In this document: positions 1-64,000 of the stretch, in pieces | Layout: every line of letters begins with the position of its first letter | Numbering within the stretch: position 1 is the stretch's first letter | Origin: Candidatus Doudnabacteria bacterium | GTDB taxonomy: Bacteria > Patescibacteriota > Doudnabacteria > UBA920 | Length of the DNA: 64,000 bases | Reading direction: 5' to 3' | Assembly (NCBI GenBank): GCA_963837465.1 | Contig: CAWINB010000004.1 | Span: forward strand, 10,853 to 74,852 | Notes under the pieces: model-generated | Database searches by the model: none | Told to the model about the DNA's origin: nothing | What the model saw: the letters and a program-made list of their open reading frames with translations, nothing else | Program-made: the position numbers and the translations under genes

Positions 1-226
1 CGGGGATCCGGTCGAGAAGTCCTGCCACTATCTGGCCGTCGCTGCGGGTCTCGATCACGTCGTTGTCCATGCCCACAGGTGAGGGACGGCGCTGTCGTTC
101 TGGTGATCGGGGACTGTCCAGCCCCTGTTGAACCGCTGACGACCCTGTCGAGGGGTTTCTCAAAGGCAACCCTTCACCACCCGTAAGCAACCGCGGGGCT
201 TGACCCGACCCCCGGTAGCGTTTCGG

Positions 227-1005
227 ATGGCGAGAGTTCTGGTAACCGGGTCGAGTGACGGCATCGGGCTGATGGCCGGCCGGCTGCTGCTGCAAGAGGG
301 CCACGAGGTGACGTTCCACGCCCGCAACGAGGAGCGGGCGGCCGACCTGCGCCGGGCCGTTCCGGGCGGGGGCCCTACCGTCGTCATCGGGGATCTGGCG
401 TCGCTCGAGCAGACCCGCTCGGTGGCGGAACAAGCCAACCGCATCGGCCGCCACGACGCGGTCATCCACAACGCCGGGATCGGCTTCCGCCGCCCGGCCC
501 GGGAGACCAGCGAGGACGGCCACGAGCTCACCTTCGCGGTCAACGTGCTGGCCGCCTACGTGCTCACCGCTCTGGTCGATCGGCCGGGGCGGCTGGTCTA
601 TCTCAGCTCGGGCATGCACCGAGGCGGGACGCCCAGCCTCGACGACGTCGAGTGGACCAAGCGGCGGTGGAACGGGACGCAGGCGTACTCGGACACCAAG
701 CTGTTCGACGTGGCGCTGGCCTTCGGGATGGCCCGGCGGTGGCCGGATGTGCTGAGCAACGCCGTCGAGCCGGGGTGGGTGGCCACCAAGATGGGCGGGC
801 CTGGGCGCCCCCGACGACCTGGCGGCGGCGCCGGTCACGCAGTGCTGGCTGGCCGTCGAGCGAGGACCCGGAGGCGAAGACGACCGGCGGTTACTGGTAC
901 CACCAGCGGCGGCGGGACGCCCACCCGGCTACCTCCGATCCCCGGTTCCAGGACGAGCTGATCGACCGCTGCGCGTCGCTCAGCGGGGTGCCGCTGCCCG
1001 GTTGA
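227..1005 (+). CDS. short-chain dehydrogenase/reductase (SDR); apparent frameshift around 820-870
   Basis: ORF 200..961 has the Rossmann motif VLVTGSSDGIG and catalytic YSDTK. The C-terminal continuation (GYWYHQRR...GVPLPG) is in the +1 frame (ORF 652..1005). Very high GC. Confidence 0.6.
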
Positions 1006-1014
1006 CCCGGGCGG

Positions 1015-1531
1015 CTACCAGTGGTCCCGGTGGACGACCTCGTCGAAGGGGCGGCGGTCGGGGTGGGCGATCGGCTTGAGGGGCCGGTCGGCCGGATAGC
1101 CCAGGGCCAGCATGTAGGCGCAGATCCGGTCCTCGGGTATGCCGAGAATGCGCCGGCAGGCCTCCTGGTCGCCGATGGCCGAGTGGCCCGAACCGATGCC
1201 CAGGTCGGTGGCGGCCAGCATCATCGCCATGGTCGCCTGGCCCAGGTCGTACTGGTCGATGGTGAGGTAGCGCTCCTCCTCCGGCTGGCCGGAGGGTCAT
1301 CACGACCGCGGCGGCCGCCTCGGCCAGGTGCCGGGCTCCCATCCACACCGTGGTGAGCTCCTGCAGCTGGGACCGGTCGGTCACCAGCACGAAGTCCCAC
1401 GGCTGCCGGTTGGACGCCGATGGTGATCGCCAGCCGGCTTCGAGGATCCGGTCGAGGTCGTCGGCCGCGATGGGCCGGTCCTGGTAGGTGCGGACGTTGC
1501 GGCGGGCCCTGATGGCGTCCCATGTCTCCAT
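1015..1531 (-). CDS. nitroreductase-family protein, frameshifted near 1290-1300
   Basis: N-terminal part RRNVRTYQDRPI...SPSASNRQPWDFVLV in ORF 980..1531. C-terminal part MAMMLAATDLGIGSGHSAIGDQEA...YPADRP in ORF 1015..1230 in another frame. Together they form a typical nitroreductase. Confidence 0.55.
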
Positions 1532-2517
1532 GGCCCAGGCTACGTGCTCGACATCGTCTCGGTGTTCATCTCGTGGCGTGGTGCCCGGACCGTCGAGTCC
1601 CCAGGCTTCCTCTTTTCTGATTTCATAGTCGCCGATGCGGAAAGATCAATCGGCGTATCGGCACTTCTTACGGGGTTGGGCTGCTCCTCGCGACGTGAAC
1701 GTCGCCGCTCCATCGGTTCTCGTGCCCGAGATCCCGGACCTAGGGAATTCCACGCGGAGTCGTCCGTCTCGCTCCGCTGGTTCCGAGAGACGACGCTGCA
1801 GCGGTGACCGCCGCCTCCAGGACGAAGAGTACCACCGCTGGACAGCGACCATCCCGTGCCCTACGAGAGCGACATGCCCAAGATGGACCGCGACACACGA
1901 AGACATTGACGATCCGGCACGGGCGTCGCTTCGCCGTCGTCGACGCAGAATCCGATGTGCTGCTCGGCTCGCTCGGCATTGGGCAGCTCGATGGAAGCAG
2001 TGAGGGCTGCATCCCGGAACTGGATCGCCGACCAAATCGCGGCCACGGAATCGCGAGCACCGCCTCGTTCTCGGGTGCGACTGGCTCCATCGAGTTGTCG
2101 GCTTTACGTGCTTCGAGCTCGTGACGATGCTCGGCAACGGTGTCGACGGCAACGGTCGCCGGGACGGCGGTTAGTCGAAGACAGGGATGGTGTCTCGTTA
2201 CGGCTTACCCGAGGCCCAGGACATCGTTTTCGACGTCACGCAATGGGTCTTAACCTATTGAAGTGTGATCGCGGACTGGTGATGCTGGATTCAGCTGATT
2301 CGCTCGCTGCCCCCGACCGCCGCTTACGTCGCTGCCCAAGGGTCAAGCCGCGAGTCGGAAATGTTGACGTCGGCCTTGCGACTACTGGTCTGAACTGGGG
2401 CTCTTATTGTCGCGTCAATCGCCATCGATATCACCGATCAGACCGATTGAGGGTTGGTGCCTCATTGCAGGGGACACATTCGCGATCGGCGACACTCAGA
2501 TCGATGCTTCGGCTCTG

Positions 2518-2835
2518 CTAACTTTCGTCGCCAACCGAGTCCTGATCGTCCCGTTCGAACTGGCGAGTGGCGTGCACCTCGTAGTGCATGCCATAGACCT
2601 GCCTCAGCTGGGCTATCGCCTTGAGATCAGCCTTGCTGTGGGGGCTCGCGGTTGCCTCACCCTCCTCGCCTTCGACCGGCTCAAAGGAATGCACAACTAT
2701 CTTTTCTAGAAGTTCCCCGAGTGTTATGCCCTTGAATTCCGCGAGTCCTTTCAGGACTTGCACCATATGCTTTTCCATCCGCACGCCGAGTTGTACCCGC
2801 TCGACACGCGACCCTTCAACCGTCTCGGCCATCAT
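2518..2835 (-). CDS. small ribbon-helix-helix-like DNA-binding protein (possible antitoxin/regulator)
   Basis: ORF 2518..2892. The segment MAETVEGSRVERVQLGVRMEKHMVQVLKGLAEFKGITLGELLEKIV resembles an RHH/Arc-type fold. Weak call. Confidence 0.3.
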   Translation of the reverse strand: MMAETVEGSRVERVQLGVRMEKHMVQVLKGLAEFKGITLGELLEKIVVHSFEPVEGEEGEATASPHSKADLKAIAQLRQVYGMHYEVHATRQFERDDQDSVGDES

Positions 2836-3214
2836 CCCTCCCTTATCTGTGTCCCTTGGTCCCAAGGTAACAAAACGGGAGGCATTCGTCAATCAACAGC
2901 AGCCTTCCGCTTCGCCGTCGGTCGCTAGCGGGGCTGATTCATGTTGACGAGCCCACCCAAGCAAGATCATCTGGCACTCTGATCGCATGCGTTCCTCCCG
3001 GCTGCGCAGGCGGCTCGGGACTTATCCGTCGCCGTGGACACACTAAAGCGCGGCGCGCTGCGGAGTTCGCCAAGTCGGATGTCGACTGGTACAACCCTGT
3101 CTTCGACCCGTCGTCTTCGGAAGCGGCGGCTGAACTGCTATCGCTCTGAACGAACTGATCGGGCTCGGATGGCCGTAGTACGAGGTAGTCGGAAGTCCCC
3201 CCTCCGACACGTAA

Positions 3215-3829
3215 CTAACAAGGACTTCGAGAGTCAGCGTCTTCGACAGCAGATGCATGGGTGTGGTCCACGTCGATGGCTACTCCGACCGAGTTGTCAT
3301 TTTCGATTAGTGATAACTCCCGGTCGAGGCAAGCAAGGATCCGGCGCTCTGGCCAGCCTTCCGGATCCACCGTTGCCCGAAGCCCGAGCCCATCCACGAC
3401 TGTCATCAACAGGTCGGCCGCGGCTGCCGGCTGAATTCCCTCGCGGAGTCGGCCACTATTTCGGAGGTTGTGAGCATGCTCTCGATGATGTGGTCCGCGG
3501 TAGTGCCGTCGCTGCTCTGCCCCGAGCCTCCCGCTCGTAGCCGCCGTTGCCCAGTAGTTGACCCAGATCGCCCACTCGAGGCGAACTTGCGCGTTGAGGG
3601 GAAGTGACTCACGCAATACAGCTCGTAGGTTCAGGGGATCGGCCATCGCCCGTCTCAAGAGGCGCTCATGGCACTCTTCCGTTGCGGTTGTCAGGGCGGC
3701 GACGAGTAGCGATTCCTTATCAGCAAAGTAGTGAGTCACCATGCCTGTGCTGCGACCAGCCTCTGCGGCGACATCGCGGATCGTCACCCGCTCGATTCCC
3801 TTCGAGGCGATCGGCGACACGCAGCCCAT
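3215..3829 (-). CDS. TetR-family transcriptional regulator (C-terminal half possibly frame-disturbed)
   Basis: N-terminal HTH ERVTIRDVAAEAGRSTGMVTHYFADKESLL is a classic TetR_N. The overlapping -strand ORF 3406..3612 suggests a local frame problem. Confidence 0.55.
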   Translation of the reverse strand: MGCVSPIASKGIERVTIRDVAAEAGRSTGMVTHYFADKESLLVAALTTATEECHERLLRRAMADPLNLRAVLRESLPLNAQVRLEWAIWVNYWATAATSGRLGAEQRRHYRGPHHREHAHNLRNSGRLREGIQPAAAADLLMTVVDGLGLRATVDPEGWPERRILACLDRELSLIENDNSVGVAIDVDHTHASAVEDADSRSPC

Positions 3830-4031
3830 GCCACCTCGAGGCGTTGTTGGTCACGATCGACAAGCTTAGGCACGGCACGACCGTAACCTTCCACGTGATA
3901 GAAAACAAATGTTCTATATCCGTGGCTCTGGAGCTAACTCCTGCATCTGCTGTCAGCTTCTTTATTCCTCTTGACGACGGCACCTCTGCTGTTAGGATGC
4001 ACAACAGATGTTTTGTTAGGTTCTAGGTTCG

Positions 4032-5679
4032 ATGCCGATCCGCCGCCAAGGCGGGCTGAGAGGGGGAAGGGCATGCGAGAGCCGTGAAGGCCATCACCCC
4101 GGGACGGGCGAGTTCCGGAGAGCCCTCAGCCGCCGAACGGTCCTCAAGGGACTCACATACGGCGGAGTTTTGGCTGCAGGTGGAGGAGTGCTGTCCTCCT
4201 GCGGTGCCTCACATAGCTCGCCCCCCAAGCAGGAAGCCCGAAAGCCGAGGCGAGGTGGGGTCCTTCGCGTTGGCCTTACGGGTGGAACCTCATCGGACAC
4301 CCTTGATCCCGATAATACGATCAATAACGTCGACTTTGCTCGTGCGTTCAACGTCTTCAACAGCTTGGTCGAGCTGAATCTTGACGCGCAGCCGCAGCTT
4401 TCTCTCGCTGAGGAGGTGACACCGAACAGCTCAGCCACCGCATGGACGATCCGTGTGCTACCAGACGTCACGTGGCACAACGGAAAGAGCCTCGGTGCTG
4501 ACGATGTCATCTTCACGCTCCGGCGCATTGCGAATCCGAAGAGCCCTCTCGAGGGTGCCTCGCAGATTGCAGCGCTTGACCTCAGCAACATCGAGAAGCT
4601 CGATGCCCGGACCATCCGGATCCATTGTCACACGCCGTTCTCAACCTTCGCCGAGACGCTTGCGGGCAACTTCTTCTTCGTCGTCCCAGTCGGCTTTGAC
4701 GTGAAGCATCCAGTCGGGACTGGCCCCTTCAGATTTGGCACTTTCTCGCCTGGGGTGGAGAGCAGTTTTCCGAGATTCGAGAATTATCTGGCAGCGCTCG
4801 CTACCTTATGTTGACAGCCTCCTCATCACCGAGTACGCGAATGAGACGAGCCAACTCGACGCCCTGCAGAGCGGTCAAGAGGACGTGATTCGTCTCCTAT
4901 CGCCGTCCAGTATTACTTCTGCCAGAACAAATGGAGGACAGGTAGTTGTCTCGCGTGGCGAAGGGTGGAATCCGTTCACTATGCGGGTCGATGTGCCTCC
5001 CTTTCACGACAACCGGGTTCGTGAGGCCATGCGGCTGATCGTGAATCGGGAGGAGATGTTAGGGGCGGTCTTCAGTGGCTACGGCACACTGGGCAACGAT
5101 GTCTTTACGATCTTCGACTCAACCTACGACCACTCCCTGCCGCAACGTCACCAGGACATCCCGCGGGCGAAGGCGCTTCTCAAGGCGGCCGGGGCTGAGG
5201 GCCTGCACGTGCAGCTCGTCACTTCTGCGATCGCCCAAGGCGTGGTCCAGTCAGCTCAGGTGTTCGCTCAACAGGCGCAAGCGGCAGGAGTGACGGTGTC
5301 GCTGAATAATGTGACACCGACTGCCTTTTACGGAGCGAACTACCTGAAATGGACCTTTGCGCAGGATGACTGGGTGTACGTTCCTTACCTTGTCCAGGTG
5401 TCGCAGGCGACTCTCCCATCGGCTCCGTTCAACGAGTGCCATTTCGACGACCCGCAGTACAACTCGCTCTACCAGCAGGCGCTCGCCACCACCGATGACG
5501 CCAAGCGCACGGAGTTGATCCACGAGATGCAGGTCATCGACTACACGAGCGGCGGATACATCATTCCGTACTTCCCCCCCGTGATTGATGCGCACTCTCA
5601 GAAGGTGCAAGGCATCGAGACCTCGAGGACGGGGCTGCCGCTTTCGAACTACGGATTCAAGTCGATGTGGTTTGCGTGA
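4032..5679 (+). CDS. ABC transporter substrate-binding protein, family 5 (peptide/nickel type), Tat-lipoprotein signal; frameshift near 4790-4830
   Basis: RRTVLKG twin-arginine motif plus lipobox-like LSSCGAS. The two ORFs 4032..4814 and 4735..5679 together read as one SBP_bac_5-like protein (RVGLTGGTSSDTLDP ... YVPYLVQ ... IIPYFPP). Confidence 0.6.
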
Positions 5680-5689
5680 GCCATTGAGG

Positions 5690-6600
5690 CATAGCCCGGC
5701 GGCCGAACTGAATCCTCGAGAGGAGATCGAGCTCGACGGGGCATCGCTGTCCTTGGAGGGATTGGCCGCCGTCGTCAGTGGCGAAAGGTCGGCTGTGCTT
5801 GCCCCGCGGGCAACGGTGCGGATGCGGGCCGCGAGGAACGTCCTTGTGAAAGAGATGGAACGTGGAATCGCCGTGTATGGCACGACGACGGGAGTTGCCG
5901 AGCGCAAACGCGTGTCAGTCGACGGTCCCCGCCAATCGGCCTTCAATCGAAGGCTCATCTCGGGTCATCGCGTCGCTCAGGGGCCGCCAGCGTCGCCGTT
6001 AATCGTGCGGGCGGCGATGCTTTGCCTCGCGAACAGTCTCGCAAAAGGGATGTCGGGTGTCCGCCCTGAGATCGTGGAACTCTTTCTCGAAGCTCTAGAC
6101 GACGGGTTCGTGCCGCTGGTGGGCAGCCTCGGCTCTGTCGGCGAAGGGGACATCGGGCCGCTCGCCGACCTTGCTCATGGCCTGCTCGATCGCAGCGGGC
6201 TTGTTCTTGAAGCTGGCGAGGGACTCGCGCTCATGAATAGCAACGCCTTCTCCACGGGATGGTCGGCACTTGCGCTGCTCAGAGCCGAGAGGTTGCTCGA
6301 CTCAACGGACGTGGCTGCCGCAATGGATCTTGAGGCGTTCGCTGCGAATCTCAGCCCTTGGCACGACATCGTTGTGGCCTGTCGCTCCTCGCCGGGCATC
6401 GAGACGACGATCGGAACAGTTCGCCAGCTGCTCTCCGGAAGTGTCCTTTGGGAGCCCGGCGGGCGCGCAATCTGCAGGATCCCATGACATTCCGCTGCAT
6501 TCCTCAGGTGCATGGCGCAGCCGCGAAGCCCTCACCTACGCCCGGGCGATCGTCGAGGCGGAGATCAACGCAGTCCAAGGGAATCCGGTGGTGGTGGTCG
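5690..6600 (+). pseudogene. histidine/phenylalanine ammonia-lyase-like (aromatic amino acid lyase family), multiply frameshifted and truncated after about 300 aa
   Basis: IAVYGTTTGVAE, GSLGSVGEGDIGPLADLAH (position of the MIO-forming GSVGASGDLAPLAH), RCIPQVHGAA and AIVEAEINAVQGNPVVV lie in three different frames (ORFs 5585..6487, 6358..6828, 6270..6647). The C-terminal ~200 aa of a normal HAL are absent. Confidence 0.55.
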
Positions 6601-7054
6601 AGGAGCAATATTTTTGCCCTGGACAACGGGCAAATCCTGGAAATTAATTCCGCCAAGGAAGCGCGCGCCACGCAGGACAGCAAAATTGCCAGCGGCTATG
6701 TATTTATAGACGGCCTCGGCGTAGGCGATGTCGGCGAAGTCGTCATTCGCGACAGGCAGGTTATGGCCCAGGGACGGAATGTTCGTGATTATAATGACTT
6801 TGGAACGACGCAGCGGCAAGCTGGTTAACCAGCCGGATATAATTTCGCGGGGGTTTATTTACATGAAGGGTAACGACAAACTCATTCGCGAAGTCAAGCA
6901 CGAAGTGCGCAAGCTGGTGGAAAGCAAAGGCAAGGAAAAACTGGAACCCAACTACGCCTTCCTGCGCAACATCGTCCGCGACGAAATCGGCGAATATCTC
7001 TACCAAAAAACCGAAAGGCGTCCGATGGTGCTGCCGGTGGTAATTGAGGTTTAA
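6600..7054 (+). pseudogene. 3' fragment of an RNase J-like ribonuclease gene, frameshifted
   Basis: ILEINSAKEARATQDSKIASGYVFIDGLGVGDVGEVVIRDRQVMAQ ... PDIISRGFIYMKG ... TERRPMVLPVVIEV spans ORFs 6358..6828 and 6728..7054. This matches my recollection of the C-terminal region of RNase J. Only the last ~150 aa are present, with no upstream beta-lactamase domain. Confidence 0.45.
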
Positions 7055-7065
7055 GCCGCAAACTT

Positions 7066-7100
7066 AACACAAAGGGGAATCCTAACAAGGATTCCCCTTT
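7066..7100 (+). terminator. hairpin AAAGGGGAATCCT-aaca-AGGATTCCCCTTT (terminator / REP-like palindrome)
   Basis: Perfect 13-bp inverted repeat directly after the RNase J fragment stop. It shares the GGGGAATCC core with the hairpin at 7757-7797. Confidence 0.6.
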
Positions 7101-7139
7101 AATTATGACCAATTATGGTATAATAAATAAAATTAAACC

Positions 7140-7754
7140 ATGGGAGGAATTATGCAATATAGGGATTATAAAATTTTTAGGGCCGGCGAAATTTATCATA
7201 TTTACAATCGAGGCAACCATAAAGAACAGATATTCTTCGATGAACAGGATTATTTAAACTACATTAAACGTATAAAATTAGCACTGGGAAAAGGCTCCCT
7301 ATCCAATCTTAAGATCCGGCCATTTCCTGCAAATACTTTTAGTATCCTATGCTATTGTTTAATGCCTAACCATTTTCACTTAATGGTTAAACAAAATAGC
7401 GATATACCAATTAGCCAGCTTATCAGCAAAGTTTCCATCAGCTACGCAATGTATTTTAATAAAAGATACAATAAAGTTGGCAATATTTTTCAAGATGCCT
7501 TTAAGGCAAAGCTAATAGACAGTGATTCTTACCTGACTTATTTATCCGCCTATATTCATAACAATCCAGAAAATCCTCAAACTTACCCTTACTCAAGTTT
7601 TCCGGACCTTGCCGGAGATAGAAACGGAACAATATGCGATAAGTACTTATTATCCTTTTTTGAAAATAATAAGGAAACTTATAAAAAATTTATATTATCT
7701 TACAATAATTCTGACTATCAAAAGATTCAGCACCTGACTTTTGAAGAGGGCTAA
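7140..7754 (+). CDS. IS200/IS605-like HUH tyrosine transposase, REP-associated (RAYT)-like
   Basis: HUH motif CYCLMPNHFHLM and catalytic-Tyr region YLSAYIHNNP. About 200 aa, AT-rich relative to neighbours, flanked by related palindromes. Confidence 0.6.
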   Translation: MGGIMQYRDYKIFRAGEIYHIYNRGNHKEQIFFDEQDYLNYIKRIKLALGKGSLSNLKIRPFPANTFSILCYCLMPNHFHLMVKQNSDIPISQLISKVSISYAMYFNKRYNKVGNIFQDAFKAKLIDSDSYLTYLSAYIHNNPENPQTYPYSSFPDLAGDRNGTICDKYLLSFFENNKETYKKFILSYNNSDYQKIQHLTFEEG

Positions 7755-7756
7755 CA

Positions 7757-7797
7757 AAAAAGGATTCCCCTAGTGCTGCACTAGGGGAATCCTTTTT
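7757..7797 (+). repeat. REP-like palindrome / terminator AAGGATTCCCCTAGTGC-TGC-GCACTAGGGGAATCCTT
   Basis: Inverted repeat with A-run and T-run flanks. It shares the core GGATTCCCC/GGGGAATCC with the hairpin at 7066-7100 on the other side of the RAYT gene. Confidence 0.55.
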
Positions 7798-7839
7798 TGA
7801 GTAGGCGGATGGGGAGTTTTTTGGTATAATCTAAATACT

Positions 7840-8820
7840 ATGAACAAACAAGAAACTTACCTTGCCGGCTGCAGGGTTAGCGGGAAGCTGCATATTGGCA
7901 ATTATTTAGGGCTGGTAAAAGATTTGCTGGAAACACAACAGCGCGACAATTTACAGCGCTTTTATTTCATTGCGGATTTACACGGATTAACCACGCCGTT
8001 TGTGCCCAAAGAAATGAAGGCAAACGCGCTGGATGTGGCGGCCAGTTATTTGGCGGCCGGGATTGACCCAAACAGGACGGTATTTTTTTTACAAAATCAT
8101 GTCCAGGAACACGCTTCTTTGGCCTGGATTTTTAACTGCATTACTCCGCTTGGGGAACTGGAAAGAATGACCCAATACAAAGATAAAACCTCCCAGCACA
8201 AAGAAAATATTAACGCCGGGCTGCTTACTTATCCCACTTTAATGGCAGCGGATATTTTACTATATAAGCCAACCTCAATCCCTGTAGGCGAAGATCAGGT
8301 CCAGCACGTGGAACTTGCCCGTTTTGCAGCGCGGAAATTTAACCATCATTTTGGCAAAACTTTTCCCGAGCCGCAAACCTATTTAACCAAACCCCTGCGC
8401 ATTATGTCCTTAACCGACCCAACAAAAAAAATGAGCAAGACCGGGGATGAGGCTTTGTTGCTTGATGATGAACCAAAGGAAATAATGAGAAAATTAAAAA
8501 AGGCTGTTACGGCCAGCGAGCCGGGTAAAAAATCCCCGGGTGTGGAAAATTTATTTTTATTAATGGAGCATTTCGGACAAAAAGAACAAGTTAACTATTT
8601 CCGCGACCAGCAAAAAAACAACACTCTTAAATTCAGTGAACTTAAGGAAACTTTGGCCAAAGATATTGCCGAATATTTTGTCGAATTCCGCGAAAAACGA
8701 AAAGAGCTTCTATCCAGACCCGAATACCTGGCCGAAGTCCTGGGAGAAGGCAGCCACAAAGCCAGGCAAGTTGCCAGCCAGACATTACTGGAAGTAAAAC
8801 AAAAAATCGGCCTGCTGTAG
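7840..8820 (+). CDS. trpS: tryptophanyl-tRNA synthetase
   Basis: Class I HIGH-type motif GKLHIGNY and KMSKS motif KMSKT. Length 326 aa. Confidence 0.85.
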   Translation: MNKQETYLAGCRVSGKLHIGNYLGLVKDLLETQQRDNLQRFYFIADLHGLTTPFVPKEMKANALDVAASYLAAGIDPNRTVFFLQNHVQEHASLAWIFNCITPLGELERMTQYKDKTSQHKENINAGLLTYPTLMAADILLYKPTSIPVGEDQVQHVELARFAARKFNHHFGKTFPEPQTYLTKPLRIMSLTDPTKKMSKTGDEALLLDDEPKEIMRKLKKAVTASEPGKKSPGVENLFLLMEHFGQKEQVNYFRDQQKNNTLKFSELKETLAKDIAEYFVEFREKRKELLSRPEYLAEVLGEGSHKARQVASQTLLEVKQKIGLL

Positions 8821-8833
8821 CGGGCCGATTTTT

Positions 8834-10218
8834 TTATTTTATGTGGTTAATTAAAGAAGTTACTTCGTCAATTTTTTGTTTCAGCAACTCGGCGCTGTCA
8901 GCCTCCACGTTTATACGCAACAGGTTTTGCGTATTGGAAGACCTTAAATTAAATCTCCAATTGGGATAGTTAAAATCATAACCATCTATGCTGTCTATTT
9001 GAGCATCGCTGTATTTGGATTTTACCGTTTCCAAAACATCCTGATTTTTAAACTCAAAATTTATTTCCTCGGAAATATAAAATTTTTCCCTAAGCGACTT
9101 TAAAACTTCTGAAAAAAGCTTGTCAGCGGCGGATAAAATTTCCAGCATGGCCAAAAACGGCATCAGTCCATTGTCCAGATAAAAATTATCCTTAAAATAA
9201 TAATGGCCGGAAGTCTCGCTGCCAAAAACTGCTCCTTCCTGAATCATCCGCTCTTTAATAAAAGAGTGCCCGGCTTTGGTCATTACCGCGATACCACCAT
9301 TTTGCTCAATAACATAATCTATAACCCGCACCACGCGCGTATCGTGCACAATTTTGCCGCCCGGATATTTTTTTAAATAATATTGCGAGAGCAAAGCATT
9401 AATATAAGCCGGGGTAACGAACTGGCCGTTTTCGTCAAAAAAGAAACAACGGTCGCCGTCGCCGTCCCAAGCCACCCCCAAATCCGGCTTCAGTTGCTTT
9501 ATGGACTCAATGGTTTCCGGCCGGTTGGTTGGCAGCAGAGGATCCGACGGTCCTTTGGGAAAATTTCCGTCCAAATGGCCATTCAAAACTTTTATAAATT
9601 CTATTGGCAACAAGGTTTTTAATTTTTCTATGGCCGGATTAGCCATACCAAAATTGGCATTGGCCACAACCTTAAAAGCCTTAAACTTGCTAACATCAAA
9701 AGTCTTAAGTACGTGCTTATAGTAAGCGTCTTTGATGTCCTGTTTTTGAGCCGCACCTTTTTTATTGGAAATTGGAAATTGGAAATTGGAAATTACCAAA
9801 TCTCTAATCTCATATATCCCGCTGTCCCCGGAAACGGGAGCCGATTTCTCCTTCACCAATTTTAAGCCGCCATATTGTTTGGGGTTATGGCTGGCCGTGG
9901 CCATAATGCCGCCATCCAGGTCCAGATGAACAACGCCAAAATACATTTGGTCCGTAGAAATTAAACCCAAATCCAACACATTCACCCCGGCATTGTAAGC
10001 CCGCGCTCGGCCGCGTCCCTGAATTCTTTCCCGCATAAGCGCATATCATGACCCACTGCAATGTTTAATTTTCGCATCGGCCCGTCTTTGAGATCATTCA
10101 TTTGCAATAACTTTACATAAGCCTGCGCAATCTTATAAACCAACTCGGCATTAATCTGCGTAGGATAAATTCCCCGGATGTCATAGGCTTTAAAAATTGA
10201 CTGATCTATTTGTTCCAT
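8834..10218 (-). CDS. phosphomannomutase/phosphoglucomutase (alpha-D-phosphohexomutase), frameshift near 10020-10040
   Basis: N-terminus (MEQIDQSIFKAYDIRGIYP ... IAVGHDMRL) is in ORF 9982..10218. The remainder (TASHNP phosphoserine loop, GDGDR metal loop) is in ORF 8834..10036. Confidence 0.75.
9764..9797. repeat. heptanucleotide tandem repeat (GGAAATT)x4.5 inside the phosphomannomutase CDS
   Basis: attggaaattggaaattggaaattggaaatt. On the coding strand it encodes ISNFQFPISN. The unit length is not a multiple of 3. Confidence 0.8.
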
Positions 10219-10227
10219 AAAATACTT

Positions 10228-10665
10228 TTAACGAAGTTTTATCTGATGAGTATTGCCTGAGGTGCCTGCCTTTTTATTTAAAAATTCTTGATAAAGAAAG
10301 TAAACTTGCGCAAAGTGACCTAATTTACCTGTAAAAATAGTGCTGGGCTTACCTGGACCATTATTAATTTTTAGCGTTAGCCCGCTTCTATTAGACCCGC
10401 TGGCTTCTTCGCAAATATTTAAAGATAAAAGTTTAGCGGCAATTTCATTAACCGCAGGAAGTTTTTGGGATTTTTCCAAGGCGATACCGCCCGCAACAAT
10501 TTTAGAGAACATCTCATAAATTAATCTTTTTTGATCTGGCGTTAAAATACCCTCGCCTGCTAAAATTATTTTTGGCTTCATCTCACTTGCTGTTTTCTCA
10601 ACTTCCTTAGCGTATCTAATCCTTTTTTGATAATCCGCTTCTCTCTGGTCTATATATCTTGGCAT
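10228..10665 (-). CDS. hypothetical protein
   Basis: 145-aa ORF with no motif I can recognise. Confidence 0.3.
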   Translation of the reverse strand: MPRYIDQREADYQKRIRYAKEVEKTASEMKPKIILAGEGILTPDQKRLIYEMFSKIVAGGIALEKSQKLPAVNEIAAKLLSLNICEEASGSNRSGLTLKINNGPGKPSTIFTGKLGHFAQVYFLYQEFLNKKAGTSGNTHQIKLR

Positions 10666-10862
10666 ATTTTTAATAACTTTTAGTTTAGATGTAGCTACAG
10701 TTTAGCACAAAATAAAAAGCTCCGGTAACGGAGCTGCTTATTTTACTTTTTGTTTCATAGATATTTTGTCAGTGGTGGGCTGCGGATTTTAACTCGCGGC
10801 CCGCCACTTAGGCCTTAAGGCGGACGCTATTTAAATTAATTAATAGAGTCGGAAGTTGATGG

Positions 10863-10898
10863 AACGGAAGGGCTGAAAAAAATCCAGCCCTTCCGGTT
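10863..10898 (-). terminator. hairpin CCGGAAGGGCTG-aaaaaaat-CAGCCCTTCCGG downstream of the TonB-like gene
   Basis: Perfect 12-bp inverted repeat. Located 3' of the minus-strand ORF ending at 10975. Confidence 0.55.
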
Positions 10899-10974
10899 AC
10901 AGCCGCCGCTGGAGGCCGCTGTCTGGGTAGAAGGCGCCGGGAATATCCCAACTTAAAGGCCTTCAAGGAAGAAC

Positions 10975-11745
10975 TTACTGGGCCAGGGTGAAGACCACCT
11001 GGATAGTGGTGGCGACCTGGACAGGTTGCTCGTTAAGAAGCGTAGGTTGGTAAACCCACTGCTTTACCGCATCAAGAGCGGCCTGGCGCAGCAATGGGTG
11101 CCCGCTGACAACCTTGAGCTCCTGGATGCGACCATCTTCGCCGATGATGGCCGATAGCTCCACCACTCCCGAAATCCGGGTGTTCCTGGCGAGCTGCGGG
11201 TAGACGGGATCCGGATGGCGAACCAGCTTGGCGTTCTGCACACGCCCGCCGACGGGGATAATGTTGGGTCGGGGTGGTTTTGGCGCCGGGGCTTTGGGGG
11301 GTGGAGGTGCTACGTTGACGCCACCGGAGCCGTTGCCGATTAGGCAGTCCAGGCATACGCCCGTTCCGCCGGATCCAGGTCCAGGGTTGCCGGGTCCGCC
11401 GTAAACTGCGGGCGGAACTTCGGCAATTTCCGCTACCGCGATCTTGGGGATCGCGCTTGGGAAAGCAAACTTTCTGATCGCAACCCTAGGAGCGGGTTGC
11501 GGGTTAGTAGTTTGCGGGGTCGCCGTCTTGCTAGCCGTTGCCGGCTGTTGCTTGGGCAATCTTACAACCACCTCAGCCGGCTGTACCAGCGTAGGCCGGG
11601 CCAGCTTAACCTCAAGCATGGCCGATTTTCCCTTGGTCGTAAAAACCAAGAGAGTGATGATGGCGGCTACAACAGGGACGCCAATCATCAAAGATTTTAA
11701 AGTTGGAGAGAGTCCTTGTCTCTTCTCCGTAAATTGCCCGAACAT
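10975..11745 (-). CDS. TonB-family protein (Pro-rich spacer plus TonB C-terminal domain)
   Basis: N-terminal TM helix, Pro/Ala-rich linker (PPPPKAPAPKPPRP). C-terminal PVYPQLARNTRISGVVELSAIIGEDGRIQELKVVSGHPLLRQAALDAVKQWVYQP is typical of TonB_C. Markedly higher GC than flanks. Confidence 0.65.
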   Translation of the reverse strand: MFGQFTEKRQGLSPTLKSLMIGVPVVAAIITLLVFTTKGKSAMLEVKLARPTLVQPAEVVVRLPKQQPATASKTATPQTTNPQPAPRVAIRKFAFPSAIPKIAVAEIAEVPPAVYGGPGNPGPGSGGTGVCLDCLIGNGSGGVNVAPPPPKAPAPKPPRPNIIPVGGRVQNAKLVRHPDPVYPQLARNTRISGVVELSAIIGEDGRIQELKVVSGHPLLRQAALDAVKQWVYQPTLLNEQPVQVATTIQVVFTLAQ

Positions 11746-11942
11746 CTGTTTGTTACTTGTTTGCCCTCCTTAAGGGTTTGTTTTGAACGAGATGCTCACC
11801 GTTATTCCACCTTATCGCTTAACCATTAATGGTACGGGTAGATAAAGTAGTCGCAAGCGGATTGGGTATTACCCCTTTCTACCTTAGGCATACACCCGCG
11901 TTAAAACCAGGTCAAATAACTAAAGCACCCGTTATCCACCGA

Positions 11943-11963
11943 CTGTATGAAAGTTTCATACAA
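11943..11963. promoter_or_regulatory. perfect palindrome TGTATGAAA-G-TTTCATACA in the 480-bp region upstream of the zeta-toxin-like gene
   Basis: 9-bp arms, perfect. Candidate operator. Confidence 0.3.
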
Positions 11964-12233
11964 TTATAAAGGCCGATAAATCCCCACGCTACGCCACTCT
12001 TGGCTAAACCCCGCATTTGCCTTATACTACTCACTAATCCCTAACCCCTAATTCATGTCCTTCCAAATCGGCATTGTATGAACACAACCCGACATTCGGT
12101 GCTGGACGAAAGTGTTAAGTTCATTCCATTTTCCTGTATAATAAAAATGCCGCCGTGGCAAAAGGCACGGGCTATAACGGCCCGTGACCGGTATGGCAAA
12201 ATTGTTCATTCATCTCCCATTCCCGCCTAAATT

Positions 12234-12938
12234 ATGGAAACCCAAAACGACCAACAACAAATTGACGCCGCCTACCAGTACCTCAAAGAACATAAACACG
12301 AATTGATCGAACGTTTTGCAGACCCTAAAATTTATAAGCCTGATAGCGAGCCAGTAACTCTATTTATGGCTGGTTCGCCCGGTGCGGGCAAAACCGAATC
12401 TTCCAAACGATTAATTGAGCTGTTTACTGGTAATCCTCCGGTGCGCATTGATGCCGACGACATCCGCAGTATCTTTCCCAATTATACTGGCTTCAATTCT
12501 CATATTTTTCAGCGTGCCTGCACTTTAGGAGTGAACTTACTTTTTAACCATGTCATGCATAATAATATTAACGCTATTTTGGATGGGACATTTGCTTACG
12601 AACGCGCTATGGAAAATATAGAGCGGTCGCTAAATCATAAGCGTGAAGTCATTATTTACTATTTGTTTCAAGACCCTAAAGTGGCTTGGGACTTTACCCA
12701 AATTCGCGAAGCCAAGGAAGGTCGCAGAGTTTCCAAAGAGGTTTTCATCAATGCTTTCCTGCGAGCCCGCGAAAATGTAAGCCAGGCCAAAGCCCACTAT
12801 GGCGATAAAATAATGCTTAACTTAATTATCAAAGATTTTACCAAAAATTTTGAGCAAGCCTACCCCAATGTCGGTCGTCTTGATAAGTATCTGCCAACAG
12901 TGTATACTAAAGAAAAACTGGAGAAATTACTATCATGA
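12234..12938 (+). CDS. zeta-toxin-like P-loop kinase (PezT/zeta family)
   Basis: Walker A MAGSPGAGKTES in the zeta-toxin arrangement. About 234 aa, typical of the family. Confidence 0.6.
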   Translation: METQNDQQQIDAAYQYLKEHKHELIERFADPKIYKPDSEPVTLFMAGSPGAGKTESSKRLIELFTGNPPVRIDADDIRSIFPNYTGFNSHIFQRACTLGVNLLFNHVMHNNINAILDGTFAYERAMENIERSLNHKREVIIYYLFQDPKVAWDFTQIREAKEGRRVSKEVFINAFLRARENVSQAKAHYGDKIMLNLIIKDFTKNFEQAYPNVGRLDKYLPTVYTKEKLEKLLS

Positions 12939-13120
12939 TGAAAAAATTTAAAGCGGTATTTAGCCCTCACAAAGAAGAGAAAAAGAATTTTTCCTCGTTT
13001 TTTAGACATGCCTCGCCGGAAGATCAAAAACGGCTGATGGAAGACGTTGCCCGCAAGGCTAACCAAGACCAAAGGGAACTGGTTGAAGCATATCACCAAG
13101 CAAACCAAAAGTTGATGTAA
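12935..13120 (+). CDS. small ORF translationally coupled (ATGATG overlap) to the zeta-toxin-like gene; possible cognate partner
   Basis: 61-aa ORF overlapping the toxin stop by 4 nt. Charged and helical (EDQKRLMEDVARKANQDQRELVEAYHQANQKL). Confidence 0.3.
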   Translation: MMKKFKAVFSPHKEEKKNFSSFFRHASPEDQKRLMEDVARKANQDQRELVEAYHQANQKLM

Positions 13121-13466
13121 AAAGCCGGTTTTTGTAACGACCCGGTATCAATTTTCGTCTTTATATTCAGGTCTCGGCGAAGGCCTGCCCTTTTTTGGCA
13201 GAGATTGGTTTAGCTAAGTTGGTATACCGACTTATTAAAATAGCCGAAGACCAGTCCGAATACAGACCGTATGGCTGGTGTCCGTGGCGTATCTACGGAA
13301 TAGGAACAGCCAACCTCTTATTACAATGTTGGATCACTAAGTCAAAAGACAGCTTAGGACAGAAAAACCGGAGAGTCCTCCAAGGACATCGCCGGTTTTT
13401 TTTGATATTTAAAGAAAACCGGCTTTAGTGAACCGTACCCTCTTTAGTGGACAGAGGATAAAACCG

Positions 13467-14033
13467 CTAAGTTTGTAAAGATAAAAGATGATTCCGGTAA
13501 TTAACCGGGGTCATCTTTTTTAAATCCCATTGTTGTCTCTCGTTGTTGTAGTATCGCACATATTCGGTGATTAGCATAAGAAGTTCTTCAAAAGTCTTGC
13601 AGTCCTGGTAGTCTACGTCGTCTTTTAAATGGCCAAAGAACGATTCCATTGGCGCATTGTCGATGCGCCGGCCTTTACGGGACATAGATTGTACCATGCC
13701 AAGGCTTTTTACCATATTAATATACTGCGGGCTGGTGTAGTGGAACCCCTGGTCAGAATGAATAATGGTTTTGGTAAGCGGCAGTCTGGCATTGGTCTTC
13801 ATCTGCTCTAAGCTGTCCATGACCACCTCCATGCCGATATGCCTGGACAAGTTCCAGCCCACGACCTCGCCGCTGGCAATGTCCTTAATGGCTGAAAAGT
13901 AGGCTAGGCGGTGATTGAAAGGCAGATAGGTGATGTCCGTACAGAAGACTCTGTAGGGCACAGATTGGGTAAAGTTCCTGTTCAGGATATTGGCAAAACT
14001 TTTGTGCCCCCTGGTCTTTTTCATAATAGCCAT
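13467..14033 (-). pseudogene. IS3-family transposase OrfB remnant (integrase-core/rve domain only)
   Basis: DDE-region signatures HSDQGFHYTS, NAPMESFFG, YYNNERQQ. The N-terminal ~100 aa and OrfA are missing. Confidence 0.6.
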
Positions 14034-14332
14034 TTGTGGAGCATTACTCTCGCTTGGTCAGAGAACTGTATGTTAAGCATATTCACGAAACCCCAACACG
14101 CCTAAAATGGATAATCAAGCTTATGGACGTAACCTCCCTAATAAACCTCACTTTCAGAAAACTGGCTATTGATAATAAGTGGAAAAAGCTCGAACCGATG
14201 ATACTCGACGAACAAACACTAAAAAACGTGGCACAAGTTACCGAGCGAACCAATTTTTTGAAAGGTTTCGCTCATAAGTAAAAAGTATTATAATTAAGAG
14301 GCTTAAAGCCTCTTTTTTATTTAAACCCCTCT

Positions 14333-15928
14333 ATGCCTAAGTCCGATAATTATTTGGAGAAAACCCAACAATGGCAACCACTGTTGGATGTTTTGATTAA
14401 AAATAAAGACCTGCAATGGAAAACAACCAGTGATATTAAGCAACTGGTTAAGTATATCGATAGTGAGTATGAGGCATTTTGCCACGAAGCCGAGGATTTA
14501 AAAGAAGCCTTGGTGATTTGTTTATTCCCTACCGATGGCTATATAAACAGAGATTTTCAAAATGAAAACGTTTGGAGATTTTTGGCCAGTTTATACGTGC
14601 AAAAAATTATCACCGACTTGCATTTACCAATTTATATCAAAAGAAAAAATCAGCAAATGGTTGAAGTCCAAGGGCTGCCGGTTTATTTTGACCCAAACAG
14701 TGCTTTAAAGGAAGCTATAACAAATCCGGAAAAATTTAAAAGGTCTTTTGTTCGCTTTAAAATTCCAGACTGGAATAAGTTTGAAAAAATAAGAGACAAA
14801 GTTTACGCTGACAAACAAACTTTGGTTTTGGAGAACAAAACGGGTGAACCAGTAGTAATACAGCCTACGGATTTAGATTTGGCATTGGCGTATTTAAAAC
14901 CTTCCGTATTAAAATCAAGACACTCCGGCGAGTGGGTTTTTGGAGACATTGAGTTAGGAGCTGTTAGCGATGGGTTAGAAGGAGAAGAAACCAAAAAAAT
15001 GTTATGTGTGGCTGATTTCCTAAAATCGGAAAGAGTTATTGATAGCTATCAGGTTATAGAAAGAGAAGACACTATAATTTATAAAAATAAAAACAAGGAT
15101 ACGTCGGAGCCAATTCCTTTCGTTGGCTATGTTGCCCGCTGCAAGTTCAAACCAAGCGAAGCTTTAGAATTTATGAAGCAGCATTGGCACCCAACGCACC
15201 TAAAAATCAAACAGATTGCTGATTTATATTTAAAGCTAATTAAGGTTGTAGAGGCTTATTTTAAACAACCCGAACCAGATGTGCAGCTCAATGCTTACTA
15301 TGTTCAAATTGATACTCAAATCAAAGATTTATTGACTGGCGACCTACCGCCACGACTGCGGCTGGATTACGATAAGCCTTTTGCTGACCTACTCTCAGCC
15401 CACAAGCAAATAGAGCAGACAAAAACAACGCTGCAAAGTCACCTCAATTCTGTATATGCTTTCTATGGCGTTTTGCAGGACTTTTTAAATTTTTATAATC
15501 TAAACCCTGAATTAGCTAAGGTAGAAGGGCTGGAAGATTACCTGTCAGACTTAAATGCAAAACAGGAAGAACCAAAATTTTTGCCAAGTCCACAAGAAAC
15601 CCAACCAAGAACTGAAAGTCCAAAAAAGGCAGTTTTTATATCCACTGACTACGGTATTTATTTGAATAAGGCCACCATAAAGCCTAACTATGCCATTAAA
15701 GGAAAGCGGGCAAAATTGCTCTGGCTGCTAAAAGATGGCCGGAAACTTACAGGTAAATTTATGGCGGAAACTTTGGGTCAAACCTTACCTTTGGTAAGTA
15801 AGGAACTGGAAGCTGTAAATACAAATTTTAAAGAAATTTTAAAACTGCAAGATGACTTGGTTATTCGTGTGGACACTGGCGGGCATCGTTTGAACAAGGA
15901 ATTATTTGAAGTTAAATTTTTAGAATAA
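14333..15928 (+). CDS. hypothetical 531-aa protein with C-terminal winged-helix-like region
   Basis: Long intact ORF in a low-GC mobile island. No recognisable catalytic motif. C-terminus KRAKLLWLLKDGRKLTGKFMAETLGQTLPLVSKELEA looks HTH-like. Confidence 0.4.
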   Translation: MPKSDNYLEKTQQWQPLLDVLIKNKDLQWKTTSDIKQLVKYIDSEYEAFCHEAEDLKEALVICLFPTDGYINRDFQNENVWRFLASLYVQKIITDLHLPIYIKRKNQQMVEVQGLPVYFDPNSALKEAITNPEKFKRSFVRFKIPDWNKFEKIRDKVYADKQTLVLENKTGEPVVIQPTDLDLALAYLKPSVLKSRHSGEWVFGDIELGAVSDGLEGEETKKMLCVADFLKSERVIDSYQVIEREDTIIYKNKNKDTSEPIPFVGYVARCKFKPSEALEFMKQHWHPTHLKIKQIADLYLKLIKVVEAYFKQPEPDVQLNAYYVQIDTQIKDLLTGDLPPRLRLDYDKPFADLLSAHKQIEQTKTTLQSHLNSVYAFYGVLQDFLNFYNLNPELAKVEGLEDYLSDLNAKQEEPKFLPSPQETQPRTESPKKAVFISTDYGIYLNKATIKPNYAIKGKRAKLLWLLKDGRKLTGKFMAETLGQTLPLVSKELEAVNTNFKEILKLQDDLVIRVDTGGHRLNKELFEVKFLE

Positions 15929-15968
15929 CTTGTAGTTGACTTCCTGTTGTTGTTAATAAGTTTTAACT

Positions 15969-15992
15969 AAACGGCTCAAATGAGCCGTTTTA
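15969..15992 (+). terminator. hairpin AAACGGCTCA-aat-GAGCCGTTT
   Basis: Perfect stem directly after the 531-aa ORF, followed by T-rich sequence. Confidence 0.55.
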
Positions 15993-16160
15993 ATTTTGTC
16001 CAAGGTTAAGCAAGTGCTAATTACAGGTATTTTCCATTTCTCCTATGCTTAGAGTAGGAAGAGTTAATCAGGCTGCTGCCTTGGAATTAGGTTCAACTCA
16101 TAGAGGGGTTTTCCTAAAACTTGGGCAGCGACCTGATTACCTCTAAACTTTAACTCCTCT

Positions 16161-16580
16161 ATGGCCAGCAGATACAATACCAGACTAATACGTAAGCGTC
16201 GCACCTATACCACTAAAGAGATAGCGGCATTGTTTGGTATGCATATACGCAGCGTTTTGCAGTGGGTGGCAAAACAAGGCCTGTCACCCATAGAGGGTAG
16301 TTCCAATCCCTATTTATTCTACGGGGAAGTATTATACGATTTTTTGACCAAAAAGAAACAAAAACGCAAATGTTCATTGCTTAAAGATGAATTTTATTGC
16401 CTTAAGTGCAAGTGCGGCAGAAAAGGACTGGCTACTGAATTTTCCATAAACAAAACCGAAACCAAGATTGGAAGCAAGGGAAAATTTAAGGCCATTAAAA
16501 TTAGCAGGTGCGAAGTATGCGGCATAAAACTTTACCGGTTTGCAACGTATCAGAAGGAAGTGCCGGATAGGATTAACTGA
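16161..16580 (+). CDS. HTH DNA-binding protein with C-terminal Cys4 zinc-ribbon
   Basis: TTKEIAALFGMHIRSVLQWV (MerR/Xis-like HTH), then CLKCKC...CEVCG. Confidence 0.45.
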   Translation: MASRYNTRLIRKRRTYTTKEIAALFGMHIRSVLQWVAKQGLSPIEGSSNPYLFYGEVLYDFLTKKKQKRKCSLLKDEFYCLKCKCGRKGLATEFSINKTETKIGSKGKFKAIKISRCEVCGIKLYRFATYQKEVPDRIN

Positions 16581-16625
16581 CGATTATTACCCTCTCTTAA
16601 ACATTCACTTAAACGCTACAAAAAT

Positions 16626-17726
16626 ATGACAAAAATCAATCTCAAAAATGAACAAATAAAACGCAAGTATTTTGACTGGCTCAAGGAAGCCGATGGCCTT
16701 TCTGACAGTAGTATTGAAAAAGTGGAGCGGTCAATTGCATTATGGGACGACTTTACCCACGCTGCCGACTACAAAACCTTTAACCCCGAAACTGTTAAGG
16801 GCTTTAAGAAATGGTTGTTTGAACGCAAAAATGCTGCCACAAACCAGCCAATTACCCTAACCACCTGCCACCATTACCTTATAAGCCTTAATGAATTTTT
16901 TAAGTGGCTGGCGGCGCAGGCTGGCTATAAGTCTAAGATTTCCCTAAACGACGTTGCCTATTTGCAGCTTGATAAAAAGCAAACCAAAATCGCATTAAAT
17001 CCTACACGGAAACGCTACCCAACTTTGGCAATAATCGAAAGGCTGGTTAATTCCATTGAAGTAAAAACCGAGGTAGACCGACGGGACAGGGCACTAATTT
17101 GTTTTACCTTACTTTCCGCAATGCGGGACGAAGCTATTTCAACCCTACCGCTGGGCTGCCTTAACGTAGAAAAACAGCAAGTTCACCAAGACCCTGAACG
17201 TGGGGTAAAGACTAAATTTTCTAAGGATATTTTAACCACGCTGTTTATTTTTGACCCTACCTTTTGGGAAATTATAAAAGACTGGGTTGATTACCTGAAA
17301 AAAGAAAAGCTATTTACTGACCAAGACCCTATATTCCCTGCTACAAAAAATGAGCAGGAAGGCGGCGACAGTAGCTCATTTATTGCCGACAATGTTGAGC
17401 GGCGATTTTGGAAAACCACTGGCGGTATTCGGGCAGTGTTCAAAAAGCGTTTTGAAGCTGCGGGCTTGGAATACTTTTCGCCGCACTCGTTCCGCCATTC
17501 GGCAACCAAAATAGCATTAGAACTTTGCAAAACTCCAGCGGAATTTAAGGCAGTAAGCCAGAACTTAGGCCACGAAAATATGGCTACCACAATGTTTGAT
17601 TATGCTGCCCTACCAGATGAAGAAGTCGAAAAGAAAGTTAAAAGTATAGGGCAAGCCGACCAAGACACGCAGCAGGCCGACATTGTTCAGCGACTACTTA
17701 GGGATTATAAAATAACTCCTAAATAA
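16626..17726 (+). CDS. tyrosine site-specific recombinase / phage-type integrase
   Basis: C-terminal catalytic region HSFRHSATKIALE and LGHENMATTMFDYA (R..H..R..Y pattern). Confidence 0.7.
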   Translation: MTKINLKNEQIKRKYFDWLKEADGLSDSSIEKVERSIALWDDFTHAADYKTFNPETVKGFKKWLFERKNAATNQPITLTTCHHYLISLNEFFKWLAAQAGYKSKISLNDVAYLQLDKKQTKIALNPTRKRYPTLAIIERLVNSIEVKTEVDRRDRALICFTLLSAMRDEAISTLPLGCLNVEKQQVHQDPERGVKTKFSKDILTTLFIFDPTFWEIIKDWVDYLKKEKLFTDQDPIFPATKNEQEGGDSSSFIADNVERRFWKTTGGIRAVFKKRFEAAGLEYFSPHSFRHSATKIALELCKTPAEFKAVSQNLGHENMATTMFDYAALPDEEVEKKVKSIGQADQDTQQADIVQRLLRDYKITPK

Positions 17727-17734
17727 TTTTTGTT

Positions 17735-17971
17735 ATGCAGCCAAACTACCAAGAATTAACCAAATTGTCACAGATAGACCTTCCACAATTAGCGGATGGC
17801 CAAATTCTTGGATTGGCTAAAAAGGCAAAGACTAAAAGTAACGAACCGAGCTTAACATACCAGCTGACCAACGAACCGAACCAGTCCCAAATTGATAAAG
17901 CCTTTGATATTTTATTTGAGGAAACTTTAAAGAAAAACGGCGATTTGACATCTTATGACAATTTGGTATAA
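17735..17971 (+). CDS. hypothetical small protein
   Basis: 78-aa ORF immediately after the integrase. Confidence 0.25.
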   Translation: MQPNYQELTKLSQIDLPQLADGQILGLAKKAKTKSNEPSLTYQLTNEPNQSQIDKAFDILFEETLKKNGDLTSYDNLV

Positions 17972-17978
17972 TGGACTT

Positions 17979-18158
17979 ATGGAATTTTACACATTGGAAG
18001 AAGTAGCAAAAGAGCTTAGGGTTAACCCCCGCACCATAATGCGCTGGCTTAAAAGTGGCCAGTTGAAAGGTTATAAACTTGGCAATAGCCAGACGTCATT
18101 ACTCCGTATCCCAAAGGCCGAGGTTAATAAATTTTTAGCAAAACATAAAATTAAATGA
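17979..18158 (+). CDS. excisionase-family / MerR-like HTH DNA-binding protein
   Basis: MEFYTLEEVAKELRVNPRTIMRWLKSGQLKGYKLG matches the Xis/AlpA-type HTH pattern. Confidence 0.55.
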   Translation: MEFYTLEEVAKELRVNPRTIMRWLKSGQLKGYKLGNSQTSLLRIPKAEVNKFLAKHKIK

Positions 18159-19780
18159 ACGACCTAACAGACAAACAATTCAAGCTGATTGCCACCTATG
18201 CCCGTGTGTCCAAAAATCAGGACGAGCAAGAGCAGACAATAAAAAACCAGTCTATGGTTTTTACGGAATTGGCAGGTAAAAATAACTGGCAGATAGTGGA
18301 GGAGTATAAAGACGACGATTGGAGCGGCGATATTTTAGAACGACCTGCACTTGATAGGCTACGGCTTGATGCAAAAAATAAAAACCGAGCTTGGGAAGCG
18401 GTGCTTATTTATGACCCTGACCGTTTGGCTCGTCGCTATTCGTATCAAGAGCTTGTGATGGATGAGTTGCGGGAAGCAGGGGTTGAAGTAATGTTTGTTA
18501 CTGTTTCCGCTCCAAAAAACAGTGAAGATAAAATTTTGCACGGCGTGAGAGGATTGTTTGCTGAATATGAAAGAGCAAAAATAGCAGAAAGATTTAGACT
18601 TGGCAAACTTCGCAAAGTCAAAGAAGGTCACATTTTAACTACCGAAGCCCCCTATGGCTATCGCTACATTCGTAACAATAAAGAAACCAAACAGCACGGC
18701 TATTATGTAATTGAAGAGGAAGAAGCTAAAGTTGTTAAAATGATTTTCTCTTGGGTTGCCAATCACGGACTAACTTTGAGGACGATCGTAAGGAAACTTC
18801 AAGACATGGGACTTAAGCCGCGCAAAAGCAAGCGCGGGGTCTGGAGTACCAGCACTTTGAGCACTCTATTGCGGGCCCGCGTATATATCGGGGAGGCGCA
18901 TTGGGGTAGCTCGTATGCGGTTGTGCCGGAAAATCCACTCAATAAGGAAAAATATAAAAAGATGAAAAAGTCCAGCCGCAGAAAAAGGCCCATGGAAGAA
19001 TGGATAACCATACCTGTTCCTGCTATAATAGACTTTGAACTATTTGAGAAAGCCGGAAGACAGCTAAAAACAAACTTTGCGCTTTGCCAACGCAATAAGA
19101 AAAAAGAATACCTTTTATCAGGAATACTTGAATGCGCTTGCGGCAGGACACGAGTTGGTGAAGGATATTGCAACAAACCAAATTTATACTACCGTTGCAC
19201 CGACCGAGTTTCGAGCTTCCCTCTACCGCCCAAGTGTGCGGAAAAAGGCATTAATGCCAGAATATCCGATGATCTGGTTTGGCAAAAAATTGCCGAGCTC
19301 ATGAGTTCAGAAGAACTTATGTCCGAACAAGTAAACCGTTGGTTTAACAGCAGGCAGGACAAAAGCAAGGCAACCTTAGTTGATACGGGAAACTTAAAAA
19401 AAGAAGTTGAAAAATTACGGGCCCAAGTAGAGCGCTATAATAAAGGCTATGGCGCTGGAGCTTTTACCCTGGAAGAGCTTAAAAATTATACGACCCCAAT
19501 TCGAGATAGAATCAGCCAACTGGAAATACAGATTGCCAATTCCACCAATGAAGCTAACCAAATCAGATTAGAAGCGCCGACCCAGATAGAAATAGCGGAC
19601 TTCGCCAAAAAAGCAAAAGAGACCCTGCAAGATTTAAAATTTGCAGCCAAGCGGGCTATTGCGCTAAACGTCGTAGAAAAAGTTATCGGCACGAGGGAGC
19701 ATTTACAAGTAATCGGAAATATTCCAATCAATCAAAATGTCGGGTTCTTCTCATTCAATCGGCATCGTCGGTTTGCCTAA
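18155..19780 (+). CDS. large serine recombinase (resolvase/integrase family) no. 1
   Basis: N-terminal resolvase domain with catalytic Ser in ATYARVSKNQDEQ. Central recombinase domain. Zinc ribbon CACGRT...YYRC. C-terminal coiled-coil. The last 44 nt overlap the ychF start. Confidence 0.75.
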   Translation: MNDLTDKQFKLIATYARVSKNQDEQEQTIKNQSMVFTELAGKNNWQIVEEYKDDDWSGDILERPALDRLRLDAKNKNRAWEAVLIYDPDRLARRYSYQELVMDELREAGVEVMFVTVSAPKNSEDKILHGVRGLFAEYERAKIAERFRLGKLRKVKEGHILTTEAPYGYRYIRNNKETKQHGYYVIEEEEAKVVKMIFSWVANHGLTLRTIVRKLQDMGLKPRKSKRGVWSTSTLSTLLRARVYIGEAHWGSSYAVVPENPLNKEKYKKMKKSSRRKRPMEEWITIPVPAIIDFELFEKAGRQLKTNFALCQRNKKKEYLLSGILECACGRTRVGEGYCNKPNLYYRCTDRVSSFPLPPKCAEKGINARISDDLVWQKIAELMSSEELMSEQVNRWFNSRQDKSKATLVDTGNLKKEVEKLRAQVERYNKGYGAGAFTLEELKNYTTPIRDRISQLEIQIANSTNEANQIRLEAPTQIEIADFAKKAKETLQDLKFAAKRAIALNVVEKVIGTREHLQVIGNIPINQNVGFFSFNRHRRFA

Positions 19781-20903
19781 TGTCGGCAAGTCAACATTGT
19801 TTAATGCTATTACCAAAAGCAAGGTTGAAGCGGCTAATTATCCGTTCGCGACTATTGACCCCAATGTGGGGGTAGTCGCGGTTCCCGATGATCGTTTGGC
19901 AAAACTTGCGGCGCTGGAAAAGAGCGAAAAAGTTGTGCCAACCACGATTGAATTTGTGGATATTGCCGGCTTGGTTAAAGGCGCGTCCACGGGCGAAGGT
20001 TTGGGCAATAAATTTTTAAGCCACATCCGCGAAGTCGACGCCATTATGGAAGTCACGCGTTTTTTTGAAAGCAAAGATATTATTCATGTTAACGGTAACG
20101 TAGACCCACAGCGCGATATGGAAACCATAGGCATAGAACTGCAGCTGGCCGATTTACAGAACGTGGAAAACAGATTGGCAACAGTAGCGCGGCAGGCCAA
20201 AAGCGGCGACCGTGAAATGACTATTAAAAAAACTGTCCTTGATAAATATAAAACGGCGCTGGAAGCCGGGCAAATGGCCAACACCGTACGGTTAACCGAC
20301 GAGGAAAAAGACAACGCCAAAGACATCCAACTTCTTACTACCAAGCCGTTTTTATTTGTGGCCAATTCCAAATTTGATTTGGATAAAAAGCAGTTTGTGT
20401 CTGCCATCCCGGAATTTTTGAGTGCATCCGAAAAAATATCCGGGACCCAGGACAAAGAGGATACTGGATCCCGGCTCTCGGGTGCACTCGGCCGGGATGA
20501 CACAACCATGATTACCATTGACGCTCAACTGGAATCGGAGCTTTCCGAGTTAAACGACGACGAACACGCGGAGTATCTTAAAGAATTGGGGTTGCCCCAA
20601 AGCGGCCTGGATAAAATTATAAAAAAAGCTTATGAGACTTTGGGTCTGATAACTTTTATTACAGCCGGACCCAAAGAAAGCAAAGCCTGGACCTGCAAAG
20701 CCGGCACTAAAGCGCCGCAGGCGGCGGGCGTAATCCATACCGATTTTGAAAAAGGTTTCATTCGCGCGGAATGCATCCAGTGGGACAAACTTTTGGAAGC
20801 CGGCGGCTATCCCGAAGCCAGAAACAAAGGCTGGCTAAGGACAGAAGGCAAAAACTATACAATAGAAGATGGTGATGTAGTCCATTTCCTATTCAACATT
20901 TAA
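19737..20903 (+). CDS. ychF: ribosome-binding ATPase YchF
   Basis: G1 motif IGIVGLPNVGKSTLFNA. C-terminal TGS-like region GLITFITAGPKESKAWT...GKNYTIEDGDVVHFLFN. Confidence 0.85.
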   Translation: MSGSSHSIGIVGLPNVGKSTLFNAITKSKVEAANYPFATIDPNVGVVAVPDDRLAKLAALEKSEKVVPTTIEFVDIAGLVKGASTGEGLGNKFLSHIREVDAIMEVTRFFESKDIIHVNGNVDPQRDMETIGIELQLADLQNVENRLATVARQAKSGDREMTIKKTVLDKYKTALEAGQMANTVRLTDEEKDNAKDIQLLTTKPFLFVANSKFDLDKKQFVSAIPEFLSASEKISGTQDKEDTGSRLSGALGRDDTTMITIDAQLESELSELNDDEHAEYLKELGLPQSGLDKIIKKAYETLGLITFITAGPKESKAWTCKAGTKAPQAAGVIHTDFEKGFIRAECIQWDKLLEAGGYPEARNKGWLRTEGKNYTIEDGDVVHFLFNI

Positions 20904-20959
20904 AAAAAGACTAAAGACTGTCGTAGGCAGTTTTTTTACTATCCCCTAAACCCTATTCC

Positions 20960-21607
20960 CTAACCCCTTTTCCTGTCCCCGCAACTCGGGCAAATAACCG
21001 GGCTGTGAATATGAAACGTATAGGCCACGCCGTTTTTAAGGTGATGGCCTTTTAGTTCGTCGCTGAACTGCCCGTGGGCGATTTGTTTTAAGGAATGTAA
21101 AATTATTTCCGAAGATACAATAGCCACGGTTTGGCCGCTGTAGCATTTTATTAAATCTTCCAAAAAACTTTTCAGCCGCCTGGCCACGTGGTTGCCGGTT
21201 TCGGATCCTTTAACAGAGCGGTGAATATCCCCGGTCAGCTTCCGAAATTCCAAAATCGGAATACCTTCCAGGCCGCCGGCGTGAATATCATTTAATCGCC
21301 TGTCTATTTGCACAAGCAATTTTTTTACCTTTGCCAAAGGCGCGGCGGTCTCCTGCGTACGTTTCATTTCCGAAGCAATTATTTCTTTTATTTCCTTATT
21401 TCCCAATTTCTTTGCCAACCCCTCCGCCTGCTTTTTGCCCTCAGCCGTTAAATGAAAAATCTTTTTCGGATCCCCGTTCACCACCCCCAAAACATTATGC
21501 TCGCTCTCCCCGTGCCGCATGGCTATAATGGTAATCCTTTGCTTGCCGAGGACTTTGGTCTTGCCGCAATTACAGCGCCAGTAACTAGTTTTGGATGATT
21601 TGTTCAT
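20960..21607 (-). CDS. histidine-phosphatase (phosphoglycerate-mutase-like) superfamily protein with Cys-rich N- and C-terminal ribbons
   Basis: RHG motif IIAMRHGESEHN. CxC...C motifs WRCNCGKTK and CPSCGD. Confidence 0.55.
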   Translation of the reverse strand: MNKSSKTSYWRCNCGKTKVLGKQRITIIAMRHGESEHNVLGVVNGDPKKIFHLTAEGKKQAEGLAKKLGNKEIKEIIASEMKRTQETAAPLAKVKKLLVQIDRRLNDIHAGGLEGIPILEFRKLTGDIHRSVKGSETGNHVARRLKSFLEDLIKCYSGQTVAIVSSEIILHSLKQIAHGQFSDELKGHHLKNGVAYTFHIHSPVICPSCGDRKRG

Positions 21608-21638
21608 AATGGGGTTATTATAACAACCAGCCCGGGCT

Positions 21639-21667
21639 TTGACAAAAATCCCCTGTTTTGCTATAAT
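21639..21667 (+). promoter_or_regulatory. sigma70-like promoter TTGACA-17 nt-TATAAT upstream of rpsF
   Basis: ttgacaaaaatcccctgttttgctataat. Consensus hexamers with 17-nt spacer, about 65 nt upstream of the rpsF ATG. Confidence 0.6.
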
Positions 21668-21733
21668 CTTTTTAACTTAATAATTATCATATTCGCCCTG
21701 ACTTTACGGAAGGGTGATTAAGGAAACTCCTTA

Positions 21734-22210
21734 ATGCCTCAATATGAGCTTATGTATTTGCTCGGCTCTCACGTAGCCGACGACGATGTGCCTAAAATTT
21801 CCCAGGCAGTGTTAAAGTTCGCGGAAGACTTCGGCGCCACCGAAGTCAAAGAAAGCCAGCTGGGCAAAAAAAAGTTAGCCTATCCCATAAAAAAAACCCG
21901 CAACGGACATTATGTTGTGGTTGATTTTACTATGGACACCAAAAATATTAACACTTTTGACGCCAAAATCCGCACGCAGGACCAGAGCATTATCCGCTAT
22001 TTGATTGTTAATCTGGACGAGCATTACGGCAGGATGGCCAAAGACAAAGCCGCGCAGGCTAAAATTGTGCGCAAAGGCCCTCCGGCCGAAGCCGCTGGAT
22101 TGCCGGCGCAGGAAACGGCAAAAAAAGGCCAAGGGCCGCTGATGGAAATAAACCAGGAAGATTTGGACAAGAAGATAGAAGCGGCGTTAAGCGAAGATTT
22201 AACAAAATAG
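21734..22210 (+). CDS. rpsF: 30S ribosomal protein S6 with C-terminal extension
   Basis: MPQYELMYLL start typical of S6. Gene order rpsF-ssb-rpsR. Confidence 0.8.
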   Translation: MPQYELMYLLGSHVADDDVPKISQAVLKFAEDFGATEVKESQLGKKKLAYPIKKTRNGHYVVVDFTMDTKNINTFDAKIRTQDQSIIRYLIVNLDEHYGRMAKDKAAQAKIVRKGPPAEAAGLPAQETAKKGQGPLMEINQEDLDKKIEAALSEDLTK

Positions 22211-22262
22211 CGTTTAGCGTTAAGTGATTAGCGTATAGACAAGCTAAACGCTAAACGCTACT
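22210..22262 (+). other. long hairpin between rpsF and ssb (AGCGTTTAGCGTT ... AACGCTAAACGCT)
   Basis: 13-bp perfect inverted arms around a 22-nt loop. Intra-operon structure, possibly an attenuator or processing site. Confidence 0.4.
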
Positions 22263-22304
22263 CACTATCCGCTTTAAAAAATTAAACATTAATTTTTTAA
22301 ACCT

Positions 22305-22841
22305 ATGGACTTAAATAAAGCAATGATAATCGGGCGGCTGACCCGGGATCCGGAATTAAAAACCACGGCCAGCGGCATCAGCGTTTGCCAAATCGGCGTG
22401 GCCACTTCCTACGTTTATACCAACCAGCAAAGCGGCCAAAAAGTGGAGCAGACGGAATTTCACAACGTGGTGCTGTGGCGCAAGCTGGGAGAAATCGCCG
22501 CGCAATACTTAAAAAAAGGCACCCAGGTTTTTATTGAAGGCCGTTTGCAAACCCGCAGCTGGGAAGGGCAGGACGGCAAAAAAAATTACCGCACGGAAAT
22601 TGTAGCCGATAATATGATTATGCTGCAGCGCGCCGGCCAGGGCGGCTCAACAAGCTCAACATCTTCAGGCAGCGCGGGCGGCTCGCATCAACAGTCATCC
22701 GCGGCTCCATCTCCCATAGCTGCCAAACCTTCAGCCGCCCAACTGCCGCCGACCGATTCATCTTCCGCTCCATCAGTGGAAGAAAACCTTCCCACCATCC
22801 AGCAAGGCGAAGATATAAGCGTTGAAGACATTCCATTTTAG
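22305..22841 (+). CDS. ssb: single-stranded DNA-binding protein
   Basis: OB-fold N-terminus MIIGRLTRDPELKTTASG. Gly/Ser/Gln-rich tail ending in the acidic EDIPF tip. Confidence 0.85.
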   Translation: MDLNKAMIIGRLTRDPELKTTASGISVCQIGVATSYVYTNQQSGQKVEQTEFHNVVLWRKLGEIAAQYLKKGTQVFIEGRLQTRSWEGQDGKKNYRTEIVADNMIMLQRAGQGGSTSSTSSGSAGGSHQQSSAAPSPIAAKPSAAQLPPTDSSSAPSVEENLPTIQQGEDISVEDIPF

Positions 22842-22956
22842 CCGCGGGCTAAAATGGAATTGACAAAACTAAGTAAAATTTAAATAATTGCCATAATTCT
22901 TGGGCCGCTAATTTTGCTCAATTATGTCAATCCTGATCAATCATTTAAATTATTCT

Positions 22957-23199
22957 ATGAGACCATCCAACAATAACAGAGACAACAAACCTGTGGAAAA
23001 AAAGCAGTGCTATTTTTGCAGCAACAAAATCAGCACCGTGGACTACAAAGACGCGCAAACCCTGCGCCGCTTTATGTCGCCGCACGCCAAAATCTTAAGC
23101 CACAACCGCACCGGCACCTGCCCAAAACACCAACGCATGGTGACCAAAGCTCTCAAGCACGCCAGACATATGGCCCTGTTGCCGTTTGTCGCGGCATAG
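22957..23199 (+). CDS. rpsR: 30S ribosomal protein S18
   Basis: CYFC...IDYKD...LRRF...TGTCPKHQR...ALLPF pattern of S18. Start moved to the internal Met of ORF 22924..23199. Confidence 0.8.
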   Translation: MRPSNNNRDNKPVEKKQCYFCSNKISTVDYKDAQTLRRFMSPHAKILSHNRTGTCPKHQRMVTKALKHARHMALLPFVAA

Positions 23200-23291
23200 C
23201 GACAAACGAGTTAAAAGTTATAAAGTAACCGCAACCTTAAACTGCTCTTACTTGATAACTTTATACTTGATAACTTTATAACTCATTTTAT

Positions 23292-23852
23292 ATGGATTTA
23301 AATGATATGAAAATCGGCACTGTCATCCTCTGGGAAAAACAACCAGTGATGATTATTTGGTCCAACCGTATGCGCACGGCCCAGAGAAAGCCGGTAATGC
23401 AAACCAAAATGCGCAATGTAATTACAGGAAAAGTTTACGAATACTCCTTTAAGTTCGGCGAAAGCATTAAGGAAGCCGATGTGGTGCGCGAAAAAGCCAA
23501 CTTCCTTTACGCCGACGGCGAGGGTACCCACTTTATGAATCCGGAAACTTTTGAAACCGTGGATATTCCCAAGGAAGTTACTCAGGAGCAGGAAAGCTTC
23601 CTGAAAGAAGGCATGCCTGTTTCCATTCTACGCTTTAACGATAAACCCGTTTCCATAGAACTGCCCATTAAAGTTGAACTTAAAGTTACGGAAAGTCCTC
23701 CCGACACCAAAGGCAACAGCGGCGGCAACGTCACCAAACCCGTCACCCTGGAAACCGGCCTCCAGGTAAACGCGCCGATGTTTATAAAAGAAGGCGATAT
23801 TATAAGAGTAGACACCCGCGATGGACAATACGTGGAACGGGTGGCGCAATAA
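23292..23852 (+). CDS. efp: elongation factor P
   Basis: About 186 aa with a KPGKG-like loop (PVMQTKMRNVITGKV) and the C-terminal OB pattern of EF-P. The call is partly by size and context. Confidence 0.65.
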   Translation: MDLNDMKIGTVILWEKQPVMIIWSNRMRTAQRKPVMQTKMRNVITGKVYEYSFKFGESIKEADVVREKANFLYADGEGTHFMNPETFETVDIPKEVTQEQESFLKEGMPVSILRFNDKPVSIELPIKVELKVTESPPDTKGNSGGNVTKPVTLETGLQVNAPMFIKEGDIIRVDTRDGQYVERVAQ

Positions 23853-23872
23853 TAACCACAGCCGTACCTAAT

Positions 23873-23905
23873 TAATCCCCGCGAGCCAGACTGGCCTCGC
23901 GGGGA
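23873..23905 (+). terminator. hairpin CCCCGCGAGCC-agact-GGCCTCGCGGGG followed by T-rich run
   Basis: Near-perfect GC-rich stem just after the efp stop. Confidence 0.6.
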
Positions 23906-24097
23906 TTTTAAAATTTGGCAGGTTTTGGGGAATTTACAGTCTCCAAATTTCAAGTTTAGATGGAGCGCCCGTTACCCCGCGGAAGCCAAGCTTGGATGGT
24001 TGCAAAACTCATTGAAGCGGCTGATTTTATGGATCAAACTATAGTTTTGTAACCGCCACGCTGTCTCCAAAAGATCTGTTTTTCATACGCGCCTGTT

Positions 24098-26563
24098 TTA
24101 GCGGCTCAGCACCCGGGGAGCCACCAGACTGCCGATAGGAAGGGATAAATCGGCGGCATTGGCCGGCACAACCCAGGAAAAGTCATTGTCATGATGCCAG
24201 GTGTTGTATACCGACAGGGAAGGATAGCCGTGCAATTGGCTGTCGTTGCCAACCCAGTAAACCGTGCCTTTTTCGTTAATATCCAACCCGGACAAATGCT
24301 GCGACTTGCCATTGTTAACAAGCGGACCCAGCGGCATCTCATTCAGCTCCGGCGTTGTTACCACCAGCACAGAGCTGAATTTAAAACCCAACGATAAAAA
24401 TACCTGGCTGGAAGTAAAGCCATACTTATTGCCTTCGGAAATCAGGTAGACGGTCGGGTCAACAGGATCTTTAACCAAAGCGCCGTTGCCGGGGAGAAGC
24501 AAGTTACCTTCCGGCAAAACCACATCCGAAGCATTAGCCGTAAACGCGTCCGTCCAGTCATAGCCGTAAGAAAATAAAATCCCCGGACTGGTTATGCCGT
24601 GCCGCACTCCATTTTGCACCAAGTAAAAAGTCCCGTTATCATTAATCAAGTATTGATCGGTTGCTGATACCGGCAAAACCGACGCGCCGTTCGGCACCAC
24701 CGAGCCTGTAGCCACGTACTGCGCGTAACTACCGGAGCTATTAAAAGCGAAAGCGGAGTAAGAATAAGCAACGTCGTTGGTTAAACCGGTGTCAGTGTAT
24801 GATTGTCCGGTTCCGTTGTAAACCTGGGTGCCGTCAGTCGGGCTTATCGGAGCGCTGTTGCCTACCTTCCGCACAATAACGGTCGCGGTCCAACCGGAAC
24901 TCGCTATGGGATTTACCCAAGTAATTAAGGCTTGTCCATTGCCGGGCTGTACGGAGAAATTAGTAATAACTGTACTCCCCGCGGAAAAACCACCACCACC
25001 ACCACCACCTCCACCACCACCACCACCACCACCTCCACCACCACCTCCACCTGAAGAAGCTGCCTGGGTAGAGGCCGAAACAGTTGTTGAAGTCGCGGAA
25101 GTGTTGCCTACGCCATCAAAAGCGTCAATATAATAGCTGTAGCCGGTGCCGGCGCCAAGGCCAGTGTCATTGTAAGAAGCGACGGAACTGGTGGCAATAT
25201 TAGCGCCATTTCTGTAAATATCATATCCCGCGAGGCCGGAGCCGCCGGTATCAGTGCTGGTAGCCCAGGATAAATCTATTTCCGAAGTTGAAACAGCAAT
25301 GGCCGAAAGGCTGGCGGGGACAGAAGGCGCCACATTATCAATCGTTACCGTGGTTTGGGCAGTAGTAGTCCCTGCGCTATTGACTGCGGTTAATGTATAT
25401 GTGGTAGTGGTAGCCGGGGAGACGGAAACCGAGCCTGTGGAAGTCGCTGTTTGATTGCCTAATCCATTATTAATGCTGACAGTGGTGGCGGTGGCGGTAG
25501 TCCAGGATAAAGTTGAGGTGGAAGAGGGACCAATAACCGAGGGCGACGCGATAAAAGAACCGATAACAGGCTTTACCGGCACGATTGTTAAAGCGCTGCC
25601 GGTGGCAAAAATTGTGATTGGGTCCGAGCTTGCGTCACTGCCGAGCACGCCTGAAAACTGAACAGACGAAGAAGTCGCCAAGGTGGAAGTGGCGGCGGTG
25701 AAACTTATAACTGACAGCACTCCGCTGCCAATGGAATTCTCGTTGAACCCCGAATCTACGCAGCGATAATCACCGGCAGCGACAAGATTACATGAAGTGC
25801 TTTTGCCCGCGGCAATCGATGCCGCGCCGTTGGCGGTAGACGAAGCGCTAAGCGCGGTAGGATCAAAAAGCATATCCCATTGCAGCATGGTAGTGCTGGC
25901 TAACGCCTGGCTGACATCAAGGGAAACATTCAGCGGGGTGGAACTGCCTGTGGCCACAGTACCGCCGGACAGCGACAGTTGCGGTGAATTGGAAGGCTGG
26001 GCAATGGTCACGGTGCCGCTATTTCCCAGCGCGGGAAGACTATCATAAACGGGCGAGGTTCCGGTGGCCGTAACATTGCTTATTGAAACTACTGAAGAGG
26101 TAGCCGGAGTACCGCTGGCAACAGACACAATACCTATTAAGACAATCGGGCTGGATGTGGGTATGGGATTGGAGTCGTCTCCGGAAATCTGGCAATTATA
26201 AACAGATTGGGAAACTGCCAAACAGCCCACGGTTTTGGCGCTGCCGCTTAGCGCCGCGCCCGGACTTATGCTAAAGCCCTGTAAAGCAGTATTGTCAATG
26301 GTTATCTGAAAACCTATGGCCGCCGGGGTTTCACTGGCCAAGCTGGCATCCATGGTCATATTCAGTTCCCCCGGATATCCCACGGCAGCTGGAACCGGCG
26401 GATTATTTAAAGTTAAAGTCACGGGGCCAAAAGCAAAAACCGGCTTAAAAAAGCCAATAACCAAAAAGGTTGTCGCTACGCAGGCAAGCAAAAGTGCCCA
26501 TATTTTAAAGCTTTTATAGTAAAAGTTTAGTTTCAATGACGGATGACAATATAAATTATTCAA
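24098..26563 (-). CDS. large secreted surface protein (N-terminal beta-sandwich domain, FN3-like domains, poly-Gly tract, C-terminal ~50-aa repeat module)
   Basis: N-terminal hydrophobic anchor/signal. FN3-like segment IDLSWATSTDTGGSGLAGYDIY. A run of 21-23 Gly. Three C-terminal repeats of type YLISEGNKYGFTS..VFLSLGF. Confidence 0.6.
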   Translation of the reverse strand: MNNLYCHPSLKLNFYYKSFKIWALLLACVATTFLVIGFFKPVFAFGPVTLTLNNPPVPAAVGYPGELNMTMDASLASETPAAIGFQITIDNTALQGFSISPGAALSGSAKTVGCLAVSQSVYNCQISGDDSNPIPTSSPIVLIGIVSVASGTPATSSVVSISNVTATGTSPVYDSLPALGNSGTVTIAQPSNSPQLSLSGGTVATGSSTPLNVSLDVSQALASTTMLQWDMLFDPTALSASSTANGAASIAAGKSTSCNLVAAGDYRCVDSGFNENSIGSGVLSVISFTAATSTLATSSSVQFSGVLGSDASSDPITIFATGSALTIVPVKPVIGSFIASPSVIGPSSTSTLSWTTATATTVSINNGLGNQTATSTGSVSVSPATTTTYTLTAVNSAGTTTAQTTVTIDNVAPSVPASLSAIAVSTSEIDLSWATSTDTGGSGLAGYDIYRNGANIATSSVASYNDTGLGAGTGYSYYIDAFDGVGNTSATSTTVSASTQAASSGGGGGGGGGGGGGGGGGGGGGFSAGSTVITNFSVQPGNGQALITWVNPIASSGWTATVIVRKVGNSAPISPTDGTQVYNGTGQSYTDTGLTNDVAYSYSAFAFNSSGSYAQYVATGSVVPNGASVLPVSATDQYLINDNGTFYLVQNGVRHGITSPGILFSYGYDWTDAFTANASDVVLPEGNLLLPGNGALVKDPVDPTVYLISEGNKYGFTSSQVFLSLGFKFSSVLVVTTPELNEMPLGPLVNNGKSQHLSGLDINEKGTVYWVGNDSQLHGYPSLSVYNTWHHDNDFSWVVPANAADLSLPIGSLVAPRVLSR
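24966..25060. repeat. homopolymeric-codon tract (CCA/CCT on + strand) encoding poly-Gly inside ORF 24098..26563
   Basis: ccaccaccaccacctccaccacc..., about 95 nt of GGN codons on the coding strand. Confidence 0.85.
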
Positions 26564-26614
26564 TCACCAGCTAATTTTAACAAATTTTTTAAATATCTTA
26601 AATAGTACCGCAAA

Positions 26615-28600
26615 CTACACGCCGGGCCAAAACATCTGGGGAACAAAGTCGTTTACTGAATTTTGACTGCTATTGTATCCGCTGTCGCGGGAATTATTAA
26701 CGCAATTCTCGTTGCTGTTGGTAATGGTGTTGTTGTTGCCGTTGACATTGTTGTTGTTATTCTGGTTGGAGCTGTTGGTGCCGGAGCTGGTATCGTTATT
26801 GGTGTTAGTATTGTTGTTACAGGAACTGGAATCGTTGTCGCAGTTACCAGTGCTTTGGGTTTGGGCGGGATTTACCGAAGAGACCGCTGGACAGTTGTTC
26901 GCGGCTTCCGCCTGGGCCTGACTTTGCGCCTGAGCCTGGGCTTGATTCTGGGCTTGATTCTGGGCATCCTGCTGGCTGACAGAACTGGTGGCAGTAGCGG
27001 TAGCAGTGGCCGTGGCTGAAGCAGTTGAACCGCCGGCACACTGAGCGTTGGCCGTTGCGGTAGCCGTAGCAGTGTCGGTAAAGGTAGCGGGGGCGGCCTG
27101 GGTGACGGTTACGGTTCCGCAGCTGGCCTGGTTTCCGGAAGAGTCACTTAAGGAAACCGGGTAGTTGCCCGCGGCATTAAAAACCACGGACAATCCACTC
27201 ACACTGCCGCCAAGAGCGCTTAAGCTATAATTTCCACTGCCCCCGCTGCCTTGGAAACTTGCGGAGCCCCCAACATCAATGTTAAGAGAAGATGTCGGCT
27301 GGCAGCTTAAGCCAACAGGAGCCGGACACTCGGCTTGCGCCTGACTTTGCGCCTGAGCCTGGGCTTGATTCTGGGCTTGATTCTGGGCATCCTGCTGGCT
27401 GACAGAACTGGTGGCAGTAGCGGTAGCAGTAGCCGTAGTTGCGGTTCCGTTCGAACAATTGGCCGTTGCGGTAGCCGTAGCAGTGGCGGTAAAGGTAGCG
27501 GGGGCGGTCTGGGTGACGGTTACGGTTCCGCAGCTGGCTGTTTGGCCTGAACTGTCAGTGGCTGTAACTGGATAGCTGCCGCTGCTATTGTAAGTGGCGG
27601 TAAGGCCGCTGATATTGGAAGCGCCGGAAGCGTTAAGAGTATAAGGGCTTTGGCCGCCGCTCACCAAAAAGCTGACGCTGCCCCCCGAACTGATATTAAG
27701 GGCGCTCGTTGGCTGGCATTGTAAAGGACTAATGACGGGGTTATTTATGTTGATTGTGACCTGCGGGGAAGTTCCCACTAAACCCTGGGAGTCGGTGGCT
27801 TGGGCGGTTAAAATATGGGTGCCGTTGCTAAAACCGGTGGAATTCCAGGAAATCGAATAAGGCGCGACACTGGCAGTGCCCAACAAAGAACTGCCATCCA
27901 GATAAAACCCGACACTGGAAATTGTGTCCCCGTTTGCCGGCGTAGCCGAAGCCGTAATGGTAACAGATGGTCCGGAAACCGAGGCTTGACTGCTTGGGGC
28001 CGTTATGGAAACTGTCGGAGGGGTGTTATTGGACTGATTTTGCCGCACCCCAATGCTGCCATTATTGGCGGTCATTTCTATTGAGTTGGCCGACACGTCC
28101 GCCGCTGACAGGTTAGAAAATTGCAATGGGATACTGGTAGCCAACGTAGTAGCGGTTAAAGTCACGGTAATAGTCCCGAGTGTTCCCTGGCCTATGGTAT
28201 TTTCATTAAACCCGACAATCAGGCAGCGGAAATCGCCCGGAGAAGGAGTGGCGCAGTCGCCGGATTTTCCCGCCGCGGTGGCGGCTGCTCCGTCGGCGTT
28301 CCAGGCAATGGAAGCCACATCGGCCGTATTGTACAGAATATCCCAGCCAAGCGCGGCCGGCTGTTCGGGAGCATTGCTGGGATTAATATAAATATTCAAA
28401 TTAACCGAAGCGCCAGGAGTGACACCGGAAGCGGAATCCATACTCAGGACAATTGAGCTGTCGGCACGGGCTAAATTAAAGGGGCCAAATAATTGCTGCA
28501 GGGTAAAAGCTGTCAAAAAACCCAATACCAAACAAGCGGTTAAATTGCGCCAGGTAGGGGCGGGAAATAAGGCAGGCTGATTTATTTGGTGGCTGTCCAT
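26615..28600 (-). CDS. secreted surface protein with N-terminal domain shared with the 821-aa protein, tandem ~140-aa repeats and Asn-rich tail
   Basis: Signal/TM region. GWDILYNTADVASIAW...GDFRCLIVGFNENTIGQG is similar to the 821-aa protein N-domain. Internal duplicated module CQPTS..LNI..GGS.SF...GG...Y.L...G ... QNQAQAQAQSQAQAE. Confidence 0.55.
   Translation of the reverse strand: MDSHQINQPALFPAPTWRNLTACLVLGFLTAFTLQQLFGPFNLARADSSIVLSMDSASGVTPGASVNLNIYINPSNAPEQPAALGWDILYNTADVASIAWNADGAAATAAGKSGDCATPSPGDFRCLIVGFNENTIGQGTLGTITVTLTATTLATSIPLQFSNLSAADVSANSIEMTANNGSIGVRQNQSNNTPPTVSITAPSSQASVSGPSVTITASATPANGDTISSVGFYLDGSSLLGTASVAPYSISWNSTGFSNGTHILTAQATDSQGLVGTSPQVTININNPVISPLQCQPTSALNISSGGSVSFLVSGGQSPYTLNASGASNISGLTATYNSSGSYPVTATDSSGQTASCGTVTVTQTAPATFTATATATATANCSNGTATTATATATATSSVSQQDAQNQAQNQAQAQAQSQAQAECPAPVGLSCQPTSSLNIDVGGSASFQGSGGSGNYSLSALGGSVSGLSVVFNAAGNYPVSLSDSSGNQASCGTVTVTQAAPATFTDTATATATANAQCAGGSTASATATATATATSSVSQQDAQNQAQNQAQAQAQSQAQAEAANNCPAVSSVNPAQTQSTGNCDNDSSSCNNNTNTNNDTSSGTNSSNQNNNNNVNGNNNTITNSNENCVNNSRDSGYNSSQNSVNDFVPQMFWPGV
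26900..27440. repeat. tandem direct repeat (~430-bp period) within ORF 26615..28600
   Basis: Near-identical ~100-bp stretches at ~26905-27003 and ~27335-27432 (gcctgggcctgactttgcgcctgagcctgggcttgattctgggcttgattctgggcatcctgctggctgac...). Confidence 0.7.
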
Positions 28601-28782
28601 GAAAAAATTGGCTTGATGGTAAATTTAGAAACATATGATTTTTATTTTATTTTTACAGTTATTGGCTATAAATAAGCCATAAACTAACATGCAATACATT
28701 TATGATAATATAAAAAAAGAACTTTCGCAATAGGGGAAAAGAGGCGGCCGCCGGGATGAAAACACCGGCGGCCTGGCAAAGA

Positions 28783-29286
28783 TTAGGGATACGGGATAGT
28801 TGCAATACAGAACGCTGAATAGGCGCTCTCGTTGCTCTTGTTATCCACGTCCACGGCGGTCACTACATAATAGTAGGTCTGCCCCGCTGTAACAGCCGCA
28901 TCAGTATACGTTATCGCGCTCCCGACGGTGGGTGCCAGAAATGTATACGGCCCCACGACCGATACCGTAGAACGGTATACCTTATATGTACAACAAGTCA
29001 CACCATCATCATCGGTGCTCGCCACCCAATTAAGGGTCACATAGTGCGCCGGGGTTACGACGCACGGACCGCCCAGTGCGGCATTTATAACACGCTGCAC
29101 CATGATAACGTTACAGTTGTTGCCAACAATTTGCGCCGTACATAGCGCGCCGTTGGCCATGTTCATGGCCATTTGGACGTCCAAGATGTTAACCTGGCCA
29201 TCCGAATTGAGATCACAGGCGTTGAGCGCCTGCGCGTTAGCCGGAGCGGCTAACAGGATTGCTGCGATCAGTATCTTCTTTTTCAT
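28783..29286 (-). CDS. small secreted protein with dockerin-like Ca-binding repeat and FN3-like domain
   Basis: Signal peptide MKKKILIAAILLAAPANA. CDLNSDGQVNILDVQMAMNMANG fits the dockerin/EF-hand loop D-x-N-x-D-G-x-V-N-x-x-D. Then a beta-rich FN3-like domain. GC higher than neighbours. Confidence 0.45.
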   Translation of the reverse strand: MKKKILIAAILLAAPANAQALNACDLNSDGQVNILDVQMAMNMANGALCTAQIVGNNCNVIMVQRVINAALGGPCVVTPAHYVTLNWVASTDDDGVTCCTYKVYRSTVSVVGPYTFLAPTVGSAITYTDAAVTAGQTYYYVVTAVDVDNKSNESAYSAFCIATIPYP

Positions 29287-29382
29287 CCCACTCGTCCTCC
29301 TTGGACGAATAAGCTATTTTACCAAATCATCCAAAAATAGACAACCGCCAAAAAAGCCGCTCTAATCCGCTGATTATAACTA

Positions 29383-29412
29383 AAACCCCTCCGGCGCGCG
29401 AGGGGTTTTAGG
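29383..29412 (-). terminator. hairpin AAAACCCCTC-cggcgcgc-GAGGGGTTTT
   Basis: 10-bp perfect stem with A/T flanks, 3' of the 957-aa gene. Confidence 0.6.
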
Positions 29413-29430
29413 GTTTATGTTGATTTGACT

Positions 29431-32304
29431 TTATTGCAACCGGCTATCGCCTATTGTCATCGGGGTTAGGATAGACAGGCGGAAGTCCCATTGGTTGGCC
29501 GGGACTATCAGGTTTTGCTGGCCGCCGTTTTGGATGAAGGTGTTCCAGTTGGGAACCGGGATGAGGCCGGTGGAATCGACAAAGTATATGGTTGAACCGC
29601 TCTTTATCCAGCTGCCCCAGGGATGCTGGCTGTATCTGGTTGTTACGGTATAGCCTGAATTCTGCAGACCGGGATTGGCGACCGGAATCACGTTGCTAAA
29701 ACTAAAACCCAGACCCAAAAATGCCGCGGCATTGGAAAATGGAGTTTCCAAATTTTTGTAGACAATATAAACCGTGCCGCCCTGGGAAATTAGTTCGCCG
29801 TTTGGGTAAGTGCTGGCGCCCAATACGCCCCCGCCGGGATACTGCAGGCCACTGCCTGGGTTGGAACCGGAATTGCCCAGGCTGAAATTCTGCGTGGCGC
29901 TGTGGCCATAGCTGTCGTTAACCGTAACGGTAAATGTCTGATAGCCGCCGTAAACCGGAGCGCCTGAAATCAATCCGCCCGAAGACAGCGACAGGCCGCC
30001 TGGAAGACTGCCGCCGCTTAAGGTGTAATAGTAGGGAGCCTGGCCGCCGCTTACCTGCAACTGGTAGTTGTAATATTGTCCTACTGTCATTAAGGGCAAA
30101 GGAGTCGTGGTTGTAAAATACAAACCGCCGTTGCCGTTACCACTGCCGTTATATCCCGCGGTCGTTACATATAAACTGGCGCAGCCGTTGCCGCTGCTTT
30201 GGCAAACCGTGACGGTGCTGGTGCCGGCGCTGGTAGAAGGATAGAGATTTAAGACATTGCCGGAAATGGCGGCGCTGACTATGGCAGGATTGGAGTTGGT
30301 GGAAATATAGTAACTGCCGCTGCCGTAAATATTAACGCTGTCAGTTTGTCCAGACGTCAGCGTCAAACTGGTCTGACTAAGCGTAATGCTGCCGCTATAA
30401 TAACCGGTGCCTACAGTTACATACAAGGTGCCGCAACCTCCGCCGCTGCTTTGGCAAACGGTAATACTGCTGTTACCCGCGGTCTGGCCGTACAAGTTCA
30501 GGCTGCTGCCGGAAATGGTGGCGGTAACTACGTAAGAATTGGAGTTGTTGGAAATATAGTAACCATTATAGCCGTTGTTATAGGAGCTGGAAATGACAAC
30601 GCTGGTATTCTGGCCCGTGCTTAAGCTGACGGAACCGGGACTGAAATAAACCGCCGAACCGCCGCTGCCGCCGTTAACCGTGACGTAAACGCTGGCGCAG
30701 CCGGAGTAACCGGAGCTTTGGCAAACGGTTACCGTGCTGCTGCCCGATTCAAGGGCGCTTAAAAATAAACTGCTGCCGGAAATGGTGGCGCTGACCACGG
30801 ACAGGTTGGAGTTGGTGGAAATATAATAACTGCCGCTGCCGCTGATAATAATATTTGAACTCTGGCCCTGGTTTAAGCTTAAATTGGTTTGGCTTAAATA
30901 AAGACTGCCGCTGGATCCTGAGCCATTTACAGTTACATAAATACTGCCGCACTGGCTGGAACTGCCTCCGCAGACTATTACTGTGGAGCTGCCGGAGCCT
31001 AAGGCATATAAAGTAATTACCGAGCCGCTGACGCTGGCCAATGCTACTCCCGAATTGCTGTTGCTGGAAATATACAGGTAGCCGCCGCTGTAATTATAAG
31101 CGCTGACTGTGGCGCTTTGGCCGGTGGACAAGTTCAGGCTGGTCTGGCTAAGTGAAAGGCCGCCGGTTCCAGTACCATTAACTGTCACATAAACACTGGC
31201 ACAGACAGAAGATCCGGAGCTCTGACAAACGGTAATCGTACTGCCGCCCGTATAAATTCCGGTCAGCAGCAGGGTACTGCCCGAAATAGAGGCGCTGACC
31301 GCGGAGGAGTTGGAATTGCTGGATATGTAATAACTGCCGCCGCCGCTGATAATGACATCTGAACTCTGGCCCTGGCCCAAGTTCAGGCTGGTCTGGCTGA
31401 GCGAGAGCGTGCCGCAGCCGTAATAACCGCAGGAGCCCAAAGAAACCGTAACGTACAAACTGACACACTGGCTGTTTGAATTTTGACAGACGGAAATTGT
31501 GGTATTGCCGGCCGCCAAGGCGCTGACCAAAACACTGCTGCCGGAAATAGAGGCGCTGGCCACGGAGATATTGGAATTGTTGGAAATATAATAGTTGCCG
31601 TAACTGTTCCCGTTGTTATAAATAGCAACATTGGAAGTTTGACCCTGGGATAAACTCAGGCTGGTCTGGCTTAAAGAAAGACTGCCGCTGCCGCAGTTAT
31701 AGCTGTCATATATACAAGAAGAGCCGGTGACAGTAACATATAAAGTGGCGCAAACCCCGTCGGCGCCGCTTGAACAAATGCTGATACTGCTGCTGCCGGA
31801 CGTCTCGCCGTAAACAGCAATCTGGCTGCCGCTAAGAGTTACCGAAGCTATAGAGGAATTGGAATTGCCGGAAATATAGTAACTGCCGCTGCCGTAAACA
31901 GCTATGGAGGAGCTTTGCCCCACGCTTAAACTTAAACTGGTCTGGCTAAGCGACAACCCGTAAGAGGTACCGCAATTATAAGTACAGCCTTCATTGTTAC
32001 CGTTGTTCACCACTTGCTGGCCTGCTACCGTGGCGGTAATTTGCGAACTTACGGAACCGACATCCGTGGTAAAATTACCGTTAACATCGGTAGTACCGGT
32101 AATGGTAGTCGGCAGGCTGCTGCCGGAAGGAGTGAAGTTTATGACCACGGCCGCGTCAGGTTGACCCCCGCTTATGGTTATGGAGTTGTCGCTACCTGAA
32201 CTATAAACACTCATGGTAGGATAATAGGCCAAGACAGGAGCCGCTGATCCTATTAAAAGGCTGACAGATAAGATCAAAATCAAGTTTTTTACCAGCTTCT
32301 TCAT
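29431..32304 (-). CDS. giant secreted adhesin-like protein with >8 tandem Ig-like (Big_2-type) repeats, a putative Ig domain, and the shared C-terminal repeat module
   Basis: Signal peptide. About 85-aa repeats LSLSQTSLSL..GQ.....I.G.GSYYIS.NSN.S......SGS.L.L...GSSTITVCQSSG..CASLYVTV. Then GGQAPYYYTLSGGSLPGGLSL. C-terminal GTVYIVYKN...FLGLGFSF and GSTIYFVDSTGL modules. Confidence 0.6.
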   Translation of the reverse strand: MKKLVKNLILILSVSLLIGSAAPVLAYYPTMSVYSSGSDNSITISGGQPDAAVVINFTPSGSSLPTTITGTTDVNGNFTTDVGSVSSQITATVAGQQVVNNGNNEGCTYNCGTSYGLSLSQTSLSLSVGQSSSIAVYGSGSYYISGNSNSSIASVTLSGSQIAVYGETSGSSSISICSSGADGVCATLYVTVTGSSCIYDSYNCGSGSLSLSQTSLSLSQGQTSNVAIYNNGNSYGNYYISNNSNISVASASISGSSVLVSALAAGNTTISVCQNSNSQCVSLYVTVSLGSCGYYGCGTLSLSQTSLNLGQGQSSDVIISGGGSYYISSNSNSSAVSASISGSTLLLTGIYTGGSTITVCQSSGSSVCASVYVTVNGTGTGGLSLSQTSLNLSTGQSATVSAYNYSGGYLYISSNSNSGVALASVSGSVITLYALGSGSSTVIVCGGSSSQCGSIYVTVNGSGSSGSLYLSQTNLSLNQGQSSNIIISGSGSYYISTNSNLSVVSATISGSSLFLSALESGSSTVTVCQSSGYSGCASVYVTVNGGSGGSAVYFSPGSVSLSTGQNTSVVISSSYNNGYNGYYISNNSNSYVVTATISGSSLNLYGQTAGNSSITVCQSSGGGCGTLYVTVGTGYYSGSITLSQTSLTLTSGQTDSVNIYGSGSYYISTNSNPAIVSAAISGNVLNLYPSTSAGTSTVTVCQSSGNGCASLYVTTAGYNGSGNGNGGLYFTTTTPLPLMTVGQYYNYQLQVSGGQAPYYYTLSGGSLPGGLSLSSGGLISGAPVYGGYQTFTVTVNDSYGHSATQNFSLGNSGSNPGSGLQYPGGGVLGASTYPNGELISQGGTVYIVYKNLETPFSNAAAFLGLGFSFSNVIPVANPGLQNSGYTVTTRYSQHPWGSWIKSGSTIYFVDSTGLIPVPNWNTFIQNGGQQNLIVPANQWDFRLSILTPMTIGDSRLQ

Positions 32305-32465
32305 ATAGCTTATATATTAATTATAGCTCTATATTATTATAGATTTTATGGGATTTGTCAACTCGCGTCTGTCGGGTGAAGCTCCTACGGATAATACGGG
32401 CCAATTAACGAAAAAAGTCCTGTTTTTTAAGCTTCCGTCCAATCTGAAAATTCCCGCGAAACTAA

Positions 32466-32496
32466 AGCGCGCGGCTTTATGCCGCGCGCCTGAAAC
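32466..32496 (-). terminator. hairpin GCGCGCGGC-tttat-GCCGCGCGC downstream of gdh
   Basis: 9-bp GC stem, 3' of the minus-strand gdh stop at 32518. Confidence 0.5.
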
Positions 32497-32517
32497 TTTA
32501 GATGTTTTTAACAGTTG

Positions 32518-33747
32518 CTACTTCATTGCTTCAATAATTCTTTCCGCGGCCAGAATATAAGCGCCGTTGCGAAAGGACGTTTGATATTTGTTTCTTTTTT
32601 CCAGGACATCGGCAAACGCCAGCTTAATTTGTCTGGACAACTTTTCCAAAACTTGTTCCTTGCCCCATGTCTCCCGGTGCATGTTCTGATACCATTCAAA
32701 ATAACTGGCGCAAACGCCGCCGCTGTTGGCCAAAATATCGGGAATAACCACTGCGCCGTTTTTATCAAAAACCGCGTCGGCTTCGGGAGTGGTCGGGCCG
32801 TTGGCCATCTCCATAACCAACTTAGCCCTAATTTTTTCCGCGTTATCTTTGGTCAGAACATTTTCCAAAGCCGCGGGCACCAAAACATCCACAGGCAATT
32901 CCAGCAATTCCTCGTTGCTGATATTTTTGGCGCCGCTAAAATCTTTTAGCGCCCCTGAACTTTTTTTATGGGACATGACTTTTTCAAAGTCCAAGCCCTC
33001 CGGATTATAAATGCCGCCTTTGGAATCAGACAAAGCCACGACTTTGTAACCCAGCTTTTCCGCGGCTTTGGCAAAAAAAGTCGCCACGTTGCCAAAACCC
33101 TGAATGGCAATTGTTGAGCCTTCGGGCAAATCCACCACTTTATTTTTCACCACTTCCTCAAACACGTACACGCCGCCAAAACCCGTGGCTTCTTCGCGGC
33201 CCTGGCTGCCGCCGTTGTCCAAGGATTTTCCGGTAAAGGTGGCCATGGATTTGTTGCCGGTAATTTTTTGGTATTCGTCCAGCATCCAGCCCATAATCTG
33301 CCCGTTGGTGTTAACGTCCGGCGCGGGCACATCCGTTTCCGGGCCAAATACCGGGTAAAGTTTTTTTACGTAACCGCGCGACAGTTTTTCCAGCTCGCCT
33401 TCCGACAGCTGCCTGGGATTTACGATAATGCCGCCTTTGCCGCCGCCAAAGGGCACATTCACCACCGCGTTTTTAAACGACATCCAAAAACTCAGGGCCC
33501 GGACTTCGTCCAGGTTAACATCCTGATGGTAGCGGATACCGCCTTTGTAAGGCCCGCGCGCGTTATTGTGCTGGCTGCGGAAACCGGTAAAAATTTTCCG
33601 CTCCCCGTTGTCCATTTTTACCGGAATGGAAACTTCCACGTAGCGGTCGGGGGTTTTTAACTGCTGGACTTTGTCTTTATCCAGTCCGGCCAGCTTAGCC
33701 GCGGCTTCCAGCTGGGCCTGGGCGGTTTGAAATGGGTTTACGTTCAT
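32518..33747 (-). CDS. gdhA: glutamate dehydrogenase (Glu/Leu/Phe/Val dehydrogenase family)
   Basis: Catalytic Lys region GGGKGG. Dinucleotide-binding GFGNVATF. 409 aa. Confidence 0.8.
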   Translation of the reverse strand: MNVNPFQTAQAQLEAAAKLAGLDKDKVQQLKTPDRYVEVSIPVKMDNGERKIFTGFRSQHNNARGPYKGGIRYHQDVNLDEVRALSFWMSFKNAVVNVPFGGGKGGIIVNPRQLSEGELEKLSRGYVKKLYPVFGPETDVPAPDVNTNGQIMGWMLDEYQKITGNKSMATFTGKSLDNGGSQGREEATGFGGVYVFEEVVKNKVVDLPEGSTIAIQGFGNVATFFAKAAEKLGYKVVALSDSKGGIYNPEGLDFEKVMSHKKSSGALKDFSGAKNISNEELLELPVDVLVPAALENVLTKDNAEKIRAKLVMEMANGPTTPEADAVFDKNGAVVIPDILANSGGVCASYFEWYQNMHRETWGKEQVLEKLSRQIKLAFADVLEKRNKYQTSFRNGAYILAAERIIEAMK

Positions 33748-33749
33748 AT

Positions 33750-34136
33750 TTATTGTGCGAGTCGCTTAATTTTTATAATGTCCTGCTTAATTTGCTTTTT
33801 TAATTGTTCCCCGGATTTAAATTTCTTGAACGGACGGAGGTATTTTTTTAAACTGATGGTAATTTTTTTGCCGTACAAGCTGCCTTTAAAATTTAACAGA
33901 TGGGCTTCAAGTTTCGGTAATTGGTTTTTATCAACGGGCCCGATTATGACAGCCGCGTGATATATCTTTGGCGGGCGGCTAAAGCCCGTCCCCACAACCG
34001 CGGACCCCTGCCAAATCCCGAATTTAATGTTTAACTTTTTTCTGGCATACGCGCGACGATCAAGATTGGCGGTGGGAAAACCCAAACTCCTGCCGTAATG
34101 GTCGCCGTGGATGACTTTGCCGCTGATTTCCGCCAT
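33750..34136 (-). CDS. riboflavin kinase domain protein
   Basis: GKVIHGDHYGRSLGFPTANL matches the flavokinase G.V..G...G..LGFPTAN motif. Monofunctional size. Confidence 0.6.
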   Translation of the reverse strand: MAEISGKVIHGDHYGRSLGFPTANLDRRAYARKKLNIKFGIWQGSAVVGTGFSRPPKIYHAAVIIGPVDKNQLPKLEAHLLNFKGSLYGKKITISLKKYLRPFKKFKSGEQLKKQIKQDIIKIKRLAQ

Positions 34137-34137
34137 A

Positions 34138-34545
34138 TTAACGGCTTTCTCCGCGGTAAGGGATTCCAAAAAAGGTATCGCCGAGCAATTTTTGTATGGC
34201 TGACCTCTGCGCGCGGCTGTGATATTGGATTAAAATGTCGCCTTTTATAAAATACATGCCTCCCGCGCTGCTTGCGCAATTGGTTTCCTGACCCAAAACC
34301 TCCAGCGCTCCGGCATTTTTTAGTTTTGCCACCATATCCTGATGCCTGGCCAGAGCCCTTGTAACCTGGGGGTAAAAAGGCAGCTGCTCGCAGGGCAAAA
34401 AGTGTTCGCGGTCATCTTTGACTACGCTGTAGTAAAGAATTTTGGCAGGCCTGTAATTGACCAAAAAATAAACTCCGGCGCAAACAGCGGCCGCGCCCAC
34501 AATAACCCCTACAACTTTGGCAACTCTTTTCCAGGAAAATTCCAT
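34138..34545 (-). CDS. hypothetical membrane-anchored protein
   Basis: N-terminal TM helix VVGVIVGAAAVCAGVYFLV. No recognised domain. Confidence 0.3.
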   Translation of the reverse strand: MEFSWKRVAKVVGVIVGAAAVCAGVYFLVNYRPAKILYYSVVKDDREHFLPCEQLPFYPQVTRALARHQDMVAKLKNAGALEVLGQETNCASSAGGMYFIKGDILIQYHSRAQRSAIQKLLGDTFFGIPYRGESR

Positions 34546-34554
34546 AGTTAAAAA

Positions 34555-35520
34555 TTATTTATCCTCTGTATCCGCCAGATATTTTTCCACGTCCAAAGCC
34601 GCCATACTGCCCATGCCGGCGGCAACCACGGCCTGGCGGTAACGCGGATCGTTGACATCGCCAGCCACAAACACTCCCCCTATATTAGTGCGGGTAAAAT
34701 TATTAACGATGATGTAGCTTTTTTGGTCAATCTCAATGCCGGCCGCAGCGAAAATTTTGGTATTGGGCGTATGGCCAATGGCGGAAAAGTAACCTTGGGC
34801 TTTTATAACCCTTTCTTCGCCCGTCTTGTTATCCCTGATTTTTATACCCTCAACTGTATTTTCCCCAAGGATGTCCGTGACAGTAACATTGGTAATAAAT
34901 GTAATTTTAGGATTATCCTGGGCTCGCTTGAGCATAATTTTGGAAGCCCGGAATTCGTCGCGGCGATGGATAATGCTAACCTTGGAAGCAAAGCGCGTCA
35001 AGAAAGTGGCTTCTTCCATAGCCGTATCGCCGCCGCCAATAACCACGACTTCTTTTCCCTTAAAAAAGAATCCGTCACAGGTGGCGCAGGCGCTTACGCC
35101 CTTGCCGCGCAGCCTCTGTTCATTGGGCAAATCCAGCCACTTGGCTTCGGCGCCCGTGGCAATAATAACCGTACGCGATTGATATTCGGCTTTTTCTGTT
35201 TTTATCGTAAATGGTTTTTTCTTGTCCGCCGTAGCTTCAGCGAAGGCCGAGGAAAAATCCACGGACTCAACATTTTCCATAAGCAATTCGGCGCCAAAAC
35301 GCTTTACCTGCTTCATCATATTGTCCATAAGTTCCGGCCCCAAAATCCCATTAACAAAACCCGGATAGTTCTCGACTTCCGTGGTCTGCATCAACTGGCC
35401 GCCCGGAGTCAGCCCGGCAATAACCAGGGGTTTTAACTCGGCGCTGCGCCGCGTAAAGCGCGGCCGTCAGTCCGGCCGGCCCGCTGCCTATAATTATAGT
35501 ATTGTAAATTTTTGAACTTT
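34555..35520 (-). CDS. trxB: thioredoxin reductase, frameshift near 35440-35450
   Basis: Redox-active CATCDG and second FAD/NADPH GxGxxA motifs are in ORF 34555..35394. The N-terminal FAD motif IIIGSGPAGLTAALYAA is read from ATG at 35520 in a different frame. Confidence 0.7.
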
Positions 35521-35631
35521 CCATAAACAAACTTTTTTATGACCGTATTTTAAATTGTACCAAACGCGCAAAGTAAATAGCAAGCTATTTACTTTGACTC
35601 GCTCTGCGTCGCGAATAAAAGTCAAAAAATC

Positions 35632-36714
35632 CTACATCTGCTCGCCCAAAATAACCTGGAGCTGTAAAGTGCCGCTGCCGCGGGTTACGGTCAGAGTCAC
35701 CTGCGCGCCGGCCTGGAAAGAATCTATGCTGTCGTCCAGGGATTGATTGGGGGTAATGGCACTGCCGTTGACCGAGGTAATAATATCGCCGGGCTGAAGC
35801 CCCGCGACCGCCGCAGGACTGCCGGGCACTACCGCGCTGACCAAAGCCCCGGAGTTAACGCTCAAACCCTGGGTGATTTGCGCCGCGGGATCTATATTTA
35901 AAAACTCCACTCCCAAAAACGGCCGGGAAACTTTGCCGAAGGTTTTAATCTGCTGAACCGCGTCTTTAATGGTATTAACCGGAATGGCAAAACCCAAACC
36001 CGCGCCGCCGGCATCTATTAAAGTGTTCATTCCTATTACCTGGCCGGACAAATTTATCAGCGGGCCGCCGCTGTTGCCGGGGTTTATGGCCGCGTCGGTC
36101 TGGATTAAGTTGTGCAGGCGGCTGTCCTGGCCGCTGTCGTCGGCCACGTCCACGGAACGGCCCAGAGCCGAGACCACGCCGCGGGTAACCGTATACTGAT
36201 ACTGGCCAAGCGAATTACCGATGGCAAAAACACTCTGTCCTGTTTCCAGGGCGCTGGAATCTCCCAACTGGGCCGGCACCAGATTTTGAGCGTTAACCTG
36301 TAAAAGCGCGATGTCATCAAATTTGTCCAAGTCCAAAATTTTAGCCGGATATTCGCTGCCATCCGGCAAAATAACCGTGTAGTTCATAGTGGGATCGGAA
36401 ACTACGTGGTTGTTGCTGACTATCATGCCGTCGCTGTCCAGCACAAAACCGGTGCCGTAAACGGCGTCCTGGTCAGCTATGGAAGCCTGGCTGGAGCTGG
36501 AATTCTGAGGCGCGGTTACGCCCACAATGTCCACCACCGAAGCTTTAACGGTCCGCACGGCCAAAATTCCCTGCTGTTCGTCGCTAAGCGGAGTAACGCT
36601 GCCGGGCTTGGCGGCCAAGAGCCTGGCTCCCTGGGCCAGTCCGGACAAAATTAAAATTGACAAAATCACGCCGGGAACCAGAAATCTTTTGTTCATCGTT
36701 TTAAAATTTTGCAT
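35632..36714 (-). CDS. htrA: HtrA/DegP-family serine protease with PDZ domain
   Basis: Signal/TM region. Trypsin-like catalytic GNSGGPL. C-terminal PDZ-like GLQPGDIITSVNG. Confidence 0.8.
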   Translation of the reverse strand: MQNFKTMNKRFLVPGVILSILILSGLAQGARLLAAKPGSVTPLSDEQQGILAVRTVKASVVDIVGVTAPQNSSSSQASIADQDAVYGTGFVLDSDGMIVSNNHVVSDPTMNYTVILPDGSEYPAKILDLDKFDDIALLQVNAQNLVPAQLGDSSALETGQSVFAIGNSLGQYQYTVTRGVVSALGRSVDVADDSGQDSRLHNLIQTDAAINPGNSGGPLINLSGQVIGMNTLIDAGGAGLGFAIPVNTIKDAVQQIKTFGKVSRPFLGVEFLNIDPAAQITQGLSVNSGALVSAVVPGSPAAVAGLQPGDIITSVNGSAITPNQSLDDSIDSFQAGAQVTLTVTRGSGTLQLQVILGEQM

Positions 36715-36912
36715 GGATTATTTTAGATTACTAATTTAGAACCTATTTGAAAAATAACGAAGTTGGGGGAGTAAACCTGTTTATAACCTGACGCTGACAA
36801 ACACCGATTATGGCATCCTGTCGGCTTTATCTGTTTCCCGGTCTGTGTTAATCCGTTTCCAAAAACCGGTTCTCAGTTATTTATAGCATTAAACGCGGAA
36901 GTTCAGGAAGCC

Positions 36913-37866
36913 CTAATCTATATCCCGGACTTTCAGATCATCCATAACTTCCTGCGTGGCCAAAAGCCAGTTTGGGTTGCAGGGCTGGACGTAAACTCCG
37001 CACATTTGCTTTAAGGTCCAATCGTTGTATTTTTTATCCAGCAGCCGGTTAAAATCCACCACCCAGTCCTGATAGCTGCCGTACTGCCGCCAGGAGGGCG
37101 CGCCCGGCTTTACCCCAATATTACTGCAGTTGTCGTCGCTGCAATTTTTTCCCAGGGTGCTTTCCGCGAAAGCGATGGCCAAAATAAGCTGCCAGTGAGG
37201 CTGTTCGGCAATAGTTGCCGCGGCCGAAGCCAGTGGCGACTTTTGATCCTGTAAATACTTGGTCAAAGCCTGGGTTCTCTGTTCTATAATATCAGGTTGG
37301 GCCACGGTGGCCAGGTAATTTTTTAAGTACTGGATGGGGGTATTAAACAAAATATCATTGCCTGCGTTGGTAGCAGCGGCAGAAATCTGCGCATTGGGCA
37401 GCAGGGTTTGATAATTGGCAGGCGGCTCGACAGGCTGTTCCACAGCCGCGGTTTTTGCCGCGGAAAGGGTGGTCAAAACTCCTCCGCCGAAAGCCAAAAA
37501 TAAGGCGGCTACGGCCGCCAGCAAAGTAACTTTTTGCCCGACAATGAACTTAGAGTATGTTTGGGAAGCATTTTTAAAACCGGCTTTTAAATTCAGACCA
37601 AAAGCCGATTCTTGGCCTGCTGTCTTAAAGCTGGCTTTAAAGGGGGTGATGTAAACGGGCCGGGTCAGGGAAGCCACTTTACTAAAATGCTTTTTAAGGG
37701 TGGCGGGCGGGCGGGCGGGCTTATTTGGCCGAACCACAGAGCCGGATAACCATCGTGGCGGACGATAAATATCATCTATTTTAAAAACCCTCTTTGGCTT
37801 TGGCGCAACTGTAAATTTAACACGCCTGGTGGAATTTTTAGTTTTTTTTATGCCGTCAATACTCAT
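36913..37866 (-). CDS. hypothetical membrane protein
   Basis: Basic N-terminus, central TM helix LLAAVAALFLAFGGGVLTT. C-terminal Cys-containing domain of unknown function. Confidence 0.35.
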   Translation of the reverse strand: MSIDGIKKTKNSTRRVKFTVAPKPKRVFKIDDIYRPPRWLSGSVVRPNKPARPPATLKKHFSKVASLTRPVYITPFKASFKTAGQESAFGLNLKAGFKNASQTYSKFIVGQKVTLLAAVAALFLAFGGGVLTTLSAAKTAAVEQPVEPPANYQTLLPNAQISAAATNAGNDILFNTPIQYLKNYLATVAQPDIIEQRTQALTKYLQDQKSPLASAAATIAEQPHWQLILAIAFAESTLGKNCSDDNCSNIGVKPGAPSWRQYGSYQDWVVDFNRLLDKKYNDWTLKQMCGVYVQPCNPNWLLATQEVMDDLKVRDID

Positions 37867-37892
37867 GTCTAATCATTATAGCAGAGAGCATT

Positions 37893-37913
37893 AAAAAGGC
37901 CACGCCACAGGCG
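37893..37913 (-). terminator. hairpin GGCCACGCC-aca-GGCGCGGCC 3' of the SDR gene
   Basis: 8/9-bp GC stem. Run of A on the + strand (U-run on the minus transcript) follows. Confidence 0.45.
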
Positions 37914-37917
37914 CGGC

Positions 37918-37951
37918 CTTAGAGGCTGTCTGAAAAGATCCATTTTGCCGG
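37918..37951. repeat. dispersed 34-bp motif copy A (TTAGAGGCTGTCTGAAAAGATCCATTTTGCCGG)
   Basis: Near-identical copy at 56714-56747. Truncated copies at 40211-40230 and ~63686-63702. Confidence 0.7.
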
Positions 37952-37952
37952 C

Positions 37953-38657
37953 TTACATCTCCGCTTCCGGATTTTCGGAGACTATAAGCCCGGCGATTTT
38001 TTCCGCCACCTGCTCCGGCGTGTCTATTTCCATTGGCGGTCTGCCGGAAGCGGCGTTTTGGGTCCAATCCGGCCGCGCGCCCACGGAATGCCTGCCGAAA
38101 TCCGTGGCAGTCATTTTGGGATGAAAAACGCTGACCACAATTTTGTCTTTTTCCAGCTCTGCCCGCGCCGTTAACGACAGGGCGTTAAGCGCGTACTTGG
38201 TGGAGGCGTAAGCGGCCAGCCCGGGAAAATAATTTTTGGAAACGCGGGAGCTGATATTTAAAATTATCCCCCCGCCCTGCTTTCGCATTTGCGGAATTAC
38301 CGCCTGCATACCGAGCAGCGGCCCGTAAACATTAAGCTCCATAATTTCCTTATAATTTTCCAGGTCGATTTTTTCCACCGGGCCATACATTCCCCGGCCG
38401 GCGTTGTTAATCATAACGTCCACGCGCCCGTATTTTTCCATGGTCCGGCTGACTAAATTTTTAATGTCCGCGGCTTTGCGCGTATCGGTAACTACGGCAA
38501 AAGCATTGGATATGGTTTTGGCCAGTTGGTTTATTTTATCGGCCGAACGGGCGGCCAGCACGACTTTGGCGCCAAGGTCCGACAAATGTTTGGCCGTGGA
38601 CAGGCCAATCCCTGCCGAAGCTCCGGTTATAATTATAACTTTATCTTTTATGTCCAT
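37953..38657 (-). CDS. short-chain dehydrogenase/reductase
   Basis: TGASAGIG cofactor motif and catalytic YASTK. Confidence 0.8.
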   Translation of the reverse strand: MDIKDKVIIITGASAGIGLSTAKHLSDLGAKVVLAARSADKINQLAKTISNAFAVVTDTRKAADIKNLVSRTMEKYGRVDVMINNAGRGMYGPVEKIDLENYKEIMELNVYGPLLGMQAVIPQMRKQGGGIILNISSRVSKNYFPGLAAYASTKYALNALSLTARAELEKDKIVVSVFHPKMTATDFGRHSVGARPDWTQNAASGRPPMEIDTPEQVAEKIAGLIVSENPEAEM

Positions 38658-38712
38658 AAAAATATTTTTAATTATTATGTTTTGATTATAACAGAAAGTT
38701 GTTTAATAGATA

Positions 38713-38750
38713 TTAAAAACACGTAGGACACGGAGCTTCGTGATCCGTGT
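38713..38750 (-). terminator. hairpin ACGTAGGACACGGA-gcttcgtga-TCCGTGTCCTACGT
   Basis: Perfect 14-bp inverted repeat, 3' of the IS transposase gene. Confidence 0.55.
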
Positions 38751-38854
38751 CCTACGTTTGTTCTGTCCGTGTTTTCCGTGTTGATTATTAAATAAAACCT
38801 GTCTAAAAAATAATTTGCGCGCAGATAGAGTAGTTTCTAATCAAGACATGGCCC

Positions 38855-40141
38855 CTATCCGCCAGCGGCCATTTTTTGATGTTCCTTAAGTTTAATGTTT
38901 TTAAATACTGCTGACTTTGCTTCCTGCATAAGTTTTGCCCATCCGTTATGGCTGTGGCCGGTGCTGATGTCATCCAGTTGTTTTTCCGTCCGTCCTGGGG
39001 CAAGGTAGCGTGTCCAATTATCCAGAGTCTTCAGTTTGGCATAGGGAGTTAAGTAAATATCATATTTTTTCTTTTCCTTGCCCTTATGGTCAACCGTGGT
39101 GGTGGCAAAGCCGCAGGGTCTGTGGAAGTTCAGGTAAGGGTTAAAAAACTTCTGGTAAAATTCGTTAATCTCCTGCGCGTAGGTTTTCGGGATATGAGTG
39201 TAGCCCATATACTTTCTGATGACACTGCCGTTCTTGCTTTCCACTAAGGCATTGTCATTGCAGTGCCTGCTTCGTGATTTTGTCTGTTTAATAACTAACC
39301 TTCTAAGAATATCAGCTACCGTGTAATTAATGTTCTCGCTACCGTTGTCAGAGTGGAAGTTAATTACTGTAAAGGGAAACATTTGCTGCAACTGTTCAAA
39401 TATGGGTTTTAAATGCAGCTCGGAAATCGTTTCCACACAGAAGACCATTTCCCATTGGGTGACTTCATCCACCAGGTTTAAGTGGTAAATACCTTTCTCA
39501 TACTTGCCCAAAGCCAGCTTACGGTCGCCCTGATGCACGGTATCCACCCGCAGATAGCCCGGAATGCCCATATTGTCGGGTCTTCTTCTAATACCAATCG
39601 GGGTGCTTACTGGATCGGTTATGGTAAAGGTGGTGGAGTGGCTGGTGTAAATTCTTTTAACTCGCAGATTGTAGATATGGGAAACGGAAATATCTTTTAG
39701 TCTTTTAAACCGTTCGTCACCGAATATTTCATATTCAGCCATTAGGATCTGTTTGGTGGCATGGGCATTCATTCGTTGGTGCAGATTATCGGTTTCAGCC
39801 AGCAATAGTATTTCTGCCGGGCCATAAACAGTAACAAACCGGTTTTTCTTGCCCCAATTCGGGGACAAGGCCACTAACCCACTTCCTCTCTTGTTGGTAA
39901 TCAGTCGTTTTAGCTGTCTGCCCGACATGCCGGTCATCCGTTGGATATATTCCTTAATCTGCCCCTTGTCTTTTTTGCCTTTAAGCCGGACATAGCCAAA
40001 CTTGTTTAAGACGTTGTTAATCCATTCATATTTCTCCTTTCTGGAAACTGAGGTAAAATTAATTGCTGTATTGACCTTTAGAAATTCCTTGATTTGAGCT
40101 ATGCTCGTAACGCTTAAGTCTGTCATATCGATTGTCATCAA
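38855..40141 (-). CDS. DDE transposase, integrase catalytic core (IS481/ISNCY-like)
   Basis: FHSDNGSE and CNDNALVESKN motifs of the rve fold. 428 aa. Confidence 0.65.
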   Translation of the reverse strand: MMTIDMTDLSVTSIAQIKEFLKVNTAINFTSVSRKEKYEWINNVLNKFGYVRLKGKKDKGQIKEYIQRMTGMSGRQLKRLITNKRGSGLVALSPNWGKKNRFVTVYGPAEILLLAETDNLHQRMNAHATKQILMAEYEIFGDERFKRLKDISVSHIYNLRVKRIYTSHSTTFTITDPVSTPIGIRRRPDNMGIPGYLRVDTVHQGDRKLALGKYEKGIYHLNLVDEVTQWEMVFCVETISELHLKPIFEQLQQMFPFTVINFHSDNGSENINYTVADILRRLVIKQTKSRSRHCNDNALVESKNGSVIRKYMGYTHIPKTYAQEINEFYQKFFNPYLNFHRPCGFATTTVDHKGKEKKKYDIYLTPYAKLKTLDNWTRYLAPGRTEKQLDDISTGHSHNGWAKLMQEAKSAVFKNIKLKEHQKMAAGG

Positions 40142-40210
40142 GTCAGTGTGGCAGGCTTATGCTCTTTGTACAGCTTCCGGGCAACCCTCCGGTTTCAGCA
40201 ATTGGGGTAC

Positions 40211-40230
40211 CGTCCTCCTTTAGAGGCTGT
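40211..40230. repeat. truncated copy C of the dispersed motif (TTAGAGGCTGTCTCAAAGAT) abutting the IS end
   Basis: Matches the first 20 nt of copies A/B. It then runs straight into the IS inverted repeat AGGGGCCATGT. Confidence 0.55.
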
Positions 40231-40353
40231 CTCAAAGATAGGGGCCATGTTCCATTGTATAAGACTGATAGTTTACAAACCATCTTAAATATGCTATAAT
40301 CAGTATATCAACATTTAATGGCCCGTTAAATGGGCTGGAAATAAAAAATAAAA

Positions 40354-40677
40354 ATGGACACGAATATGCAAGGCCAACACCCACAAAGCGGCTGCAATTG
40401 CGGCATGTGCCAGATGCACCGCAACTTTTTTTTGCGCTGGATTTTGGGACTAATAATCCTGGCTATGGTTTTTTGGGTCGGGGTTAAAATAGGCGAATTT
40501 AAAGCCGGCTATTTTGAATACCAAAACTATCCGATGATGATGAATTCCTACTCCCCCGGCATGATGACGCGTCACAGCTACGGCGGCAGCGGTATGATGC
40601 AAACCGGATCTGGCGGCATGGATGGAATGGGCAACATGGATATGGGTACTGCGCCCGCCACTTCAACAGGAAAATAA
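40354..40677 (+). CDS. small Met/Gly-rich membrane protein
   Basis: One TM helix (WILGLIILAMVFWVGV), then GMM/GSG-rich tail. Confidence 0.35.
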   Translation: MDTNMQGQHPQSGCNCGMCQMHRNFFLRWILGLIILAMVFWVGVKIGEFKAGYFEYQNYPMMMNSYSPGMMTRHSYGGSGMMQTGSGGMDGMGNMDMGTAPATSTGK

Positions 40678-40697
40678 TCTCTGCTTAATTTTGCAAT

Positions 40698-40730
40698 AAA
40701 ATACCTCCCGCTAAGGCGGGAGGTATTTTA
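40698..40730 (+). terminator. hairpin AATACCTCCCGC-taag-GCGGGAGGTATT plus T-run
   Basis: Perfect 12-bp stem followed by TTTATTAT. Confidence 0.7.
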
Positions 40731-40957
40731 TTATCCTAAAACCCCAATACCCTTAAACCCTTGAAAAAACTAGCTTCTTATGATAAAATTGCCTAAGTTG
40801 ACTGGGTTTGGGGTTTTTAAATCTTATTACAATCATCTACCATCTACGCCGAAACGTTCCCGGATAAAACATCGGCCAGGAAAAGGGAAATATTTTTAAA
40901 AAAGAGTTTTAAGGCACGGGAAAATATTTTGAAAAATTTATAAATATTTTCTTTTGC

Positions 40958-41032
40958 GGCGCTATCATCTAACGGTTAGGATAAGTGGTTTTCATCCACT
41001 AAATCGGGGTTCGACTCCCCGTAGCGCTACCA
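40958..41032 (+). tRNA. tRNA-Glu (anticodon TTC)
   Basis: Hand-folded cloverleaf. Acceptor GGCGCTA/TAGCGCT (one G-U). D-arm ATCT/GGAT with GG in the loop. Anticodon stem AGTGG/CCACT, loop TTTTCAT (U33, anticodon TTC, A37). T-arm CGGGG-TTCGACT-CCCCG. Discriminator A, encoded CCA. Confidence 0.8.
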
Positions 41033-41049
41033 AAGAAAATATTTATAAG

Positions 41050-41146
41050 CTAACGGTTAGGATAAGTGGTTTTTCCGCCGGAGGCGGACCCGCCTCCGGC
41101 GGGCATCCACTAAACCTGGGGTTCGATTCTCCGTACCGCTACCAAG
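41050..41146 (+). pseudogene. partial duplicate of tRNA-Glu (D-loop to 3' end) carrying a 30-nt palindromic insertion in the anticodon loop; probable att-site remnant
   Basis: TAACGGTTAGGATAAGTGG-TTTTT-[CCGCCGGAGGCGGACCCGCCTCCGGCGG]-GCAT-CCACT...GGTTCGATTCTCCGTACCGCTACCA. The 5' acceptor strand is absent. T-arm diverged from the intact copy 17 nt upstream. Confidence 0.65.
41074..41103. repeat. 30-nt GC-rich palindromic element, copy 1 (in pseudo-tRNA)
   Basis: TCCGCCGGAGGCGGACCCGCCTCCGGCGGG. 28/30 identical to copy 2 at 57030-57059. Confidence 0.8.
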
Positions 41147-42630
41147 ACCAAACTTTCAGACAATTTAGATTTATTTTCCAGGGCTGCCTTAAGGGCAGCC
41201 CATTGTGTCTGCGGGACAAATTCAATTTTTTGATTTTTTAAAAACAGGTTCGAACCGAAAATTTTTTGTGCAGCCGATTTTTTGGGGTGCAGTTCGGGCG
41301 AAAGCGTTATTTCGCCCAATTTTTCTGCGTCTTTGAGCCATTGCGTCAGGGGTTCAAACCAGGCAGCCCGCTTTTGTTCAAGACGAGCTATTTGCTCCTC
41401 CAAAGACTTCTTTTCCAAGACCAGGCCATTCTTCTGTTCCCGGTAGTTATCCCTCTCAATATCCTGGTCTAAATACATATCCTGAAGTCTTTGGAGCCTG
41501 TGGTCAATGTCCCCAATTTTTGACCGCAGCTCTTGAACAAAAGCCGCCGTGGATTGTGTTGATTCCTGCCGTTTTTTCTCGGCCATAATTAACAATTTTT
41601 CTGCCCAATCTTTGGGCATGACAAATTGCTTTAAAGTTTCTGAAAGCTTGCTGATTAATACCTCGTCCCTGACAAACGGCTGGGAGCAAACAACATTTCT
41701 TTTAGTGCAATGGTAATAGACATAACGGTGGATATTGCCATTTTTTTGTTGTTTAGTCCTTTGCTCGGCCGTAACCCCACGGCCGCATTCGCCACAGTGG
41801 AATAAACCACAGAGTAGCTGGGGATTATTTTTAGTTTCCTTATGCGGCCGACCCCGATAGGCTAAAACCTCTTGGACTTTATCAAACAATTGTTTGCTAA
41901 CAATCGGCTCGTGCTTACCTTGGTATAATTCTCCGCCAAAACGGAATAAGCCACAGTAGATAGGATTAGACAAAAGGTAGGAAATTTTATCCCGTTTGAA
42001 AAGCTTATTGCCTCTAGAAATTAATCCATGACTTTTAAAAAATTCCCCTATATCCTCCAAACGGGATTGATCTTTGGCGTACAGCTCGAAAGCGGCCTTA
42101 ACAATTAGGGTTTTTCTTTGGTCAATAGCTATTTTTTTAGTTCTTAAATCATTAATGTAGCCAATGGGAGCAAGTCCCGGATATTCGCCCCGTTTGGCTT
42201 TTTCGTGCATGCCACGTTTAGTGTTTGCGCTTAAGTCACGTACGTATTGGTTAGCTATTCCAAACTCCATTTGCATCATTAAAACATTATCAGCCGAGTA
42301 ATAGCTTTTATCATGGGTTTGAATGTGCTGGATTATACCCTCTTGCAACATCCAGCTAATTTGGGCGGCATCCACAGGATTGCGGGCTAACCTGTCCAGC
42401 TTCCAGCAAACTATGCCTTGAGCTTCACCTTTGTTAATGCGGACAAGCATATCAGTAAATACAGGGCGACCTGGTCTTTTGGCCGACTGTTTTTCAACAA
42501 ATTCGGAGGCAATATTTAAGCCCTGTTCTTTTGTTAAGGCCCTCAAAACAGCAAGCTGATCTTCAATAGACCGGACTTGCTTGTCTTCTACATCTGTGGA
42601 TTTACGGGCGTAGAGGAAATAATTTGGCAT
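41110..42630 (-). CDS. large serine recombinase no. 2
   Basis: Catalytic-Ser motif YARKSTDVEDKQ. Recombinase domain. Zinc ribbon CGLFHCGECG...YYHC. Coiled-coil. The last ~37 codons lie inside inverted repeat IR1, and the ORF runs into the pseudo-tRNA. Confidence 0.75.
   Translation of the reverse strand: MPNYFLYARKSTDVEDKQVRSIEDQLAVLRALTKEQGLNIASEFVEKQSAKRPGRPVFTDMLVRINKGEAQGIVCWKLDRLARNPVDAAQISWMLQEGIIQHIQTHDKSYYSADNVLMMQMEFGIANQYVRDLSANTKRGMHEKAKRGEYPGLAPIGYINDLRTKKIAIDQRKTLIVKAAFELYAKDQSRLEDIGEFFKSHGLISRGNKLFKRDKISYLLSNPIYCGLFRFGGELYQGKHEPIVSKQLFDKVQEVLAYRGRPHKETKNNPQLLCGLFHCGECGRGVTAEQRTKQQKNGNIHRYVYYHCTKRNVVCSQPFVRDEVLISKLSETLKQFVMPKDWAEKLLIMAEKKRQESTQSTAAFVQELRSKIGDIDHRLQRLQDMYLDQDIERDNYREQKNGLVLEKKSLEEQIARLEQKRAAWFEPLTQWLKDAEKLGEITLSPELHPKKSAAQKIFGSNLFLKNQKIEFVPQTQWAALKAALENKSKLSESLVLVAVRRIEPQV
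41140..41252. repeat. inverted repeat IR1, left copy (113 bp)
   Basis: taccaagaccaaactttcagacaattt...aaaaacaggttcg. Reverse-complement identical to 44463-44575. Confidence 0.85.
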
Positions 42631-42854
42631 AAATTTTACTCTTAAAAATTAAAGGGGCAGTCCTGGCTACCCAGCTCCACCAAAACGAGTTTGGATTTGC
42701 TGGCAGGACTGCCACCTCAATAGCAAAAGGGCAAAATAAAATCGCTTTGGGATATAGAACTGGGTAGCAAGGATATTATACCATATATAAAATTTTCAGC
42801 AATTATTTCAGTTAGTTTTTGGCAATTTCGTCCTAAAAAGAGTAAAATTTTAGC

Positions 42855-44375
42855 ATGAGTCTTTACGATAACTATAAACCACTAAGAAATAACCTAAGAC
42901 GGCTTGAACTTTTTGATTCACTGTACGTAATTTGGGCGTACGCCCAACATCTACAATTTGGCAATCCATTCCCAGACAATATTCAAGTATGGAATAAATT
43001 TGTAAATAATGCCACGGAAATGCCACGAGAGACGTACCTATCCCCTTGGGACTTAGAGACTTTAACACGCGAATTAATACTACACGCCCCTATTGGCAAC
43101 AACTTATCAGATAAAAGCTTGCGCAAATGGGATAATTTAGCTAATACAAAAAATAAATTCAGGGAACTAGAGAATCAAATAGGCGCAGAATTTGTGAATA
43201 AAGATAATATATTAATGGAAATGTTTCGAATTGCCCACCGGCAGTTTTTGTGGCAAATTCACCCAAGCCAAATTTATATGTACAGGTACTACAGAATTTT
43301 TGGTTCTGAGGAAATGGGAAAAATTGTAGAAAATAAACTGGGTGTCACTACATACAAATTACACCTCGTTGGTACGGCCCTATTGGGCCATTTTTTGGGA
43401 AGCAATATTTTACGTTACCCAATAAGGGTTGAAATTCCCAGCGTAAACGCTGACATGCTAAAAGAGGTAATAGCCTTAAGTTCTTCCGAATTAGAAAATA
43501 TACGGGAAAAACTTCAGGGAGAATCCACGTTGGATGAAAAATTTTCTTATGCAAATTACGCGTTACGGGCTCACCCACTTATCAAAACTAAAATTCAAGG
43601 TCAGGATGTACTAATTTGCCCATTGCCCACCCTTTTATATTGGCGGTATACTAGCGGGCTTTATTATGAACTTTACAATGAAAACGGGTTTGATAACGCT
43701 TTTGGTGGTTCATTCCAAAACTACGTTGGAGAAGTGCTCAGAAAAGCAAACCCCAACCAACAAGTTATCCCATCAATGAAATTTGATAAGACATCAAAAG
43801 AAACAATTGACTGGATTTTGTCTGAAGACGAATCGGCTTTATTCATTGAATGCAAAATGAAACGGTTGCCTGTTCCGGTCAAGATGGAGTTAAACAACAC
43901 TGGCCCGCTGGATGGACAACTGGACACAATAACAAATATAATTTTGCAAGTTTACAAAACTATTAAGGACTACAAAGAAAATAAATACCCAAATTTTCCA
44001 TACCAAAAAGATAGGGTTATATTCCCTTTAATTTTAACCTTGGAGGACTGGTACTGGTTTCCTGATGTCATAGAGGCAAAATTAAACACCATGCTTGAAG
44101 ACAAATTTAAAGCGAGCGGTATCCCTATAGAATGGCTGGACGAAATACCTTATTCACTTTGCTCAATAAATGAATTTGAGAACATGGCGCAAATTATTAA
44201 CAAAGTAGGTATTAAAAATTTTATGGACAAAAAGCTTACCAATAAAGAAAAGAGGCGCTGGCATTTTGGCCCGTTTATGGTTAAGGAATTTCCAAAAGAA
44301 TATTCTGCCAAAAAATTCTTGTTTGAAAAGGAATTTAACAATGAATTTCCAGTAAAGGGAAGCGATGTAGTCTAA
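42855..44375 (+). CDS. hypothetical 506-aa cytoplasmic protein with PD-(D/E)xK-like motif (candidate nuclease cargo)
   Basis: No signal peptide. The segment IDWILSEDESALFIECKMK fits D-x13-E-x-K spacing of the restriction-endonuclease-like fold. Otherwise unrecognised. Confidence 0.4.
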   Translation: MSLYDNYKPLRNNLRRLELFDSLYVIWAYAQHLQFGNPFPDNIQVWNKFVNNATEMPRETYLSPWDLETLTRELILHAPIGNNLSDKSLRKWDNLANTKNKFRELENQIGAEFVNKDNILMEMFRIAHRQFLWQIHPSQIYMYRYYRIFGSEEMGKIVENKLGVTTYKLHLVGTALLGHFLGSNILRYPIRVEIPSVNADMLKEVIALSSSELENIREKLQGESTLDEKFSYANYALRAHPLIKTKIQGQDVLICPLPTLLYWRYTSGLYYELYNENGFDNAFGGSFQNYVGEVLRKANPNQQVIPSMKFDKTSKETIDWILSEDESALFIECKMKRLPVPVKMELNNTGPLDGQLDTITNIILQVYKTIKDYKENKYPNFPYQKDRVIFPLILTLEDWYWFPDVIEAKLNTMLEDKFKASGIPIEWLDEIPYSLCSINEFENMAQIINKVGIKNFMDKKLTNKEKRRWHFGPFMVKEFPKEYSAKKFLFEKEFNNEFPVKGSDVV

Positions 44376-44462
44376 AGCCACGCGGTGGGTTGGGTGGGTC
44401 AAGTGGCTTTGCGTTTTGGTGTTAATTGCGTTCTGCGGCCCCCAAAAAATCTTCCCTGTTCC

Positions 44463-44575
44463 CGAACCTGTTTTTAAAAAATCAAAAAATTGAATTTGTC
44501 CCGCAGACACAATGGGCTGCCCTTAAGGCAGCCCTGGAAAATAAATCTAAATTGTCTGAAAGTTTGGTCTTGGTA
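44463..44575. repeat. inverted repeat IR1, right copy (113 bp)
   Basis: cgaacctgtttttaaaaaatcaaaaaattgaatttgtcccgcagacacaatgggctgcccttaaggcagccctggaaaataaatctaaattgtctgaaagtttggtcttggta. Exact reverse complement of 41140-41252 as far as I can align by eye. Confidence 0.85.
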
Positions 44576-44934
44576 CCTTTATTCGATATTTTACAAACCT
44601 ATTATACCCAAAACAGCTAATTTTGGCCACCCAATTTAGCCTGTTTTAGCTGCCAAAATTAGCCAGCTAGGTGGTAGAACGGGTAGTAGAACAGGGTTCT
44701 ACCACTAAAACTCATAAACCCCTTGATTCTATTGACTCTGTCCCAAACAAAAACCGCGGACTACCTACCACCAGGTAATCAACTGAACGACCAATACTAC
44801 TACTAACTCTAATACTAAAATACCTTAAAAATACTACTCAAAATACATAAATCTTAACCAACTAACTAAACTAATCTAAACCAAAACACAAAAAACATCA
44901 AAACCTAAAAATCAATACAAAAGGGTGTGGGGGG
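44572..44934. repeat. inverted repeat IR2, left copy (~362 bp), contiguous with IR1 right copy
   Basis: ggtacctttattcgatattttacaaacc...aaaagggtgtggggg. Reverse complement of 50620-50981 with at least one mismatch (T/C at ~44676). Confidence 0.8.
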
Positions 44935-45015
44935 TTATACGTCTAAAACCCCAAGGAAACAAAAAAGGATTGTTAAATTAGCGCCAAACGATTTATCATC
45001 AACATAGAAAAAACT

Positions 45016-45036
45016 ATCCATTGCTGGATAGTTTTT
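45016..45036 (-). terminator. hairpin CTATCCA-ttgc-TGGATAG with A-run/T-run flanks (bidirectional)
   Basis: Perfect 7-bp stem, 40 nt 3' of the giant gene stop. Confidence 0.5.
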
Positions 45037-45072
45037 TCTTACGCGCTCAAGCGAGACGTTTTTATTCTTTTG

Positions 45073-48000
45073 TTATCTTAAGTTGTTAATAAAACTTCTG
45101 GTTAGAGTGTCTAGTGCCCCATTATCGGCCTTAATCCCAATTTGCGTTTTGTACTTGTTTTGGAAACTCTTTAAAGCTGCTTTAGTCGCAAGGCCAAACA
45201 AAGTAGTTTCGTGTCCAGGAGAACCAATTGCTCCATTTGGGGCAACAGCGAAGTTATTATTGTTTAAGAACTGCTGCAAAGCCGTAACGTCCACCCCTTT
45301 GCTTAAGTAGCCAAGGTTTCGGGTAAAGATTATGGTGGCAGGAATGAGGCCAGTAGATTGGTTAGTTGCGGCCGGAGCTGGACTGGACAGAGCGGTTTGG
45401 CCCAGGACCTGGCTGGCTGTTTCTGACTCTATGGTATACGGGGCTTTGGAGCCTCTTAGTACAGTTAATTTCTCCCCACTTTGGCTTTGATATTGCTGGA
45501 AGCTCAAGAAAGTATCAAAAGGATATAAGCCATTAGGCTTAACCAGGTAGATAGTCGGGTTGCCTTTAAACTGTAATAGCTGGCCATCGTGGACATTGTA
45601 TGGTAGGACTACGGTAACAGAGGGTGATATATTGGTTGTTGGTGGAGTTGGTAATATTAGGTATGGAATGGATGTCGGAGTCGAAGTTGGCGATGGTGCC
45701 ACAGTTCCTGCCAAGGTCAGGGTGGTGAATGTATAATCTCCGGAAACATTAAACTGTAAGTTAGGGTCTTTAACCCTAAAATGGTACAAAGTGGCCGGGT
45801 TTAGGCTGGTTAAGATAAGGCTATGGCTTGTTGCGGGTGTAGAACTAGAAACAGTTGAACCGTAAGAGGAGGTTGTGCCATAGTCTACAGAGGAGCCAAT
45901 TTGATAATTGGTTTGCCAGGACACAATTATTGAAGTAGGTGTTGTATTGGAAACCTGGACGTTGCTGAAACTGGCATAAATAGCACCTCCGCCTCCGCCG
46001 GAACTCACTACATTCGTGGAGCAGGATACGGACACATTGGTAATGTTAGATGAGGCTACCGTACCGCTGCCATTAGTTACGTTACAGGTTTGGCCTGATG
46101 GCTGAGTTAAAACCGTAACATTGTATGTGCCGCCGGTGCTGGTGGCTGTGGCGAAAATAAAGCTAGTATTAGTTGTAGTGCTTATATTATTTCCGCCATT
46201 ATTCTGTAAAACAACAGTCCCAGTTAAGCCAGAAATATTACCGCCAATTGTGTAGGTAGGATTATTGGAACACGAAACTGAAACGTTGCTCACGTTCGCG
46301 GAAGATACTGTGCCACTACCATTGGTGACACTACAGGTTTGACCGCTAGGCTGGGTCAAAACAGTTACAGAATAACTGGCACTATTGTTTAAAGCTGTGG
46401 CAAAAATAAATGAGCCATTGGTGGAAGTGCTGTAGTTATCTCCCCCGTTATCCTGGAGGACCACGGTGCCGGACAGGCCAGAAATGGTGCCACCGATGGT
46501 GTAGGTTGTAGAAGAAGATTGATAAGCGCCAATATCGGGGGATGAACTGTAAAGGACTTGAGTACCGCTAGAATTTTTATAGAGATAAACCGGATTTCCC
46601 GAAGACCTAGTTATTGGACTAGCCAATGTTATAACATTGGTTGAATAATTAATTGAGGAGATTTGTACTGTAGTGGCTGAGCCTACCCTAATCCAGTCGG
46701 CATTTACTATCCCTGAACCATCGGAAAAGAACCCGGCGTCATTAACAACCAACGAAGTTCCAGAGCCTGTGTCAGAGTTCGCTACTGTTGTAAGGTAAGT
46801 TCCAGCGCCGCGGGCTGGGGAAGAATTTTGCAGTTGAAAATTCCCTGATGGTGGAGTGGCTACGTTTGTCAAAAGTGGATCTTGGTTAAGTACAACTCCT
46901 GATTCTGAAGACAAACTGCTCTGCCATGAGCCAGAATAGCCTTGGTTAAAAACAAGTGTGTTACCACTAATTGTAGGCGAAGAGCTGGCATCAGTTAAAA
47001 TATCATAATATCCATTTACAATATCGTTGTACAGAAGATTATTAAGCCACGCCCCACCGGTAGCTCCTACTCCAGGCATATAGTTCCAAGAAGCTGTATA
47101 GTCTGGTGGTAAGACTGTATTAATAATATCATTATTATAAACTTTTGATTGTGGTATGCCCTGACTAAGTACGAAGTAACCACCGCTTCCATAATAGGTA
47201 TTAAATCTGGTAATTACTCCTGTTGGATTATCAACAGTTGGAGTCTCGGCCTGTAGTAAAGAAAAATGAGTATTGTACTCAGGGGTGTTATACATGACGT
47301 TATTCTCCATCAGCAGATGAATTAATGGCGTCCCTGTAACGTCCCATGTTTGCATTCCGTCAAGATGGGCGGTTGTTGTCGCCGCATATGAATATGTTCC
47401 AGTAGTTCCGGCAAATGGGGTATAAAGAGTCAAGGATGTGCTACTGCTTATTGATAAAATAGAATATACAAGGCTACCAATTGAAATTGCGTATACATTA
47501 CCACCAGCCCAACTGGAATCAAATACTGTTCCCGATGCCCATGTGACTGTAGTGCTGCCATTAGTAACATTCACAGTACCCATGGTTGAAACAAAATCTG
47601 TGCTGGCGCTATCATGCCAAGTATTATTGCGCAACACATCGTAAGAGCCATGAACATGCGTGTAATCTAAAACATGCGAAATATCGTTTGAGTCAATCAA
47701 ATTATAGTTTCCATATACATCAATTCCATATGTACCGGACGCGTTATACCCTGCCCAAGAAATTGTGTTGTTGGAAATTGTACAGTAATTCGAATTATTG
47801 CTTGGGTTATACGGCGATTGGTTAAATCCTACACCAAATCCTCCGGTATAGCTTATAATATTATTGCTGACAATGACGTGTGATGCGGCGATAAGCTGTA
47901 CACCTCTCAACCCAGCCGCATTATGATTACCAATATAAAATCCTTGAATTGCAATATAATTTTGGCCTGACACTACAAAAGCATTAACTAGCACGGTGTC

Positions 48001-50040
48001 TCCGGTATGGGCTTGAAAAACAATAGGGTTACCCGAAATACCCGAGGCAGGAACACTGACTGTCTCTGAATATGTGCCCGCGTAAACCGTGCAGGTGTCT
48101 CCTGCTAAAGCAGCATTCGCACACGCCTGAATTGTTGTAAAATCACCTCCACCGGCTGATTTAACAGCGTACATAATGCCGCTTGGGGTTGCCTGACTTT
48201 GCATTGTATAGGCAGCCTTGTTGCCAGCCTCATCTTTGACCACAACATTAAAGTAATAGGTCGTAGATGGATACAAACCTGTCACGTTGAATGTGCTGAT
48301 GTTTTGGGTAAACGACTGAATAATACTACCATTTGTTTCGGCATTAGCTACTGTACTAATGTTACTACTGGTAGATTCAATAACTTCATACTGGAGGTTG
48401 GCTTGCAGCGAAACATTGTCCGTAGCCGCTGTCCAGTTAAGAGTAAGGCTGTGAGCCGCGACACTAGCTGCGCTGATTGCCCCGCTACTGCCCGGGACAG
48501 GTGGGGTGGTATCTGGCGCAGTAGTGGTAAAGGTTAAGTCCGTAGATGTAGCAACGTTACCCGAAGAATCAGAAGAAGCTACCTGAAAATGATAAAGGGT
48601 ACTTGTAGCCAGGCCAGTTAAAGTTATGGAGTGAGAAGTCACAAATGAGGCCGATGATGAAGCTGTTCCGTAACCGGAGGTTAGCCCATAATTAACTGTA
48701 GATGTTGCGCTTTCGTCAGTAGTCCAAGTTATAATGGCAGTAGTTTGAGTTGTTGATGAGGCTATAGAAGAAATTACGGGAGGGGTGACGTCGGCGCTTG
48801 TTTGACCGATGTAAGACAAAAGCATACGAGTAGATTGCGGCGTACTGGAAGGAGTGACTTGAGTATCATACAATGCTCCATTTGTGGGAGTAAATGAGCC
48901 TGAGGCCGATCCAGTAGTTGTCGCTGCGCCGGATATGCTAATTGGAAAAGTGGTTGAAGCATTGCCACCGTTCTCGCGCAATACAGTGGCCCAAGATTTA
49001 GTGTTACCTGGGGCACCAATAACTTTGGCATAAAGACCTACTAGGTTGTAGTCGGACCAGCCAAGTGTTTGTGTTTGAGTTTCAGTGGCTGAAATTGTGT
49101 TTGTGCCTGATAATCCTAAGTAATTAACAGCCGAATTTGAAGGCGTAGTATTGGCGATGGGAATGATAAAATCCCCGGTGGTGTTTGGAACGAAAACTAA
49201 ACCAAAAGCTCCTTGAGCAGAAGTAGGGGTACCGGAGGCTGTTTGGACAATATCTATAAGATCGCCTGGTACGACCGACACATTATCACCGGAATTTGTG
49301 TCCGAGAGAACGCCAGTACTGGCGGCATTAAATGTCGTAGCTAAAGTTGTGGTCGCTCCATTTTTTCTCAGAGCAAAAGACTCGCCATTACCAGAGCCAG
49401 GAGCAGCGGATAAGTAAGTGTATAAATGTTCCAAAGTCCCGGTCGCCGGAACTACAATTTGAACATTGCCCTCTGTCGCACTACCTGCAACACCTACTAA
49501 ACCATAGTATGTCGTGCTTGTAGCAAAATTTCCGCCTGTTCCTGACATAAGCACGGTCTCGCCAGCAGTTGTCGGAAGGAAATCCAACATGAACGAAACG
49601 CGCGCACCAGTAGCAGGAGTTCCACTTGGTGTAACTGAGACCGAGACTCGGTTACCGGCTGTAATGTTCACAGTGTCGTTTGTATCGGAACAACTTGTTG
49701 CCAAATCACTTATCGTGCAAGTTAAAGCCGTATTTGCAAGTTCATCGCGAAAAGTTATAACATAAGATTTGCCGGTACCTGGAGCAGTGTCAAGTTGCAC
49801 ACGTAATTTCTGTACAGTTCCGCTAGACGGAGCAATCTGATAAGCATTGATTTCAGCGTTCTGCGGGGGAAGAGCCCCAAAAGGAGAAAAATAGCGAACT
49901 GCTCCGGTACTAGTCTGGCCATCATATGACCCAAACCATTTAGACGGCAAACTGGCTGCCGAGGCTTTACCGACAAAGCTAAAAGCACACACCACAAAAA
50001 ATGCCAGTAAGGTTAATTTGTTGTTTAAAAATTTAGTCAT
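45073..50040 (-). CDS. giant (1655 aa) secreted surface protein: FN3 domains, right-handed beta-helix region, tandem ~80-aa repeats, C-terminal repeat module and peptidoglycan-binding (PG_binding_1-like) domain
   Basis: Signal peptide MTKFLNNKLTLLAFFVVCAFSFVGKASA. FN3-like IITWTTDESATSTVNYG...LYHFQV and IIVSWQTNYQIGSSVDYG...LYHFRV. Beta-helix repeats NNIISYTGGFGVGFN...ISNNTISWAG...IDSNDISH. Duplicated YTIGG.ISGL.GTVVLQ.NGG.N.ST.TN.SFIFATA modules. C-terminal LQQFLNNNNFAVAPNGAIGSPGHETTLFGLATKAALKSFQ. Confidence 0.65.
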   Translation of the reverse strand: MTKFLNNKLTLLAFFVVCAFSFVGKASAASLPSKWFGSYDGQTSTGAVRYFSPFGALPPQNAEINAYQIAPSSGTVQKLRVQLDTAPGTGKSYVITFRDELANTALTCTISDLATSCSDTNDTVNITAGNRVSVSVTPSGTPATGARVSFMLDFLPTTAGETVLMSGTGGNFATSTTYYGLVGVAGSATEGNVQIVVPATGTLEHLYTYLSAAPGSGNGESFALRKNGATTTLATTFNAASTGVLSDTNSGDNVSVVPGDLIDIVQTASGTPTSAQGAFGLVFVPNTTGDFIIPIANTTPSNSAVNYLGLSGTNTISATETQTQTLGWSDYNLVGLYAKVIGAPGNTKSWATVLRENGGNASTTFPISISGAATTTGSASGSFTPTNGALYDTQVTPSSTPQSTRMLLSYIGQTSADVTPPVISSIASSTTQTTAIITWTTDESATSTVNYGLTSGYGTASSSASFVTSHSITLTGLATSTLYHFQVASSDSSGNVATSTDLTFTTTAPDTTPPVPGSSGAISAASVAAHSLTLNWTAATDNVSLQANLQYEVIESTSSNISTVANAETNGSIIQSFTQNISTFNVTGLYPSTTYYFNVVVKDEAGNKAAYTMQSQATPSGIMYAVKSAGGGDFTTIQACANAALAGDTCTVYAGTYSETVSVPASGISGNPIVFQAHTGDTVLVNAFVVSGQNYIAIQGFYIGNHNAAGLRGVQLIAASHVIVSNNIISYTGGFGVGFNQSPYNPSNNSNYCTISNNTISWAGYNASGTYGIDVYGNYNLIDSNDISHVLDYTHVHGSYDVLRNNTWHDSASTDFVSTMGTVNVTNGSTTVTWASGTVFDSSWAGGNVYAISIGSLVYSILSISSSTSLTLYTPFAGTTGTYSYAATTTAHLDGMQTWDVTGTPLIHLLMENNVMYNTPEYNTHFSLLQAETPTVDNPTGVITRFNTYYGSGGYFVLSQGIPQSKVYNNDIINTVLPPDYTASWNYMPGVGATGGAWLNNLLYNDIVNGYYDILTDASSSPTISGNTLVFNQGYSGSWQSSLSSESGVVLNQDPLLTNVATPPSGNFQLQNSSPARGAGTYLTTVANSDTGSGTSLVVNDAGFFSDGSGIVNADWIRVGSATTVQISSINYSTNVITLASPITRSSGNPVYLYKNSSGTQVLYSSSPDIGAYQSSSTTYTIGGTISGLSGTVVLQDNGGDNYSTSTNGSFIFATALNNSASYSVTVLTQPSGQTCSVTNGSGTVSSANVSNVSVSCSNNPTYTIGGNISGLTGTVVLQNNGGNNISTTTNTSFIFATATSTGGTYNVTVLTQPSGQTCNVTNGSGTVASSNITNVSVSCSTNVVSSGGGGGAIYASFSNVQVSNTTPTSIIVSWQTNYQIGSSVDYGTTSSYGSTVSSSTPATSHSLILTSLNPATLYHFRVKDPNLQFNVSGDYTFTTLTLAGTVAPSPTSTPTSIPYLILPTPPTTNISPSVTVVLPYNVHDGQLLQFKGNPTIYLVKPNGLYPFDTFLSFQQYQSQSGEKLTVLRGSKAPYTIESETASQVLGQTALSSPAPAATNQSTGLIPATIIFTRNLGYLSKGVDVTALQQFLNNNNFAVAPNGAIGSPGHETTLFGLATKAALKSFQNKYKTQIGIKADNGALDTLTRSFINNLR

Positions 50041-50130
50041 CGTAAAAGTAAAAAATAAAAAGCGCCGTCAAAAACGGAGCTTAAATAAAAATATTAAGTT
50101 TGTATAATCGCAAAACTGGCGAGCGTGTTT

Positions 50131-50148
50131 TACTCTCTCTCTCTCTCG
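50131..50148. repeat. dinucleotide microsatellite (CT)8 about 90 nt upstream of the giant gene start
   Basis: tactctctctctctctcg in the 5' region shared by the giant gene and ORF 50176..50478. Confidence 0.8.
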
Positions 50149-50175
50149 TTGTCAGCTTTTAAAATTTTAGGCATT

Positions 50176-50478
50176 TTAGTTTTTTTCTGGTAGCCGCCGT
50201 AAGGCTTGGGATGTAATTTCTTCTAGGGTGTCGGCCGGTACTGGCTTGCCAAGTATTCTTTCAGCTAGTTCCAGCATTTTGTTTAAACTTGGTTGACTTT
50301 TAAATTTATTCGCTATAATTTCCTGAGCGCCTTCTTGGGCAGGGGTTTTATCCTCAGCAGTTATTCTGGATAGATGAAGCATTGTGACATAGGCGGATAA
50401 AAGTCTTGCACATTCTTCCAGATAAGCCTGGTTATCTTCCGGCCTGCGAACCAATTCTAGCCTCTTAGGATAATCCAT
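50176..50478 (-). CDS. hypothetical 100-aa protein, co-oriented upstream of the giant gene
   Basis: Intact helical-looking ORF (MDYPKRLELVRRPEDNQAYLEE...). No known motif. Confidence 0.3.
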   Translation of the reverse strand: MDYPKRLELVRRPEDNQAYLEECARLLSAYVTMLHLSRITAEDKTPAQEGAQEIIANKFKSQPSLNKMLELAERILGKPVPADTLEEITSQALRRLPEKN

Positions 50479-50619
50479 AATTACTACAACTATTTATACA
50501 AATATTATACTATAGTTTACGATTAAAGACCAGCATTTAATAGCTAAGGGTATTATGGTATAGTGTTTTGGTAATTTGGTCAGTATTTTTGGTCTTTGTT
50601 TCCTGTTTTCTGTCTTCCA

Positions 50620-50981
50620 CCCCCACACCCTTTTGTATTGATTTTTAGGTTTTGATGTTTTTTGTGTTTTGGTTTAGATTAGTTTAGTTAGTTGGTTAAG
50701 ATTTATGTATTTTGAGTAGTATTTTTAAGGTATTTTAGTATTAGAGTTAGTAGTAGTATTGGTCGTTCAGTTGATTACCTGGTGGTAGGTAGTCCGCGGT
50801 TTTTGTTTGGGACAGAGTCAATAGAATCAAGGGGTTTATGAGTTTTAGTGGTAGAACCCTGTTCTGCTACCCGTTCTACCACCTAGCTGGCTAATTTTGG
50901 CAGCTAAAACAGGCTAAATTGGGTGGCCAAAATTAGCTGTTTTGGGTATAATAGGTTTGTAAAATATCGAATAAAGGTACC
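50620..50981. repeat. inverted repeat IR2, right copy (~362 bp)
   Basis: cccccacacccttttgtattgatttttagg...ggtttgtaaaatatcgaataaaggtacc. Reverse complement of 44572-44934. Confidence 0.8.
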
Positions 50982-51336
50982 AAAAAAAATGCCTATAAAT
51001 TAAAAATACCGGACTCATTCCGGTATTTTTAATTACCCGGGCAACAACCTTTGGGTCAAAATCAATAATCCATTGAATACCGCATTTGTCTCTAAACATT
51101 CCAAGATATAAAATTTAAAGGTTCCTATAAAATTTAAAGGTTCCTGACACCTTTGAATTCCTCCTTACATGAATGGTTGTCAGCCGTGCCAGAATTAGCA
51201 AATTGTATTCTTTTAAAAAATAAACAGCGTCCATGGATTAGTAAAAATAATTTGCCGAATGATAACTTCGACAAAATTTTTACAGAATAGCTAGTTGGGG
51301 GCAGTTATTATAAAAACCAATTTTTTATAGAGCGAC

Positions 51337-51594
51337 TCACTCCTCTCCTAATAATTTTTCTAATTCAGAAACTATATCCTCAATTAGATCGCTATCAGAC
51401 CGTTTAGCTAGCCTGTCTGCCAAAGTAGGGCTATATTTAGCCATATCGTCTTTTGTAATATTGTGCCAAACAGGTAATACTACTTTTCTGCCATTTCTCT
51501 CTTGAGCAACCAAGCCATTTAACTCATATTCTGTCCATTGTTTCTTTGTCAAAAAAGCTTTAGAAAAAACGACAATCCCATAAGTAGAATTTTT
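51337..51594 (-). pseudogene. 3' fragment of a TIR-domain-like protein gene
   Basis: VVLPVWHNITKDDMAKYSPTLADRLAK resembles the conserved C-terminal half of TIR domains. The ORF opens only 14 codons upstream of a TTG and lacks the N-terminal half. Confidence 0.3.
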
Positions 51595-51717
51595 TCAACC
51601 ACTGTGCACTGGAAGTGCACAGACTGGTCGCCGACTGGAAGTCGAGAACAGCGAAGGAATTATCTATTATTTTTTACTGAAGTGACCGCCTGAAGGCGTG
51701 GGAACTCACCGCCCCAA

Positions 51718-51903
51718 ATGGAGGCCTTAGAAGGTCAAGGCATTATGCATATAGATTCAGAATCAGCTCCAGTCCATCCTGGGCAGGCAATTTATATTCC
51801 ACCAAGCTCCAAACGATATATTGAAAATAACGGTAAGGCTGATTTAAAATTTTTATGTATTGTCGACCCTGCATGGAGAGTTGAGGATGAAGAGGTGCTT
51901 TAA
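51718..51903 (+). pseudogene. cupin-barrel fragment
   Basis: GQAIYIPPSSKRYIENNGKADLKFLCIV is a typical cupin_2 C-terminal strand pattern. Only 61 aa. Confidence 0.3.
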
Positions 51904-51960
51904 CCCAAAGTAGACTGGAAAACCTTTCCAGCTTAAAAATAACAGTTTTCCAAAAGCACC

Positions 51961-53379
51961 TTGCTCAAGCAAATAAATCTGGAAAACTTTTTTGTTTTAA
52001 ATATAACCAAATTGGAGTATAATATAAAAAACTCATGTTTTATGAACAAACTTTTTTCTCAAAACCCAACTGCTGAAAGCCAAAATTCAGATCAGTCTAT
52101 TAAGAAACCCATGATTCCTTGGGCCATATTGATTTTAGTAGTTTTGGCAGTAATTGGTTCCTTTGTTTACATACAGGGTAGAACAAACCCAAATCAAAGT
52201 AACAAAATTGCAAACAAAAATATTTTCCAAAATAATACAACTGAGAAAAATTCCTCCGCCAATATTTCCAAAAATAAGGAATTCAGCCCCACAAAGGTAT
52301 TAGTGACCACCGACTCAGAAATAGCACTTTATGACATACTGGCTCAAAAAATAATTGCTTCCACAACTGAGCCAAATGCTTTTTCTAACGTAGCCGGATC
52401 CAGTGCCGCAATACAATATAATGATAAAACCGGAGATATTTTTTATTTTATTGCAGGCGGTGTGGACTATGATGGAACATGTGATCCCGGCGGCACTTGT
52501 ACCAACGGATTATATAAGACAAATATTTATACCCATAAAACAAGTTTTTTATGGCGGACAGCGGATTGGCCGCCAAGCCAATGGGTTATTGATACAAATA
52601 ATAACTCAGTACTTGTTGGATTTGGGTTAGGCAGCAACCTTGAATCTACCAGCACCGTACGATCAATCTTAGATATTATGAAAATTGATGCCGAGAATGG
52701 GGCAACTTCAACAATTTTTAGCCAAACCTTTCCCGGTAATACTGGGTTTGGAAGTTTCGCTTTATCAAACGATGGCACGAAACTGTATATGACGGCTATA
52801 CAAGATTTTTTTAATCCACGGAGTCCCACCGAATTAAGCGCCAATTATTTAGATTTAACAAGTAATAAACTTTACGGGTTGGCTAAAATCACGGCTTCGT
52901 CTTTAAATGATATCCTCGATATGTCTGCGTCATATTATTCCTACGACGACAAATACCTACTTTATTTTAATAATAGTATTAACCCTATTATTTTAGATAT
53001 TAACAATTTAAAGAATATCCCAATCAATGGCATACCATACGCTGATTTGCTTAACGCCAGTTTTGTATGGGCTACTGACAATGCCGGATTATATTATAGC
53101 AATGATACTGTAATTTCTGGCGACAAACAGATGCGTTATTATTCCTTGGCGACTCAAAGCAGCTCAACTTTAGCATTTCTTCCACCCTATCAAACAGAAC
53201 CCATTGCGGCATCGGACAAATATTTGTTTTACACAGCATATGTGTCGGCGAAGACAAATGGAACTCATTATAATGAATGGGAAACAAAGGGTTATGATTT
53301 AGCCAATAACAGAGATCTTGATTTATCAAATTTTCCCATGTCGACCGATCCGCCAGGAATCACTTTTGTAAATGATTAA
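51961..53379 (+). CDS. hypothetical membrane-anchored extracellular protein, very AT-rich (possibly beta-propeller)
   Basis: TM helix IPWAILILVVLAVIGSFVYI. Repeated beta-rich segments. Composition much lower in GC than the surrounding genes. Confidence 0.4.
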   Translation: MLKQINLENFFVLNITKLEYNIKNSCFMNKLFSQNPTAESQNSDQSIKKPMIPWAILILVVLAVIGSFVYIQGRTNPNQSNKIANKNIFQNNTTEKNSSANISKNKEFSPTKVLVTTDSEIALYDILAQKIIASTTEPNAFSNVAGSSAAIQYNDKTGDIFYFIAGGVDYDGTCDPGGTCTNGLYKTNIYTHKTSFLWRTADWPPSQWVIDTNNNSVLVGFGLGSNLESTSTVRSILDIMKIDAENGATSTIFSQTFPGNTGFGSFALSNDGTKLYMTAIQDFFNPRSPTELSANYLDLTSNKLYGLAKITASSLNDILDMSASYYSYDDKYLLYFNNSINPIILDINNLKNIPINGIPYADLLNASFVWATDNAGLYYSNDTVISGDKQMRYYSLATQSSSTLAFLPPYQTEPIAASDKYLFYTAYVSAKTNGTHYNEWETKGYDLANNRDLDLSNFPMSTDPPGITFVND

Positions 53380-53460
53380 CATGGGCAAGTTTTGTGATTT
53401 AAGCATTCGCCATAGAAGAATGTAAAATTAGGGGGTTATTTAGTGAATTATAAATCTCCC

Positions 53461-53922
53461 TTACAAGAGCCAAATAAGTTTTCCACCTGTCTCGAGGTGC
53501 GCTACCAAATTAGATTTTTTTCCTCCGTACTCCTTGTTTATCTTATAGACTTGCGGTAATTTGGCGGTTCCAAACTTCTTACCGTCAAACTTTATTTTTT
53601 CTTTGAATATCATTTTCTGGAAACGTAATCGTGCAGGATAATCAGCTTCATTCCACGTTTTTGCTGTGGTTCTAACATACTCAAAACAATAGCTTAAAGA
53701 TTCCTCCATATTAAACTCTTCAACCCTGCTCTCTTGCACGAGCAGGCGTTTTGCGCCTATGGCAGAATTTATTTTATTTTTCTGGTCTAAAAATTCTTCA
53801 TCTGAATATTTACCGCTTCTATGAAAATCAAAAACTTTTTGTCGTTCCTGTTCCAGCTTGGTGGTGTTTTTGTTTCTGTCGGCAGCTGTTTTTATTTCTT
53901 TTCTCAGGCAATCGACAGGTTT
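53461..53922 (-). CDS. hypothetical protein (open frame extends upstream of the listed GTG start to a stop at 53923-53925); possible recombinase C-terminal remnant
   Basis: Hand translation shows no stop between 53739 and 53922. Lys/Glu-rich coiled-coil-like N-part. Assignment uncertain. Confidence 0.2.
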   Translation of the reverse strand, partial: KPVDCLRKEIKTAADRNKNTTKLEQERQKVFDFHRSGKYSDEEFLDQKNKINSAIGAKRLLVQESRVEEFNMEESLSYCFEYVRTTAKTWNEADYPARLRFQKMIFKEKIKFDGKKFGTAKLPQVYKINKEYGGKKSNLVAHLETGGKLIWLL

Positions 53923-54058
53923 TTATTCTCAAATCAGGCTTCTGTTTACACAATTGAGCCGTATAGTGTAAAATATAATCTCCTCGGTTAGTTCCTGTCT
54001 TGCGGGATGGCCCAAGTTGTGTTGTTAATAAAATAATAATTAATAATTAGCCTTAAAT

Positions 54059-56590
54059 ATGAGATTTTTTAAAATACTCCTGCCTGTTTTAGCGCTGGCC
54101 TGTTTTGCTTTTGGCGCCGCTCCACGGCTTGCCCAGGCCGCCGGTACCTTAAATTTTGATGTAGAGGGCCCGTCCGGGACAATATATAACAACAGTATTG
54201 ACCCGTCCGCAATCTCCCCCTGCGCCACGCCGGATAACGCGACTTCCACCGTAAATGGATACTGCCTGTTTGCCGCCGCGGGACTTAGCAATGTAAACGC
54301 GACATCAACGGCTTCCGGTTTGCAGATAACCTCCGTTAACGGCATTAGCGGCAACTGGCAGTGGTTTTTAAACGGCAGTTTCCAGGCAGGCAGCATTGAA
54401 AGCTACACTCCTCAGGCAGGCGACAGCATTTTGTGGGCGGAGGGAGTAGAGCCTTTGCAGGTTACCCTGTCAACAACCACTCCGGCGGTTAACGCCAGCA
54501 CTACCGTGACCGTGCTGGGCTTTGCCACCAGCACTTCCGATTTTTTGCCGGTCGCGGGCGCGACCATAGTAGGAACCTCGGCAACCACCAACATTAACGG
54601 CGCCGCGGCCATAGTAGCCACATCCACCAATCCATTGACAATTTCAGTTACTGCTCCCGGGTTTATTTCCAGCCAGCAGTTTACCATTACACCCCAGCCT
54701 GAAAGCATAACACTGATCGTCCGCGATGGCAGCGCTACCGCATTCTCCGGCAGTGTCAATTTACCCGACCAAAGCTCTCCGGATATTATGGTTACGCCTG
54801 CCAACAGCACCAGCAGTATAGCGGTTTCTCCCCGCAGCGTGCTGGGTATCCTGGAAGCAACTGAAGCATCATCCACTGGTTTTAATATTACAAATCTATC
54901 TTACTCAACCAGCACCAATTCCTTTACCATTAACTGCGTCGCGGTTCCCTCTGCCACCTCCACACCGGACTGTTCCAACTGGACTTACGCCGTTAATGGC
55001 GCTTACCCTCAAACCGGAATCAACCAGCAGCTGCTCAACAATGGCGATATTGTTTACCTTTTCTTTGGCACGCCCCACCAAACCGCGCTGTCTCAAAGTT
55101 CAACAACCGCGGGCCAGCCCTTTACCGCGACCGCGGAACAGTATAACTTAAGCTCCGGAGCCTATCAACCGCTGACCGGGGTAACTTTGGGAATAATAAC
55201 CTTTAACCCCGATTCCTCTTATACCGAACTGGCAACATCCACCGTGGACGCAAGCGGCAACGCGGTGTTTACGCTCAACAACGCGGGAACATACGCGGTC
55301 GGCATTCAGGAAGATTCCTATTCCCCCAGCGCTACCATAACAGTTACCAGCGCCGCGTCGTCCGGCGGCGGAGGCCTTAGCCACAGCACCTTTAACATTC
55401 CAAACGCGTTGAGCTTTATCTCGGCCCAGCAGAATATCAACGGTTCCTTCGGCTCGACTTCCAATACCGACTGGACGGCAATCGCGCTGGCGGCTGTAAA
55501 TCCCGGAGCCGCCAAAACAAAACTCACAAATTATCTGCTCAGCACCACGCCCGCGCTTTCCGGCATTTTAGATTATGAACAGCAAGCCATGGCCTTGGAA
55601 GCCCTGGACATCAACCCTTATTCCGGCACTTCGGTTAATTACATAACCGCCATCACCACCGCGTTTAACGGCGCTCAAATAGGCAGCTCCGGCGACACTG
55701 ACGACATTTTCGCCCTTCTTCCCCTTGAGCACGCGGGCTTTACGTCCGGCGATTTAATTATCCAAAAAGAAGCGGCGTTTGTGCTTTCCACCCAGCAACC
55801 CGATGGCTCATGGGACGAATCTCCGGCTATGACCGCGGCGGCCATACAAGCCTTAGGTCCGCTTTTTGATATTTCCGGCGTTAACAACGCGCTCGGGCAG
55901 GCGGCCGGATATCTGGCGTTCACCGAACTACCCAACGGCGGCTGGGGCAATATAGATTCCACCAGCTGGGTCCAAGCGGCGATTAACGGCATAATCCAGG
56001 CTCAAACTCCCGGCTTTGAAACAGAAACTCCCTGGACTTCCACAGCCGGATACTTACCCACCGATGCCATAGCCAGCGCGCAACAATCCAACGGAGCCAT
56101 CCAGTCCGCAAATCCCCTGTTAAGCACCAGCTATGCCGTAACCGCGGCCTCGGGCCAAAGCTGGGTATCAATTCTAAATTCGTTCCCGCAGCCCAACTCT
56201 CCGGGTTCGGGCGGAGGAGGAGGCAGTTCATCGAGCGGAGAAGTTTTGGGAACCGCGACTTCAACGCCCAGCGTTTTAACGGCTCCGGAAGCGACTACAA
56301 CACCGGCAACCGCCACATCCACCAAAATCGTTACTATCCTGCTGCCGACTTTAACCATAAACCGGGCGACCTCTACAGTAACAACACTTAGGCCAAACAC
56401 AAAATTCCGCGGAAAACCAGGGGCCAAAACAAAAAAACCCTCCCATACCTCGGCCAAAGAAGCAAAGCCGGAAGCCGTCCACCCAACCATATCCCAAGCG
56501 CCGGCCGCGACCATGACATCACCGGAAAATCGAGGCTTCCTCGGACGCACCTGGCACGCAATCACCTCTTTTTTCCACCGCCTGTTTTAA
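54059..56590 (+). CDS. secreted 843-aa protein with DUF4430-like beta domains and prenyltransferase/terpene-cyclase-like alpha/alpha-toroid repeats (transcobalamin-like architecture)
   Basis: Signal peptide MRFFKILLPVLALACFAFGAAPRLAQA. GDSILWAEG and NGDIVYLFFG beta-domain signatures. Repeats QQPDGSWDESPAMTAAAIQAL, ELPNGGWGNIDSTSWVQAAINGI, QQSNGAIQSANPLLSTSYAV. Lys/Pro-rich C-terminal tail. Confidence 0.45.
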   Translation: MRFFKILLPVLALACFAFGAAPRLAQAAGTLNFDVEGPSGTIYNNSIDPSAISPCATPDNATSTVNGYCLFAAAGLSNVNATSTASGLQITSVNGISGNWQWFLNGSFQAGSIESYTPQAGDSILWAEGVEPLQVTLSTTTPAVNASTTVTVLGFATSTSDFLPVAGATIVGTSATTNINGAAAIVATSTNPLTISVTAPGFISSQQFTITPQPESITLIVRDGSATAFSGSVNLPDQSSPDIMVTPANSTSSIAVSPRSVLGILEATEASSTGFNITNLSYSTSTNSFTINCVAVPSATSTPDCSNWTYAVNGAYPQTGINQQLLNNGDIVYLFFGTPHQTALSQSSTTAGQPFTATAEQYNLSSGAYQPLTGVTLGIITFNPDSSYTELATSTVDASGNAVFTLNNAGTYAVGIQEDSYSPSATITVTSAASSGGGGLSHSTFNIPNALSFISAQQNINGSFGSTSNTDWTAIALAAVNPGAAKTKLTNYLLSTTPALSGILDYEQQAMALEALDINPYSGTSVNYITAITTAFNGAQIGSSGDTDDIFALLPLEHAGFTSGDLIIQKEAAFVLSTQQPDGSWDESPAMTAAAIQALGPLFDISGVNNALGQAAGYLAFTELPNGGWGNIDSTSWVQAAINGIIQAQTPGFETETPWTSTAGYLPTDAIASAQQSNGAIQSANPLLSTSYAVTAASGQSWVSILNSFPQPNSPGSGGGGGSSSSGEVLGTATSTPSVLTAPEATTTPATATSTKIVTILLPTLTINRATSTVTTLRPNTKFRGKPGAKTKKPSHTSAKEAKPEAVHPTISQAPAATMTSPENRGFLGRTWHAITSFFHRLF

Positions 56591-56713
56591 CCAACTTACC
56601 GACCTTTAGCGCATGGTTTATTAGAACCTATTCGCAAAATAGATTCTAATCAGATATGTCGCAAAGCCTGCAAAAACCAAGCATTTTCGATCAATATCTC
56701 CATCAACTTAAAT

Positions 56714-56747
56714 CTTAGAGACTGTCTGAAAAGATCCATTTCTGCCG
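56714..56747. repeat. dispersed 34-bp motif copy B (TTAGAGACTGTCTGAAAAGATCCATTTCTGCCGG)
   Basis: 32/34 identical to copy A at 37918-37951. Lies upstream of engB. Confidence 0.7.
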
Positions 56748-56808
56748 GAAATTCTGAAATTTCGCGACGAAAGCGACTTTCCGGACAGCCCTTAAAGGTC
56801 AACAGGAC

Positions 56809-57423
56809 TTGCGCGCAAATCCCGCAACCATGAACATAATATCTGCCAAATTTCTAAAAGGCGTAACCGGGCCGGACGAAAGCCTGGCGGACGGAATCCC
56901 GCAGGTGGCTTTTATCGGGCGTTCCAACGTGGGCAAGTCCAGCGTCATTAACACTTTAGCCAATAAAAAAGGTCTGGCCCGTACCAGTTCAATGCCCGGA
57001 CGCACCCAGGAAATAAATCTATTTTTGGTTTCCGCCGGAGGCGGATCCGCCTCCGGCGGAAATTTTTACCTGGTGGATTTACCGGGCTATGGTTTTGCCA
57101 AAGCCCCCAAAGATTTACAGGAACAAATCCAAAATTTGATTTACTGGTATTTTTTTGCTTCCGGTTACGGGCAAAAAAAAGTTGTCCTGATTATAGACGC
57201 CAACGTTGGCGCGACCAACAACGACATGGAAATGTTATTCAGCCTTAAGCAAGCCGATAAAGACATAATTATCGTGGCCAATAAAATTGATAAAGTAAAA
57301 AAAACCGCTCTTCAAAAACGGTTAAAAGAAATCCAAAATGTCGTCGGAGATTATAAAGTCATCCCCTACTCGGCTGAAAAAAGAACCGGGATAAACGAAC
57401 TGGCCAATGAAATTCTAAAATAA
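56809..57423 (+). CDS. engB: ribosome-biogenesis GTPase EngB/YsxC/YihA with a 10-aa palindrome-encoded insertion
   Basis: G1 VAFIGRSNVGKSS. DLPGYGFAK. NKIDK G4. The SAGGGSASGG insert between the LF and NFYLVDLPGYG segments is absent from typical EngB. Alternative start at 56830. Confidence 0.8.
   Translation: MRANPATMNIISAKFLKGVTGPDESLADGIPQVAFIGRSNVGKSSVINTLANKKGLARTSSMPGRTQEINLFLVSAGGGSASGGNFYLVDLPGYGFAKAPKDLQEQIQNLIYWYFFASGYGQKKVVLIIDANVGATNNDMEMLFSLKQADKDIIIVANKIDKVKKTALQKRLKEIQNVVGDYKVIPYSAEKRTGINELANEILK
57030..57059. repeat. 30-nt perfect palindromic element, copy 2 (in-frame within engB)
   Basis: TCCGCCGGAGGCGGATCCGCCTCCGGCGGA. Self-complementary over all 30 nt, centred on GGATCC. 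Confidence 0.85.
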
Positions 57424-57424
57424 A

Positions 57425-57452
57425 AATCCTGCCAATGCCGGCAGGATTTTTA
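57425..57452. terminator. bidirectional hairpin ATCCTGCC-aatgcc-GGCAGGAT between convergent engB and ORF 57470..57685
   Basis: Perfect 8-bp stem flanked by A-run and T-run. Confidence 0.65.
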
Positions 57453-57469
57453 TTTTAGAATTTCATTTT

Positions 57470-57685
57470 TTACATTTCCGGCAAGGCATCAAACTTAATC
57501 TTGAAGCCGGCCCACCATTTAGCCGTGTCGTCTGAGCTCATTTTCTTTATTTGCTCAGCAAGGTCAGGATGATTCTGCGTTACGTGGTCGGTGCCGTTTT
57601 TAACCATCTCCTCGGCAGTGTTGCCGGTAAGGACAACGCCGCAAGTCGCCGGGCCGCCCATTTGGGCACAAGTCATTTGTTTCAT
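57470..57685 (-). CDS. small DUF1059-like protein
   Basis: 71 aa. MKQMTCAQMGGPATCG start with paired Cys, as in small metal-binding DUF1059 proteins. Weak call. Confidence 0.35.
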   Translation of the reverse strand: MKQMTCAQMGGPATCGVVLTGNTAEEMVKNGTDHVTQNHPDLAEQIKKMSSDDTAKWWAGFKIKFDALPEM

Positions 57686-57739
57686 ATTTGATGATTGCTT
57701 TCTTTAAATTATTAATGTCTGCGATAACCTGCCTGTCAG

Positions 57740-57976
57740 CTACATTTGTTGTCGGTTTGGGCCGTTTGCGCCCTTCTTGCTAAAACCAAAAATATAAATA
57801 ATTTCCAGAATCCCGACTGTGTTAATTATCAACAACACCACATACCAGCCCGTATGGGAATTACGGGCCGCTTTCCATAAAGCTATGCCTTTCCAGATTA
57901 CGCTCCATATTAAAAGAACCAGCAGCAAAAGCTTTACGCGAAGAGAAATGACAAAAACCGGATAATTATGCCACAT
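57740..57976 (-). CDS. small two-TM membrane protein
   Basis: Two hydrophobic helices (LLLLVLLIWSVIW, VVLLIINTVGILEIIYIF). Confidence 0.35.
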   Translation of the reverse strand: MWHNYPVFVISLRVKLLLLVLLIWSVIWKGIALWKAARNSHTGWYVVLLIINTVGILEIIYIFGFSKKGANGPNRQQM

Positions 57977-58112
57977 ATAATTTTTCCTTTCATTTTAATT
58001 TTAATGCTTTAATTATATACCCATTTTTTATAACAAGCTATTTTTAAAACACCTCCCCGGTTTTGGGAAGGTGTTTTAAATTTAACCGCTTTGGTTAATT
58101 ACTGCGCCTGCT

Positions 58113-59087
58113 TTATTTTGCGGGAGCGGCAACCGGCTTGTTGCGGCCGTGGCCGAAATTGCCGCGCGCAAAAGTCCCGTCCATAATTTTAGTCGCTGTA
58201 ACGTTATCGCCTGAGGCTGTACCCTGGACTACCAAAGTATCGCCGGTCTGTATTTGGGATACTGTGATGGTCGCGCTGGTACCGCGGCTGCCGCTGGTTC
58301 CCGGAGTAAATTTGGTAACAGTAGCGCTTGAGGCGTCAACCGTGTAGGTGGCGCCGTTTTTGCCGGTCAGGGTAATGGTATTACCGCTGACTGAGGCAAC
58401 AGTCCCTACGGCCGCGGGTTTGGCGACAGGGCCTCTGCCATACCAGTTACCGAACACTCCATCGGTAATGCTGGTGGCGGTTATGTTATTTCCGGAAGCC
58501 GTACCCTGAACCACAACAGTGTCGCCAACCAAAATACCCGAAACGCTTATAGAACTCCTCGTGGGCTTGGCTCCGCTGGAACCGGGGGTAATTTTATTGA
58601 TTTTGGCGTTGGCGGCATCCACAGTATATGTAACGCCGTTTTTGCCGGTAACCGTCAGGCTGTTGCCATTAACCGCGGCAACTGTTCCGCTGGCCGCTGG
58701 CTTGGCCATTTTTCCCCGGCTCATGGACATCCCGTCCATAATTTTAGTCGCTGTAACGTTATCGCCTGAGGCTGTACCCTGGACTACCAAAGTATCGCCG
58801 GTCTGTATTTGGGATACTGTGATGGTCGCGCTGGTACCGCGGCTGCCGCTGGTTCCCGGAGTAAATTTGGTAACAGTAGCGCTTGAGGCGTCAACCGTGT
58901 AGGTGGCGCCGTTTTTGCCGGTCAGGGTAATGGTATTACCGCTGACTGAGGCAACAGTCCCTACGGCCGCGGGCGGAGTAAAAGACTTTGCCGTTTTACC
59001 GGCTGCCATGGCCGTGCCTCCGGCGACCAAGATCAGGGCAACAGCACCGGCTCCCATGCCCATTAAATATTTATTTCGCGTAGTCAT
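58113..59087 (-). CDS. secreted protein with three tandem ~100-aa repeats (DUF5666-like); repeats 1 and 3 identical at DNA level
   Basis: Signal/TM. Repeat unit AVGTVASVSGNTITLTGKNGATYTVDASSATVTKFTPG...GDTLVVQGTASGDNVTATKI. About 235-bp identical direct repeats at ~58157-58391 and ~58742-58973. Confidence 0.55.
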   Translation of the reverse strand: MTTRNKYLMGMGAGAVALILVAGGTAMAAGKTAKSFTPPAAVGTVASVSGNTITLTGKNGATYTVDASSATVTKFTPGTSGSRGTSATITVSQIQTGDTLVVQGTASGDNVTATKIMDGMSMSRGKMAKPAASGTVAAVNGNSLTVTGKNGVTYTVDAANAKINKITPGSSGAKPTRSSISVSGILVGDTVVVQGTASGNNITATSITDGVFGNWYGRGPVAKPAAVGTVASVSGNTITLTGKNGATYTVDASSATVTKFTPGTSGSRGTSATITVSQIQTGDTLVVQGTASGDNVTATKIMDGTFARGNFGHGRNKPVAAPAK

Positions 59088-59399
59088 ACTATTAAGTTCC
59101 TTTCTTAATTTTAATGATGGATATAAGACTTACAGGCTTGAGGCAACGATAAATATAATTATTTTGCCCCAAACGCGTAAGTCCTATATTTTAAACTTGT
59201 TGCTTAATTTGTTCTTCTACTTAGTAATACAACAGTGGCGGCGGTTATCTTTCATTCAGAATTAATTATACCCGCTCAAGAACCCCGCAAAAGTCTAATC
59301 AAAATTCACCGATACTCCCTGGTATCGACTCATTTTTCTTCAACTTTTTCGCTCCAATTCCTGAAATTTCGCTTCAAAAGCAATCTATTAAACGGGCTC

Positions 59400-59918
59400 T
59401 TAATAATCTTTGATTCTGGGATTGCGATATTGGCCATAGAATTGCCTGATTACCGGCAACCGGTGCTGGGCGGAAAAATGATAAAGCCTGTCGTGGAAAG
59501 ATGTAACATGCAGAACAAACGTAGCGGCGGCCAGCACGGCAATTATGCCCAGCAGAAGATAAACCAGCGGCTGGCGGTAAACAAAGGAATATTGCTGGAG
59601 CATAAAACCTAAAATTACTATAAGCAAAATACCGCCGAACACCGGGATCCAGGGAAACATCTCCAGATAAAAACCGAACCCCTGCTTACCTGCGTATGGG
59701 AAAAAAGAAAAGCTTTGCGATACCAGTAATTCAAAAACAAAACTGATTAAAAAAATAGCGGCCATAAGCAACAGCGCCGTACCCAAAGCGGCTAAAGCAG
59801 TCTGCAGCAAAAATTGCCGTCTGGACTTTTTTTTCAGCTCGCCGCTTTCAATTTTTTCCAAAATATCATTGGGTTGACTATCCATATTCTTAAATTCCGC
59901 CCGCAAATTATTTTTCAA
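59400..59918 (-). CDS. membrane anti-sigma factor (putative)
   Basis: 4-nt overlap with the upstream ECF sigma gene. Cytoplasmic N-domain, then multiple TM helices. Confidence 0.45.
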   Translation of the reverse strand: MKNNLRAEFKNMDSQPNDILEKIESGELKKKSRRQFLLQTALAALGTALLLMAAIFLISFVFELLVSQSFSFFPYAGKQGFGFYLEMFPWIPVFGGILLIVILGFMLQQYSFVYRQPLVYLLLGIIAVLAAATFVLHVTSFHDRLYHFSAQHRLPVIRQFYGQYRNPRIKDY

Positions 59919-60523
59919 ACAGGTTCTTTAGTGATTGAATCTTCATAGTATTTTTTTAATAATTTTCTTCCCCGCAGCAACCGCACTCCCACCGTATCAA
60001 TGGGAACATGCAGAATGTCCGCTATCTCCCTGTAATCAAAGCCTTCCATATAGTAAAGCAAAAGCGGTTCTTTGTATTTAAGGTCCAATTTATCCACGCA
60101 CAAACCCAGCAGTTCCTTTAACTGCCCGGCGTTTAATTCATCCTTATATTTTTCCCGCGGCAAATGGGGGAATAAAACGTCCAGGTCGAAAAACGGGATT
60201 TTTTCCAGCTTTCTCTTCTTAAGGAAATTAACGCATTCATTGTGGGCAATGCGGTAAAGCCAGGAGGAAAATTTGCGCCCGGTATCAAAGCTTTCAATAT
60301 TCCGGTAAGCTTTGATAAATGTTTCCTGGACAATATCCCTTCTGTCTTCCGCGTCGCTTAAAAACCTTCCGGCGTAGCGGGAAATTTTACCTTCGTAGCG
60401 TTCAAGCAGCCTGCCGAACAGTTCATTTTGCCCGGCTTGGATTTGGCCGGCGATATATTCGTCGCTTTGTTCACCGCTTTGTCCGTCATTATGGATTCCT
60501 TCTGGCAGAGAGTTGGGCTCCAT
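59915..60523 (-). CDS. ECF-type RNA polymerase sigma factor (sigma-70 regions 2 and 4)
   Basis: Region 2 FSSWLYRIAHNECVNFLKKRK. Region 4 HTH YREIADILHVPIDTVGVRLLRGRKLL. Confidence 0.75.
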   Translation of the reverse strand: MEPNSLPEGIHNDGQSGEQSDEYIAGQIQAGQNELFGRLLERYEGKISRYAGRFLSDAEDRRDIVQETFIKAYRNIESFDTGRKFSSWLYRIAHNECVNFLKKRKLEKIPFFDLDVLFPHLPREKYKDELNAGQLKELLGLCVDKLDLKYKEPLLLYYMEGFDYREIADILHVPIDTVGVRLLRGRKLLKKYYEDSITKEPV

Positions 60524-60919
60524 AGGCGCTTTGATTCCGATAGTTAATACAGTTAACCTGGGGCTTTTCTTTCATCCGGCCCGCCAAGAAACTCTCCGGA
60601 AAGTCGCTTTCGTGATGAAATTTCAGAATTTTATGATGATTGAGGGGGGAATTTTTTTATGACAATCGGCCAAAATTATGGAATTTAAGCCGAAATGGGC
60701 TTTGTGGAGCAGTTTCTTAACAAGCAGGGAATGGGCTATAACGGCCGCATTCCCTGCTTTATACCGGACTCTGCAATTCTTTGCTATATTTATAATACGC
60801 CGAAGGTAAACAGCTTGGTGCTTTTTTTGCCATACGATAAGTGGCCAAAAAGCCCATTTTACTAATTCCCATTTATGGATTAAAGTCATAAGTATAAGAT
60901 CATAATTTTAACTTGCTTT

Positions 60920-61606
60920 ATGGAAGCAAAATTTTTAGGCAAAAAGCTGTTGTTTTTGATCGCCCATCCCGACGATGAAAGTTTTGCCGCTGCGGGAACT
61001 ATGTTTAAAAATTTCCTGGCCGGCGGGCAAAATTATATTGTTTGCGCGACTTTGGGCGAGCGCGGCAAATCCCATATGGGCAGGAGTGTAACCCAAAAAG
61101 AGCTGAGAAAAATCCGCAAAAATGAACTTATTAAAGTTGCCGAATTTTTAAAGGTAAGCGGTTTGTATTTTTTTAAATTCCCCGATGCCGGGCTTAAAGC
61201 CCACGGCCGGGACTTGGAGGCAAAAACCAAAAAATTGGCAAAAAAAATTAAGCCGGATTATATTTTCAGCTTTGGCCCCGATGGCATGTCCGGCCACCTG
61301 GATCACATCGCGGCCGGCAAAGCCGCGCGTCAAGTAAGCAAAAAGCTCGGCATTCCTTTTGTGGCTTTTGCCGCTTCCCCGGGCCTGGTAAAAAGGTTTA
61401 AGGGGATTAAATCGCGCCGCGCCTACGGCAAGTACGCCAAAACCGTAACCCATCGAGCGCCCAACCTAAAAGTTAAAATTGATTTTAAAAATAAACTTAA
61501 AGTCCTCAGCTTCCACAAATCCCAATTCGGCCAAAGCACCATGCTGGCCGACGTACCCAAGCAAGTTAAGGATGGGTTTATGGATTATGAGTATTTTGTT
61601 GTTTGA
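60920..61606 (+). CDS. PIG-L/LmbE-family N-acetylglucosaminyl deacetylase
   Basis: AHPDDE metal-binding motif near the N-terminus, HxDH downstream (GHLDHIAAG). Confidence 0.7.
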   Translation: MEAKFLGKKLLFLIAHPDDESFAAAGTMFKNFLAGGQNYIVCATLGERGKSHMGRSVTQKELRKIRKNELIKVAEFLKVSGLYFFKFPDAGLKAHGRDLEAKTKKLAKKIKPDYIFSFGPDGMSGHLDHIAAGKAARQVSKKLGIPFVAFAASPGLVKRFKGIKSRRAYGKYAKTVTHRAPNLKVKIDFKNKLKVLSFHKSQFGQSTMLADVPKQVKDGFMDYEYFVV

Positions 61607-61633
61607 TTTGGAAACTATTTTAAAACGAATTTT

Positions 61634-62725
61634 TTGAACGATTTTGACAAAAAAACCATCCTGGCCATAGAAACCAGCTGCGACGAAACGGCCGCGGCGG
61701 TTTTGGAATTTTATAACGGCGGCAAATGGCCAAAAATCAAAACTCTGTCTTCGGCCGTCAAATCCCAAATTTCAATCCACAAAGCCTTTGGCGGCGTGGT
61801 GCCGGAAGCGGCCGCGCGCGCCCACGTAAAGAACATAAGACCGGTCGTGGAAAAAGCTTTGTCGGCATCAAGCTGTCGGCTGTCGGCAGTCAGCTGCATT
61901 GCTGTGACGACGGGTCCCGGACTCATCCCGTCATTAATAATAGGCGTGGAGTTCGCCAAGGCATTGTCTATGGCCACGGGCAAACCTGTAATCCCGGTCA
62001 ACCACATGCTTGGACATCTTTACTCGCCGTTTAAGGATAAAATGTTAAGGATTAAGGATTTTTTTCCGATTATCAGCCTGATAGTCAGTGGCGGACATAC
62101 GATGCTGGTGCTAATGCGGGATGAAAAAAACTACAGAGTTTTGGGGCAGACCGTTGATGACGCGGCGGGCGAGGCTTTTGATAAAGTGGCAAAGTTGCTG
62201 AAACTGCCTTATCCGGGCGGACCGGAAGTTGCCAAACTGGCGGAAAAAGGGAAACCGGATTTTGAATTTCCCAGGCCGATGGTAAATTCCAAAAATTACG
62301 ATTTTTCTTTCTCCGGACTCAAAACAGCTGTTTTATATTATCTTCGCGATAATGTAGGGGCTGGCTTTAGCCGCCCGAACCCTAAAACGGACGAGCAGGC
62401 TCTGCCCCTACAATTAAAGGCAAATATCTGCGCGGCTTTCCAGGACGCGGCCGTGGACGTTTTAGTTGCCAAAACCGTGCGCGCCGCAAAAGAGTTCAAC
62501 GCGAAATCCGTTTCCCTTTCCGGCGGCGTTGCGGCCAACCAAGCCTTGCGGAAAAAGCTGAAAGCGGAAAGCAAAAAGCTGAAAGCGGAATTCTTTGTTC
62601 CGCCAATAAATTTATGCGCCGACAACGCCGAAATGATAGGTTTGGCCGCGGGGTTTATGCTGCATAATGGATTTAAGCCAAAAATTTATAAATCCATAAA
62701 GGCTGACCCTAATTTGGAACTTTAA
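61634..62725 (+). CDS. tsaD: tRNA N6-adenosine threonylcarbamoyltransferase TsaD (Kae1/Gcp family)
   Basis: ILAIETSCDETAAAV, VPEAAARAH, TTGPGLIPSLIIGV, HMLGHLY signature motifs. Confidence 0.85.
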   Translation: MNDFDKKTILAIETSCDETAAAVLEFYNGGKWPKIKTLSSAVKSQISIHKAFGGVVPEAAARAHVKNIRPVVEKALSASSCRLSAVSCIAVTTGPGLIPSLIIGVEFAKALSMATGKPVIPVNHMLGHLYSPFKDKMLRIKDFFPIISLIVSGGHTMLVLMRDEKNYRVLGQTVDDAAGEAFDKVAKLLKLPYPGGPEVAKLAEKGKPDFEFPRPMVNSKNYDFSFSGLKTAVLYYLRDNVGAGFSRPNPKTDEQALPLQLKANICAAFQDAAVDVLVAKTVRAAKEFNAKSVSLSGGVAANQALRKKLKAESKKLKAEFFVPPINLCADNAEMIGLAAGFMLHNGFKPKIYKSIKADPNLEL

Positions 62726-62778
62726 CTGTTTTTTAATTACCTCTTGATATAATCCGGTTATATATAATTTATAATATT

Positions 62779-63561
62779 ATGCTTACCTTAAATAAATTTA
62801 GCGCCTTTTGGGCATCGGTCCTGCTGCTGGGTTTTACCGCGACTTTTTTGCTCATACCCAGGAGCGCCGATGTCCTTCTTGCCAGGTATAATCAAAATTA
62901 TCCCTACTACAACAATTATTATCCTAACAACAATAACGGCAACTATTATAATTATAATTCCCAGCCCAGTGGCAGCATTTACCAGCAGGCGCCGGTTACT
63001 TATTTAAATGTAAACCCGAACCCCGTGTATCCAAGTTATCCCAATTATCCTGTTTACGGCACCGCCCCGACTTCCGGATCCGGCAATAATTTAAGCGGCA
63101 ACTTTAGCCTGACATCCAACAATGATTACCGCGTGGGACAAACGCCGACTTACACTATTTCCGCGCCATCAAACTGGGACGGACAAATTATTAATTGGAC
63201 CAGTTCCCACAACGGCATAAGCAGCCAAACTACTTTTAGCTTAAACTCGAGCGGACAATGGACCGCTTCGGGCAACACCTGGGGCTACGGCGATGTGGGC
63301 TCGTGGCAAAAAACCGCGAACATTAACGGCGTCTCCCAAACTTTAAGCTTCAGCGTGCAAAATTGTGGCGGCACTCCGGTTGTTAATAACCCCTATCCCA
63401 GTAATAACGATGGCTTTGGTAATACCATTGGCGGCTCAACCGTAAGCTCAGGCGGCGGGCTAATTGGCGGGTCCGTAGGCGGCTACGGCCTCCAGACAAT
63501 AGGCGGCTCGGTTTACGGCTCAGGCTACCAAACTATTGGCGGCTCCACTGCTTTTAATTAG
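62779..63561 (+). CDS. secreted Tyr/Asn/Gly-rich low-complexity protein
   Basis: Signal/TM. YYNNYYPNNNNGNYYNY and GGS.GGYGLQTIGGS repeats. Confidence 0.4.
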   Translation: MLTLNKFSAFWASVLLLGFTATFLLIPRSADVLLARYNQNYPYYNNYYPNNNNGNYYNYNSQPSGSIYQQAPVTYLNVNPNPVYPSYPNYPVYGTAPTSGSGNNLSGNFSLTSNNDYRVGQTPTYTISAPSNWDGQIINWTSSHNGISSQTTFSLNSSGQWTASGNTWGYGDVGSWQKTANINGVSQTLSFSVQNCGGTPVVNNPYPSNNDGFGNTIGGSTVSSGGGLIGGSVGGYGLQTIGGSVYGSGYQTIGGSTAFN

Positions 63562-63689
63562 GGTTTGATTCGGTGGACTTGCCACTTTTCACTTTTCACT
63601 TTATACTACAAACAAGCTTATGTTCCGGCTGTCACCGGAATTCATCGTTGAGGTGAAAGCATTGGAAGAAATTGCGGCTGTCTGAATCC

Positions 63690-63806
63690 AAAGCTGCAAA
63701 ACTAGATCCAATCGGGGTTGCCCGTTAACAGCAAGAAACCAAGTATACTTCACGATGGTACCGCCAGCGATGGCTTGTGAACACCAATTTTTGGTGTTTT
63801 TTGTTT
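63690..63806 (+). promoter_or_regulatory. possible T-box-like leader / attenuator upstream of valS (low confidence)
   Basis: GATGGTACCGCC resembles the T-box core GGTGGNACCGCG, with UGGU able to pair with the ACCA end of tRNA-Val. It is followed by the ACACCAA-ttt-TTGGTGT hairpin plus T-run at 63783-63806. Confidence 0.25.
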
Positions 63807-63835
63807 TTCTAATCCCTATCCCCTAATCCCTTCCT

Positions 63836-64000
63836 ATGATCGAACTCGAAAAGGCCTACGACCACTCCAAAGTGGAACAAAAAATTTATAAAATTTGGGA
63901 AGACAGCGGATTTTTTAATCCGGATAATTTACCCGGAGACCGCAAAGAGCCATACACCATAATTATGCCGCCGCCCAATGCCAACGCGCCTATGCATTTG
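63836..64000 (+). CDS. valS: valyl-tRNA synthetase, 5' end (runs off window)
   Basis: MIELEKAYDHSKVEQKIYKIWEDSGFF...PYTIIMPPPNANAPMHL. Class I PPPN...HLGH entry motif typical of ValRS. Confidence 0.75.
   Translation, partial: MIELEKAYDHSKVEQKIYKIWEDSGFFNPDNLPGDRKEPYTIIMPPPNANAPMHL

What the first reader, a model, noticed from the sequence alone, without database searches (positions are those of the whole stretch)
40958..41146. Intact tRNA-Glu followed 17 nt later by a 3' partial copy, overlapped by the recombinase gene end
The second copy reproduces the D-loop to CCA end (TAACGGTTAGGATAAGTGG...CCACT...GGTTCGATTCTCCGTACCGCTACCA) but lacks the 5' acceptor strand. IR1 starts at the TACCA end of this copy. 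The recombinase ORF terminates inside it. This is the classic signature of an element integrated at the 3' end of a tRNA gene (attL/attR duplication). Here the two copies are adjacent rather than flanking the element, so the other boundary is unresolved.
Basis: partly seen in the sequence, partly recalled or inferred. Interest (0 to 1): 0.55.

Follow-up and report, generated by a model that had tools for sequence, protein, structure and literature searches.

The report
Serine-recombinase island at a dead tRNA copy
A 9.8-kb mobile element driven by a large serine recombinase sits at the 3' tip of a dead, duplicated tRNA-Glu copy; it belongs to a large family in CPR (ultra-small, uncultured) bacteria, for which I found no published description, that targets tRNA ends and has its attachment site inside its own recombinase gene.

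Summary
There is an intact tRNA-Glu(UUC) at 40958-41032, a 17-nt spacer, and a 5'-truncated copy at 41050-41144. A large serine recombinase (LSR) gene ends inside that copy.

An element is integrated at a tRNA 3' end, but the two adjacent tRNA copies are not its attL/attR repeat. They come from an older ~81-nt tandem duplication. The 17-nt spacer is homologous (12/17) to the sequence now found 9.8 kb away, beyond the element.

The unresolved far boundary is at 50983. There, an inverted copy of the recombinase's own 3' coding tail abuts TACCAA and a host terminator. TACCAA also marks the left junction at 41140.

In 51 of 53 related CPR loci the LSR stop region overlaps the 3' end of a tRNA, a tmRNA or a tRNA-like T-arm. 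About 10 loci show the same far junction. Each element also carries a second, inverted copy of its attachment region, which creates the 113-nt and 364-nt inverted repeats. The role of that copy is unexplained.

The tandem tRNA is ordinary. I found no description of the element family.

The parts
40958..41032 (+). Intact tRNA-Glu (anticodon UUC), CCA encoded
   Evidence: ARAGORN; Rfam tRNA model 59.7 bits.
40938..41048 (+). 17-nt leader (40938-40954) and 17-nt trailer (41032-41048) are perfectly complementary and extend the acceptor stem of the intact tRNA. Function unknown.
   Evidence: Inverted repeat I3; minimum free energy -40.5 kcal/mol.
41033..41049 (+). 17-nt spacer, the trailer of the intact tRNA. 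It is homologous to the host flank at 50983-50999.
   Evidence: 12/17 identities at the fixed register; background 4e-4 over all 17-mers, 3e-3 over AT-rich 17-mers.
41050..41144 (+). 5'-truncated tRNA-Glu pseudogene (tRNA position ~12 to CCA). It supplies the tRNA-side half of the host attachment site (attB).
   Evidence: alignment; 16.1 bits versus gathering score 29; no ARAGORN call.
41074..41103 (.). 30-nt GC-rich palindrome inserted in the anticodon loop of the pseudogene. It is a member of a small dispersed palindrome family.
   Evidence: Alignment; -29.3 kcal/mol for 41070-41108; second copy at 57032-57059, and copies in L016 and L054.
41140..41145 (+). attL core TACCAA (tRNA positions 72-73, CCA, plus 1 nt). 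The crossover dinucleotide lies within it.
   Evidence: Same hexamer at 50978-50983. The minimal shared core across loci is positions 72-74.
41140..41252 (-). Arm A: the last ~37 codons of the recombinase gene, forming the left arm of inverted repeat 1.
   Evidence: 113 nt, 100% complementary to 44463-44575. Equivalent arms occur in 48 related loci, median 156 nt and 94.9% identity.
41110..42630 (-). Large serine recombinase, 506 aa. Its last 9 codons are read from the antisense strand of the tRNA pseudogene.
   Evidence: Pfam PF00239, PF07508, PF13408; NCBIfam nearest families CcrB/CcrC/XisF, all below cut-off; more than 4600 homologs.
42855..44375 (+). Cargo ORF2, 506 aa. A distant GapS1-like candidate antiphage protein with an E-x-K nuclease-like motif.
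   Evidence: NCBIfam NF047931, 3.3e-19, below cut-off; weak DUF4143 match; no PADLOC hit.
44463..44575 (+). Arm B: inverted copy of arm A. Perfect identity begins at an internal CGAACC motif.
44576..44620 (+). Native recombinase tail (PLFDILQTYYTQNS*), in frame with arm B. Arm B plus this tail form an intact internal copy of the element's attachment site (attP).
   Evidence: The same tail type ends about 15 of 120 homologous proteins.
44570..44933 (+). Left arm of inverted repeat 2 (tail plus region R). It includes a direct-direct-inverted repeat motif at 44670-44706.
   Evidence: 364 nt, 99.7% identical to 50983-50620.
45073..50478 (-). Segment S2 cargo: a 1655-aa surface-type protein (fn3, PG_binding; 45073-50040) and a 100-aa ORF (50176-50478).
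   Evidence: In relatives S2 carries Replic_Relax and TrwB-like coupling proteins.
50620..50983 (-). Right arm of inverted repeat 2: region R plus the native tail in antisense, ending at the attR core TACCAA (50978-50983).
50984..51034 (+). Host flank: the original trailer of the tRNA copy, with an intrinsic-terminator-like hairpin at 50998-51034.
   Evidence: -18.8 kcal/mol; trailer homology. Terminator-like hairpins follow the attR core in about 5 relatives (L036, L037, L044, L065, L076).

Best explanation
A ~9.8-kb integrative element (41140-50983) is inserted between the CCA end and the trailer and terminator of a 5'-truncated, non-functional tRNA-Glu copy. That copy arose earlier by an ~81-nt tandem duplication (tRNA position ~12 through trailer nt 17), which left the upstream gene intact.

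The element encodes a large serine recombinase (LSR). Its attachment site (attP) lies inside the last ~15 codons of its own gene: the 'arm' (C-terminal coding DNA), the crossover at tRNA positions 72-74, then the 'tail' (native last 14-16 codons, consensus xLYxxARTYFxxN*).

Integration joins the arm to the tRNA end (attL), so the LSR ORF now finishes in antisense tRNA. The tail is sent to the far end of the element (attR, 50978-50983).

The element also carries a second, inverted, intact copy of arm + tail + R (44463-44933). This copy produces the 113-nt and 364-nt inverted repeats and splits the element into two segments: S1 (LSR plus defence-type cargo) and S2.

Shown: the sequence anatomy, the family-wide pattern and the junctions. 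Inferred: the crossover position, the order of events, and that the LSR catalyses the reaction. Unknown: what the second attP copy does.
For: LSR domains.

Right junction: antisense tail + TACCAA + A-rich trailer + terminator hairpin. The left junction has the same TACCAA.

The trailer at the right junction is homologous to the 17-nt spacer after the intact tRNA: 12/17 identities, background 0.3%. This shows that the partial copy and this flank were once contiguous, and that the duplication came before insertion.

Family pattern in 53 CPR genome loci with a complete LSR 3' end: 43 have an intact convergent tRNA overlapping the stop region, 8 more have a T-arm-type target (one confirmed tmRNA, L009; five probable intron-bearing tRNAs, by eye; L010; one partial tRNA), and 2 have none.

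Inverted arms occur in 48 loci. About 10 loci show the same attR structure: antisense tail, then 3-8 nt matching tRNA positions 71/72-74, then a host flank that is a terminator-like hairpin in about 5 of them.

The detached tail keeps the LSR reading frame, a conserved R-T-Y/H-F core, and in 29 of 39 loci a stop after 14-16 codons. The same tail ends about 15 of 120 homologous proteins. Their nearest relatives (80-94% identity) carry tRNA-derived tails, and identity stops at about residue 497.

The motif TCGAACC lies 4 nt further from the crossover in the tail than in the tRNA. This resembles the 5-bp zinc-ribbon-domain motif shift between attP and attB described by Rutherford et al. 2013 (PMC3783163).

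The architecture is present in chromosome-level assemblies (L011, L028).
Against: No empty attB, no circular junction and no close relative of this genome was found. Integration is therefore inferred from anatomy and family comparison only.

The shared core is only 6 nt.

The motif shift is 4 bp, not 5. The arm half-site shows no clear symmetry with the tail half-site.

If both attP copies were equivalent, about half of integrated elements should keep the native tail. Almost all genome loci show the tRNA tail, and this is unexplained.

L082 is a composite with two LSR-type units only 74% identical. It does not fit a simple circle.

Whether S2 (the 1655-aa gene) is true cargo rests only on the flanking repeat.
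Confidence: 0.8

Rival explanations
1. One reading: the partial tRNA copy is the att duplication made when this element integrated, with attL and attR unusually adjacent.
For: The partial copy is a 3' tRNA segment next to a recombinase gene, as in classical tRNA islands.
Against: The recombinase is a serine integrase. The element's two ends share only TACCAA. In 43 of 53 relatives the element abuts a single intact tRNA with no partial copy. The duplicated unit includes trailer sequence now separated by the element.
Confidence: 0.04
2. The partial copy is the displaced 3' fragment left by an older, now deleted, tyrosine-integrase island. The LSR element later used that fragment as its target.
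For: Intact tRNA plus a nearby 3' fragment is the usual scar of such islands (general knowledge; Islander, PMC4383910). tRNA fragments also occur near other occupied tRNAs: L016, L018, L062, L072.
Against: Such a scar would give the rebuilt tRNA an island-derived trailer. Here the trailer of the intact gene is homologous to the flank of the fragment, as a simple tandem duplication predicts. Only 17 nt separate the copies, and no integrase remnant is present.
Confidence: 0.1
3. The mobile unit is only the 3.4-kb segment bounded by the 113-nt inverted repeats (41140-44575), an IS-like element with terminal inverted repeats. The 364-nt repeat pair is unrelated.
For: Perfect 113-nt terminal inverted repeats enclose the LSR and one cargo gene. 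Many contigs break near the distal arm.
Against: The ~45 nt outside arm B is conserved across genomes and completes the LSR reading frame, so it belongs to the element. Its inverted copy ends at the tRNA-derived core next to the host trailer, in the window and in about 10 relatives.
Confidence: 0.08
4. The repeats define invertible segments. The LSR or RecA flips S1 and S2, switching the LSR between a tRNA-derived tail and its native tail as a regulatory switch. This complements the integration model rather than replacing it.
For: Arms are 83-100% identical within elements (21 of 48 at 97% or more), although LSR proteins of different elements are only 44-65% identical to the window's LSR. This suggests ongoing exchange between the arms. 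Native-tailed LSRs are followed by co-directional genes in L082 and by convergent genes in L083.
Against: No single element was seen in both orientations. LSRs are not known to recombine attL with attP (PMC3783163). Native-tailed proteins could simply come from excised or tandem elements.
Confidence: 0.3
5. The second copy is a functional unusual tRNA: split, intron-containing or otherwise non-canonical.
For: The insertion sits in the anticodon loop, where tRNA introns occur. Some CPR tRNAs targeted by this family appear to carry group-I-intron-like inserts.
Against: There is no 5' acceptor strand in the window. The insert is a 30-nt palindrome, not an intron, and the same palindrome sits inside a protein gene. 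The T-stem is weakened. Scores are sub-threshold.
Confidence: 0.02

Closest known systems
Large serine integrases of phages and integrative elements (phiC31, Bxb1, A118/LI, SprA, CcrAB, XisF, TnpX)
   Same: Same three-domain architecture. The nearest named families are CcrB/CcrC/XisF. The att sites share only a short core. A motif is repeated in the attP and attB half-sites at shifted spacing.
   Different: The target is the 3' end of tRNA or tmRNA genes, of many identities. attP lies inside the recombinase's own last codons, so integration rewrites its C-terminus. A second inverted attP copy is carried. No candidate directionality factor was identified.
SSV1-type archaeal tyrosine integrases (attP inside the int gene, integration into tRNA genes; reviewed in PMC8371274)
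   Same: The attachment site is within the recombinase ORF. The target is a tRNA gene. Integration changes the recombinase gene.
   Different: A different enzyme superfamily (tyrosine versus serine). SSV1 splits int into two large parts, whereas here only about 15 C-terminal codons are swapped. Bacterial (CPR) rather than archaeal viral.
Classical tRNA/tmRNA genomic islands with tyrosine integrases (Islander/TIGER type, PMC4383910)
   Same: Integration at tRNA or tmRNA genes, cargo of defence genes, and tRNA fragments nearby.
   Different: Those islands are bounded by an intact tRNA and a displaced 3' fragment tens of nucleotides long. Here the ends share 3-8 nt and the tRNA is not rebuilt.
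Integration-dependent immunity of mycobacteriophages (attP inside the repressor gene; from my own knowledge, Broussard et al. 2013)
   Same: Integration replaces the 3' end of a gene that spans attP, producing a protein with a different C-terminus.
   Different: There the gene is a repressor and the integrase is a tyrosine recombinase. A functional consequence is shown there and not here.
Yeast 2-micron plasmid FLP/FRT, and Hin/Gin invertible segments
   Same: Recombination sites are embedded in inverted repeats that split the element into invertible unique segments, and the recombinase is encoded inside.
   Different: Inversion has not been shown here. The enzyme is a large serine integrase. 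The repeats contain the recombinase's own 3' coding sequence.

Membership tests
Large serine recombinase / serine integrase | N-terminal resolvase catalytic domain with a serine nucleophile | tested here: met
   PF00239, 2.6e-22, residues 5-149. The motif YARKSTD, with invariant R9, K10, S11 and T12 in a 29-sequence alignment.
Large serine recombinase / serine integrase | Recombinase domain followed by a zinc-ribbon domain | tested here: met
   PF07508 6.7e-15 and PF13408 8.9e-8, both above cut-off.
Large serine recombinase / serine integrase | Coiled-coil insertion in the zinc-ribbon domain that controls directionality | not tested
   Residues ~340-430 look heptad-rich by eye. No prediction was run.
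Large serine recombinase / serine integrase | Element ends share only a short core around a 2-bp crossover, with no long direct repeat | tested here: met
   TACCAA at both ends of the window element. Cores of 3-8 nt in about 10 relatives.
Large serine recombinase / serine integrase | Catalyses attP x attB recombination | not testable with these tools
   Needs a recombination assay.
Classical tRNA-integrating genomic island (tyrosine integrase) | Tyrosine integrase next to the tRNA | tested here: not met
   The recombinase is of the serine type.
Classical tRNA-integrating genomic island (tyrosine integrase) | Island bounded by an intact tRNA and a displaced 3' tRNA fragment as direct repeats | tested here: not met
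   The fragment lies 17 nt from the intact gene, on the same side of the element. The far end carries only TACCAA.
Invertible DNA segment (inverton) | Segment flanked by inverted repeats, with a recombinase encoded in or beside it | tested here: met
   113-nt (100%) and 364-nt (99.7%) inverted repeat pairs.
Invertible DNA segment (inverton) | Both orientations present for the same element | tested here: inconclusive
   Native-tailed and tRNA-tailed LSRs exist, but in different elements. No read data were available.
SSV1-type 'attP inside the recombinase gene' design | The recombinase ORF spans attP, so integration alters it | tested here: met
   Arm B plus the tail keeps the LSR reading frame in the relatives, with a stop after 14-16 codons in 29 of 39 loci. 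Native-tailed homologs exist.
SSV1-type 'attP inside the recombinase gene' design | Tyrosine recombinase of the SSV family | tested here: not met
   Serine recombinase.
Functional tRNA (for the partial copy) | Complete cloverleaf with a paired acceptor stem, scoring above model thresholds | tested here: not met
   16.1 bits versus gathering score 29. No ARAGORN call. No 5' strand in the window.

The most novel reading that the evidence does not exclude
CPR/Patescibacteria host a very large, apparently undescribed family of integrative, partly mobilisable elements. Their large serine integrase uses the near-universal tRNA/tmRNA 3' end (T-arm, acceptor, discriminator-CCA) as attB. Its attP is embedded in its own stop-proximal codons. 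Two inverted attP-region copies make the element a four-isomer, 2-micron-like structure. Integration or segment inversion swaps the integrase C-terminus between a conserved native peptide and tRNA-antisense-encoded residues. This would act as a built-in switch of recombinase activity or directionality in place of a separate directionality factor.
Probability: 0.35. Interest if true: 0.8.

Novelty: new variant of a known kind. Interest (0 to 1): 0.6.

Why it matters
Serine integrases are prized genome-engineering tools, and they are not generally known to target tRNA genes.

A family that recognises the conserved tRNA 3' end would be a new source of integrases with near-universal landing sites. 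Close relatives (~90% identical) sit at different tRNAs.

The family also shows a design not seen in serine systems as far as I could find: the attachment site lies inside the recombinase gene, and a second inverted copy of it is carried. This may bear on how directionality is controlled without a separate directionality factor.

It also documents defence-gene and mobilisation-gene traffic in CPR bacteria, whose mobile elements are poorly charted.

For the window itself, the practical result is a corrected annotation: one functional tRNA-Glu, one pseudogene, and a delimited 9.8-kb island.

Tried and rejected
- **Exact-protein look-ups** of the LSR, ORF2, P0001 and P0014 found no contig on record.
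- **Viral contigs scan** found no close LSR relative (best 32% identity), so a phage origin is not supported.
- **Metagenome scan** with the tRNA-Glu 3' end gave 120 tRNA-Glu loci. None was an empty site or a relative of the window's flanks. It did show natural intact alleles matching each copy's acceptor strand (L130, L156).
- **Six literature searches** found no description of this family.
- **Split or intron-containing tRNA** was rejected.
- **A 3.4-kb IS-like element with terminal inverted repeats** was rejected once the conserved tail outside arm B and the second repeat pair were found.
- **L082 as a circle assembled for more than one turn** was rejected: its two units are only 74% identical.
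- **The palindrome as a terminator** was rejected by reading the sequence: no U-tract follows it on either strand.
- **The promoter/terminator scan** was uninformative.
- **PADLOC** gave nothing for the cargo genes.

Full report
**1. What is at the coordinates**

The window holds one callable tRNA, tRNA-Glu(UUC), at 40958-41032 (ARAGORN; Rfam 59.7 bits). Seventeen nucleotides later (41033-41049) a second copy begins at about tRNA position 12 and runs to the encoded CCA (41050-41144).

This copy lacks the 5' acceptor strand, and no such strand exists elsewhere in the window.

The copy also has a 1-nt indel and several substitutions that weaken the T-stem.

It scores 16.1 bits against the tRNA covariance model, where the gathering score is 29. 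ARAGORN does not call it, even with introns allowed or with the palindrome removed. It is a pseudogene.

The ORF at 41110-42630 on the minus strand is a large serine recombinase (LSR), with Resolvase, Recombinase and Zn_ribbon_recom domains. Its last nine codons (AVRRIEPQV*) are read from the antisense strand of the pseudogene.

A 113-nt perfect inverted repeat starts at the TACCA of the pseudogene (41140-41252 / 44463-44575).

**2. The recombinase family always ends in a tRNA**

The LSR has more than 4600 homologs, almost all from Patescibacteria/CPR assemblies. One is identical and lies on an 868-kb contig that also carries a 66%-identical paralog.

About two thirds of the best 120 homologs have C-terminal tails such as GIEPTT or GFEPAT, which are translations of antisense T-arms.

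I examined 53 genome loci where the LSR 3' end and 60 nt beyond are present:
- 43 have an intact, convergent tRNA overlapping the stop region. The tRNAs include Glu, Thr, Leu, Arg, Gln, Val, Ser, Gly, Phe, Tyr, Lys and Asn.
- 8 more have a T-arm-type target. L009 is a confirmed tmRNA (114.9 bits). L011, L024, L039, L041 and L048 look by eye like tRNAs with group-I-intron-like inserts, which Rfam did not confirm. L010 has a target like L009's. L016 is a partial tRNA.
- 2 have none.

LSRs that are about 90% identical sit at different tRNAs. Target choice is therefore relaxed with respect to tRNA identity.

**3. Anatomy of the element and the missing boundary**

Nearly every locus has an inverted repeat. 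One arm is the LSR 3' coding end, reaching into the last ~5 nt of the tRNA. The other arm lies upstream of the LSR (48 loci, median 156 nt, median 94.9% identity, ten perfect).

The ~45 nt outside the distal arm is conserved between genomes. Read in the LSR frame, it encodes xLYxxARTYFxxN followed by a stop; the stop falls after 14-16 codons in 29 of 39 loci. The window version is PLFDILQTYYTQNS*.

The same tail ends about 15 of 120 database homologs. Their nearest relatives (80-94% identity) have tRNA-derived tails, and similarity stops at about residue 497.

So arm plus tail is the native 3' end of the gene, and the junction between them is the crossover region. In other words, attP lies inside the recombinase ORF.

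In the window, tail + region R (44570-44933) has an inverted copy at 50620-50983 (364 nt, 99.7%). That copy ends ...CGAATAAAGG-TACCAA-AAAAAATGCC..., followed by a terminator-like hairpin.

This is the attR expected for integration: antisense tail, the same TACCAA as at 41140, then host trailer.

About ten relatives show the same structure, with 3-8 nt matching tRNA positions 71/72 to 74 and beyond, followed by host flank; in about five of them (L036, L037, L044, L065, L076) the flank is a terminator-like hairpin. The smallest shared cores (CAC in L028, TCAC in L037) place the crossover at positions 72-74.

The element is therefore 41140-50983, about 9.8 kb. Its layout is:
- attL;
- arm A and the LSR (minus strand);
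- ORF2, a distant GapS1-like candidate defence gene;
- arm B + tail + R, an intact inverted internal attP copy;
- a 1655-aa surface-type protein and a 100-aa ORF;
- R + tail in antisense;
- attR.

In relatives the first segment carries restriction-modification or AAA_15-type genes. The second segment often carries Replic_Relax and TrwB-like coupling proteins. The family therefore looks like integrative mobilisable elements.

The architecture is present in chromosome-level assemblies (L011, L028), so it is not an assembly artefact.

**4. Why two tRNA copies sit side by side**

The 17-nt spacer after the intact tRNA (AAGAAAATATTTATAAG) matches the 17 nt after the CCA at attR (AAAAAAATGCCTATAAA) at 12 of 17 positions, at the register fixed by the CCA. 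Such a match occurs in 0.04% of all 17-mers in the window and 0.3% of AT-rich ones.

A single ~81-nt tandem duplication of [tRNA position ~12 ... trailer nt 17] reproduces the observed order exactly: intact gene, 17-nt spacer, 5'-truncated copy, trailer, terminator.

The duplicated unit includes trailer sequence that now lies 9.8 kb away. The duplication must therefore have happened while the copy and its trailer were contiguous, before the element inserted.

The tandem pair is thus not an att duplication. The element landed at the 3' end of the dead copy, which still offers the T-arm, acceptor and CCA half-site.

The decay of the copy (palindrome insertion, point changes) may have come before or after the insertion.

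A scar from an older tyrosine-integrase island is less likely, because that would not give homologous trailers.

An analogous pair occurs at L016: an intact tRNA-Val, the same palindrome family, and a partial copy under the LSR end. tRNA fragments lie upstream of occupied tRNAs in L018, L062 and L072. These were not explained.

**5. Mechanism: shown and inferred**

Shown by sequence: the junction structures, the reading-frame continuity of arm and tail, and the family-wide target.

Inferred:
- The LSR recombines attP (arm|tail) with attB (tRNA 3' end|trailer) at a dinucleotide within positions 72-74.
- Integration swaps the last ~15 codons of the LSR for tRNA-antisense codons.
- The native form is restored on excision.

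The motif TCGAACC lies at +14 to +20 in the tRNA half-site and at +18 to +24 in the tail half-site. This is reminiscent of the 5-bp outward shift of the zinc-ribbon-domain motif in attP relative to attB (PMC3783163). It is suggestive only, because the shift here is 4 bp.

Unexplained:
- The purpose of the second inverted attP copy.
- The near absence of native-tailed LSRs among integrated genome loci.
- A recurrent ~10-nt insertion in arm B just 5' of an internal TCGAACC, where perfect identity between the arms begins.

Identity between arms within an element (83-100%) is high, whereas the LSR proteins of the different elements are only 44-65% identical to the window's LSR. This suggests ongoing exchange or inversion between the arms. 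No element was seen in both orientations.

**6. Comparison with known systems and novelty**

The enzyme meets the domain definition of large serine integrases. The short shared core fits their chemistry.

Unusual features for serine systems are the tRNA/tmRNA 3'-end target, the attP inside the recombinase ORF, and the duplicated inverted attP region. An attP inside the recombinase ORF is otherwise known for SSV1-type tyrosine integrases.

Six full-text searches found no description of this family. The library is incomplete, so prior description cannot be excluded.

**7. Verdict**

- Observation: confirmed.
- Interpretation: partly supported.
- The tandem tRNA is an ordinary duplication remnant.
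- The element is a new variant of a known kind, a serine-integrase integrative element, with an architecture worth experimental follow-up.

Noticed in passing
window 57032-57059 (and 41075-41102; L016 4396-4423; L054 11924-11951): The same 28-nt perfect palindrome, CCGCCGGAGGCGGAnCCGCCTCCGGCGG, is inserted in frame inside an EngB/YsxC-like GTPase ORF (56809-57423). There it encodes SAGGGSASGG between conserved motifs. This resembles Rickettsia palindromic elements, which insert into genes. None was expected by chance in shuffles.
   Followed up: partly
window 40938-40954 / 41032-41048: A perfect 17-nt leader/trailer complementarity extends the acceptor stem of the intact tRNA-Glu (minimum free energy -40.5 kcal/mol). 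It could be a processing signal or a by-product of a local AT-rich repeat (GAAAATATTT occurs three times at 40878-41048). Unexplained.
   Followed up: no
window 44670-44706 and its inverted copy near 50850-50885; analogous sites in L011, L016, L018, L022, L023, L024, L028, L082, L083: Downstream of the native tail, every element has two direct repeats followed by an inverted copy (window: GGTGGTAGAAC GGGTAGTAGAAC AGG GTTCTACCAC). The sequence differs between elements but the layout is kept. Candidates are an operator, an origin of transfer (oriT) or an RNA hairpin.
   Followed up: no
L011, L024, L039, L041, L048 (next to the LSR 3' end): The target tRNAs appear to carry long inserts with group-I-intron-like sequence (…AGATA(T/C)AGTC…) ahead of a normal T-arm and acceptor end. 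ARAGORN misses them, and Rfam did not call them at gathering threshold.
   Followed up: partly
L015, L016, L023, L024, L026, L035, L041, L046, L061, L064; window 44443-44462: The distal arm carries a recurrent ~9-11-nt insertion (TTTGAATTTT-like; 5 nt in the window) immediately 5' of an internal TCGAACC, the codons for the conserved FGSNL. Perfect identity between the arms starts exactly there.
   Followed up: partly
L082 (13.6 kb), L023, L003, L065, L028: Relatives carry Replic_Relax and two TrwB-like coupling-protein genes between the inverted tails, with a remnant in L028. This suggests conjugative mobilisation modules in CPR bacteria. L082 holds two LSR-type units only 74% identical.
   Followed up: partly
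window 38855-40141 (-): An IS3/IS481-like rve transposase ORF, scoring below family cut-offs, lies 0.8 kb left of the tRNA. The locus is therefore a general hotspot for mobile DNA.
   Followed up: no
window 1-6000 versus 50000-54000: GC content ranges from 0.69 in the first 2 kb to 0.365 at 50-54 kb, within one 64-kb window. The low-GC stretch right of attR contains a 472-aa ORF with no Pfam hit and may be another island.
   Followed up: no
L016 4300-4530; L018, L062, L072: Partial tRNA copies recur beside LSR-occupied tRNAs, often with GC-rich hairpins at the fragment borders. L016 mirrors the window: an intact tRNA-Val, the palindrome, and a partial copy under the LSR end.
   Followed up: partly

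What the first reader, a model, noticed from the sequence alone, without database searches (positions are those of the whole stretch)
41074..57059. 30-nt GC-rich perfect palindrome inserted both in a tRNA-Glu copy and in-frame in engB
Seen directly: TCCGCCGGAGGCGGATCCGCCTCCGGCGGA (57030-57059) is self-complementary over all 30 nt. It sits inside the engB ORF, adding SAGGGSASGG between the G1 and DLPGYG segments without breaking the frame. Typical EngB has no such insert. A 28/30 identical copy (41074-41103) sits exactly in the anticodon loop of the partial tRNA-Glu duplicate, between TTTTT and GCAT-CCACT. The intact tRNA 17 nt upstream has the plain 7-nt loop. Both hosts are low-GC sequence, so the element stands out. 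This behaviour parallels Rickettsia palindromic elements, which insert in-frame into protein genes and into RNA genes. Here the unit is much shorter, and 30 nt equals 10 codons of Gly/Ser/Ala linker.
Basis: seen in the sequence. Interest (0 to 1): 0.8.

Follow-up and report, generated by a model that had tools for sequence, protein, structure and literature searches.

The report
Mini double-hairpin repeat of GIY-YIG cassettes
The 30-base palindrome is real and belongs to a widespread family of tiny double-hairpin DNA repeats, found across many candidate-phyla bacteria, that sit in frame inside essential genes as a Gly/Ser/Ala loop and flank small GIY-YIG nuclease cassettes that split tRNA genes.

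Summary
Both copies exist (57031-57060, perfect; 41074-41103, 2 mismatches); none is expected by chance. The same 28-nt core occurs in more than 115 genome loci and more than 120 metagenome contigs. Most are Patescibacteria/CPR; others are titled Omnitrophota, PVC-group and Elusimicrobia. None was found in viral collections. Compensatory changes show the conserved unit is two adjacent 6-bp mini-hairpins, not one long hairpin. Insertions are precise, have no target duplication, and prefer T at -2 and A at +2. About 75-85% of copies inside ORFs use the one frame that reads S/P-AGGGSASGG. The engB copy is an old insertion shared, in variably decayed form, by a subclade of Doudnabacteria-like orthologues; other orthologues have an empty site. 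The tRNA copy is not a simple hit in a duplicate. It is the right junction of a decayed cassette: GIY-YIG remnant at 40842-40943, intact tRNA-Glu, element, displaced native 3' half. All 11 GIY-YIG ORFs found in element-bearing loci abut the element, and four protein-first look-ups showed variant double hairpins. The closest known system is Ssn (small GIY-YIG ssDNA nucleases with cognate hairpin repeats, 2025). The coding-frame insertions, double-hairpin form and tRNA-splitting cassettes look undescribed. The insertion mechanism is inferred, not shown.

The parts
57031..57060 (.). Element copy 1: perfect double mini-hairpin TCCGCC-GGA-GGCGGA + TCCGCC-TCC-GGCGGA, in frame in engB, encoding SAGGGSASGG
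56830..57423 (+). engB/ysxC (ribosome-biogenesis GTPase) host gene. The insert lies at the tip of the beta-hairpin between INLFLV and NFYLVDLPGYG
   Evidence: AlphaFold model: strands 62-70 and 78-83; residues 73-75 have pLDDT below 50
41074..41103 (.). Element copy 2: mixed variant, a T..A unit followed by a C..G unit (TCCGCCGGAGGCGGA + CCCGCCTCCGGCGGG), between tRNA positions 35 and 36
41104..41144 (+). Displaced, diverged 3' part (positions 36-76 plus CCA) of the native tRNA-Glu gene
   Evidence: The homologous junction is seen in L112
41050..41073 (+). 24-nt copy of tRNA-Glu positions about 12-35, identical to the intact gene. It forms the inner flank of the element, so the anticodon stem closes around it
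   Evidence: The fold keeps the AGTGG/CCACT stem
40958..41032 (+). Intact tRNA-Glu(TTC), in the position of the cassette-borne intact tRNA in related loci
40842..40943 (+). Remnant (C-terminal 33 codons plus stop) of a small GIY-YIG nuclease gene: IYAETFPDKTSARKREIFLKKSFKARENILKNL*
   Evidence: tblastn within the window, E = 1e-10, 70% identity to the GIY-YIG protein next to the element in L112

Best explanation
The 30-mer is the cognate hairpin repeat of a family of small (79-97 aa) single-domain GIY-YIG nucleases, comparable to the Ssn nuclease / SRM repeat pairs described in 2025. On single-stranded DNA each strand folds into two adjacent 6-bp mini-hairpins. The full units are cassettes sitting in a tRNA gene loop: [tRNA 5' part] - element - GIY-YIG gene - [intact tRNA of the same anticodon], sometimes followed by a second element and the displaced 3' part. 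They therefore split a tRNA gene while keeping an intact copy. Solo 30-mers are non-autonomous copies, like REP or MITE elements. I infer they are placed in trans by the nuclease with host repair, at T-N|N-A sites and without target duplication. Because these genomes are almost all coding, and the unit is 3n long with no stop codon in any frame, copies persist inside genes. They persist mainly in the frame that gives a flexible Gly/Ser/Ala loop. In this window, the engB copy is an old insertion of this kind whose stems have been maintained. The tRNA-Glu copy is the right-hand junction of a cassette whose nuclease gene has decayed. Shown here: the repeat family, precise insertion, two-hairpin conservation, frame bias, nuclease adjacency and cassette anatomy. 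Inferred: ssDNA cleavage by the nuclease and mobilisation in trans.
For: Distribution: more than 115 genome loci from about 80 assemblies and more than 120 metagenome contigs.
Structure: 42 variants were collected by sequence distance alone. Two mini-hairpins give 95.4% of cells paired and 34 double-change cells against 7.9 in shuffles (0/500). One long hairpin gives 87.9% against 87.5% (124/500).
Precise insertion against empty sites: engB ATA|AAT in L121 against ATT|element|AAT in L117. A second case is PcrA/UvrD, where the insert is present in P0156 and its 87% relative and absent from 41 of the 44 aligned homologues (one further homologue, P0175, has an unrelated-looking 10-aa insert at the same site).
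Target preference: T at -2 in 92/117 and A at +2 in 94/117, replicated as 80/107 and 83/107.
Frame bias: 68, 12 and 11 of 91 ORF-embedded copies in the three frames, replicated as 70, 7 and 5.
Hosts are housekeeping genes: ClpB, DnaG, class II aaRS, RecG, UvrD.
Nuclease link: all 7 GIY-YIG ORFs in the genome loci and all 4 in the metagenome loci lie 7-185 nt from an element. Starting from the protein instead, four homologues (loci L123, L127, L129/130, L131) all have a variant double hairpin with compensatory stems just upstream, inside a tRNA 5' fragment.
Cassette anatomy. GIY-YIG remnant in the window.
Sequence-level constraint in engB: the 30-mers are 29/30 and 28/30 identical between orthologues, while the rest of the gene is 71-72% identical and third codon positions are 51% identical.
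Precedent: Ssn proteins are 94-aa single-domain GIY-YIG enzymes that cut ssDNA next to hairpin repeats. Their genes are flanked by those repeats in 71% of cases, an IS-like layout (PMC11893778).
Against: No enzyme activity or transposition event is shown. GIY-YIG nucleases form no covalent intermediate, so strand transfer would need host functions. The element does not match the published SRM search sequence (0 of 121 copies), and membership of the Ssn clade (cd10448) could not be tested. The best solved relatives are UPF0213 proteins. Only about 5% of element loci carry a nuclease gene, and this 64-kb window holds only a remnant. The engB insertion is old, not recent, so current mobility in this genome is not demonstrated. 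No same-species presence/absence polymorphism was found. Ssn repeats in Neisseria are rarely inside genes (2%), unlike here.
Confidence: 0.6

Rival explanations
1. Break-repair scar or homing product. The GIY-YIG protein is a free-standing homing endonuclease, like T4 SegB in the phage tRNA region. It cuts T-rich/A-rich sites, including tRNA-gene loops. The 30-mer is then copied into the break from another copy by templated repair or gene conversion, rather than being transposed as a unit.
For: The cassettes sit in tRNA genes and are accompanied by duplicated tRNA segments, as expected from co-conversion or illegitimate repair. SegB is a GIY-YIG homing endonuclease within a tRNA gene cluster (PMC2330249, abstract). 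Yeast mitochondrial GC clusters, the nearest organellar analogue, are not explained by cut-and-paste alone (PMC4478555). Old copies stay near-perfect, which fits ongoing conversion between copies.
Against: These proteins are 79-97 aa with only the catalytic domain, whereas homing GIY-YIG enzymes carry a DNA-binding domain. The inserted unit is always exactly 30 nt with sharp ends and no flanking co-conversion tracts in protein genes. Conservation of the hairpin stems points to recognition of the repeat itself, not of the empty site.
Confidence: 0.17
2. Host-maintained functional motif that is no longer mobile. The hairpins are kept because they serve the cell, for example by modulating uptake or recombination of ssDNA as proposed for Neisseria NTS/SsnA, or as an RNA/DNA structural signal. 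The many positions would then reflect ancient spread followed by vertical descent.
For: In engB orthologues the stems are conserved well beyond synonymous-site expectation, while the loops vary (GGA to AAA). In Neisseria, NTS/SsnA modulates natural transformation. The engB and PcrA insertions are each shared by related lineages.
Against: An identical 28-mer across many phyla at non-orthologous sites in unrelated genes needs repeated insertion. Many orthologous copies are decaying or partly deleted (P0018, P0008, P0003). That argues against a site-specific function in engB.
Confidence: 0.15
3. Window-specific alternative for the tRNA copy. The palindrome is the attachment site of the large serine recombinase encoded immediately downstream (41113-42630, minus strand), and the partial tRNA is an att junction of that integrated element.
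For: The ORF has Resolvase + Recombinase + zinc-ribbon domains and its 3' end overlaps the displaced tRNA 3' part. Serine-integrase att sites are imperfect palindromes around a central dinucleotide (general knowledge). One related GIY-YIG locus (L128) also has a Resolvase-domain ORF next to it.
Against: phmmer with the window recombinase found no hit outside the window among all held loci, although that search also missed the Resolvase-domain ORF annotated in L128, so divergent recombinases are not excluded. The same junction (5' mimic - element - CATCCACTAAA...) occurs in L112 with a GIY-YIG gene and no recombinase. An att site cannot explain solo in-frame copies such as the one in engB.
Confidence: 0.03
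4. Artefact: a synthetic linker or adapter (central GGATCC, Gly/Ser codons) or an assembler chimera.
For: The sequence resembles an engineered Gly-Ser linker with a BamHI site, and all data are short-read metagenome assemblies.
Against: It occurs in assemblies from many studies and assemblers. It shows compensatory stem variants. There is a strong frame bias and a target preference. Orthologous copies are found at different stages of decay. It is consistently adjacent to a specific gene family.
Confidence: 0.01

Closest known systems
Ssn nucleases with NTS/SRM hairpin repeats (Chenal et al., Nat Commun 2025, PMC11893778)
   Same: Both have a small single-domain GIY-YIG protein of about 80-100 aa. 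Its gene is directly flanked by a GC-rich hairpin-forming repeat of 20-50 nt that is also scattered through the genome. The repeat-gene-repeat layout is IS-like, and repeat sequence and enzyme vary together between lineages (here).
   Different: Here the repeat is a symmetric pair of 6-bp/3-nt-loop mini-hairpins without the oriented upstream GTC motif, and it fails the published SRM search sequence. About three quarters of copies lie inside ORFs, in frame, against 2% for NTS. The gene sits in split tRNA genes next to an intact tRNA copy. Hosts are mainly Patescibacteria. Clade membership and ssDNA cleavage were not tested.
Rickettsia palindromic elements (RPE; Ogata et al. 2000, from my own knowledge)
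   Same: [quoted passage not shown]
   Different: RPEs are about 100-150 bp, are restricted to Rickettsia, and have no agreed mobilising enzyme. This unit is 30 nt, spans many phyla with an identical core, and has an associated nuclease gene.
REP/REPIN elements with RAYT transposases (IS200/IS605-related)
   Same: Short hairpin repeats, often as inverted doublets, flank a single domesticated nuclease or transposase gene and are dispersed without target duplication through ssDNA intermediates.
   Different: The associated gene here is GIY-YIG, not a Y1 HUH enzyme. There is no 5' GTAG motif. REPs are extragenic, whereas these are mostly intragenic.
Mitochondrial double-hairpin elements and yeast GC clusters (PMC10085805, PMC4478555; Paquin et al. 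2000)
   Same: GC-rich two-hairpin mini-elements in AT-rich compact genomes, found in intergenic regions and in an rRNA gene; the yeast mitochondrial var1 coding gene is a further site from my own knowledge. Stems are more conserved than loops, and mobility is inferred from presence/absence.
   Different: Those are organellar, longer or variable in length, and yeast clusters have AG target duplications. No dedicated nuclease is known for them.
Free-standing GIY-YIG homing endonuclease SegB of phage T4 (PMC2330249)
   Same: A GIY-YIG gene embedded in a tRNA gene region that promotes inheritance of that region.
   Different: SegB is a multi-domain phage enzyme with no associated dispersed hairpin repeat.

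Membership tests
Ssn / SRM system | Single-domain GIY-YIG protein of about 90-100 aa | tested here: met
   Only Pfam PF01541 matches, covering nearly the whole 79-97 aa protein (E 1e-8 to 1e-18) (lengths).
Ssn / SRM system | Protein falls in the cd10448 clade / blastp hit to N. meningitidis SsnA (CAX49033.1) | not testable with these tools
   No CDD library or SsnA sequence was available. There is no NCBIfam hit. The best solved relatives are UPF0213 proteins EF2693 and BH0048.
Ssn / SRM system | Gene flanked by a 20-50 nt hairpin-forming repeat | tested here: met
   11 of 11 GIY-YIG ORFs in element loci lie within 185 nt of an element. Four of four protein-first look-ups showed a double hairpin upstream. 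Both sides are flanked in L091, L112 and L114.
Ssn / SRM system | The same repeat is present in many copies in the genome | tested here: inconclusive
   Several MAGs have 5-6 loci within a capped list, and this 64-kb window has 2 copies. Whole-genome counts could not be made.
Ssn / SRM system | Repeat matches the SRM degenerate search sequence HGTCWY..RNCYNB | tested here: not met
   0 of 121 elements with 25-nt flanks match (pattern taken).
Ssn / SRM system | Site-specific cleavage of ssDNA only, next to the hairpin | not testable with these tools
   This needs biochemistry.
Rickettsia palindromic elements | In-frame insertion into protein genes and into RNA genes | tested here: met
   protein genes; tRNA genes.
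Rickettsia palindromic elements | About 100-150 bp unit of RPE sequence families, Rickettsia lineage | tested here: not met
   The unit is 30 nt. Hosts are Patescibacteria and other phyla, as titled in the records.
REP / RAYT | Repeats flank a Y1 (HUH) RAYT gene; REP carries a 5' GTAG | tested here: not met
   The flanked gene is GIY-YIG. The element has no GTAG.
MITE (DDE-type) | Terminal inverted repeats plus target-site duplication | tested here: not met
   There is no duplication at the tRNA, engB or PcrA sites, and flanks show no -1/+1 repeat.
tRNA intron (group I or bulge-helix-bulge) | Complete tRNA exons around a recognisable intron | tested here: not met
   The 5' acceptor strand is missing. 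ARAGORN with introns allowed finds nothing, and Rfam finds only the intact tRNA.
Serine-integrase att site | Consistent linkage of the site to a serine recombinase gene | tested here: not met
   A recombinase similar to the window's was detected only in this window; that search missed the Resolvase-domain ORF annotated in L128.

The most novel reading that the evidence does not exclude
The element and its GIY-YIG gene form a new class of prokaryotic mobile DNA. A minimal GIY-YIG nuclease would move a 30-nt double-hairpin, the smallest non-autonomous element known, through single-stranded DNA. It would target loops of tRNA genes while keeping an intact tRNA copy, and would have written Gly/Ser/Ala loops into essential proteins across Patescibacteria and several other phyla.
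Probability: 0.3. Interest if true: 0.85.

Novelty: new variant of a known kind. Interest (0 to 1): 0.72.

Why it matters
If the reading holds, hundreds of essential proteins in candidate-phyla bacteria carry a 10-residue loop that is the footprint of a selfish DNA hairpin rather than an adaptation. That matters for annotation, alignment and structure prediction of these proteomes, and for recognising split or pseudo tRNA genes. It would extend the newly described Ssn nuclease/repeat pairing to a new repeat architecture, to coding DNA and to tRNA-gene cassettes. It also offers candidate ssDNA nucleases with a defined, symmetric 15-nt hairpin target. The identical core across phyla is a potential tracer of gene flow between ultrasmall episymbionts and other groundwater bacteria. 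Finally, it warns quality-control pipelines that a sequence resembling a synthetic GGATCC Gly-Ser linker can be genuine.

Tried and rejected
- Viral origin. The exact pattern has 0 hits in 2.9 million viral contigs, and GenBank phages give only chance partial matches.
- Plasmid relatives of the nuclease. tblastn at E 1e-6 found none.
- Published sequence. The half-site string occurs in one unrelated 1989 yeast paper. Searches on CPR, palindromic, in-frame, GIY-YIG and tRNA terms found no description. The paper on group I introns in Patescibacteria tRNA genes does not mention GIY-YIG or hairpins.
- SRM motif of the Ssn paper. No match.
- Serine recombinase as partner. A recombinase similar to the window's was detected only in this window.
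- tRNA with intron. Rejected.
- One long hairpin as the conserved structure. Rejected on covariation, although for the perfect copy it is the thermodynamic optimum (-21.2 kcal/mol against 2 x -5.9).
- Complementarity of the -1 and +1 flanks (a palindromic 4-bp target). Not seen.
- Other degenerate copies in the window. None beyond the two.
- Exact tRNA-Glu/element junction in metagenome contigs. No hit.
- Solo copies as leftovers of cassette deletion. Judged unlikely by inference, because a cassette inside engB or dnaG would be lethal.
Full report
**Observation.** The perfect 30-nt palindrome TCCGCCGGAGGCGGATCCGCCTCCGGCGGA lies at 57031-57060, one base right of the stated coordinates. A copy with two mismatches lies at 41074-41103. 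No match with up to 3 mismatches is expected in 100 dinucleotide-preserving shuffles. These are the only two double mini-hairpins of this type in the 64 kb.

The first copy lies in the engB ORF (56830-57423) and adds SAGGGSASGG in frame. The second follows TTTT and precedes CAT of a tRNA-Glu anticodon loop. Deleting the 30 nt restores TTTTCAT exactly, with no target duplication. The intact tRNA-Glu(TTC) is at 40958-41032. The element-bearing copy lacks the 5' acceptor strand and is not called as a tRNA even with introns allowed.

- By record title, most come from Patescibacteria. These include Saccharibacteria, Kaiser-, Doudna-, Adler-, Falkow-, Harrison-, Nomura-, Niyogi- and Campbellbacteria, and Paceibacteria.
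- Others are titled Omnitrophota, Kiritimatiellia, Verrucomicrobiota, Lentisphaeria, Planctomycetia, Elusimicrobia, Dehalococcoidia, Bacteroidetes and two proteobacterial MAGs.
- Two actinomycete hits have atypical centres in GC-rich coding DNA and look like chance.
- An independent scan of metagenome contigs also hit its limit, with 120 contigs and 107 distinct sites.
- Nothing was found in 2.9 million viral contigs or in GenBank phages.

**Structure.** The unit is two tandem 15-mers, N-CCGCC-GGA-GGCGG-N' and N-CCGCC-TCC-GGCGG-N'. Position 1 covaries with position 15, and 16 with 30. The counts are T..A/T..A 76, C..G/T..A 18, T..A/C..G 10 and C..G/C..G 1. The AC-centre and GT-centre forms are the same mixed variant read on opposite strands.

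I collected 42 distinct variants purely by Hamming distance of 7 or less from the canonical 30-mer.
- The two-mini-hairpin model has 95.4% of cells paired, 34 cells changed on both sides against 7.9 in shuffles, and a covariation score of 0.212 against 0.074 (0 of 500 shuffles reach these values).
- The single long hairpin is no better than shuffles: 87.9% against 87.5% (124/500), and 8 against 7.5.
- Stem variants such as TCAGCC/GGCTGA, TCGGCC/GGCCGA and TCCTCC/GGAGGA occur independently in either unit.
- Thermodynamically, the perfect copy prefers the long hairpin as ssDNA (-21.2 kcal/mol against -5.9 per mini-hairpin). The canonical form can therefore adopt both folds, but evolution preserves the two small ones.

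**Insertion sites.**
- Flanks show T at -2 in 92 of 117 copies (G never) and A at +2 in 94 of 117. T is preferred at -1 and A at +1. There is no complementarity between -1 and +1 and no duplication. The metagenome set replicates this: 80/107 and 83/107.
- Of 91 copies inside ORFs of at least 150 aa, 68 are in the frame reading S/P-AGGGSASGG, 12 read PPEADPPPA and 11 read RRRRIRLRR. Several of the last group lie near ORF 5' ends. By my arithmetic the chi-square against equal thirds is about 70. The replicate gives 70, 7 and 5.
- The 30-mer has no stop codon in any frame (read directly from the sequence).
- Host genes include ClpB, DnaG primase, a class II aminoacyl-tRNA synthetase, RecG and UvrD/PcrA.

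**engB.** The window protein is on record on an 868-kb contig. In the orthologue alignment, the more distant proteins and some close ones (P0020, 77% identity) read ..FLIN-NSFYLVDLPGYG with no insert. A subclade carries an insert at exactly this point. At the DNA level:

| Orthologue | Sequence at the site |
|---|---|
| Empty site (L121) | ATA\|AAT AAC |
| L116 | The 30-mer with one loop change (TCT) |
| L117 | TCCGCC-AAA-GGCGGA plus a perfect second unit |
| L118, L119 | First hairpin kept with the AAA loop; second unit decayed or deleted |

The insertion is therefore precise and ancestral to a subclade, not private to this genome. The 30-mers of the window, L116 and L117 differ at only 1-2 of 30 positions. 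The rest of the gene is 71-72% identical and third codon positions are about 51% identical. The nucleotide sequence itself is thus constrained or homogenised. An AlphaFold model (mean pLDDT 89.6) puts the insert at the tip of the beta-hairpin formed by strands 62-70 and 78-83, with residues 73-75 below pLDDT 50. That is a tolerant surface position.

A second case behaves the same way. In a Kaiserbacteria PcrA/UvrD the 10 codons are present in P0156 and its 87% relative. They are absent from 41 of the 44 aligned homologues; one further homologue (P0175) has an unrelated-looking 10-aa insert at the same site.

**tRNA genes and the nuclease.** Many copies lie in or beside tRNA genes. Most are in the anticodon loop (between positions 35|36, or 36|37 in tRNA-Lys). 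Some are in the D or T loops of partial tRNA copies next to an intact gene.

In L112, L095, L091, L093, L017, L053 and L114 the element is followed within a few bases by a small ORF that matches only Pfam GIY-YIG.
- All 7 such ORFs in about 0.85 Mb of element loci lie 7-124 nt from an element.
- All 4 in the metagenome set lie within 185 nt.

The recurrent architecture is: [tRNA-X positions 1-35] - element - [a few nt of positions 36 onward] - GIY-YIG (79-97 aa) - [intact tRNA-X with the same anticodon]. In L091, L112 and L114 this is followed by a spacer ending in a mimic of the anticodon-stem 5' strand, a second element, and the displaced 3' part of the split tRNA.

I then started from the protein instead. 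Homologues P0128, P0142, P0147 and P0149 were looked up in their contigs. All showed a double mini-hairpin inside a tRNA 5' fragment 9-30 nt upstream of the start codon, with different but internally compensated stems:
- TCCGCC-GAA-GGCGGA + TCCTCC-TCC-GGAGGA
- TCCTCC-GGA-GGAGGA + CCCTCC-TTT-GGAGGG
- TCCTCC-GTA-GGAGGA + TCCGCC-(34 nt)-GGCGGA
- CCACCC-TAC-GGGTGG + CGCCC-GCA-GGGCG

**The window's tRNA locus.** Directly upstream of the intact tRNA-Glu, 40842-40940 encodes IYAETFPDKTSARKREIFLKKSFKARENILKNL followed by a stop. It is 70% identical to the C-terminus of the L112 nuclease (tblastn E = 1e-10 within the window).

L112, a Doudnabacteria MAG, has the complete version. There, a tRNA-Glu almost identical to the window's is split by element - GIY-YIG - second tRNA-Glu - spacer - degenerate element - CATCCACTAAATCGGGG.... 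The window's layout is therefore the right half of such a cassette with the nuclease gene decayed: remnant, intact tRNA, 17 nt, 24-nt 5' mimic, element, displaced 3' part. The left junction is no longer recognisable.

The adjacent ORF at 41113-42630 (minus strand) is a large serine recombinase. phmmer with it found no hit outside the window among the held loci, although that search also missed the Resolvase-domain ORF annotated in L128. I treat it as a separate element that landed beside the tRNA locus.

**Comparison with known systems.** The closest is the Ssn family (PMC11893778). These are 94-aa single-domain GIY-YIG enzymes that bind hairpin repeats (NTS/SRM) and cut only ssDNA beside them. 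Their genes are flanked by the repeat in 71% of cases and on both sides in 42%. The layout is described as IS-like and is compared by the authors with REP/RAYT.

Here, protein size, domain content, repeat flanking and dispersal agree. Four things differ:
- The repeat fails their SRM search sequence.
- It is symmetric and double.
- It lies mostly inside genes, against 2% for NTS.
- It is tied to split tRNA genes.

Clade membership (cd10448) could not be tested. The nearest solved structures are UPF0213 proteins, which a review groups with Slx1, YhbQ and YazA. That paper does not mention tRNA or Patescibacteria.

In behaviour the solo copies resemble Rickettsia palindromic elements (own knowledge). 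They also resemble mitochondrial double-hairpin elements and yeast GC clusters. I found no paper describing this element.

**Mechanism, and what is inferred.**
- Shown: a repeat family with conserved double-hairpin structure; precise 30-nt insertions with a T-N|N-A preference; survival biased to one reading frame; consistent physical linkage to a minimal GIY-YIG gene; and cassettes that split tRNA genes while retaining an intact copy.
- Inferred: the nuclease recognises the hairpins on ssDNA and, because the element is symmetric, can act at both borders on both strands. Solo copies would be placed in trans, since a whole cassette inside engB or dnaG would be lethal. Frame bias and the 3n, stop-free design would then reflect selection in genomes with almost no non-coding space. 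The near-perfect state of old copies would reflect hairpin constraint or conversion between copies.
- A homing or templated-repair route, or a host function like that proposed for Neisseria NTS, remain possible.

**Verdict.** This is a new variant of a recently recognised kind of system, with features that appear undescribed: coding-frame insertions across phyla, double-hairpin architecture and tRNA-splitting cassettes.

Noticed in passing
window 41113-42630 (-), 42855-44375 (+), 44426-44617 (+): A large serine recombinase (Resolvase + Recombinase + zinc ribbon) has its 3' end overlapping the displaced tRNA-Glu 3' part. A 506-aa ORF with no Pfam hit follows, then a roughly 64-aa fragment similar to the recombinase on the other strand. 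This may be a small integrated element beside the tRNA locus.
   Followed up: partly
window 57406-57433 / 57440-57467: A 28-nt perfect inverted repeat spans the engB stop codon. It is AT-rich with a GC core and looks like a bidirectional terminator.
   Followed up: no
window 7755-7776 / 7778-7799: A 22-nt perfect inverted repeat with a 1-nt gap (CAAAAAAGGATTCCCCTAGTGC / GCACTAGGGGAATCCTTTTTTG). A related 13-nt pair lies at 7071-7100.
   Followed up: no
window 45073-50040 (-): A 1655-aa ORF whose only Pfam matches are fibronectin-III / purple-acid-phosphatase-N-like domains near the C-terminus. It is probably a large surface protein.
   Followed up: no
L004 2424, L030 4543, L040 2152, L075 1657 (Omnitrophota MAG BS750m-G21): In this genome the element sits at the apex of long palindromes made of heptamer arrays, (CAGGTTT)n - element - (AAACCTG)n. 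L048 and L099 have other long inverted flanks. This suggests a larger composite element.
   Followed up: no
L076 649 and 5292 (Falkowbacteria): Two copies are embedded between direct CGAAAAT heptamer repeats inside long ORFs (517 and 1004 aa), in the PPEADPPPA frame.
   Followed up: no
L037 (RecG-like ORF): The same protein carries one perfect insert (SAGGGSASGG) and a second, decayed one (EGGSASGG) at another position, so multiple hits in one gene occur.
   Followed up: no
L129/L130 about 1430-1485: The second mini-hairpin has a 34-nt extra hairpin inserted in its loop (TCCGCC-...ggtcgcaagcgacc...-GGCGGA).
   Followed up: no
L074 6440, L081 1418, L020 4107, L093 4010, L131 1424: Elements also occupy the T-loop (GTT|CAA) or D-loop of partial tRNA copies lying next to intact tRNA genes. 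Single mini-hairpins (CCGCCAAAGGCGG) occur in some of these fragments.
   Followed up: partly
L128 1784-3240 (-): A Resolvase-domain ORF lies directly downstream of a GIY-YIG / tRNA-Glu cassette. This is a second case, besides the window, of a serine recombinase beside such a locus.
   Followed up: no
L114 5997-6327 (Kiritimatiellae MAG): A tandem 301-bp repeat of [element + tRNA-Leu 3' part + spacer] is interrupted by a scaffold gap. It is either a real duplication or an assembly problem caused by the repeat.
   Followed up: no

What the first reader, a model, noticed from the sequence alone, without database searches (positions are those of the whole stretch)
42855..44375. Unannotatable 506-aa cargo protein beside the recombinase with a PD-(D/E)xK-like motif
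This intact, cytoplasmic-looking ORF lies inside the IR1-bounded segment, divergent from the serine recombinase. The only motif I can read is IDWILSEDESALFIECKMK (D ... E-x-K with about 13-residue spacing), as in restriction-endonuclease-fold nucleases. tRNA-adjacent recombinase islands often carry defence or addiction cargo. The call is inference only.
Basis: inference. Interest (0 to 1): 0.6.

Follow-up and report, generated by a model that had tools for sequence, protein, structure and literature searches.

The report
Distant GapS1-like antiphage nuclease gene
The 506-codon gene is real and strongly conserved, and encodes a distant relative of GapS1, a known single-protein bacterial anti-virus nuclease; it sits beside a tRNA-targeting recombinase, which is a sensible, useful annotation but not a surprise.

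Summary
The ORF at 42855-44375 (+) is confirmed, as is the motif: D319, E332 and K334 are invariant in about 270 homologues. An AlphaFold2 model (pLDDT 90.5) puts them on strands 2 and 3 of a canonical PD-(D/E)xK core. All meaningful PDB fold matches are PD-(D/E)xK nucleases, and the best is the anti-phage protein Upx.

The protein is not unannotatable. NCBIfam's GapS1 antiphage model hits it at E=3e-19, far below the curated cutoff (69 vs 320 bits). A profile-profile comparison with validated GapS1 proteins gives 96.8% probability over 352 columns, with catalytic residues in register with GAPS1's essential D313/K328.

The family is rare (127 of 185,579 species genomes) and scattered across Patescibacteria, Alphaproteobacteria, Nitrospirota and DPANN archaea. 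It has no conserved partner gene. It often sits near integrases, R-M, TIR or Septu genes. In Patescibacteria it recurs next to homologous large serine recombinases whose 3' ends overlap tRNA genes. Against an 86%-identical orthologue, dN/dS is 0.055.

Best reading: a single-protein sensor-plus-nuclease defence gene of a GapS1 sister clade, carried as mobile-element cargo. Trigger, substrate and defence activity are untested. The 113-nt inverted repeat is real but unexplained.

The parts
42855..44375 (+). Target gene: 506-aa GapS1-like single-protein PD-(D/E)xK nuclease
   Evidence: ORF. 257 homologues and 3,257 cluster representatives at E<=1e-3. NF047931 GapS1 match at E=3.3e-19. hhalign against GapS1 gives probability 96.8%. 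dN/dS is 0.055 against the L010 orthologue.
42855..43679 (+). Residues 1-275: mostly helical N-terminal domain, the presumed sensor or regulatory part. It contains the conserved motif RIAHRQFxWQ (R125, H128, R129, W133, Q134) and R144.
   Evidence: AF2 domain model, pLDDT 90.4. Its only PDB neighbour is Upx (probability 0.99, TMq 0.47, E=0.017). Invariant columns. Q134 and R144 are also invariant in GapS1. Residues 1-115 are not alignable to GapS1. The sensor role is an inference.
43680..44054 (+). Residues 276-400: PD-(D/E)xK nuclease core (helix 279-298, strands 303-306, 320-323 and 327-334, helix 350-374, strand 388-395)
   Evidence: Secondary structure of the model. Foldseek hits to PD-(D/E)xK nucleases. 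Weak Pfam DUF4143 match at residues 280-335. This is the most conserved region of the family.
43809..43856 (+). Catalytic motif D319 ... E332-C-K334 (codons 319-334)
   Evidence: Invariant in 272 family members and in register with D/D-x-K of 30 GapS1 proteins. GAPS1 D313A and K328A abolish defence.
44055..44372 (+). Residues 401-506: C-terminal helical region, the least conserved part of the family. It aligns to GapS1 up to about residue 481.
42819..42848 (+). Promoter-like site TTGGCA-18-TAAAAT, ending 6 nt before the ATG (possibly a leaderless or near-leaderless transcript)
   Evidence: Consensus scan only. The region had 9 sites against 7.7 expected by chance, so this is weak evidence.
41110..42630 (-). 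Large serine recombinase (506 aa), transcribed divergently from the target. Its last codons are encoded on the complement of a tRNA-like 3' end.
   Evidence: Pfam Resolvase, Recombinase and Zn_ribbon_recom. NCBIfam CcrB/CcrC/XisF-like. phrog_95 integrase. Homologous recombinases lie next to target homologues in 7 Patescibacteria loci.
41140..41252 (.). Left arm of the perfect 113-nt inverted repeat. It lies inside the recombinase 3' coding end, and its outer edge is the last 6 nt of the pseudo-tRNA.
44463..44575 (.). Right arm of the inverted repeat, 88 nt downstream of the target stop codon. It re-encodes the recombinase C-terminal residues on the + strand. Inward of the arm (44426-44462) the similarity continues in degenerate form.
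   Evidence: The same unit is colinear at 73% nucleotide identity in L010, whose contig ends inside the arms.
40958..41032 (+). Intact tRNA-Glu(UUC)
   Evidence: ARAGORN. Rfam tRNA, 59.7 bits.
41044..41145 (+). Degenerate second tRNA-Glu copy. It has no 5' acceptor strand, carries a 30-nt GC hairpin in the anticodon loop, and overlaps the recombinase stop codon. It is the probable attachment-site remnant.
   Evidence: Direct repeats D2, D4 and D10. Sequence. In five other loci an intact tRNA overlaps the recombinase 3' end in the same way.

Best explanation
The gene encodes a self-contained, single-polypeptide anti-phage defence protein belonging to a deep sister clade of GapS1 (GAPS1).

Shown:
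- It is an expressed-looking, selectively maintained 506-aa soluble protein.
- It has an N-terminal helical domain (residues 1-275), a canonical PD-(D/E)xK nuclease core (276-400) with active-site residues D319, E332 and K334, and a C-terminal helical region.
- It is homologous to GapS1 over about 350 residues, with catalytic residues in register.
- It has no conserved partner gene.
- It is a sporadically distributed accessory gene that often lies in mobile elements or defence neighbourhoods.
- In this window it is the only cargo next to a tRNA-associated large serine recombinase.

Inferred by analogy with GAPS1 (capsid-triggered, dormancy-inducing, dependent on D313/K328) and with Upx (terminase-triggered):
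- The helical part holds the nuclease inactive until it binds a phage-made protein.
- The Mg2+-dependent nuclease then cuts nucleic acid, whose identity is unknown.
- This arrests the infected cell or the phage cycle.

The recombinase moves the gene between genomes and is not part of the defence mechanism.
For: Homology.
- NF047931 antiphage_GapS1 is the only significant family hit for the window protein: E=3.3e-19, residues 112-453 against profile positions 79-429 of 455.
- It is also the only hit for all 8 of 8 relatives tested.
- BLASTP against the validated E. coli GapS1 (WP_032260687.1, 508 aa) aligns ETIDWILSEDESALFIECK with KVVDFLLPHDEANIFIDAK.
- hhalign of the family (A1) against 23 GapS1 proteins (A3) gives probability 96.8%, E=2.4e-10 and 352 columns.

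Active site.
- D319, E332 and K334 are invariant.
- The D-to-K spacing is 15, as in GAPS1 D313/K328, whose alanine mutants lose defence.
- The Vibrio GAPS1 active-site peptide was reconstructed from the mutagenesis primers.

Fold.
- AF2 model with pLDDT 90.5.
- PDB hits are all PD-(D/E)xK nucleases, led by the defence protein Upx at E=1.4e-5.
- The N-terminal domain alone also finds only Upx.

Single-gene module.
- No neighbour family is present in more than 7 of 76 loci.
- 98 Pfam families occur among 123 flanking proteins, none in more than 2.

Accessory or defence context.
- Relatives occur in 127 of 185,579 species genomes, across unrelated phyla and DPANN archaea.
- Neighbours include Type I/II/III R-M, Septu PtuA/B, PglX and PDC-S53.
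- Others include TIR clusters, dGTPase, a Gabija-like ATPase plus helicase, and ThiF/multiubiquitin.
- One homologue is inserted inside a pur operon, and others lie on conjugative plasmids.
- E. coli gapS1 itself sits directly beside a prophage integrase.

Selection. dN/dS is 0.055 against the L010 orthologue, with 86% amino-acid identity, while the adjacent recombinase is only 60% identical.
Against: - No experiment exists for this clade.
- It scores 69 bits against a curated GapS1 cutoff of 320, whereas true GapS1 proteins score 327-402 bits.
- Profile-level identity to GapS1 is only about 16%.
- The first 115 residues do not align to GapS1.
- PADLOC 2.0 does not recognise the protein.
- The window protein has Ser at position 307, where 243 of 272 family members and 30 of 30 GapS1 proteins have Glu. 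This may be an auxiliary metal ligand.
- Many immediate neighbours in other genomes are ordinary housekeeping genes. I did not test defence-island enrichment statistically against a background.
- GAPS1's own substrate is unknown, so the mechanism is borrowed from an incompletely understood system.
Confidence: 0.72

Rival explanations
1. It is a solitary restriction-type endonuclease: a methylation-dependent Type IV enzyme, or the nuclease half of a Type II/IIS system. It would cut foreign DNA directly by sequence or modification, with no phage-protein trigger.
For: Fold hits include R.BspD6I, Nt.BspD6I, FokI, SdaI and McrC. A few homologues lie directly beside DNA methyltransferases: L004/L056 have a 628-aa D12/N6_N4 MTase two genes upstream, and L018 has an adjacent MTase fusion.
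Against: There is no methyltransferase in the window's element. MTase adjacency is rare among 123 flanking genes. The only family-level sequence homology is to GapS1, not to any REase model in PADLOC, NCBIfam or Pfam. The large conserved helical domain shared with GapS1 and Upx fits a sensor or regulator better than a DNA-recognition domain, although that was not tested.
Confidence: 0.1
2. It is an accessory or selfish function of the recombinase element itself: a nuclease that helps excision, integration or target cleavage, or a toxin that stabilises the element (addiction). It would not be an antiviral protein.
For: It sits inside the IR-bounded unit with the recombinase. The unit is conserved as a whole in L010. 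Homologous recombinases recur near homologues in 7 Patescibacteria loci. PD-(D/E)xK nucleases such as TnsA do serve transposons (established knowledge).
Against: 69 of 76 loci have no such recombinase within 6 kb. In L021 the IR-bounded unit contains only the recombinase, and the homologue lies 2.8 kb outside it. The family occurs on plasmids, inside a pur operon and in defence clusters without that recombinase. No antitoxin-like partner is conserved.
Confidence: 0.08
3. In this particular genome it is a catalytically impaired or decaying copy, because the near-invariant Glu307 is replaced by Ser.
For: Ser307 in the window protein, against Glu in 243/272 family members and 30/30 GapS1 proteins.
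Against: The ORF is intact. The same Ser is present in an orthologue that has diverged to 73% nucleotide identity, and dN/dS is 0.055. About 8% of family members carry A, Q, G, P, K or S at this position. D319, E332 and K334 are all intact.
Confidence: 0.06
4. It is a housekeeping DNA-repair or recombination nuclease (RecB/Cas4-like).
For: A conserved Gln on the helix after the ExK strand (Q365), reminiscent of RecB-family motifs. The PD-(D/E)xK fold in general.
Against: It is present in only 127 of 185,579 species genomes, with a patchy cross-phylum distribution. Context is variable and synteny is not conserved. There is no match to any repair family model.
Confidence: 0.02

Closest known systems
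[quoted passage not shown]
   Same: It is a single protein of about 500 aa (506 here, 508 in E. coli gapS1). The domain order is the same, with the PD-(D/E)xK site at about residue 315-335. The catalytic D and K are in register, 15 residues apart. Other residues are shared (Q134, R144, G284, Q365, T395). Homology spans about 350 residues. It is carried at the edge of a mobile element next to an integrase or recombinase (one search compared with the window).
   Different: Profile-level identity is only about 16%, and the score is 69 bits against a 320-bit curated cutoff. The motif is ExK rather than DxK. The first 115 residues are unalignable. The window copy has Ser for the conserved Glu307. 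The hosts are Patescibacteria, Alphaproteobacteria, Nitrospirota and DPANN rather than mainly Enterobacteriaceae and Vibrio. The carrier is a large serine recombinase rather than a GMT island or P2-like prophage. No functional data exist.
Upx (single-protein dual PD-(D/E)xK anti-phage nuclease; PDB 9wuf; PMC13099982, PMC13601566)
   Same: It is the best structural match in the PDB, both for the whole model (E=1.4e-5, probability 1.0) and for the N-terminal helical domain alone, where it is the only hit (probability 0.99, TMq 0.47). The logic is the same: one polypeptide with a large sensor region plus a C-terminal D...ExK nuclease, activated by a phage protein.
   Different: Upx has about 1,212-1,272 aa, three domains and two nuclease centres. 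TM-scores are low (0.33-0.47). There is no detectable sequence similarity. Its D-to-E spacing is 15, against 13 here. Upx senses terminase, whereas GAPS1 senses capsid.
Type IIS restriction/nicking endonuclease catalytic domains (R.BspD6I small subunit 2p14, Nt.BspD6I, FokI)
   Same: The PD-(D/E)xK catalytic core fold (2p14 at E=9e-4, TMt 0.47).
   Different: Only the core of about 150 residues matches. There is no cognate methyltransferase and no recognisable DNA-recognition domain. No sequence-level relationship exists.
Pfam DUF4143 (PF13635), the restriction-endonuclease-like domain found C-terminal to some AAA ATPases
   Same: A weak local match over the catalytic strands, residues 280-335.
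   Different: E=0.0043 and 17.3 bits, below the gathering score of 28.1. There is no AAA ATPase domain. The protein is not a member.

Membership tests
GapS1 family (NCBIfam NF047931, as used by PGAP) | Whole-protein score at or above the curated cutoff of 320 bits | tested here: not met
   The window protein scores 69.1 bits and eight relatives score 28-92 bits. Bona fide GapS1 proteins score 327-402 bits.
GAPS1 homologues as defined by the discoverers (PSSM hit with E<=1e-15 and >=70% coverage) | Significant, near-full-length similarity to a GAPS1 profile | tested here: inconclusive
   Their PSSM was not available. Using the NCBIfam HMM as a proxy gives E=3.3e-19 over 351 of 455 profile positions, 77%. 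hhalign gives 96.8% probability over 352 columns. None of this clade's named genera appear in the stored, truncated part of their Dataset S4.
GapS1 / GAPS1 | Conserved PD-(D/E)xK active site toward the C-terminus, with the Asp and Lys essential for defence (D313, K328) | tested here: met
   D319 and K334 are invariant in 272/272 members and align to the invariant D and K of 30 GapS1 proteins. The spacing is the same, 15 residues. Essentiality was not tested.
GapS1 / GAPS1 | Single-protein system with no obligate partner gene | tested here: met
   No neighbour family occurs in more than 7 of 76 loci. There are 98 Pfam families among 123 flanking proteins, none in more than 2. In the window the gene stands alone between a divergent recombinase and a convergent surface-protein gene.
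GapS1 / GAPS1 | [quoted passage not shown] | not testable with these tools
   This needs plaque assays, escape mutants and co-expression toxicity tests, as.
PD-(D/E)xK nuclease superfamily | An alpha-beta-beta-beta-alpha-beta core with Asp at the start of strand 2 and (D/E)xK on strand 3 | tested here: met
   The AF2 model has pLDDT 90.5, with helix 279-298, strands 303-306, 320-323 and 327-334, helix 350-374 and strand 388-395. Foldseek hits are to PD-(D/E)xK nucleases. The 3D clustering of the side chains could not be inspected.
Upx | A three-domain protein of about 1,200 aa with two nuclease centres (NTD, MD, CTD) | tested here: not met
   The protein has 506 aa and one PD-(D/E)xK motif. 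Similarity is structural only, with TMq 0.33-0.47, and no sequence match was found.
Restriction-modification system (Type II/IIS) | A cognate DNA methyltransferase encoded next to the nuclease | tested here: not met
   There is no MTase in the element or in the adjacent window genes. MTase adjacency is rare among homologues.
Pfam DUF4143 (PF13635) | Score at or above the gathering threshold of 28.1 bits | tested here: not met
   17.3 bits, E=0.0043.

The most novel reading that the evidence does not exclude
This clade may be a distinct, so far unrecognised single-gene immune family with its own trigger specificity. It would be one of the few defence systems carried by ultra-small symbionts (Patescibacteria and DPANN archaea). 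In this lineage it would travel as the sole cargo of a previously undescribed kind of tRNA-targeting large-serine-recombinase cassette, whose ends are long (113-165 nt) inverted copies of the recombinase's own 3' end. Such a unit might excise or self-invert. In addition, GapS1-like proteins may correspond structurally to one half of Upx, which would link two defence families that are currently treated as unrelated.
Probability: 0.15. Interest if true: 0.55.

Novelty: new member of a known kind. Interest (0 to 1): 0.3.

Why it matters
It turns a 'hypothetical protein' into a testable prediction: an anti-phage sensor-nuclease. The same applies to a family of several hundred close relatives (257 at 90% clustering; 749 of 3,257 50%-identity cluster representatives at E<=1e-30) that Pfam, PADLOC 2.0 and PGAP do not currently name.

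It extends GapS1-like immunity far beyond Enterobacteriaceae and Vibrio, to Patescibacteria, Nitrospirota, Alphaproteobacteria and DPANN archaea. Defence repertoires in these reduced-genome symbionts are poorly charted.

The very distant but alignable sister clade also shows which residues are truly constrained across GapS1-like proteins: D, D/E-x-K, Q134, R144, Q365 and T395. That can guide work on GAPS1's still unknown substrate and activation mechanism.

This is a useful annotation and a modest extension of a known system. It is not a new principle.

Tried and rejected
- Pfam, PADLOC and PHROGs gave nothing usable. Pfam returned only DUF4143 at E=0.0043, PADLOC only a chance-level Cas6b hit, and PHROGs nothing.
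- PDB sequence searches, with the single protein and with the family profile, found no relative.
- The word-indexed profile search returned the same 258 proteins, none of them named.
- The exhaustive HMMER search showed a large superfamily but lists only the top 150, so it could not bridge to GapS1.
- The viral structure library gave no significant hit, so this is not a phage family.
- The GAPS1 paper's supplements contain no protein sequences.
- The synthetic-gene fragment for WP_152927281.1 found nothing in E. coli genomes. The fragment for EJP5250929.1 did, and that solved the problem.
- Dataset S4 does not mention this clade's genera, but the stored copy is truncated.
- A conserved partner gene was looked for and rejected.
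- The idea that the long inverted repeats are a universal feature of these recombinase islands was rejected: L022, L023, L038 and L076 have no inverted copy.
- A scan of metagenome contigs for the IR arm, to find the opposite orientation, gave 0 hits.
- P0002's apparently truncated N-terminus turned out to be a gene-calling artefact. The ORF is full length.
- The identical protein P0001 could not be traced to a named organism. The Patescibacteria assignment of the window is therefore inferred from its closest homologues and the 868-kb contig.
Full report
OBSERVATION. Upstream and divergent lies a 506-aa large serine recombinase at 41110..42630 on the - strand. It has Resolvase, Recombinase and Zn_ribbon_recom domains, is CcrB/CcrC/XisF-like by NCBIfam, and matches phrog_95 integrase at 9.5e-74. 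A perfect 113-nt inverted repeat at 41140-41252 / 44463-44575 brackets most of the recombinase gene and the whole target gene. The right arm re-encodes the recombinase C-terminal residues on the opposite strand. tRNA-Glu(UUC) lies at 40958-41032. It is followed by a degenerate second copy at 41044-41145 that overlaps the recombinase stop codon.

IS THE MOTIF MORE THAN CHANCE? A D...ExK string is common by chance, so conservation is the real test. The protein has 257 homologues (90% clusters) in the word-indexed search. An exhaustive HMMER search with a 51-sequence alignment (A1) found 3,257 cluster representatives (50% identity clusters) at E<=1e-3, 749 of them at E<=1e-30. In A1, whose members are 36-46% identical to the window protein, D319, E332 and K334 are invariant. 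In a larger alignment of 272 family members, D319 and K334 are 272/272 and E332 is 271/272. The gene is also under strong purifying selection. The orthologue in L010 has diverged to 73% nucleotide identity across the whole unit, yet its protein is 86% identical and dN/dS is 0.055. The adjacent recombinase has drifted to 60% identity.

FOLD. An AlphaFold2 model built on A1 is confident, with mean pLDDT 90.5 and pTM 0.90. Residues 1-275 are mostly helical. Residues 279-395 run helix 279-298, strands 303-306, 320-323 and 327-334, helix 350-374 and strand 388-395. This is the PD-(D/E)xK core, with D319 at the start of strand 2 and E332/K334 on strand 3. Foldseek against the PDB returns PD-(D/E)xK nucleases as the only meaningful matches. 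These are Upx (9wuf, E=1.4e-5), the R.BspD6I small subunit (9e-4), Nt.BspD6I, FokI, the R2 retrotransposon endonuclease, Cdn1, McrC and Shedu. The weak Pfam DUF4143 hit over residues 280-335 (E=0.0043, below threshold) points the same way.

FAMILY. The protein is not unannotatable. NCBIfam NF047931, 'antiphage_GapS1', matches at E=3.3e-19 over residues 112-453, against profile positions 79-429 of 455. The score of 69 bits is far below the curated cutoff of 320. Eight other members, including distant plasmid-borne ones, hit only this model, at 28-92 bits.

GAPS1 was discovered in Vibrio parahaemolyticus GMT islands. It is a single protein with a C-terminal PD-(D/E)xK domain. D313A and K328A abolish defence, the T7 capsid protein Gp10 triggers it, the outcome is dormancy, and the nucleic-acid target is unknown. 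E. coli homologues only 24-29% identical to it also defend.

To test the relationship directly I recovered a bona fide GapS1. The paper's Table S3 gives the first ~400 nt of the validated E. coli homologue EJP5250929.1. Megablast located it in E. coli Ecol_AZ147, where it is annotated 'gapS1: GapS1 family protein' (WP_032260687.1, 508 aa). It lies immediately downstream of the integrase of a P2-like prophage. BLASTP of the window protein against it aligns the catalytic strands in register, ETIDWILSEDESALFIECK against KVVDFLLPHDEANIFIDAK, at E=8e-4. A profile-profile comparison of A1 with an alignment of 23 GapS1 proteins (A3) gives probability 96.8%, E=2.4e-10 and 352 aligned columns. These cover window residues 116-481 and GapS1 residues 104-481, at about 16% identity.

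In the joint alignment, the GapS1 proteins have D, D and K (30/30 each) at the columns of D319, E332 and K334. They also share Q134, R144, G284, Q365 and T395. The Vibrio GAPS1 site reconstructed from the mutagenesis primers reads GKVV-D313-FLHQRNGTSIFI-D326-A-K328 and has the same spacings. True GapS1 proteins score 327-402 bits on NF047931. The window protein therefore belongs to a clearly separate sister clade of the GapS1 family. It is homologous and has the same architecture, but it is not callable as GapS1 by the curated threshold, and its first ~115 residues are not alignable.

DISTRIBUTION AND CONTEXT. Pattern scanning of one genome per species found 127 relatives among 185,579 species. 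The 80 best break down by record titles as follows:
- 24 Patescibacteria
- 29 Alphaproteobacteria
- 9 Beta- or Gammaproteobacteria
- 7 Nitrospirota or Nitrospinota
- 4 Bacteroidota
- 2 DPANN archaea
- 5 others: Akkermansia, Ktedonosporobacter, an Anaerolineaceae bacterium, a Methylomirabilota bacterium and one unclassified bacterium

Rarity combined with phylogenetic scatter marks a horizontally moving accessory gene. Clustering 760 neighbour ORFs within 6 kb from 76 loci revealed no conserved partner. The 123 immediately flanking proteins fall into 98 Pfam families, none seen more than twice. The protein is therefore a single-gene module.

Neighbourhoods inspected individually are often defensive or mobile:
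- Type I R-M
- a DNA methyltransferase
- DUF3800, YaaC, WYL and TIR genes in Tardiphaga
- a five-gene TIR cluster on a Sinorhizobium plasmid
- a DNA invertase on a Bacillus cereus plasmid
- IS5, UvrD and ThiF/multiubiquitin genes in Agrobacterium
- an ATPase plus helicase, dGTPase and dTMP kinase on a Rhizobium plasmid
- an insertion splitting a pur operon
- Type II/III R-M, Septu PtuA/B, PglX and PDC-S53 hits among flanks

Other flanks are plain housekeeping genes. I did not test enrichment statistically.

The only recurrent neighbour is a large serine recombinase homologous to the window's (24-37% identity). It occurs in 7 of 76 loci, all of them Patescibacteria. The recombinase association is thus lineage-specific carriage, not part of the system.

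MECHANISM (shown versus inferred). Four things are shown:
- a soluble two-part protein with an intact, invariant PD-(D/E)xK site;
- homology to GapS1 across both the helical and nuclease parts;
- single-gene organisation;
- accessory, mobile distribution with strong purifying selection.

The rest is inferred by analogy. GAPS1 is triggered by a capsid protein and acts through its nuclease residues. Upx, the closest solved structure, is triggered by terminase binding to its sensor domain and acts through an ExK nuclease. On that basis the helical region would keep the nuclease off until it binds a phage-made protein. The Mg2+-dependent nuclease would then cut DNA or RNA and stop the infection, probably at the cost of growth arrest. 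The N-terminal domain modelled alone (pLDDT 90.4) has a single PDB neighbour, again Upx (probability 0.99, TMq 0.47, E=0.017), with everything else at E>1. This fits a shared sensor-nuclease architecture but is weak evidence.

CAVEATS. No member of this clade has been tested. The window protein and its 86% orthologue have Ser307 where 243/272 family members and 30/30 GapS1 proteins have Glu. About 8% of the family lacks an acidic residue there, and the Ser307 lineage is under strong constraint. I read this as a tolerated variant rather than decay, but it could change activity. The source organism could not be named. Patescibacteria is inferred from the closest homologues and the 868-kb contig.

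RIVALS. Four alternatives were considered:
- A solitary restriction-type enzyme remains possible, since the fold hits include such enzymes and a few homologues have MTase neighbours. It lacks a cognate MTase here and has no sequence-level support.
- An element-maintenance or addiction role is contradicted by the 69 of 76 loci without the recombinase, and by L021, where the IR-bounded unit excludes the homologue.
- A housekeeping repair role is excluded by the distribution.
- A decaying copy is contradicted by dN/dS.

THE ELEMENT (side finding, only partly resolved). In L021, L022, L023, L038 and L076, the recombinase 3' end overlaps the 3' end of an opposite-strand tRNA: Gln, His, Ser, Asn and Glu respectively. 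In the window it overlaps the pseudo-tRNA in the same way. This implies that the attachment site lies inside the recombinase 3' end. Long inverted copies of that 3' end exist in three places:
- the window (113 nt, 100%);
- L010, which has the same 3.2-kb unit and whose contig terminates in the arms;
- L021 (about 165 nt, 93-97%), where the repeat encloses only the recombinase.

No such copies are detectable in the other four loci. Whether these are terminal repeats of a discrete cassette, the sites of a Hin-like inversion, or a fossil duplication is not settled. A metagenome scan for the arm found nothing.

VERDICT. The gene is best described as a GapS1-like single-protein anti-phage nuclease of a divergent sister clade, carried as cargo beside a tRNA-associated serine recombinase. 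It is a new, distant member of a known kind of system. It is worth annotating and testing, but its interest is moderate to low (0.3).

Noticed in passing
window 41110-42630, 41044-41145; L021 5349-6910; L022 5388-7061; L023 6803-8496; L038 4919-6535; L076 17137-18742: In six independent Patescibacteria loci, the 3' end of a large serine recombinase gene overlaps the 3' end of an opposite-strand tRNA gene (Glu, Gln, His, Ser, Asn, Glu). The attachment site appears to lie inside the recombinase's own last codons.
   Followed up: partly
window 41140-41252 / 44463-44575; L010 1-60 / 3257-3316; L021 5414-5576 / 6964-7134: There are long inverted repeats that copy the recombinase 3' end. They enclose recombinase plus GapS1-like cargo in the window and L010, but only the recombinase in L021. 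The outer edge of the left arm coincides with the last 6-7 nt of the tRNA. Four sister loci lack them. Each window arm contains the palindrome GGGCTGCC-TTAAG-GGCAGCCC. Possible explanations are cassette ends, an invertible segment or a fossil duplication.
   Followed up: partly
window 41044-41145: A second, degenerate tRNA-Glu copy lies directly after the intact one. It lacks the 5' acceptor strand and has a 30-nt GC-rich perfect hairpin (TCCGCCGGAGGCGGACCCGCCTCCGGCGGG) inserted in the anticodon loop, in an otherwise AT-rich region.
   Followed up: partly
window 43773-43775 (codon 307): The window protein and its 86% orthologue carry Ser where 243/272 family members and all 30 GapS1 proteins have Glu. 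The lineage is nevertheless under strong purifying selection, with dN/dS 0.055.
   Followed up: yes
window 41110-44375 vs L010: Within the same 3.2-kb unit, the cargo protein is much better conserved (86% aa identity) than the recombinase that carries it (60%).
   Followed up: yes
window 1-7000: The first ~7 kb are 59-71% G+C, whereas the remainder is mostly about 36-55% G+C. This stretch has many overlapping ORFs on both strands, one of which carries an SBP_bac_5 solute-binding domain. It may be foreign DNA or an assembly chimera.
   Followed up: no
window 38855-40141 (-): A 428-aa ORF with a weak rve integrase core and IS3/IS481-like transposase similarity lies just upstream of the tRNA-Glu. 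This adds to the mobile character of the patch.
   Followed up: no
window 45073-50040 (-), 24098-32304 (-): There are very large predicted surface proteins. One has 1,655 aa with fn3/PhoD_N-like repeats and a peptidoglycan-binding domain. Others have 821, 661 and 957 aa with fn3, Big_7, He_PIG and pilus-N domains.
   Followed up: no
window 44780-44910: A low-complexity A/C-rich tract (…aaccaactaactaaactaatctaaaccaaaacacaaaaaac…) lies in the ~500-nt non-coding gap between the right IR arm and the convergent surface-protein gene.
   Followed up: no
L018 8399-9928 (-): Directly upstream of a homologue in a Patescibacteria genome is a 510-aa fusion of a LexA DNA-binding domain, an S24 peptidase and an N6_N4 DNA methyltransferase. 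Peptidase_S24 and LexA_DNA_bind each matched two flanking proteins. This may be a damage-responsive methyltransferase.
   Followed up: no
L098 4973-7527 (E. coli Ecol_AZ147): The experimentally validated E. coli gapS1 sits at the very edge of a P2-like prophage, immediately downstream of the integrase and cI. This mirrors the integrase-adjacent position of the window gene.
   Followed up: partly
model m021eb44d538a (window residues 1-275) vs PDB 9wuf: The helical N-terminal domain has Upx as its only structural neighbour in the PDB. The nuclease half also matches Upx best. GapS1-like proteins may resemble one half of the pseudo-symmetric Upx monomer. The aligned Upx residue ranges were not available to check this.
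   Followed up: partly
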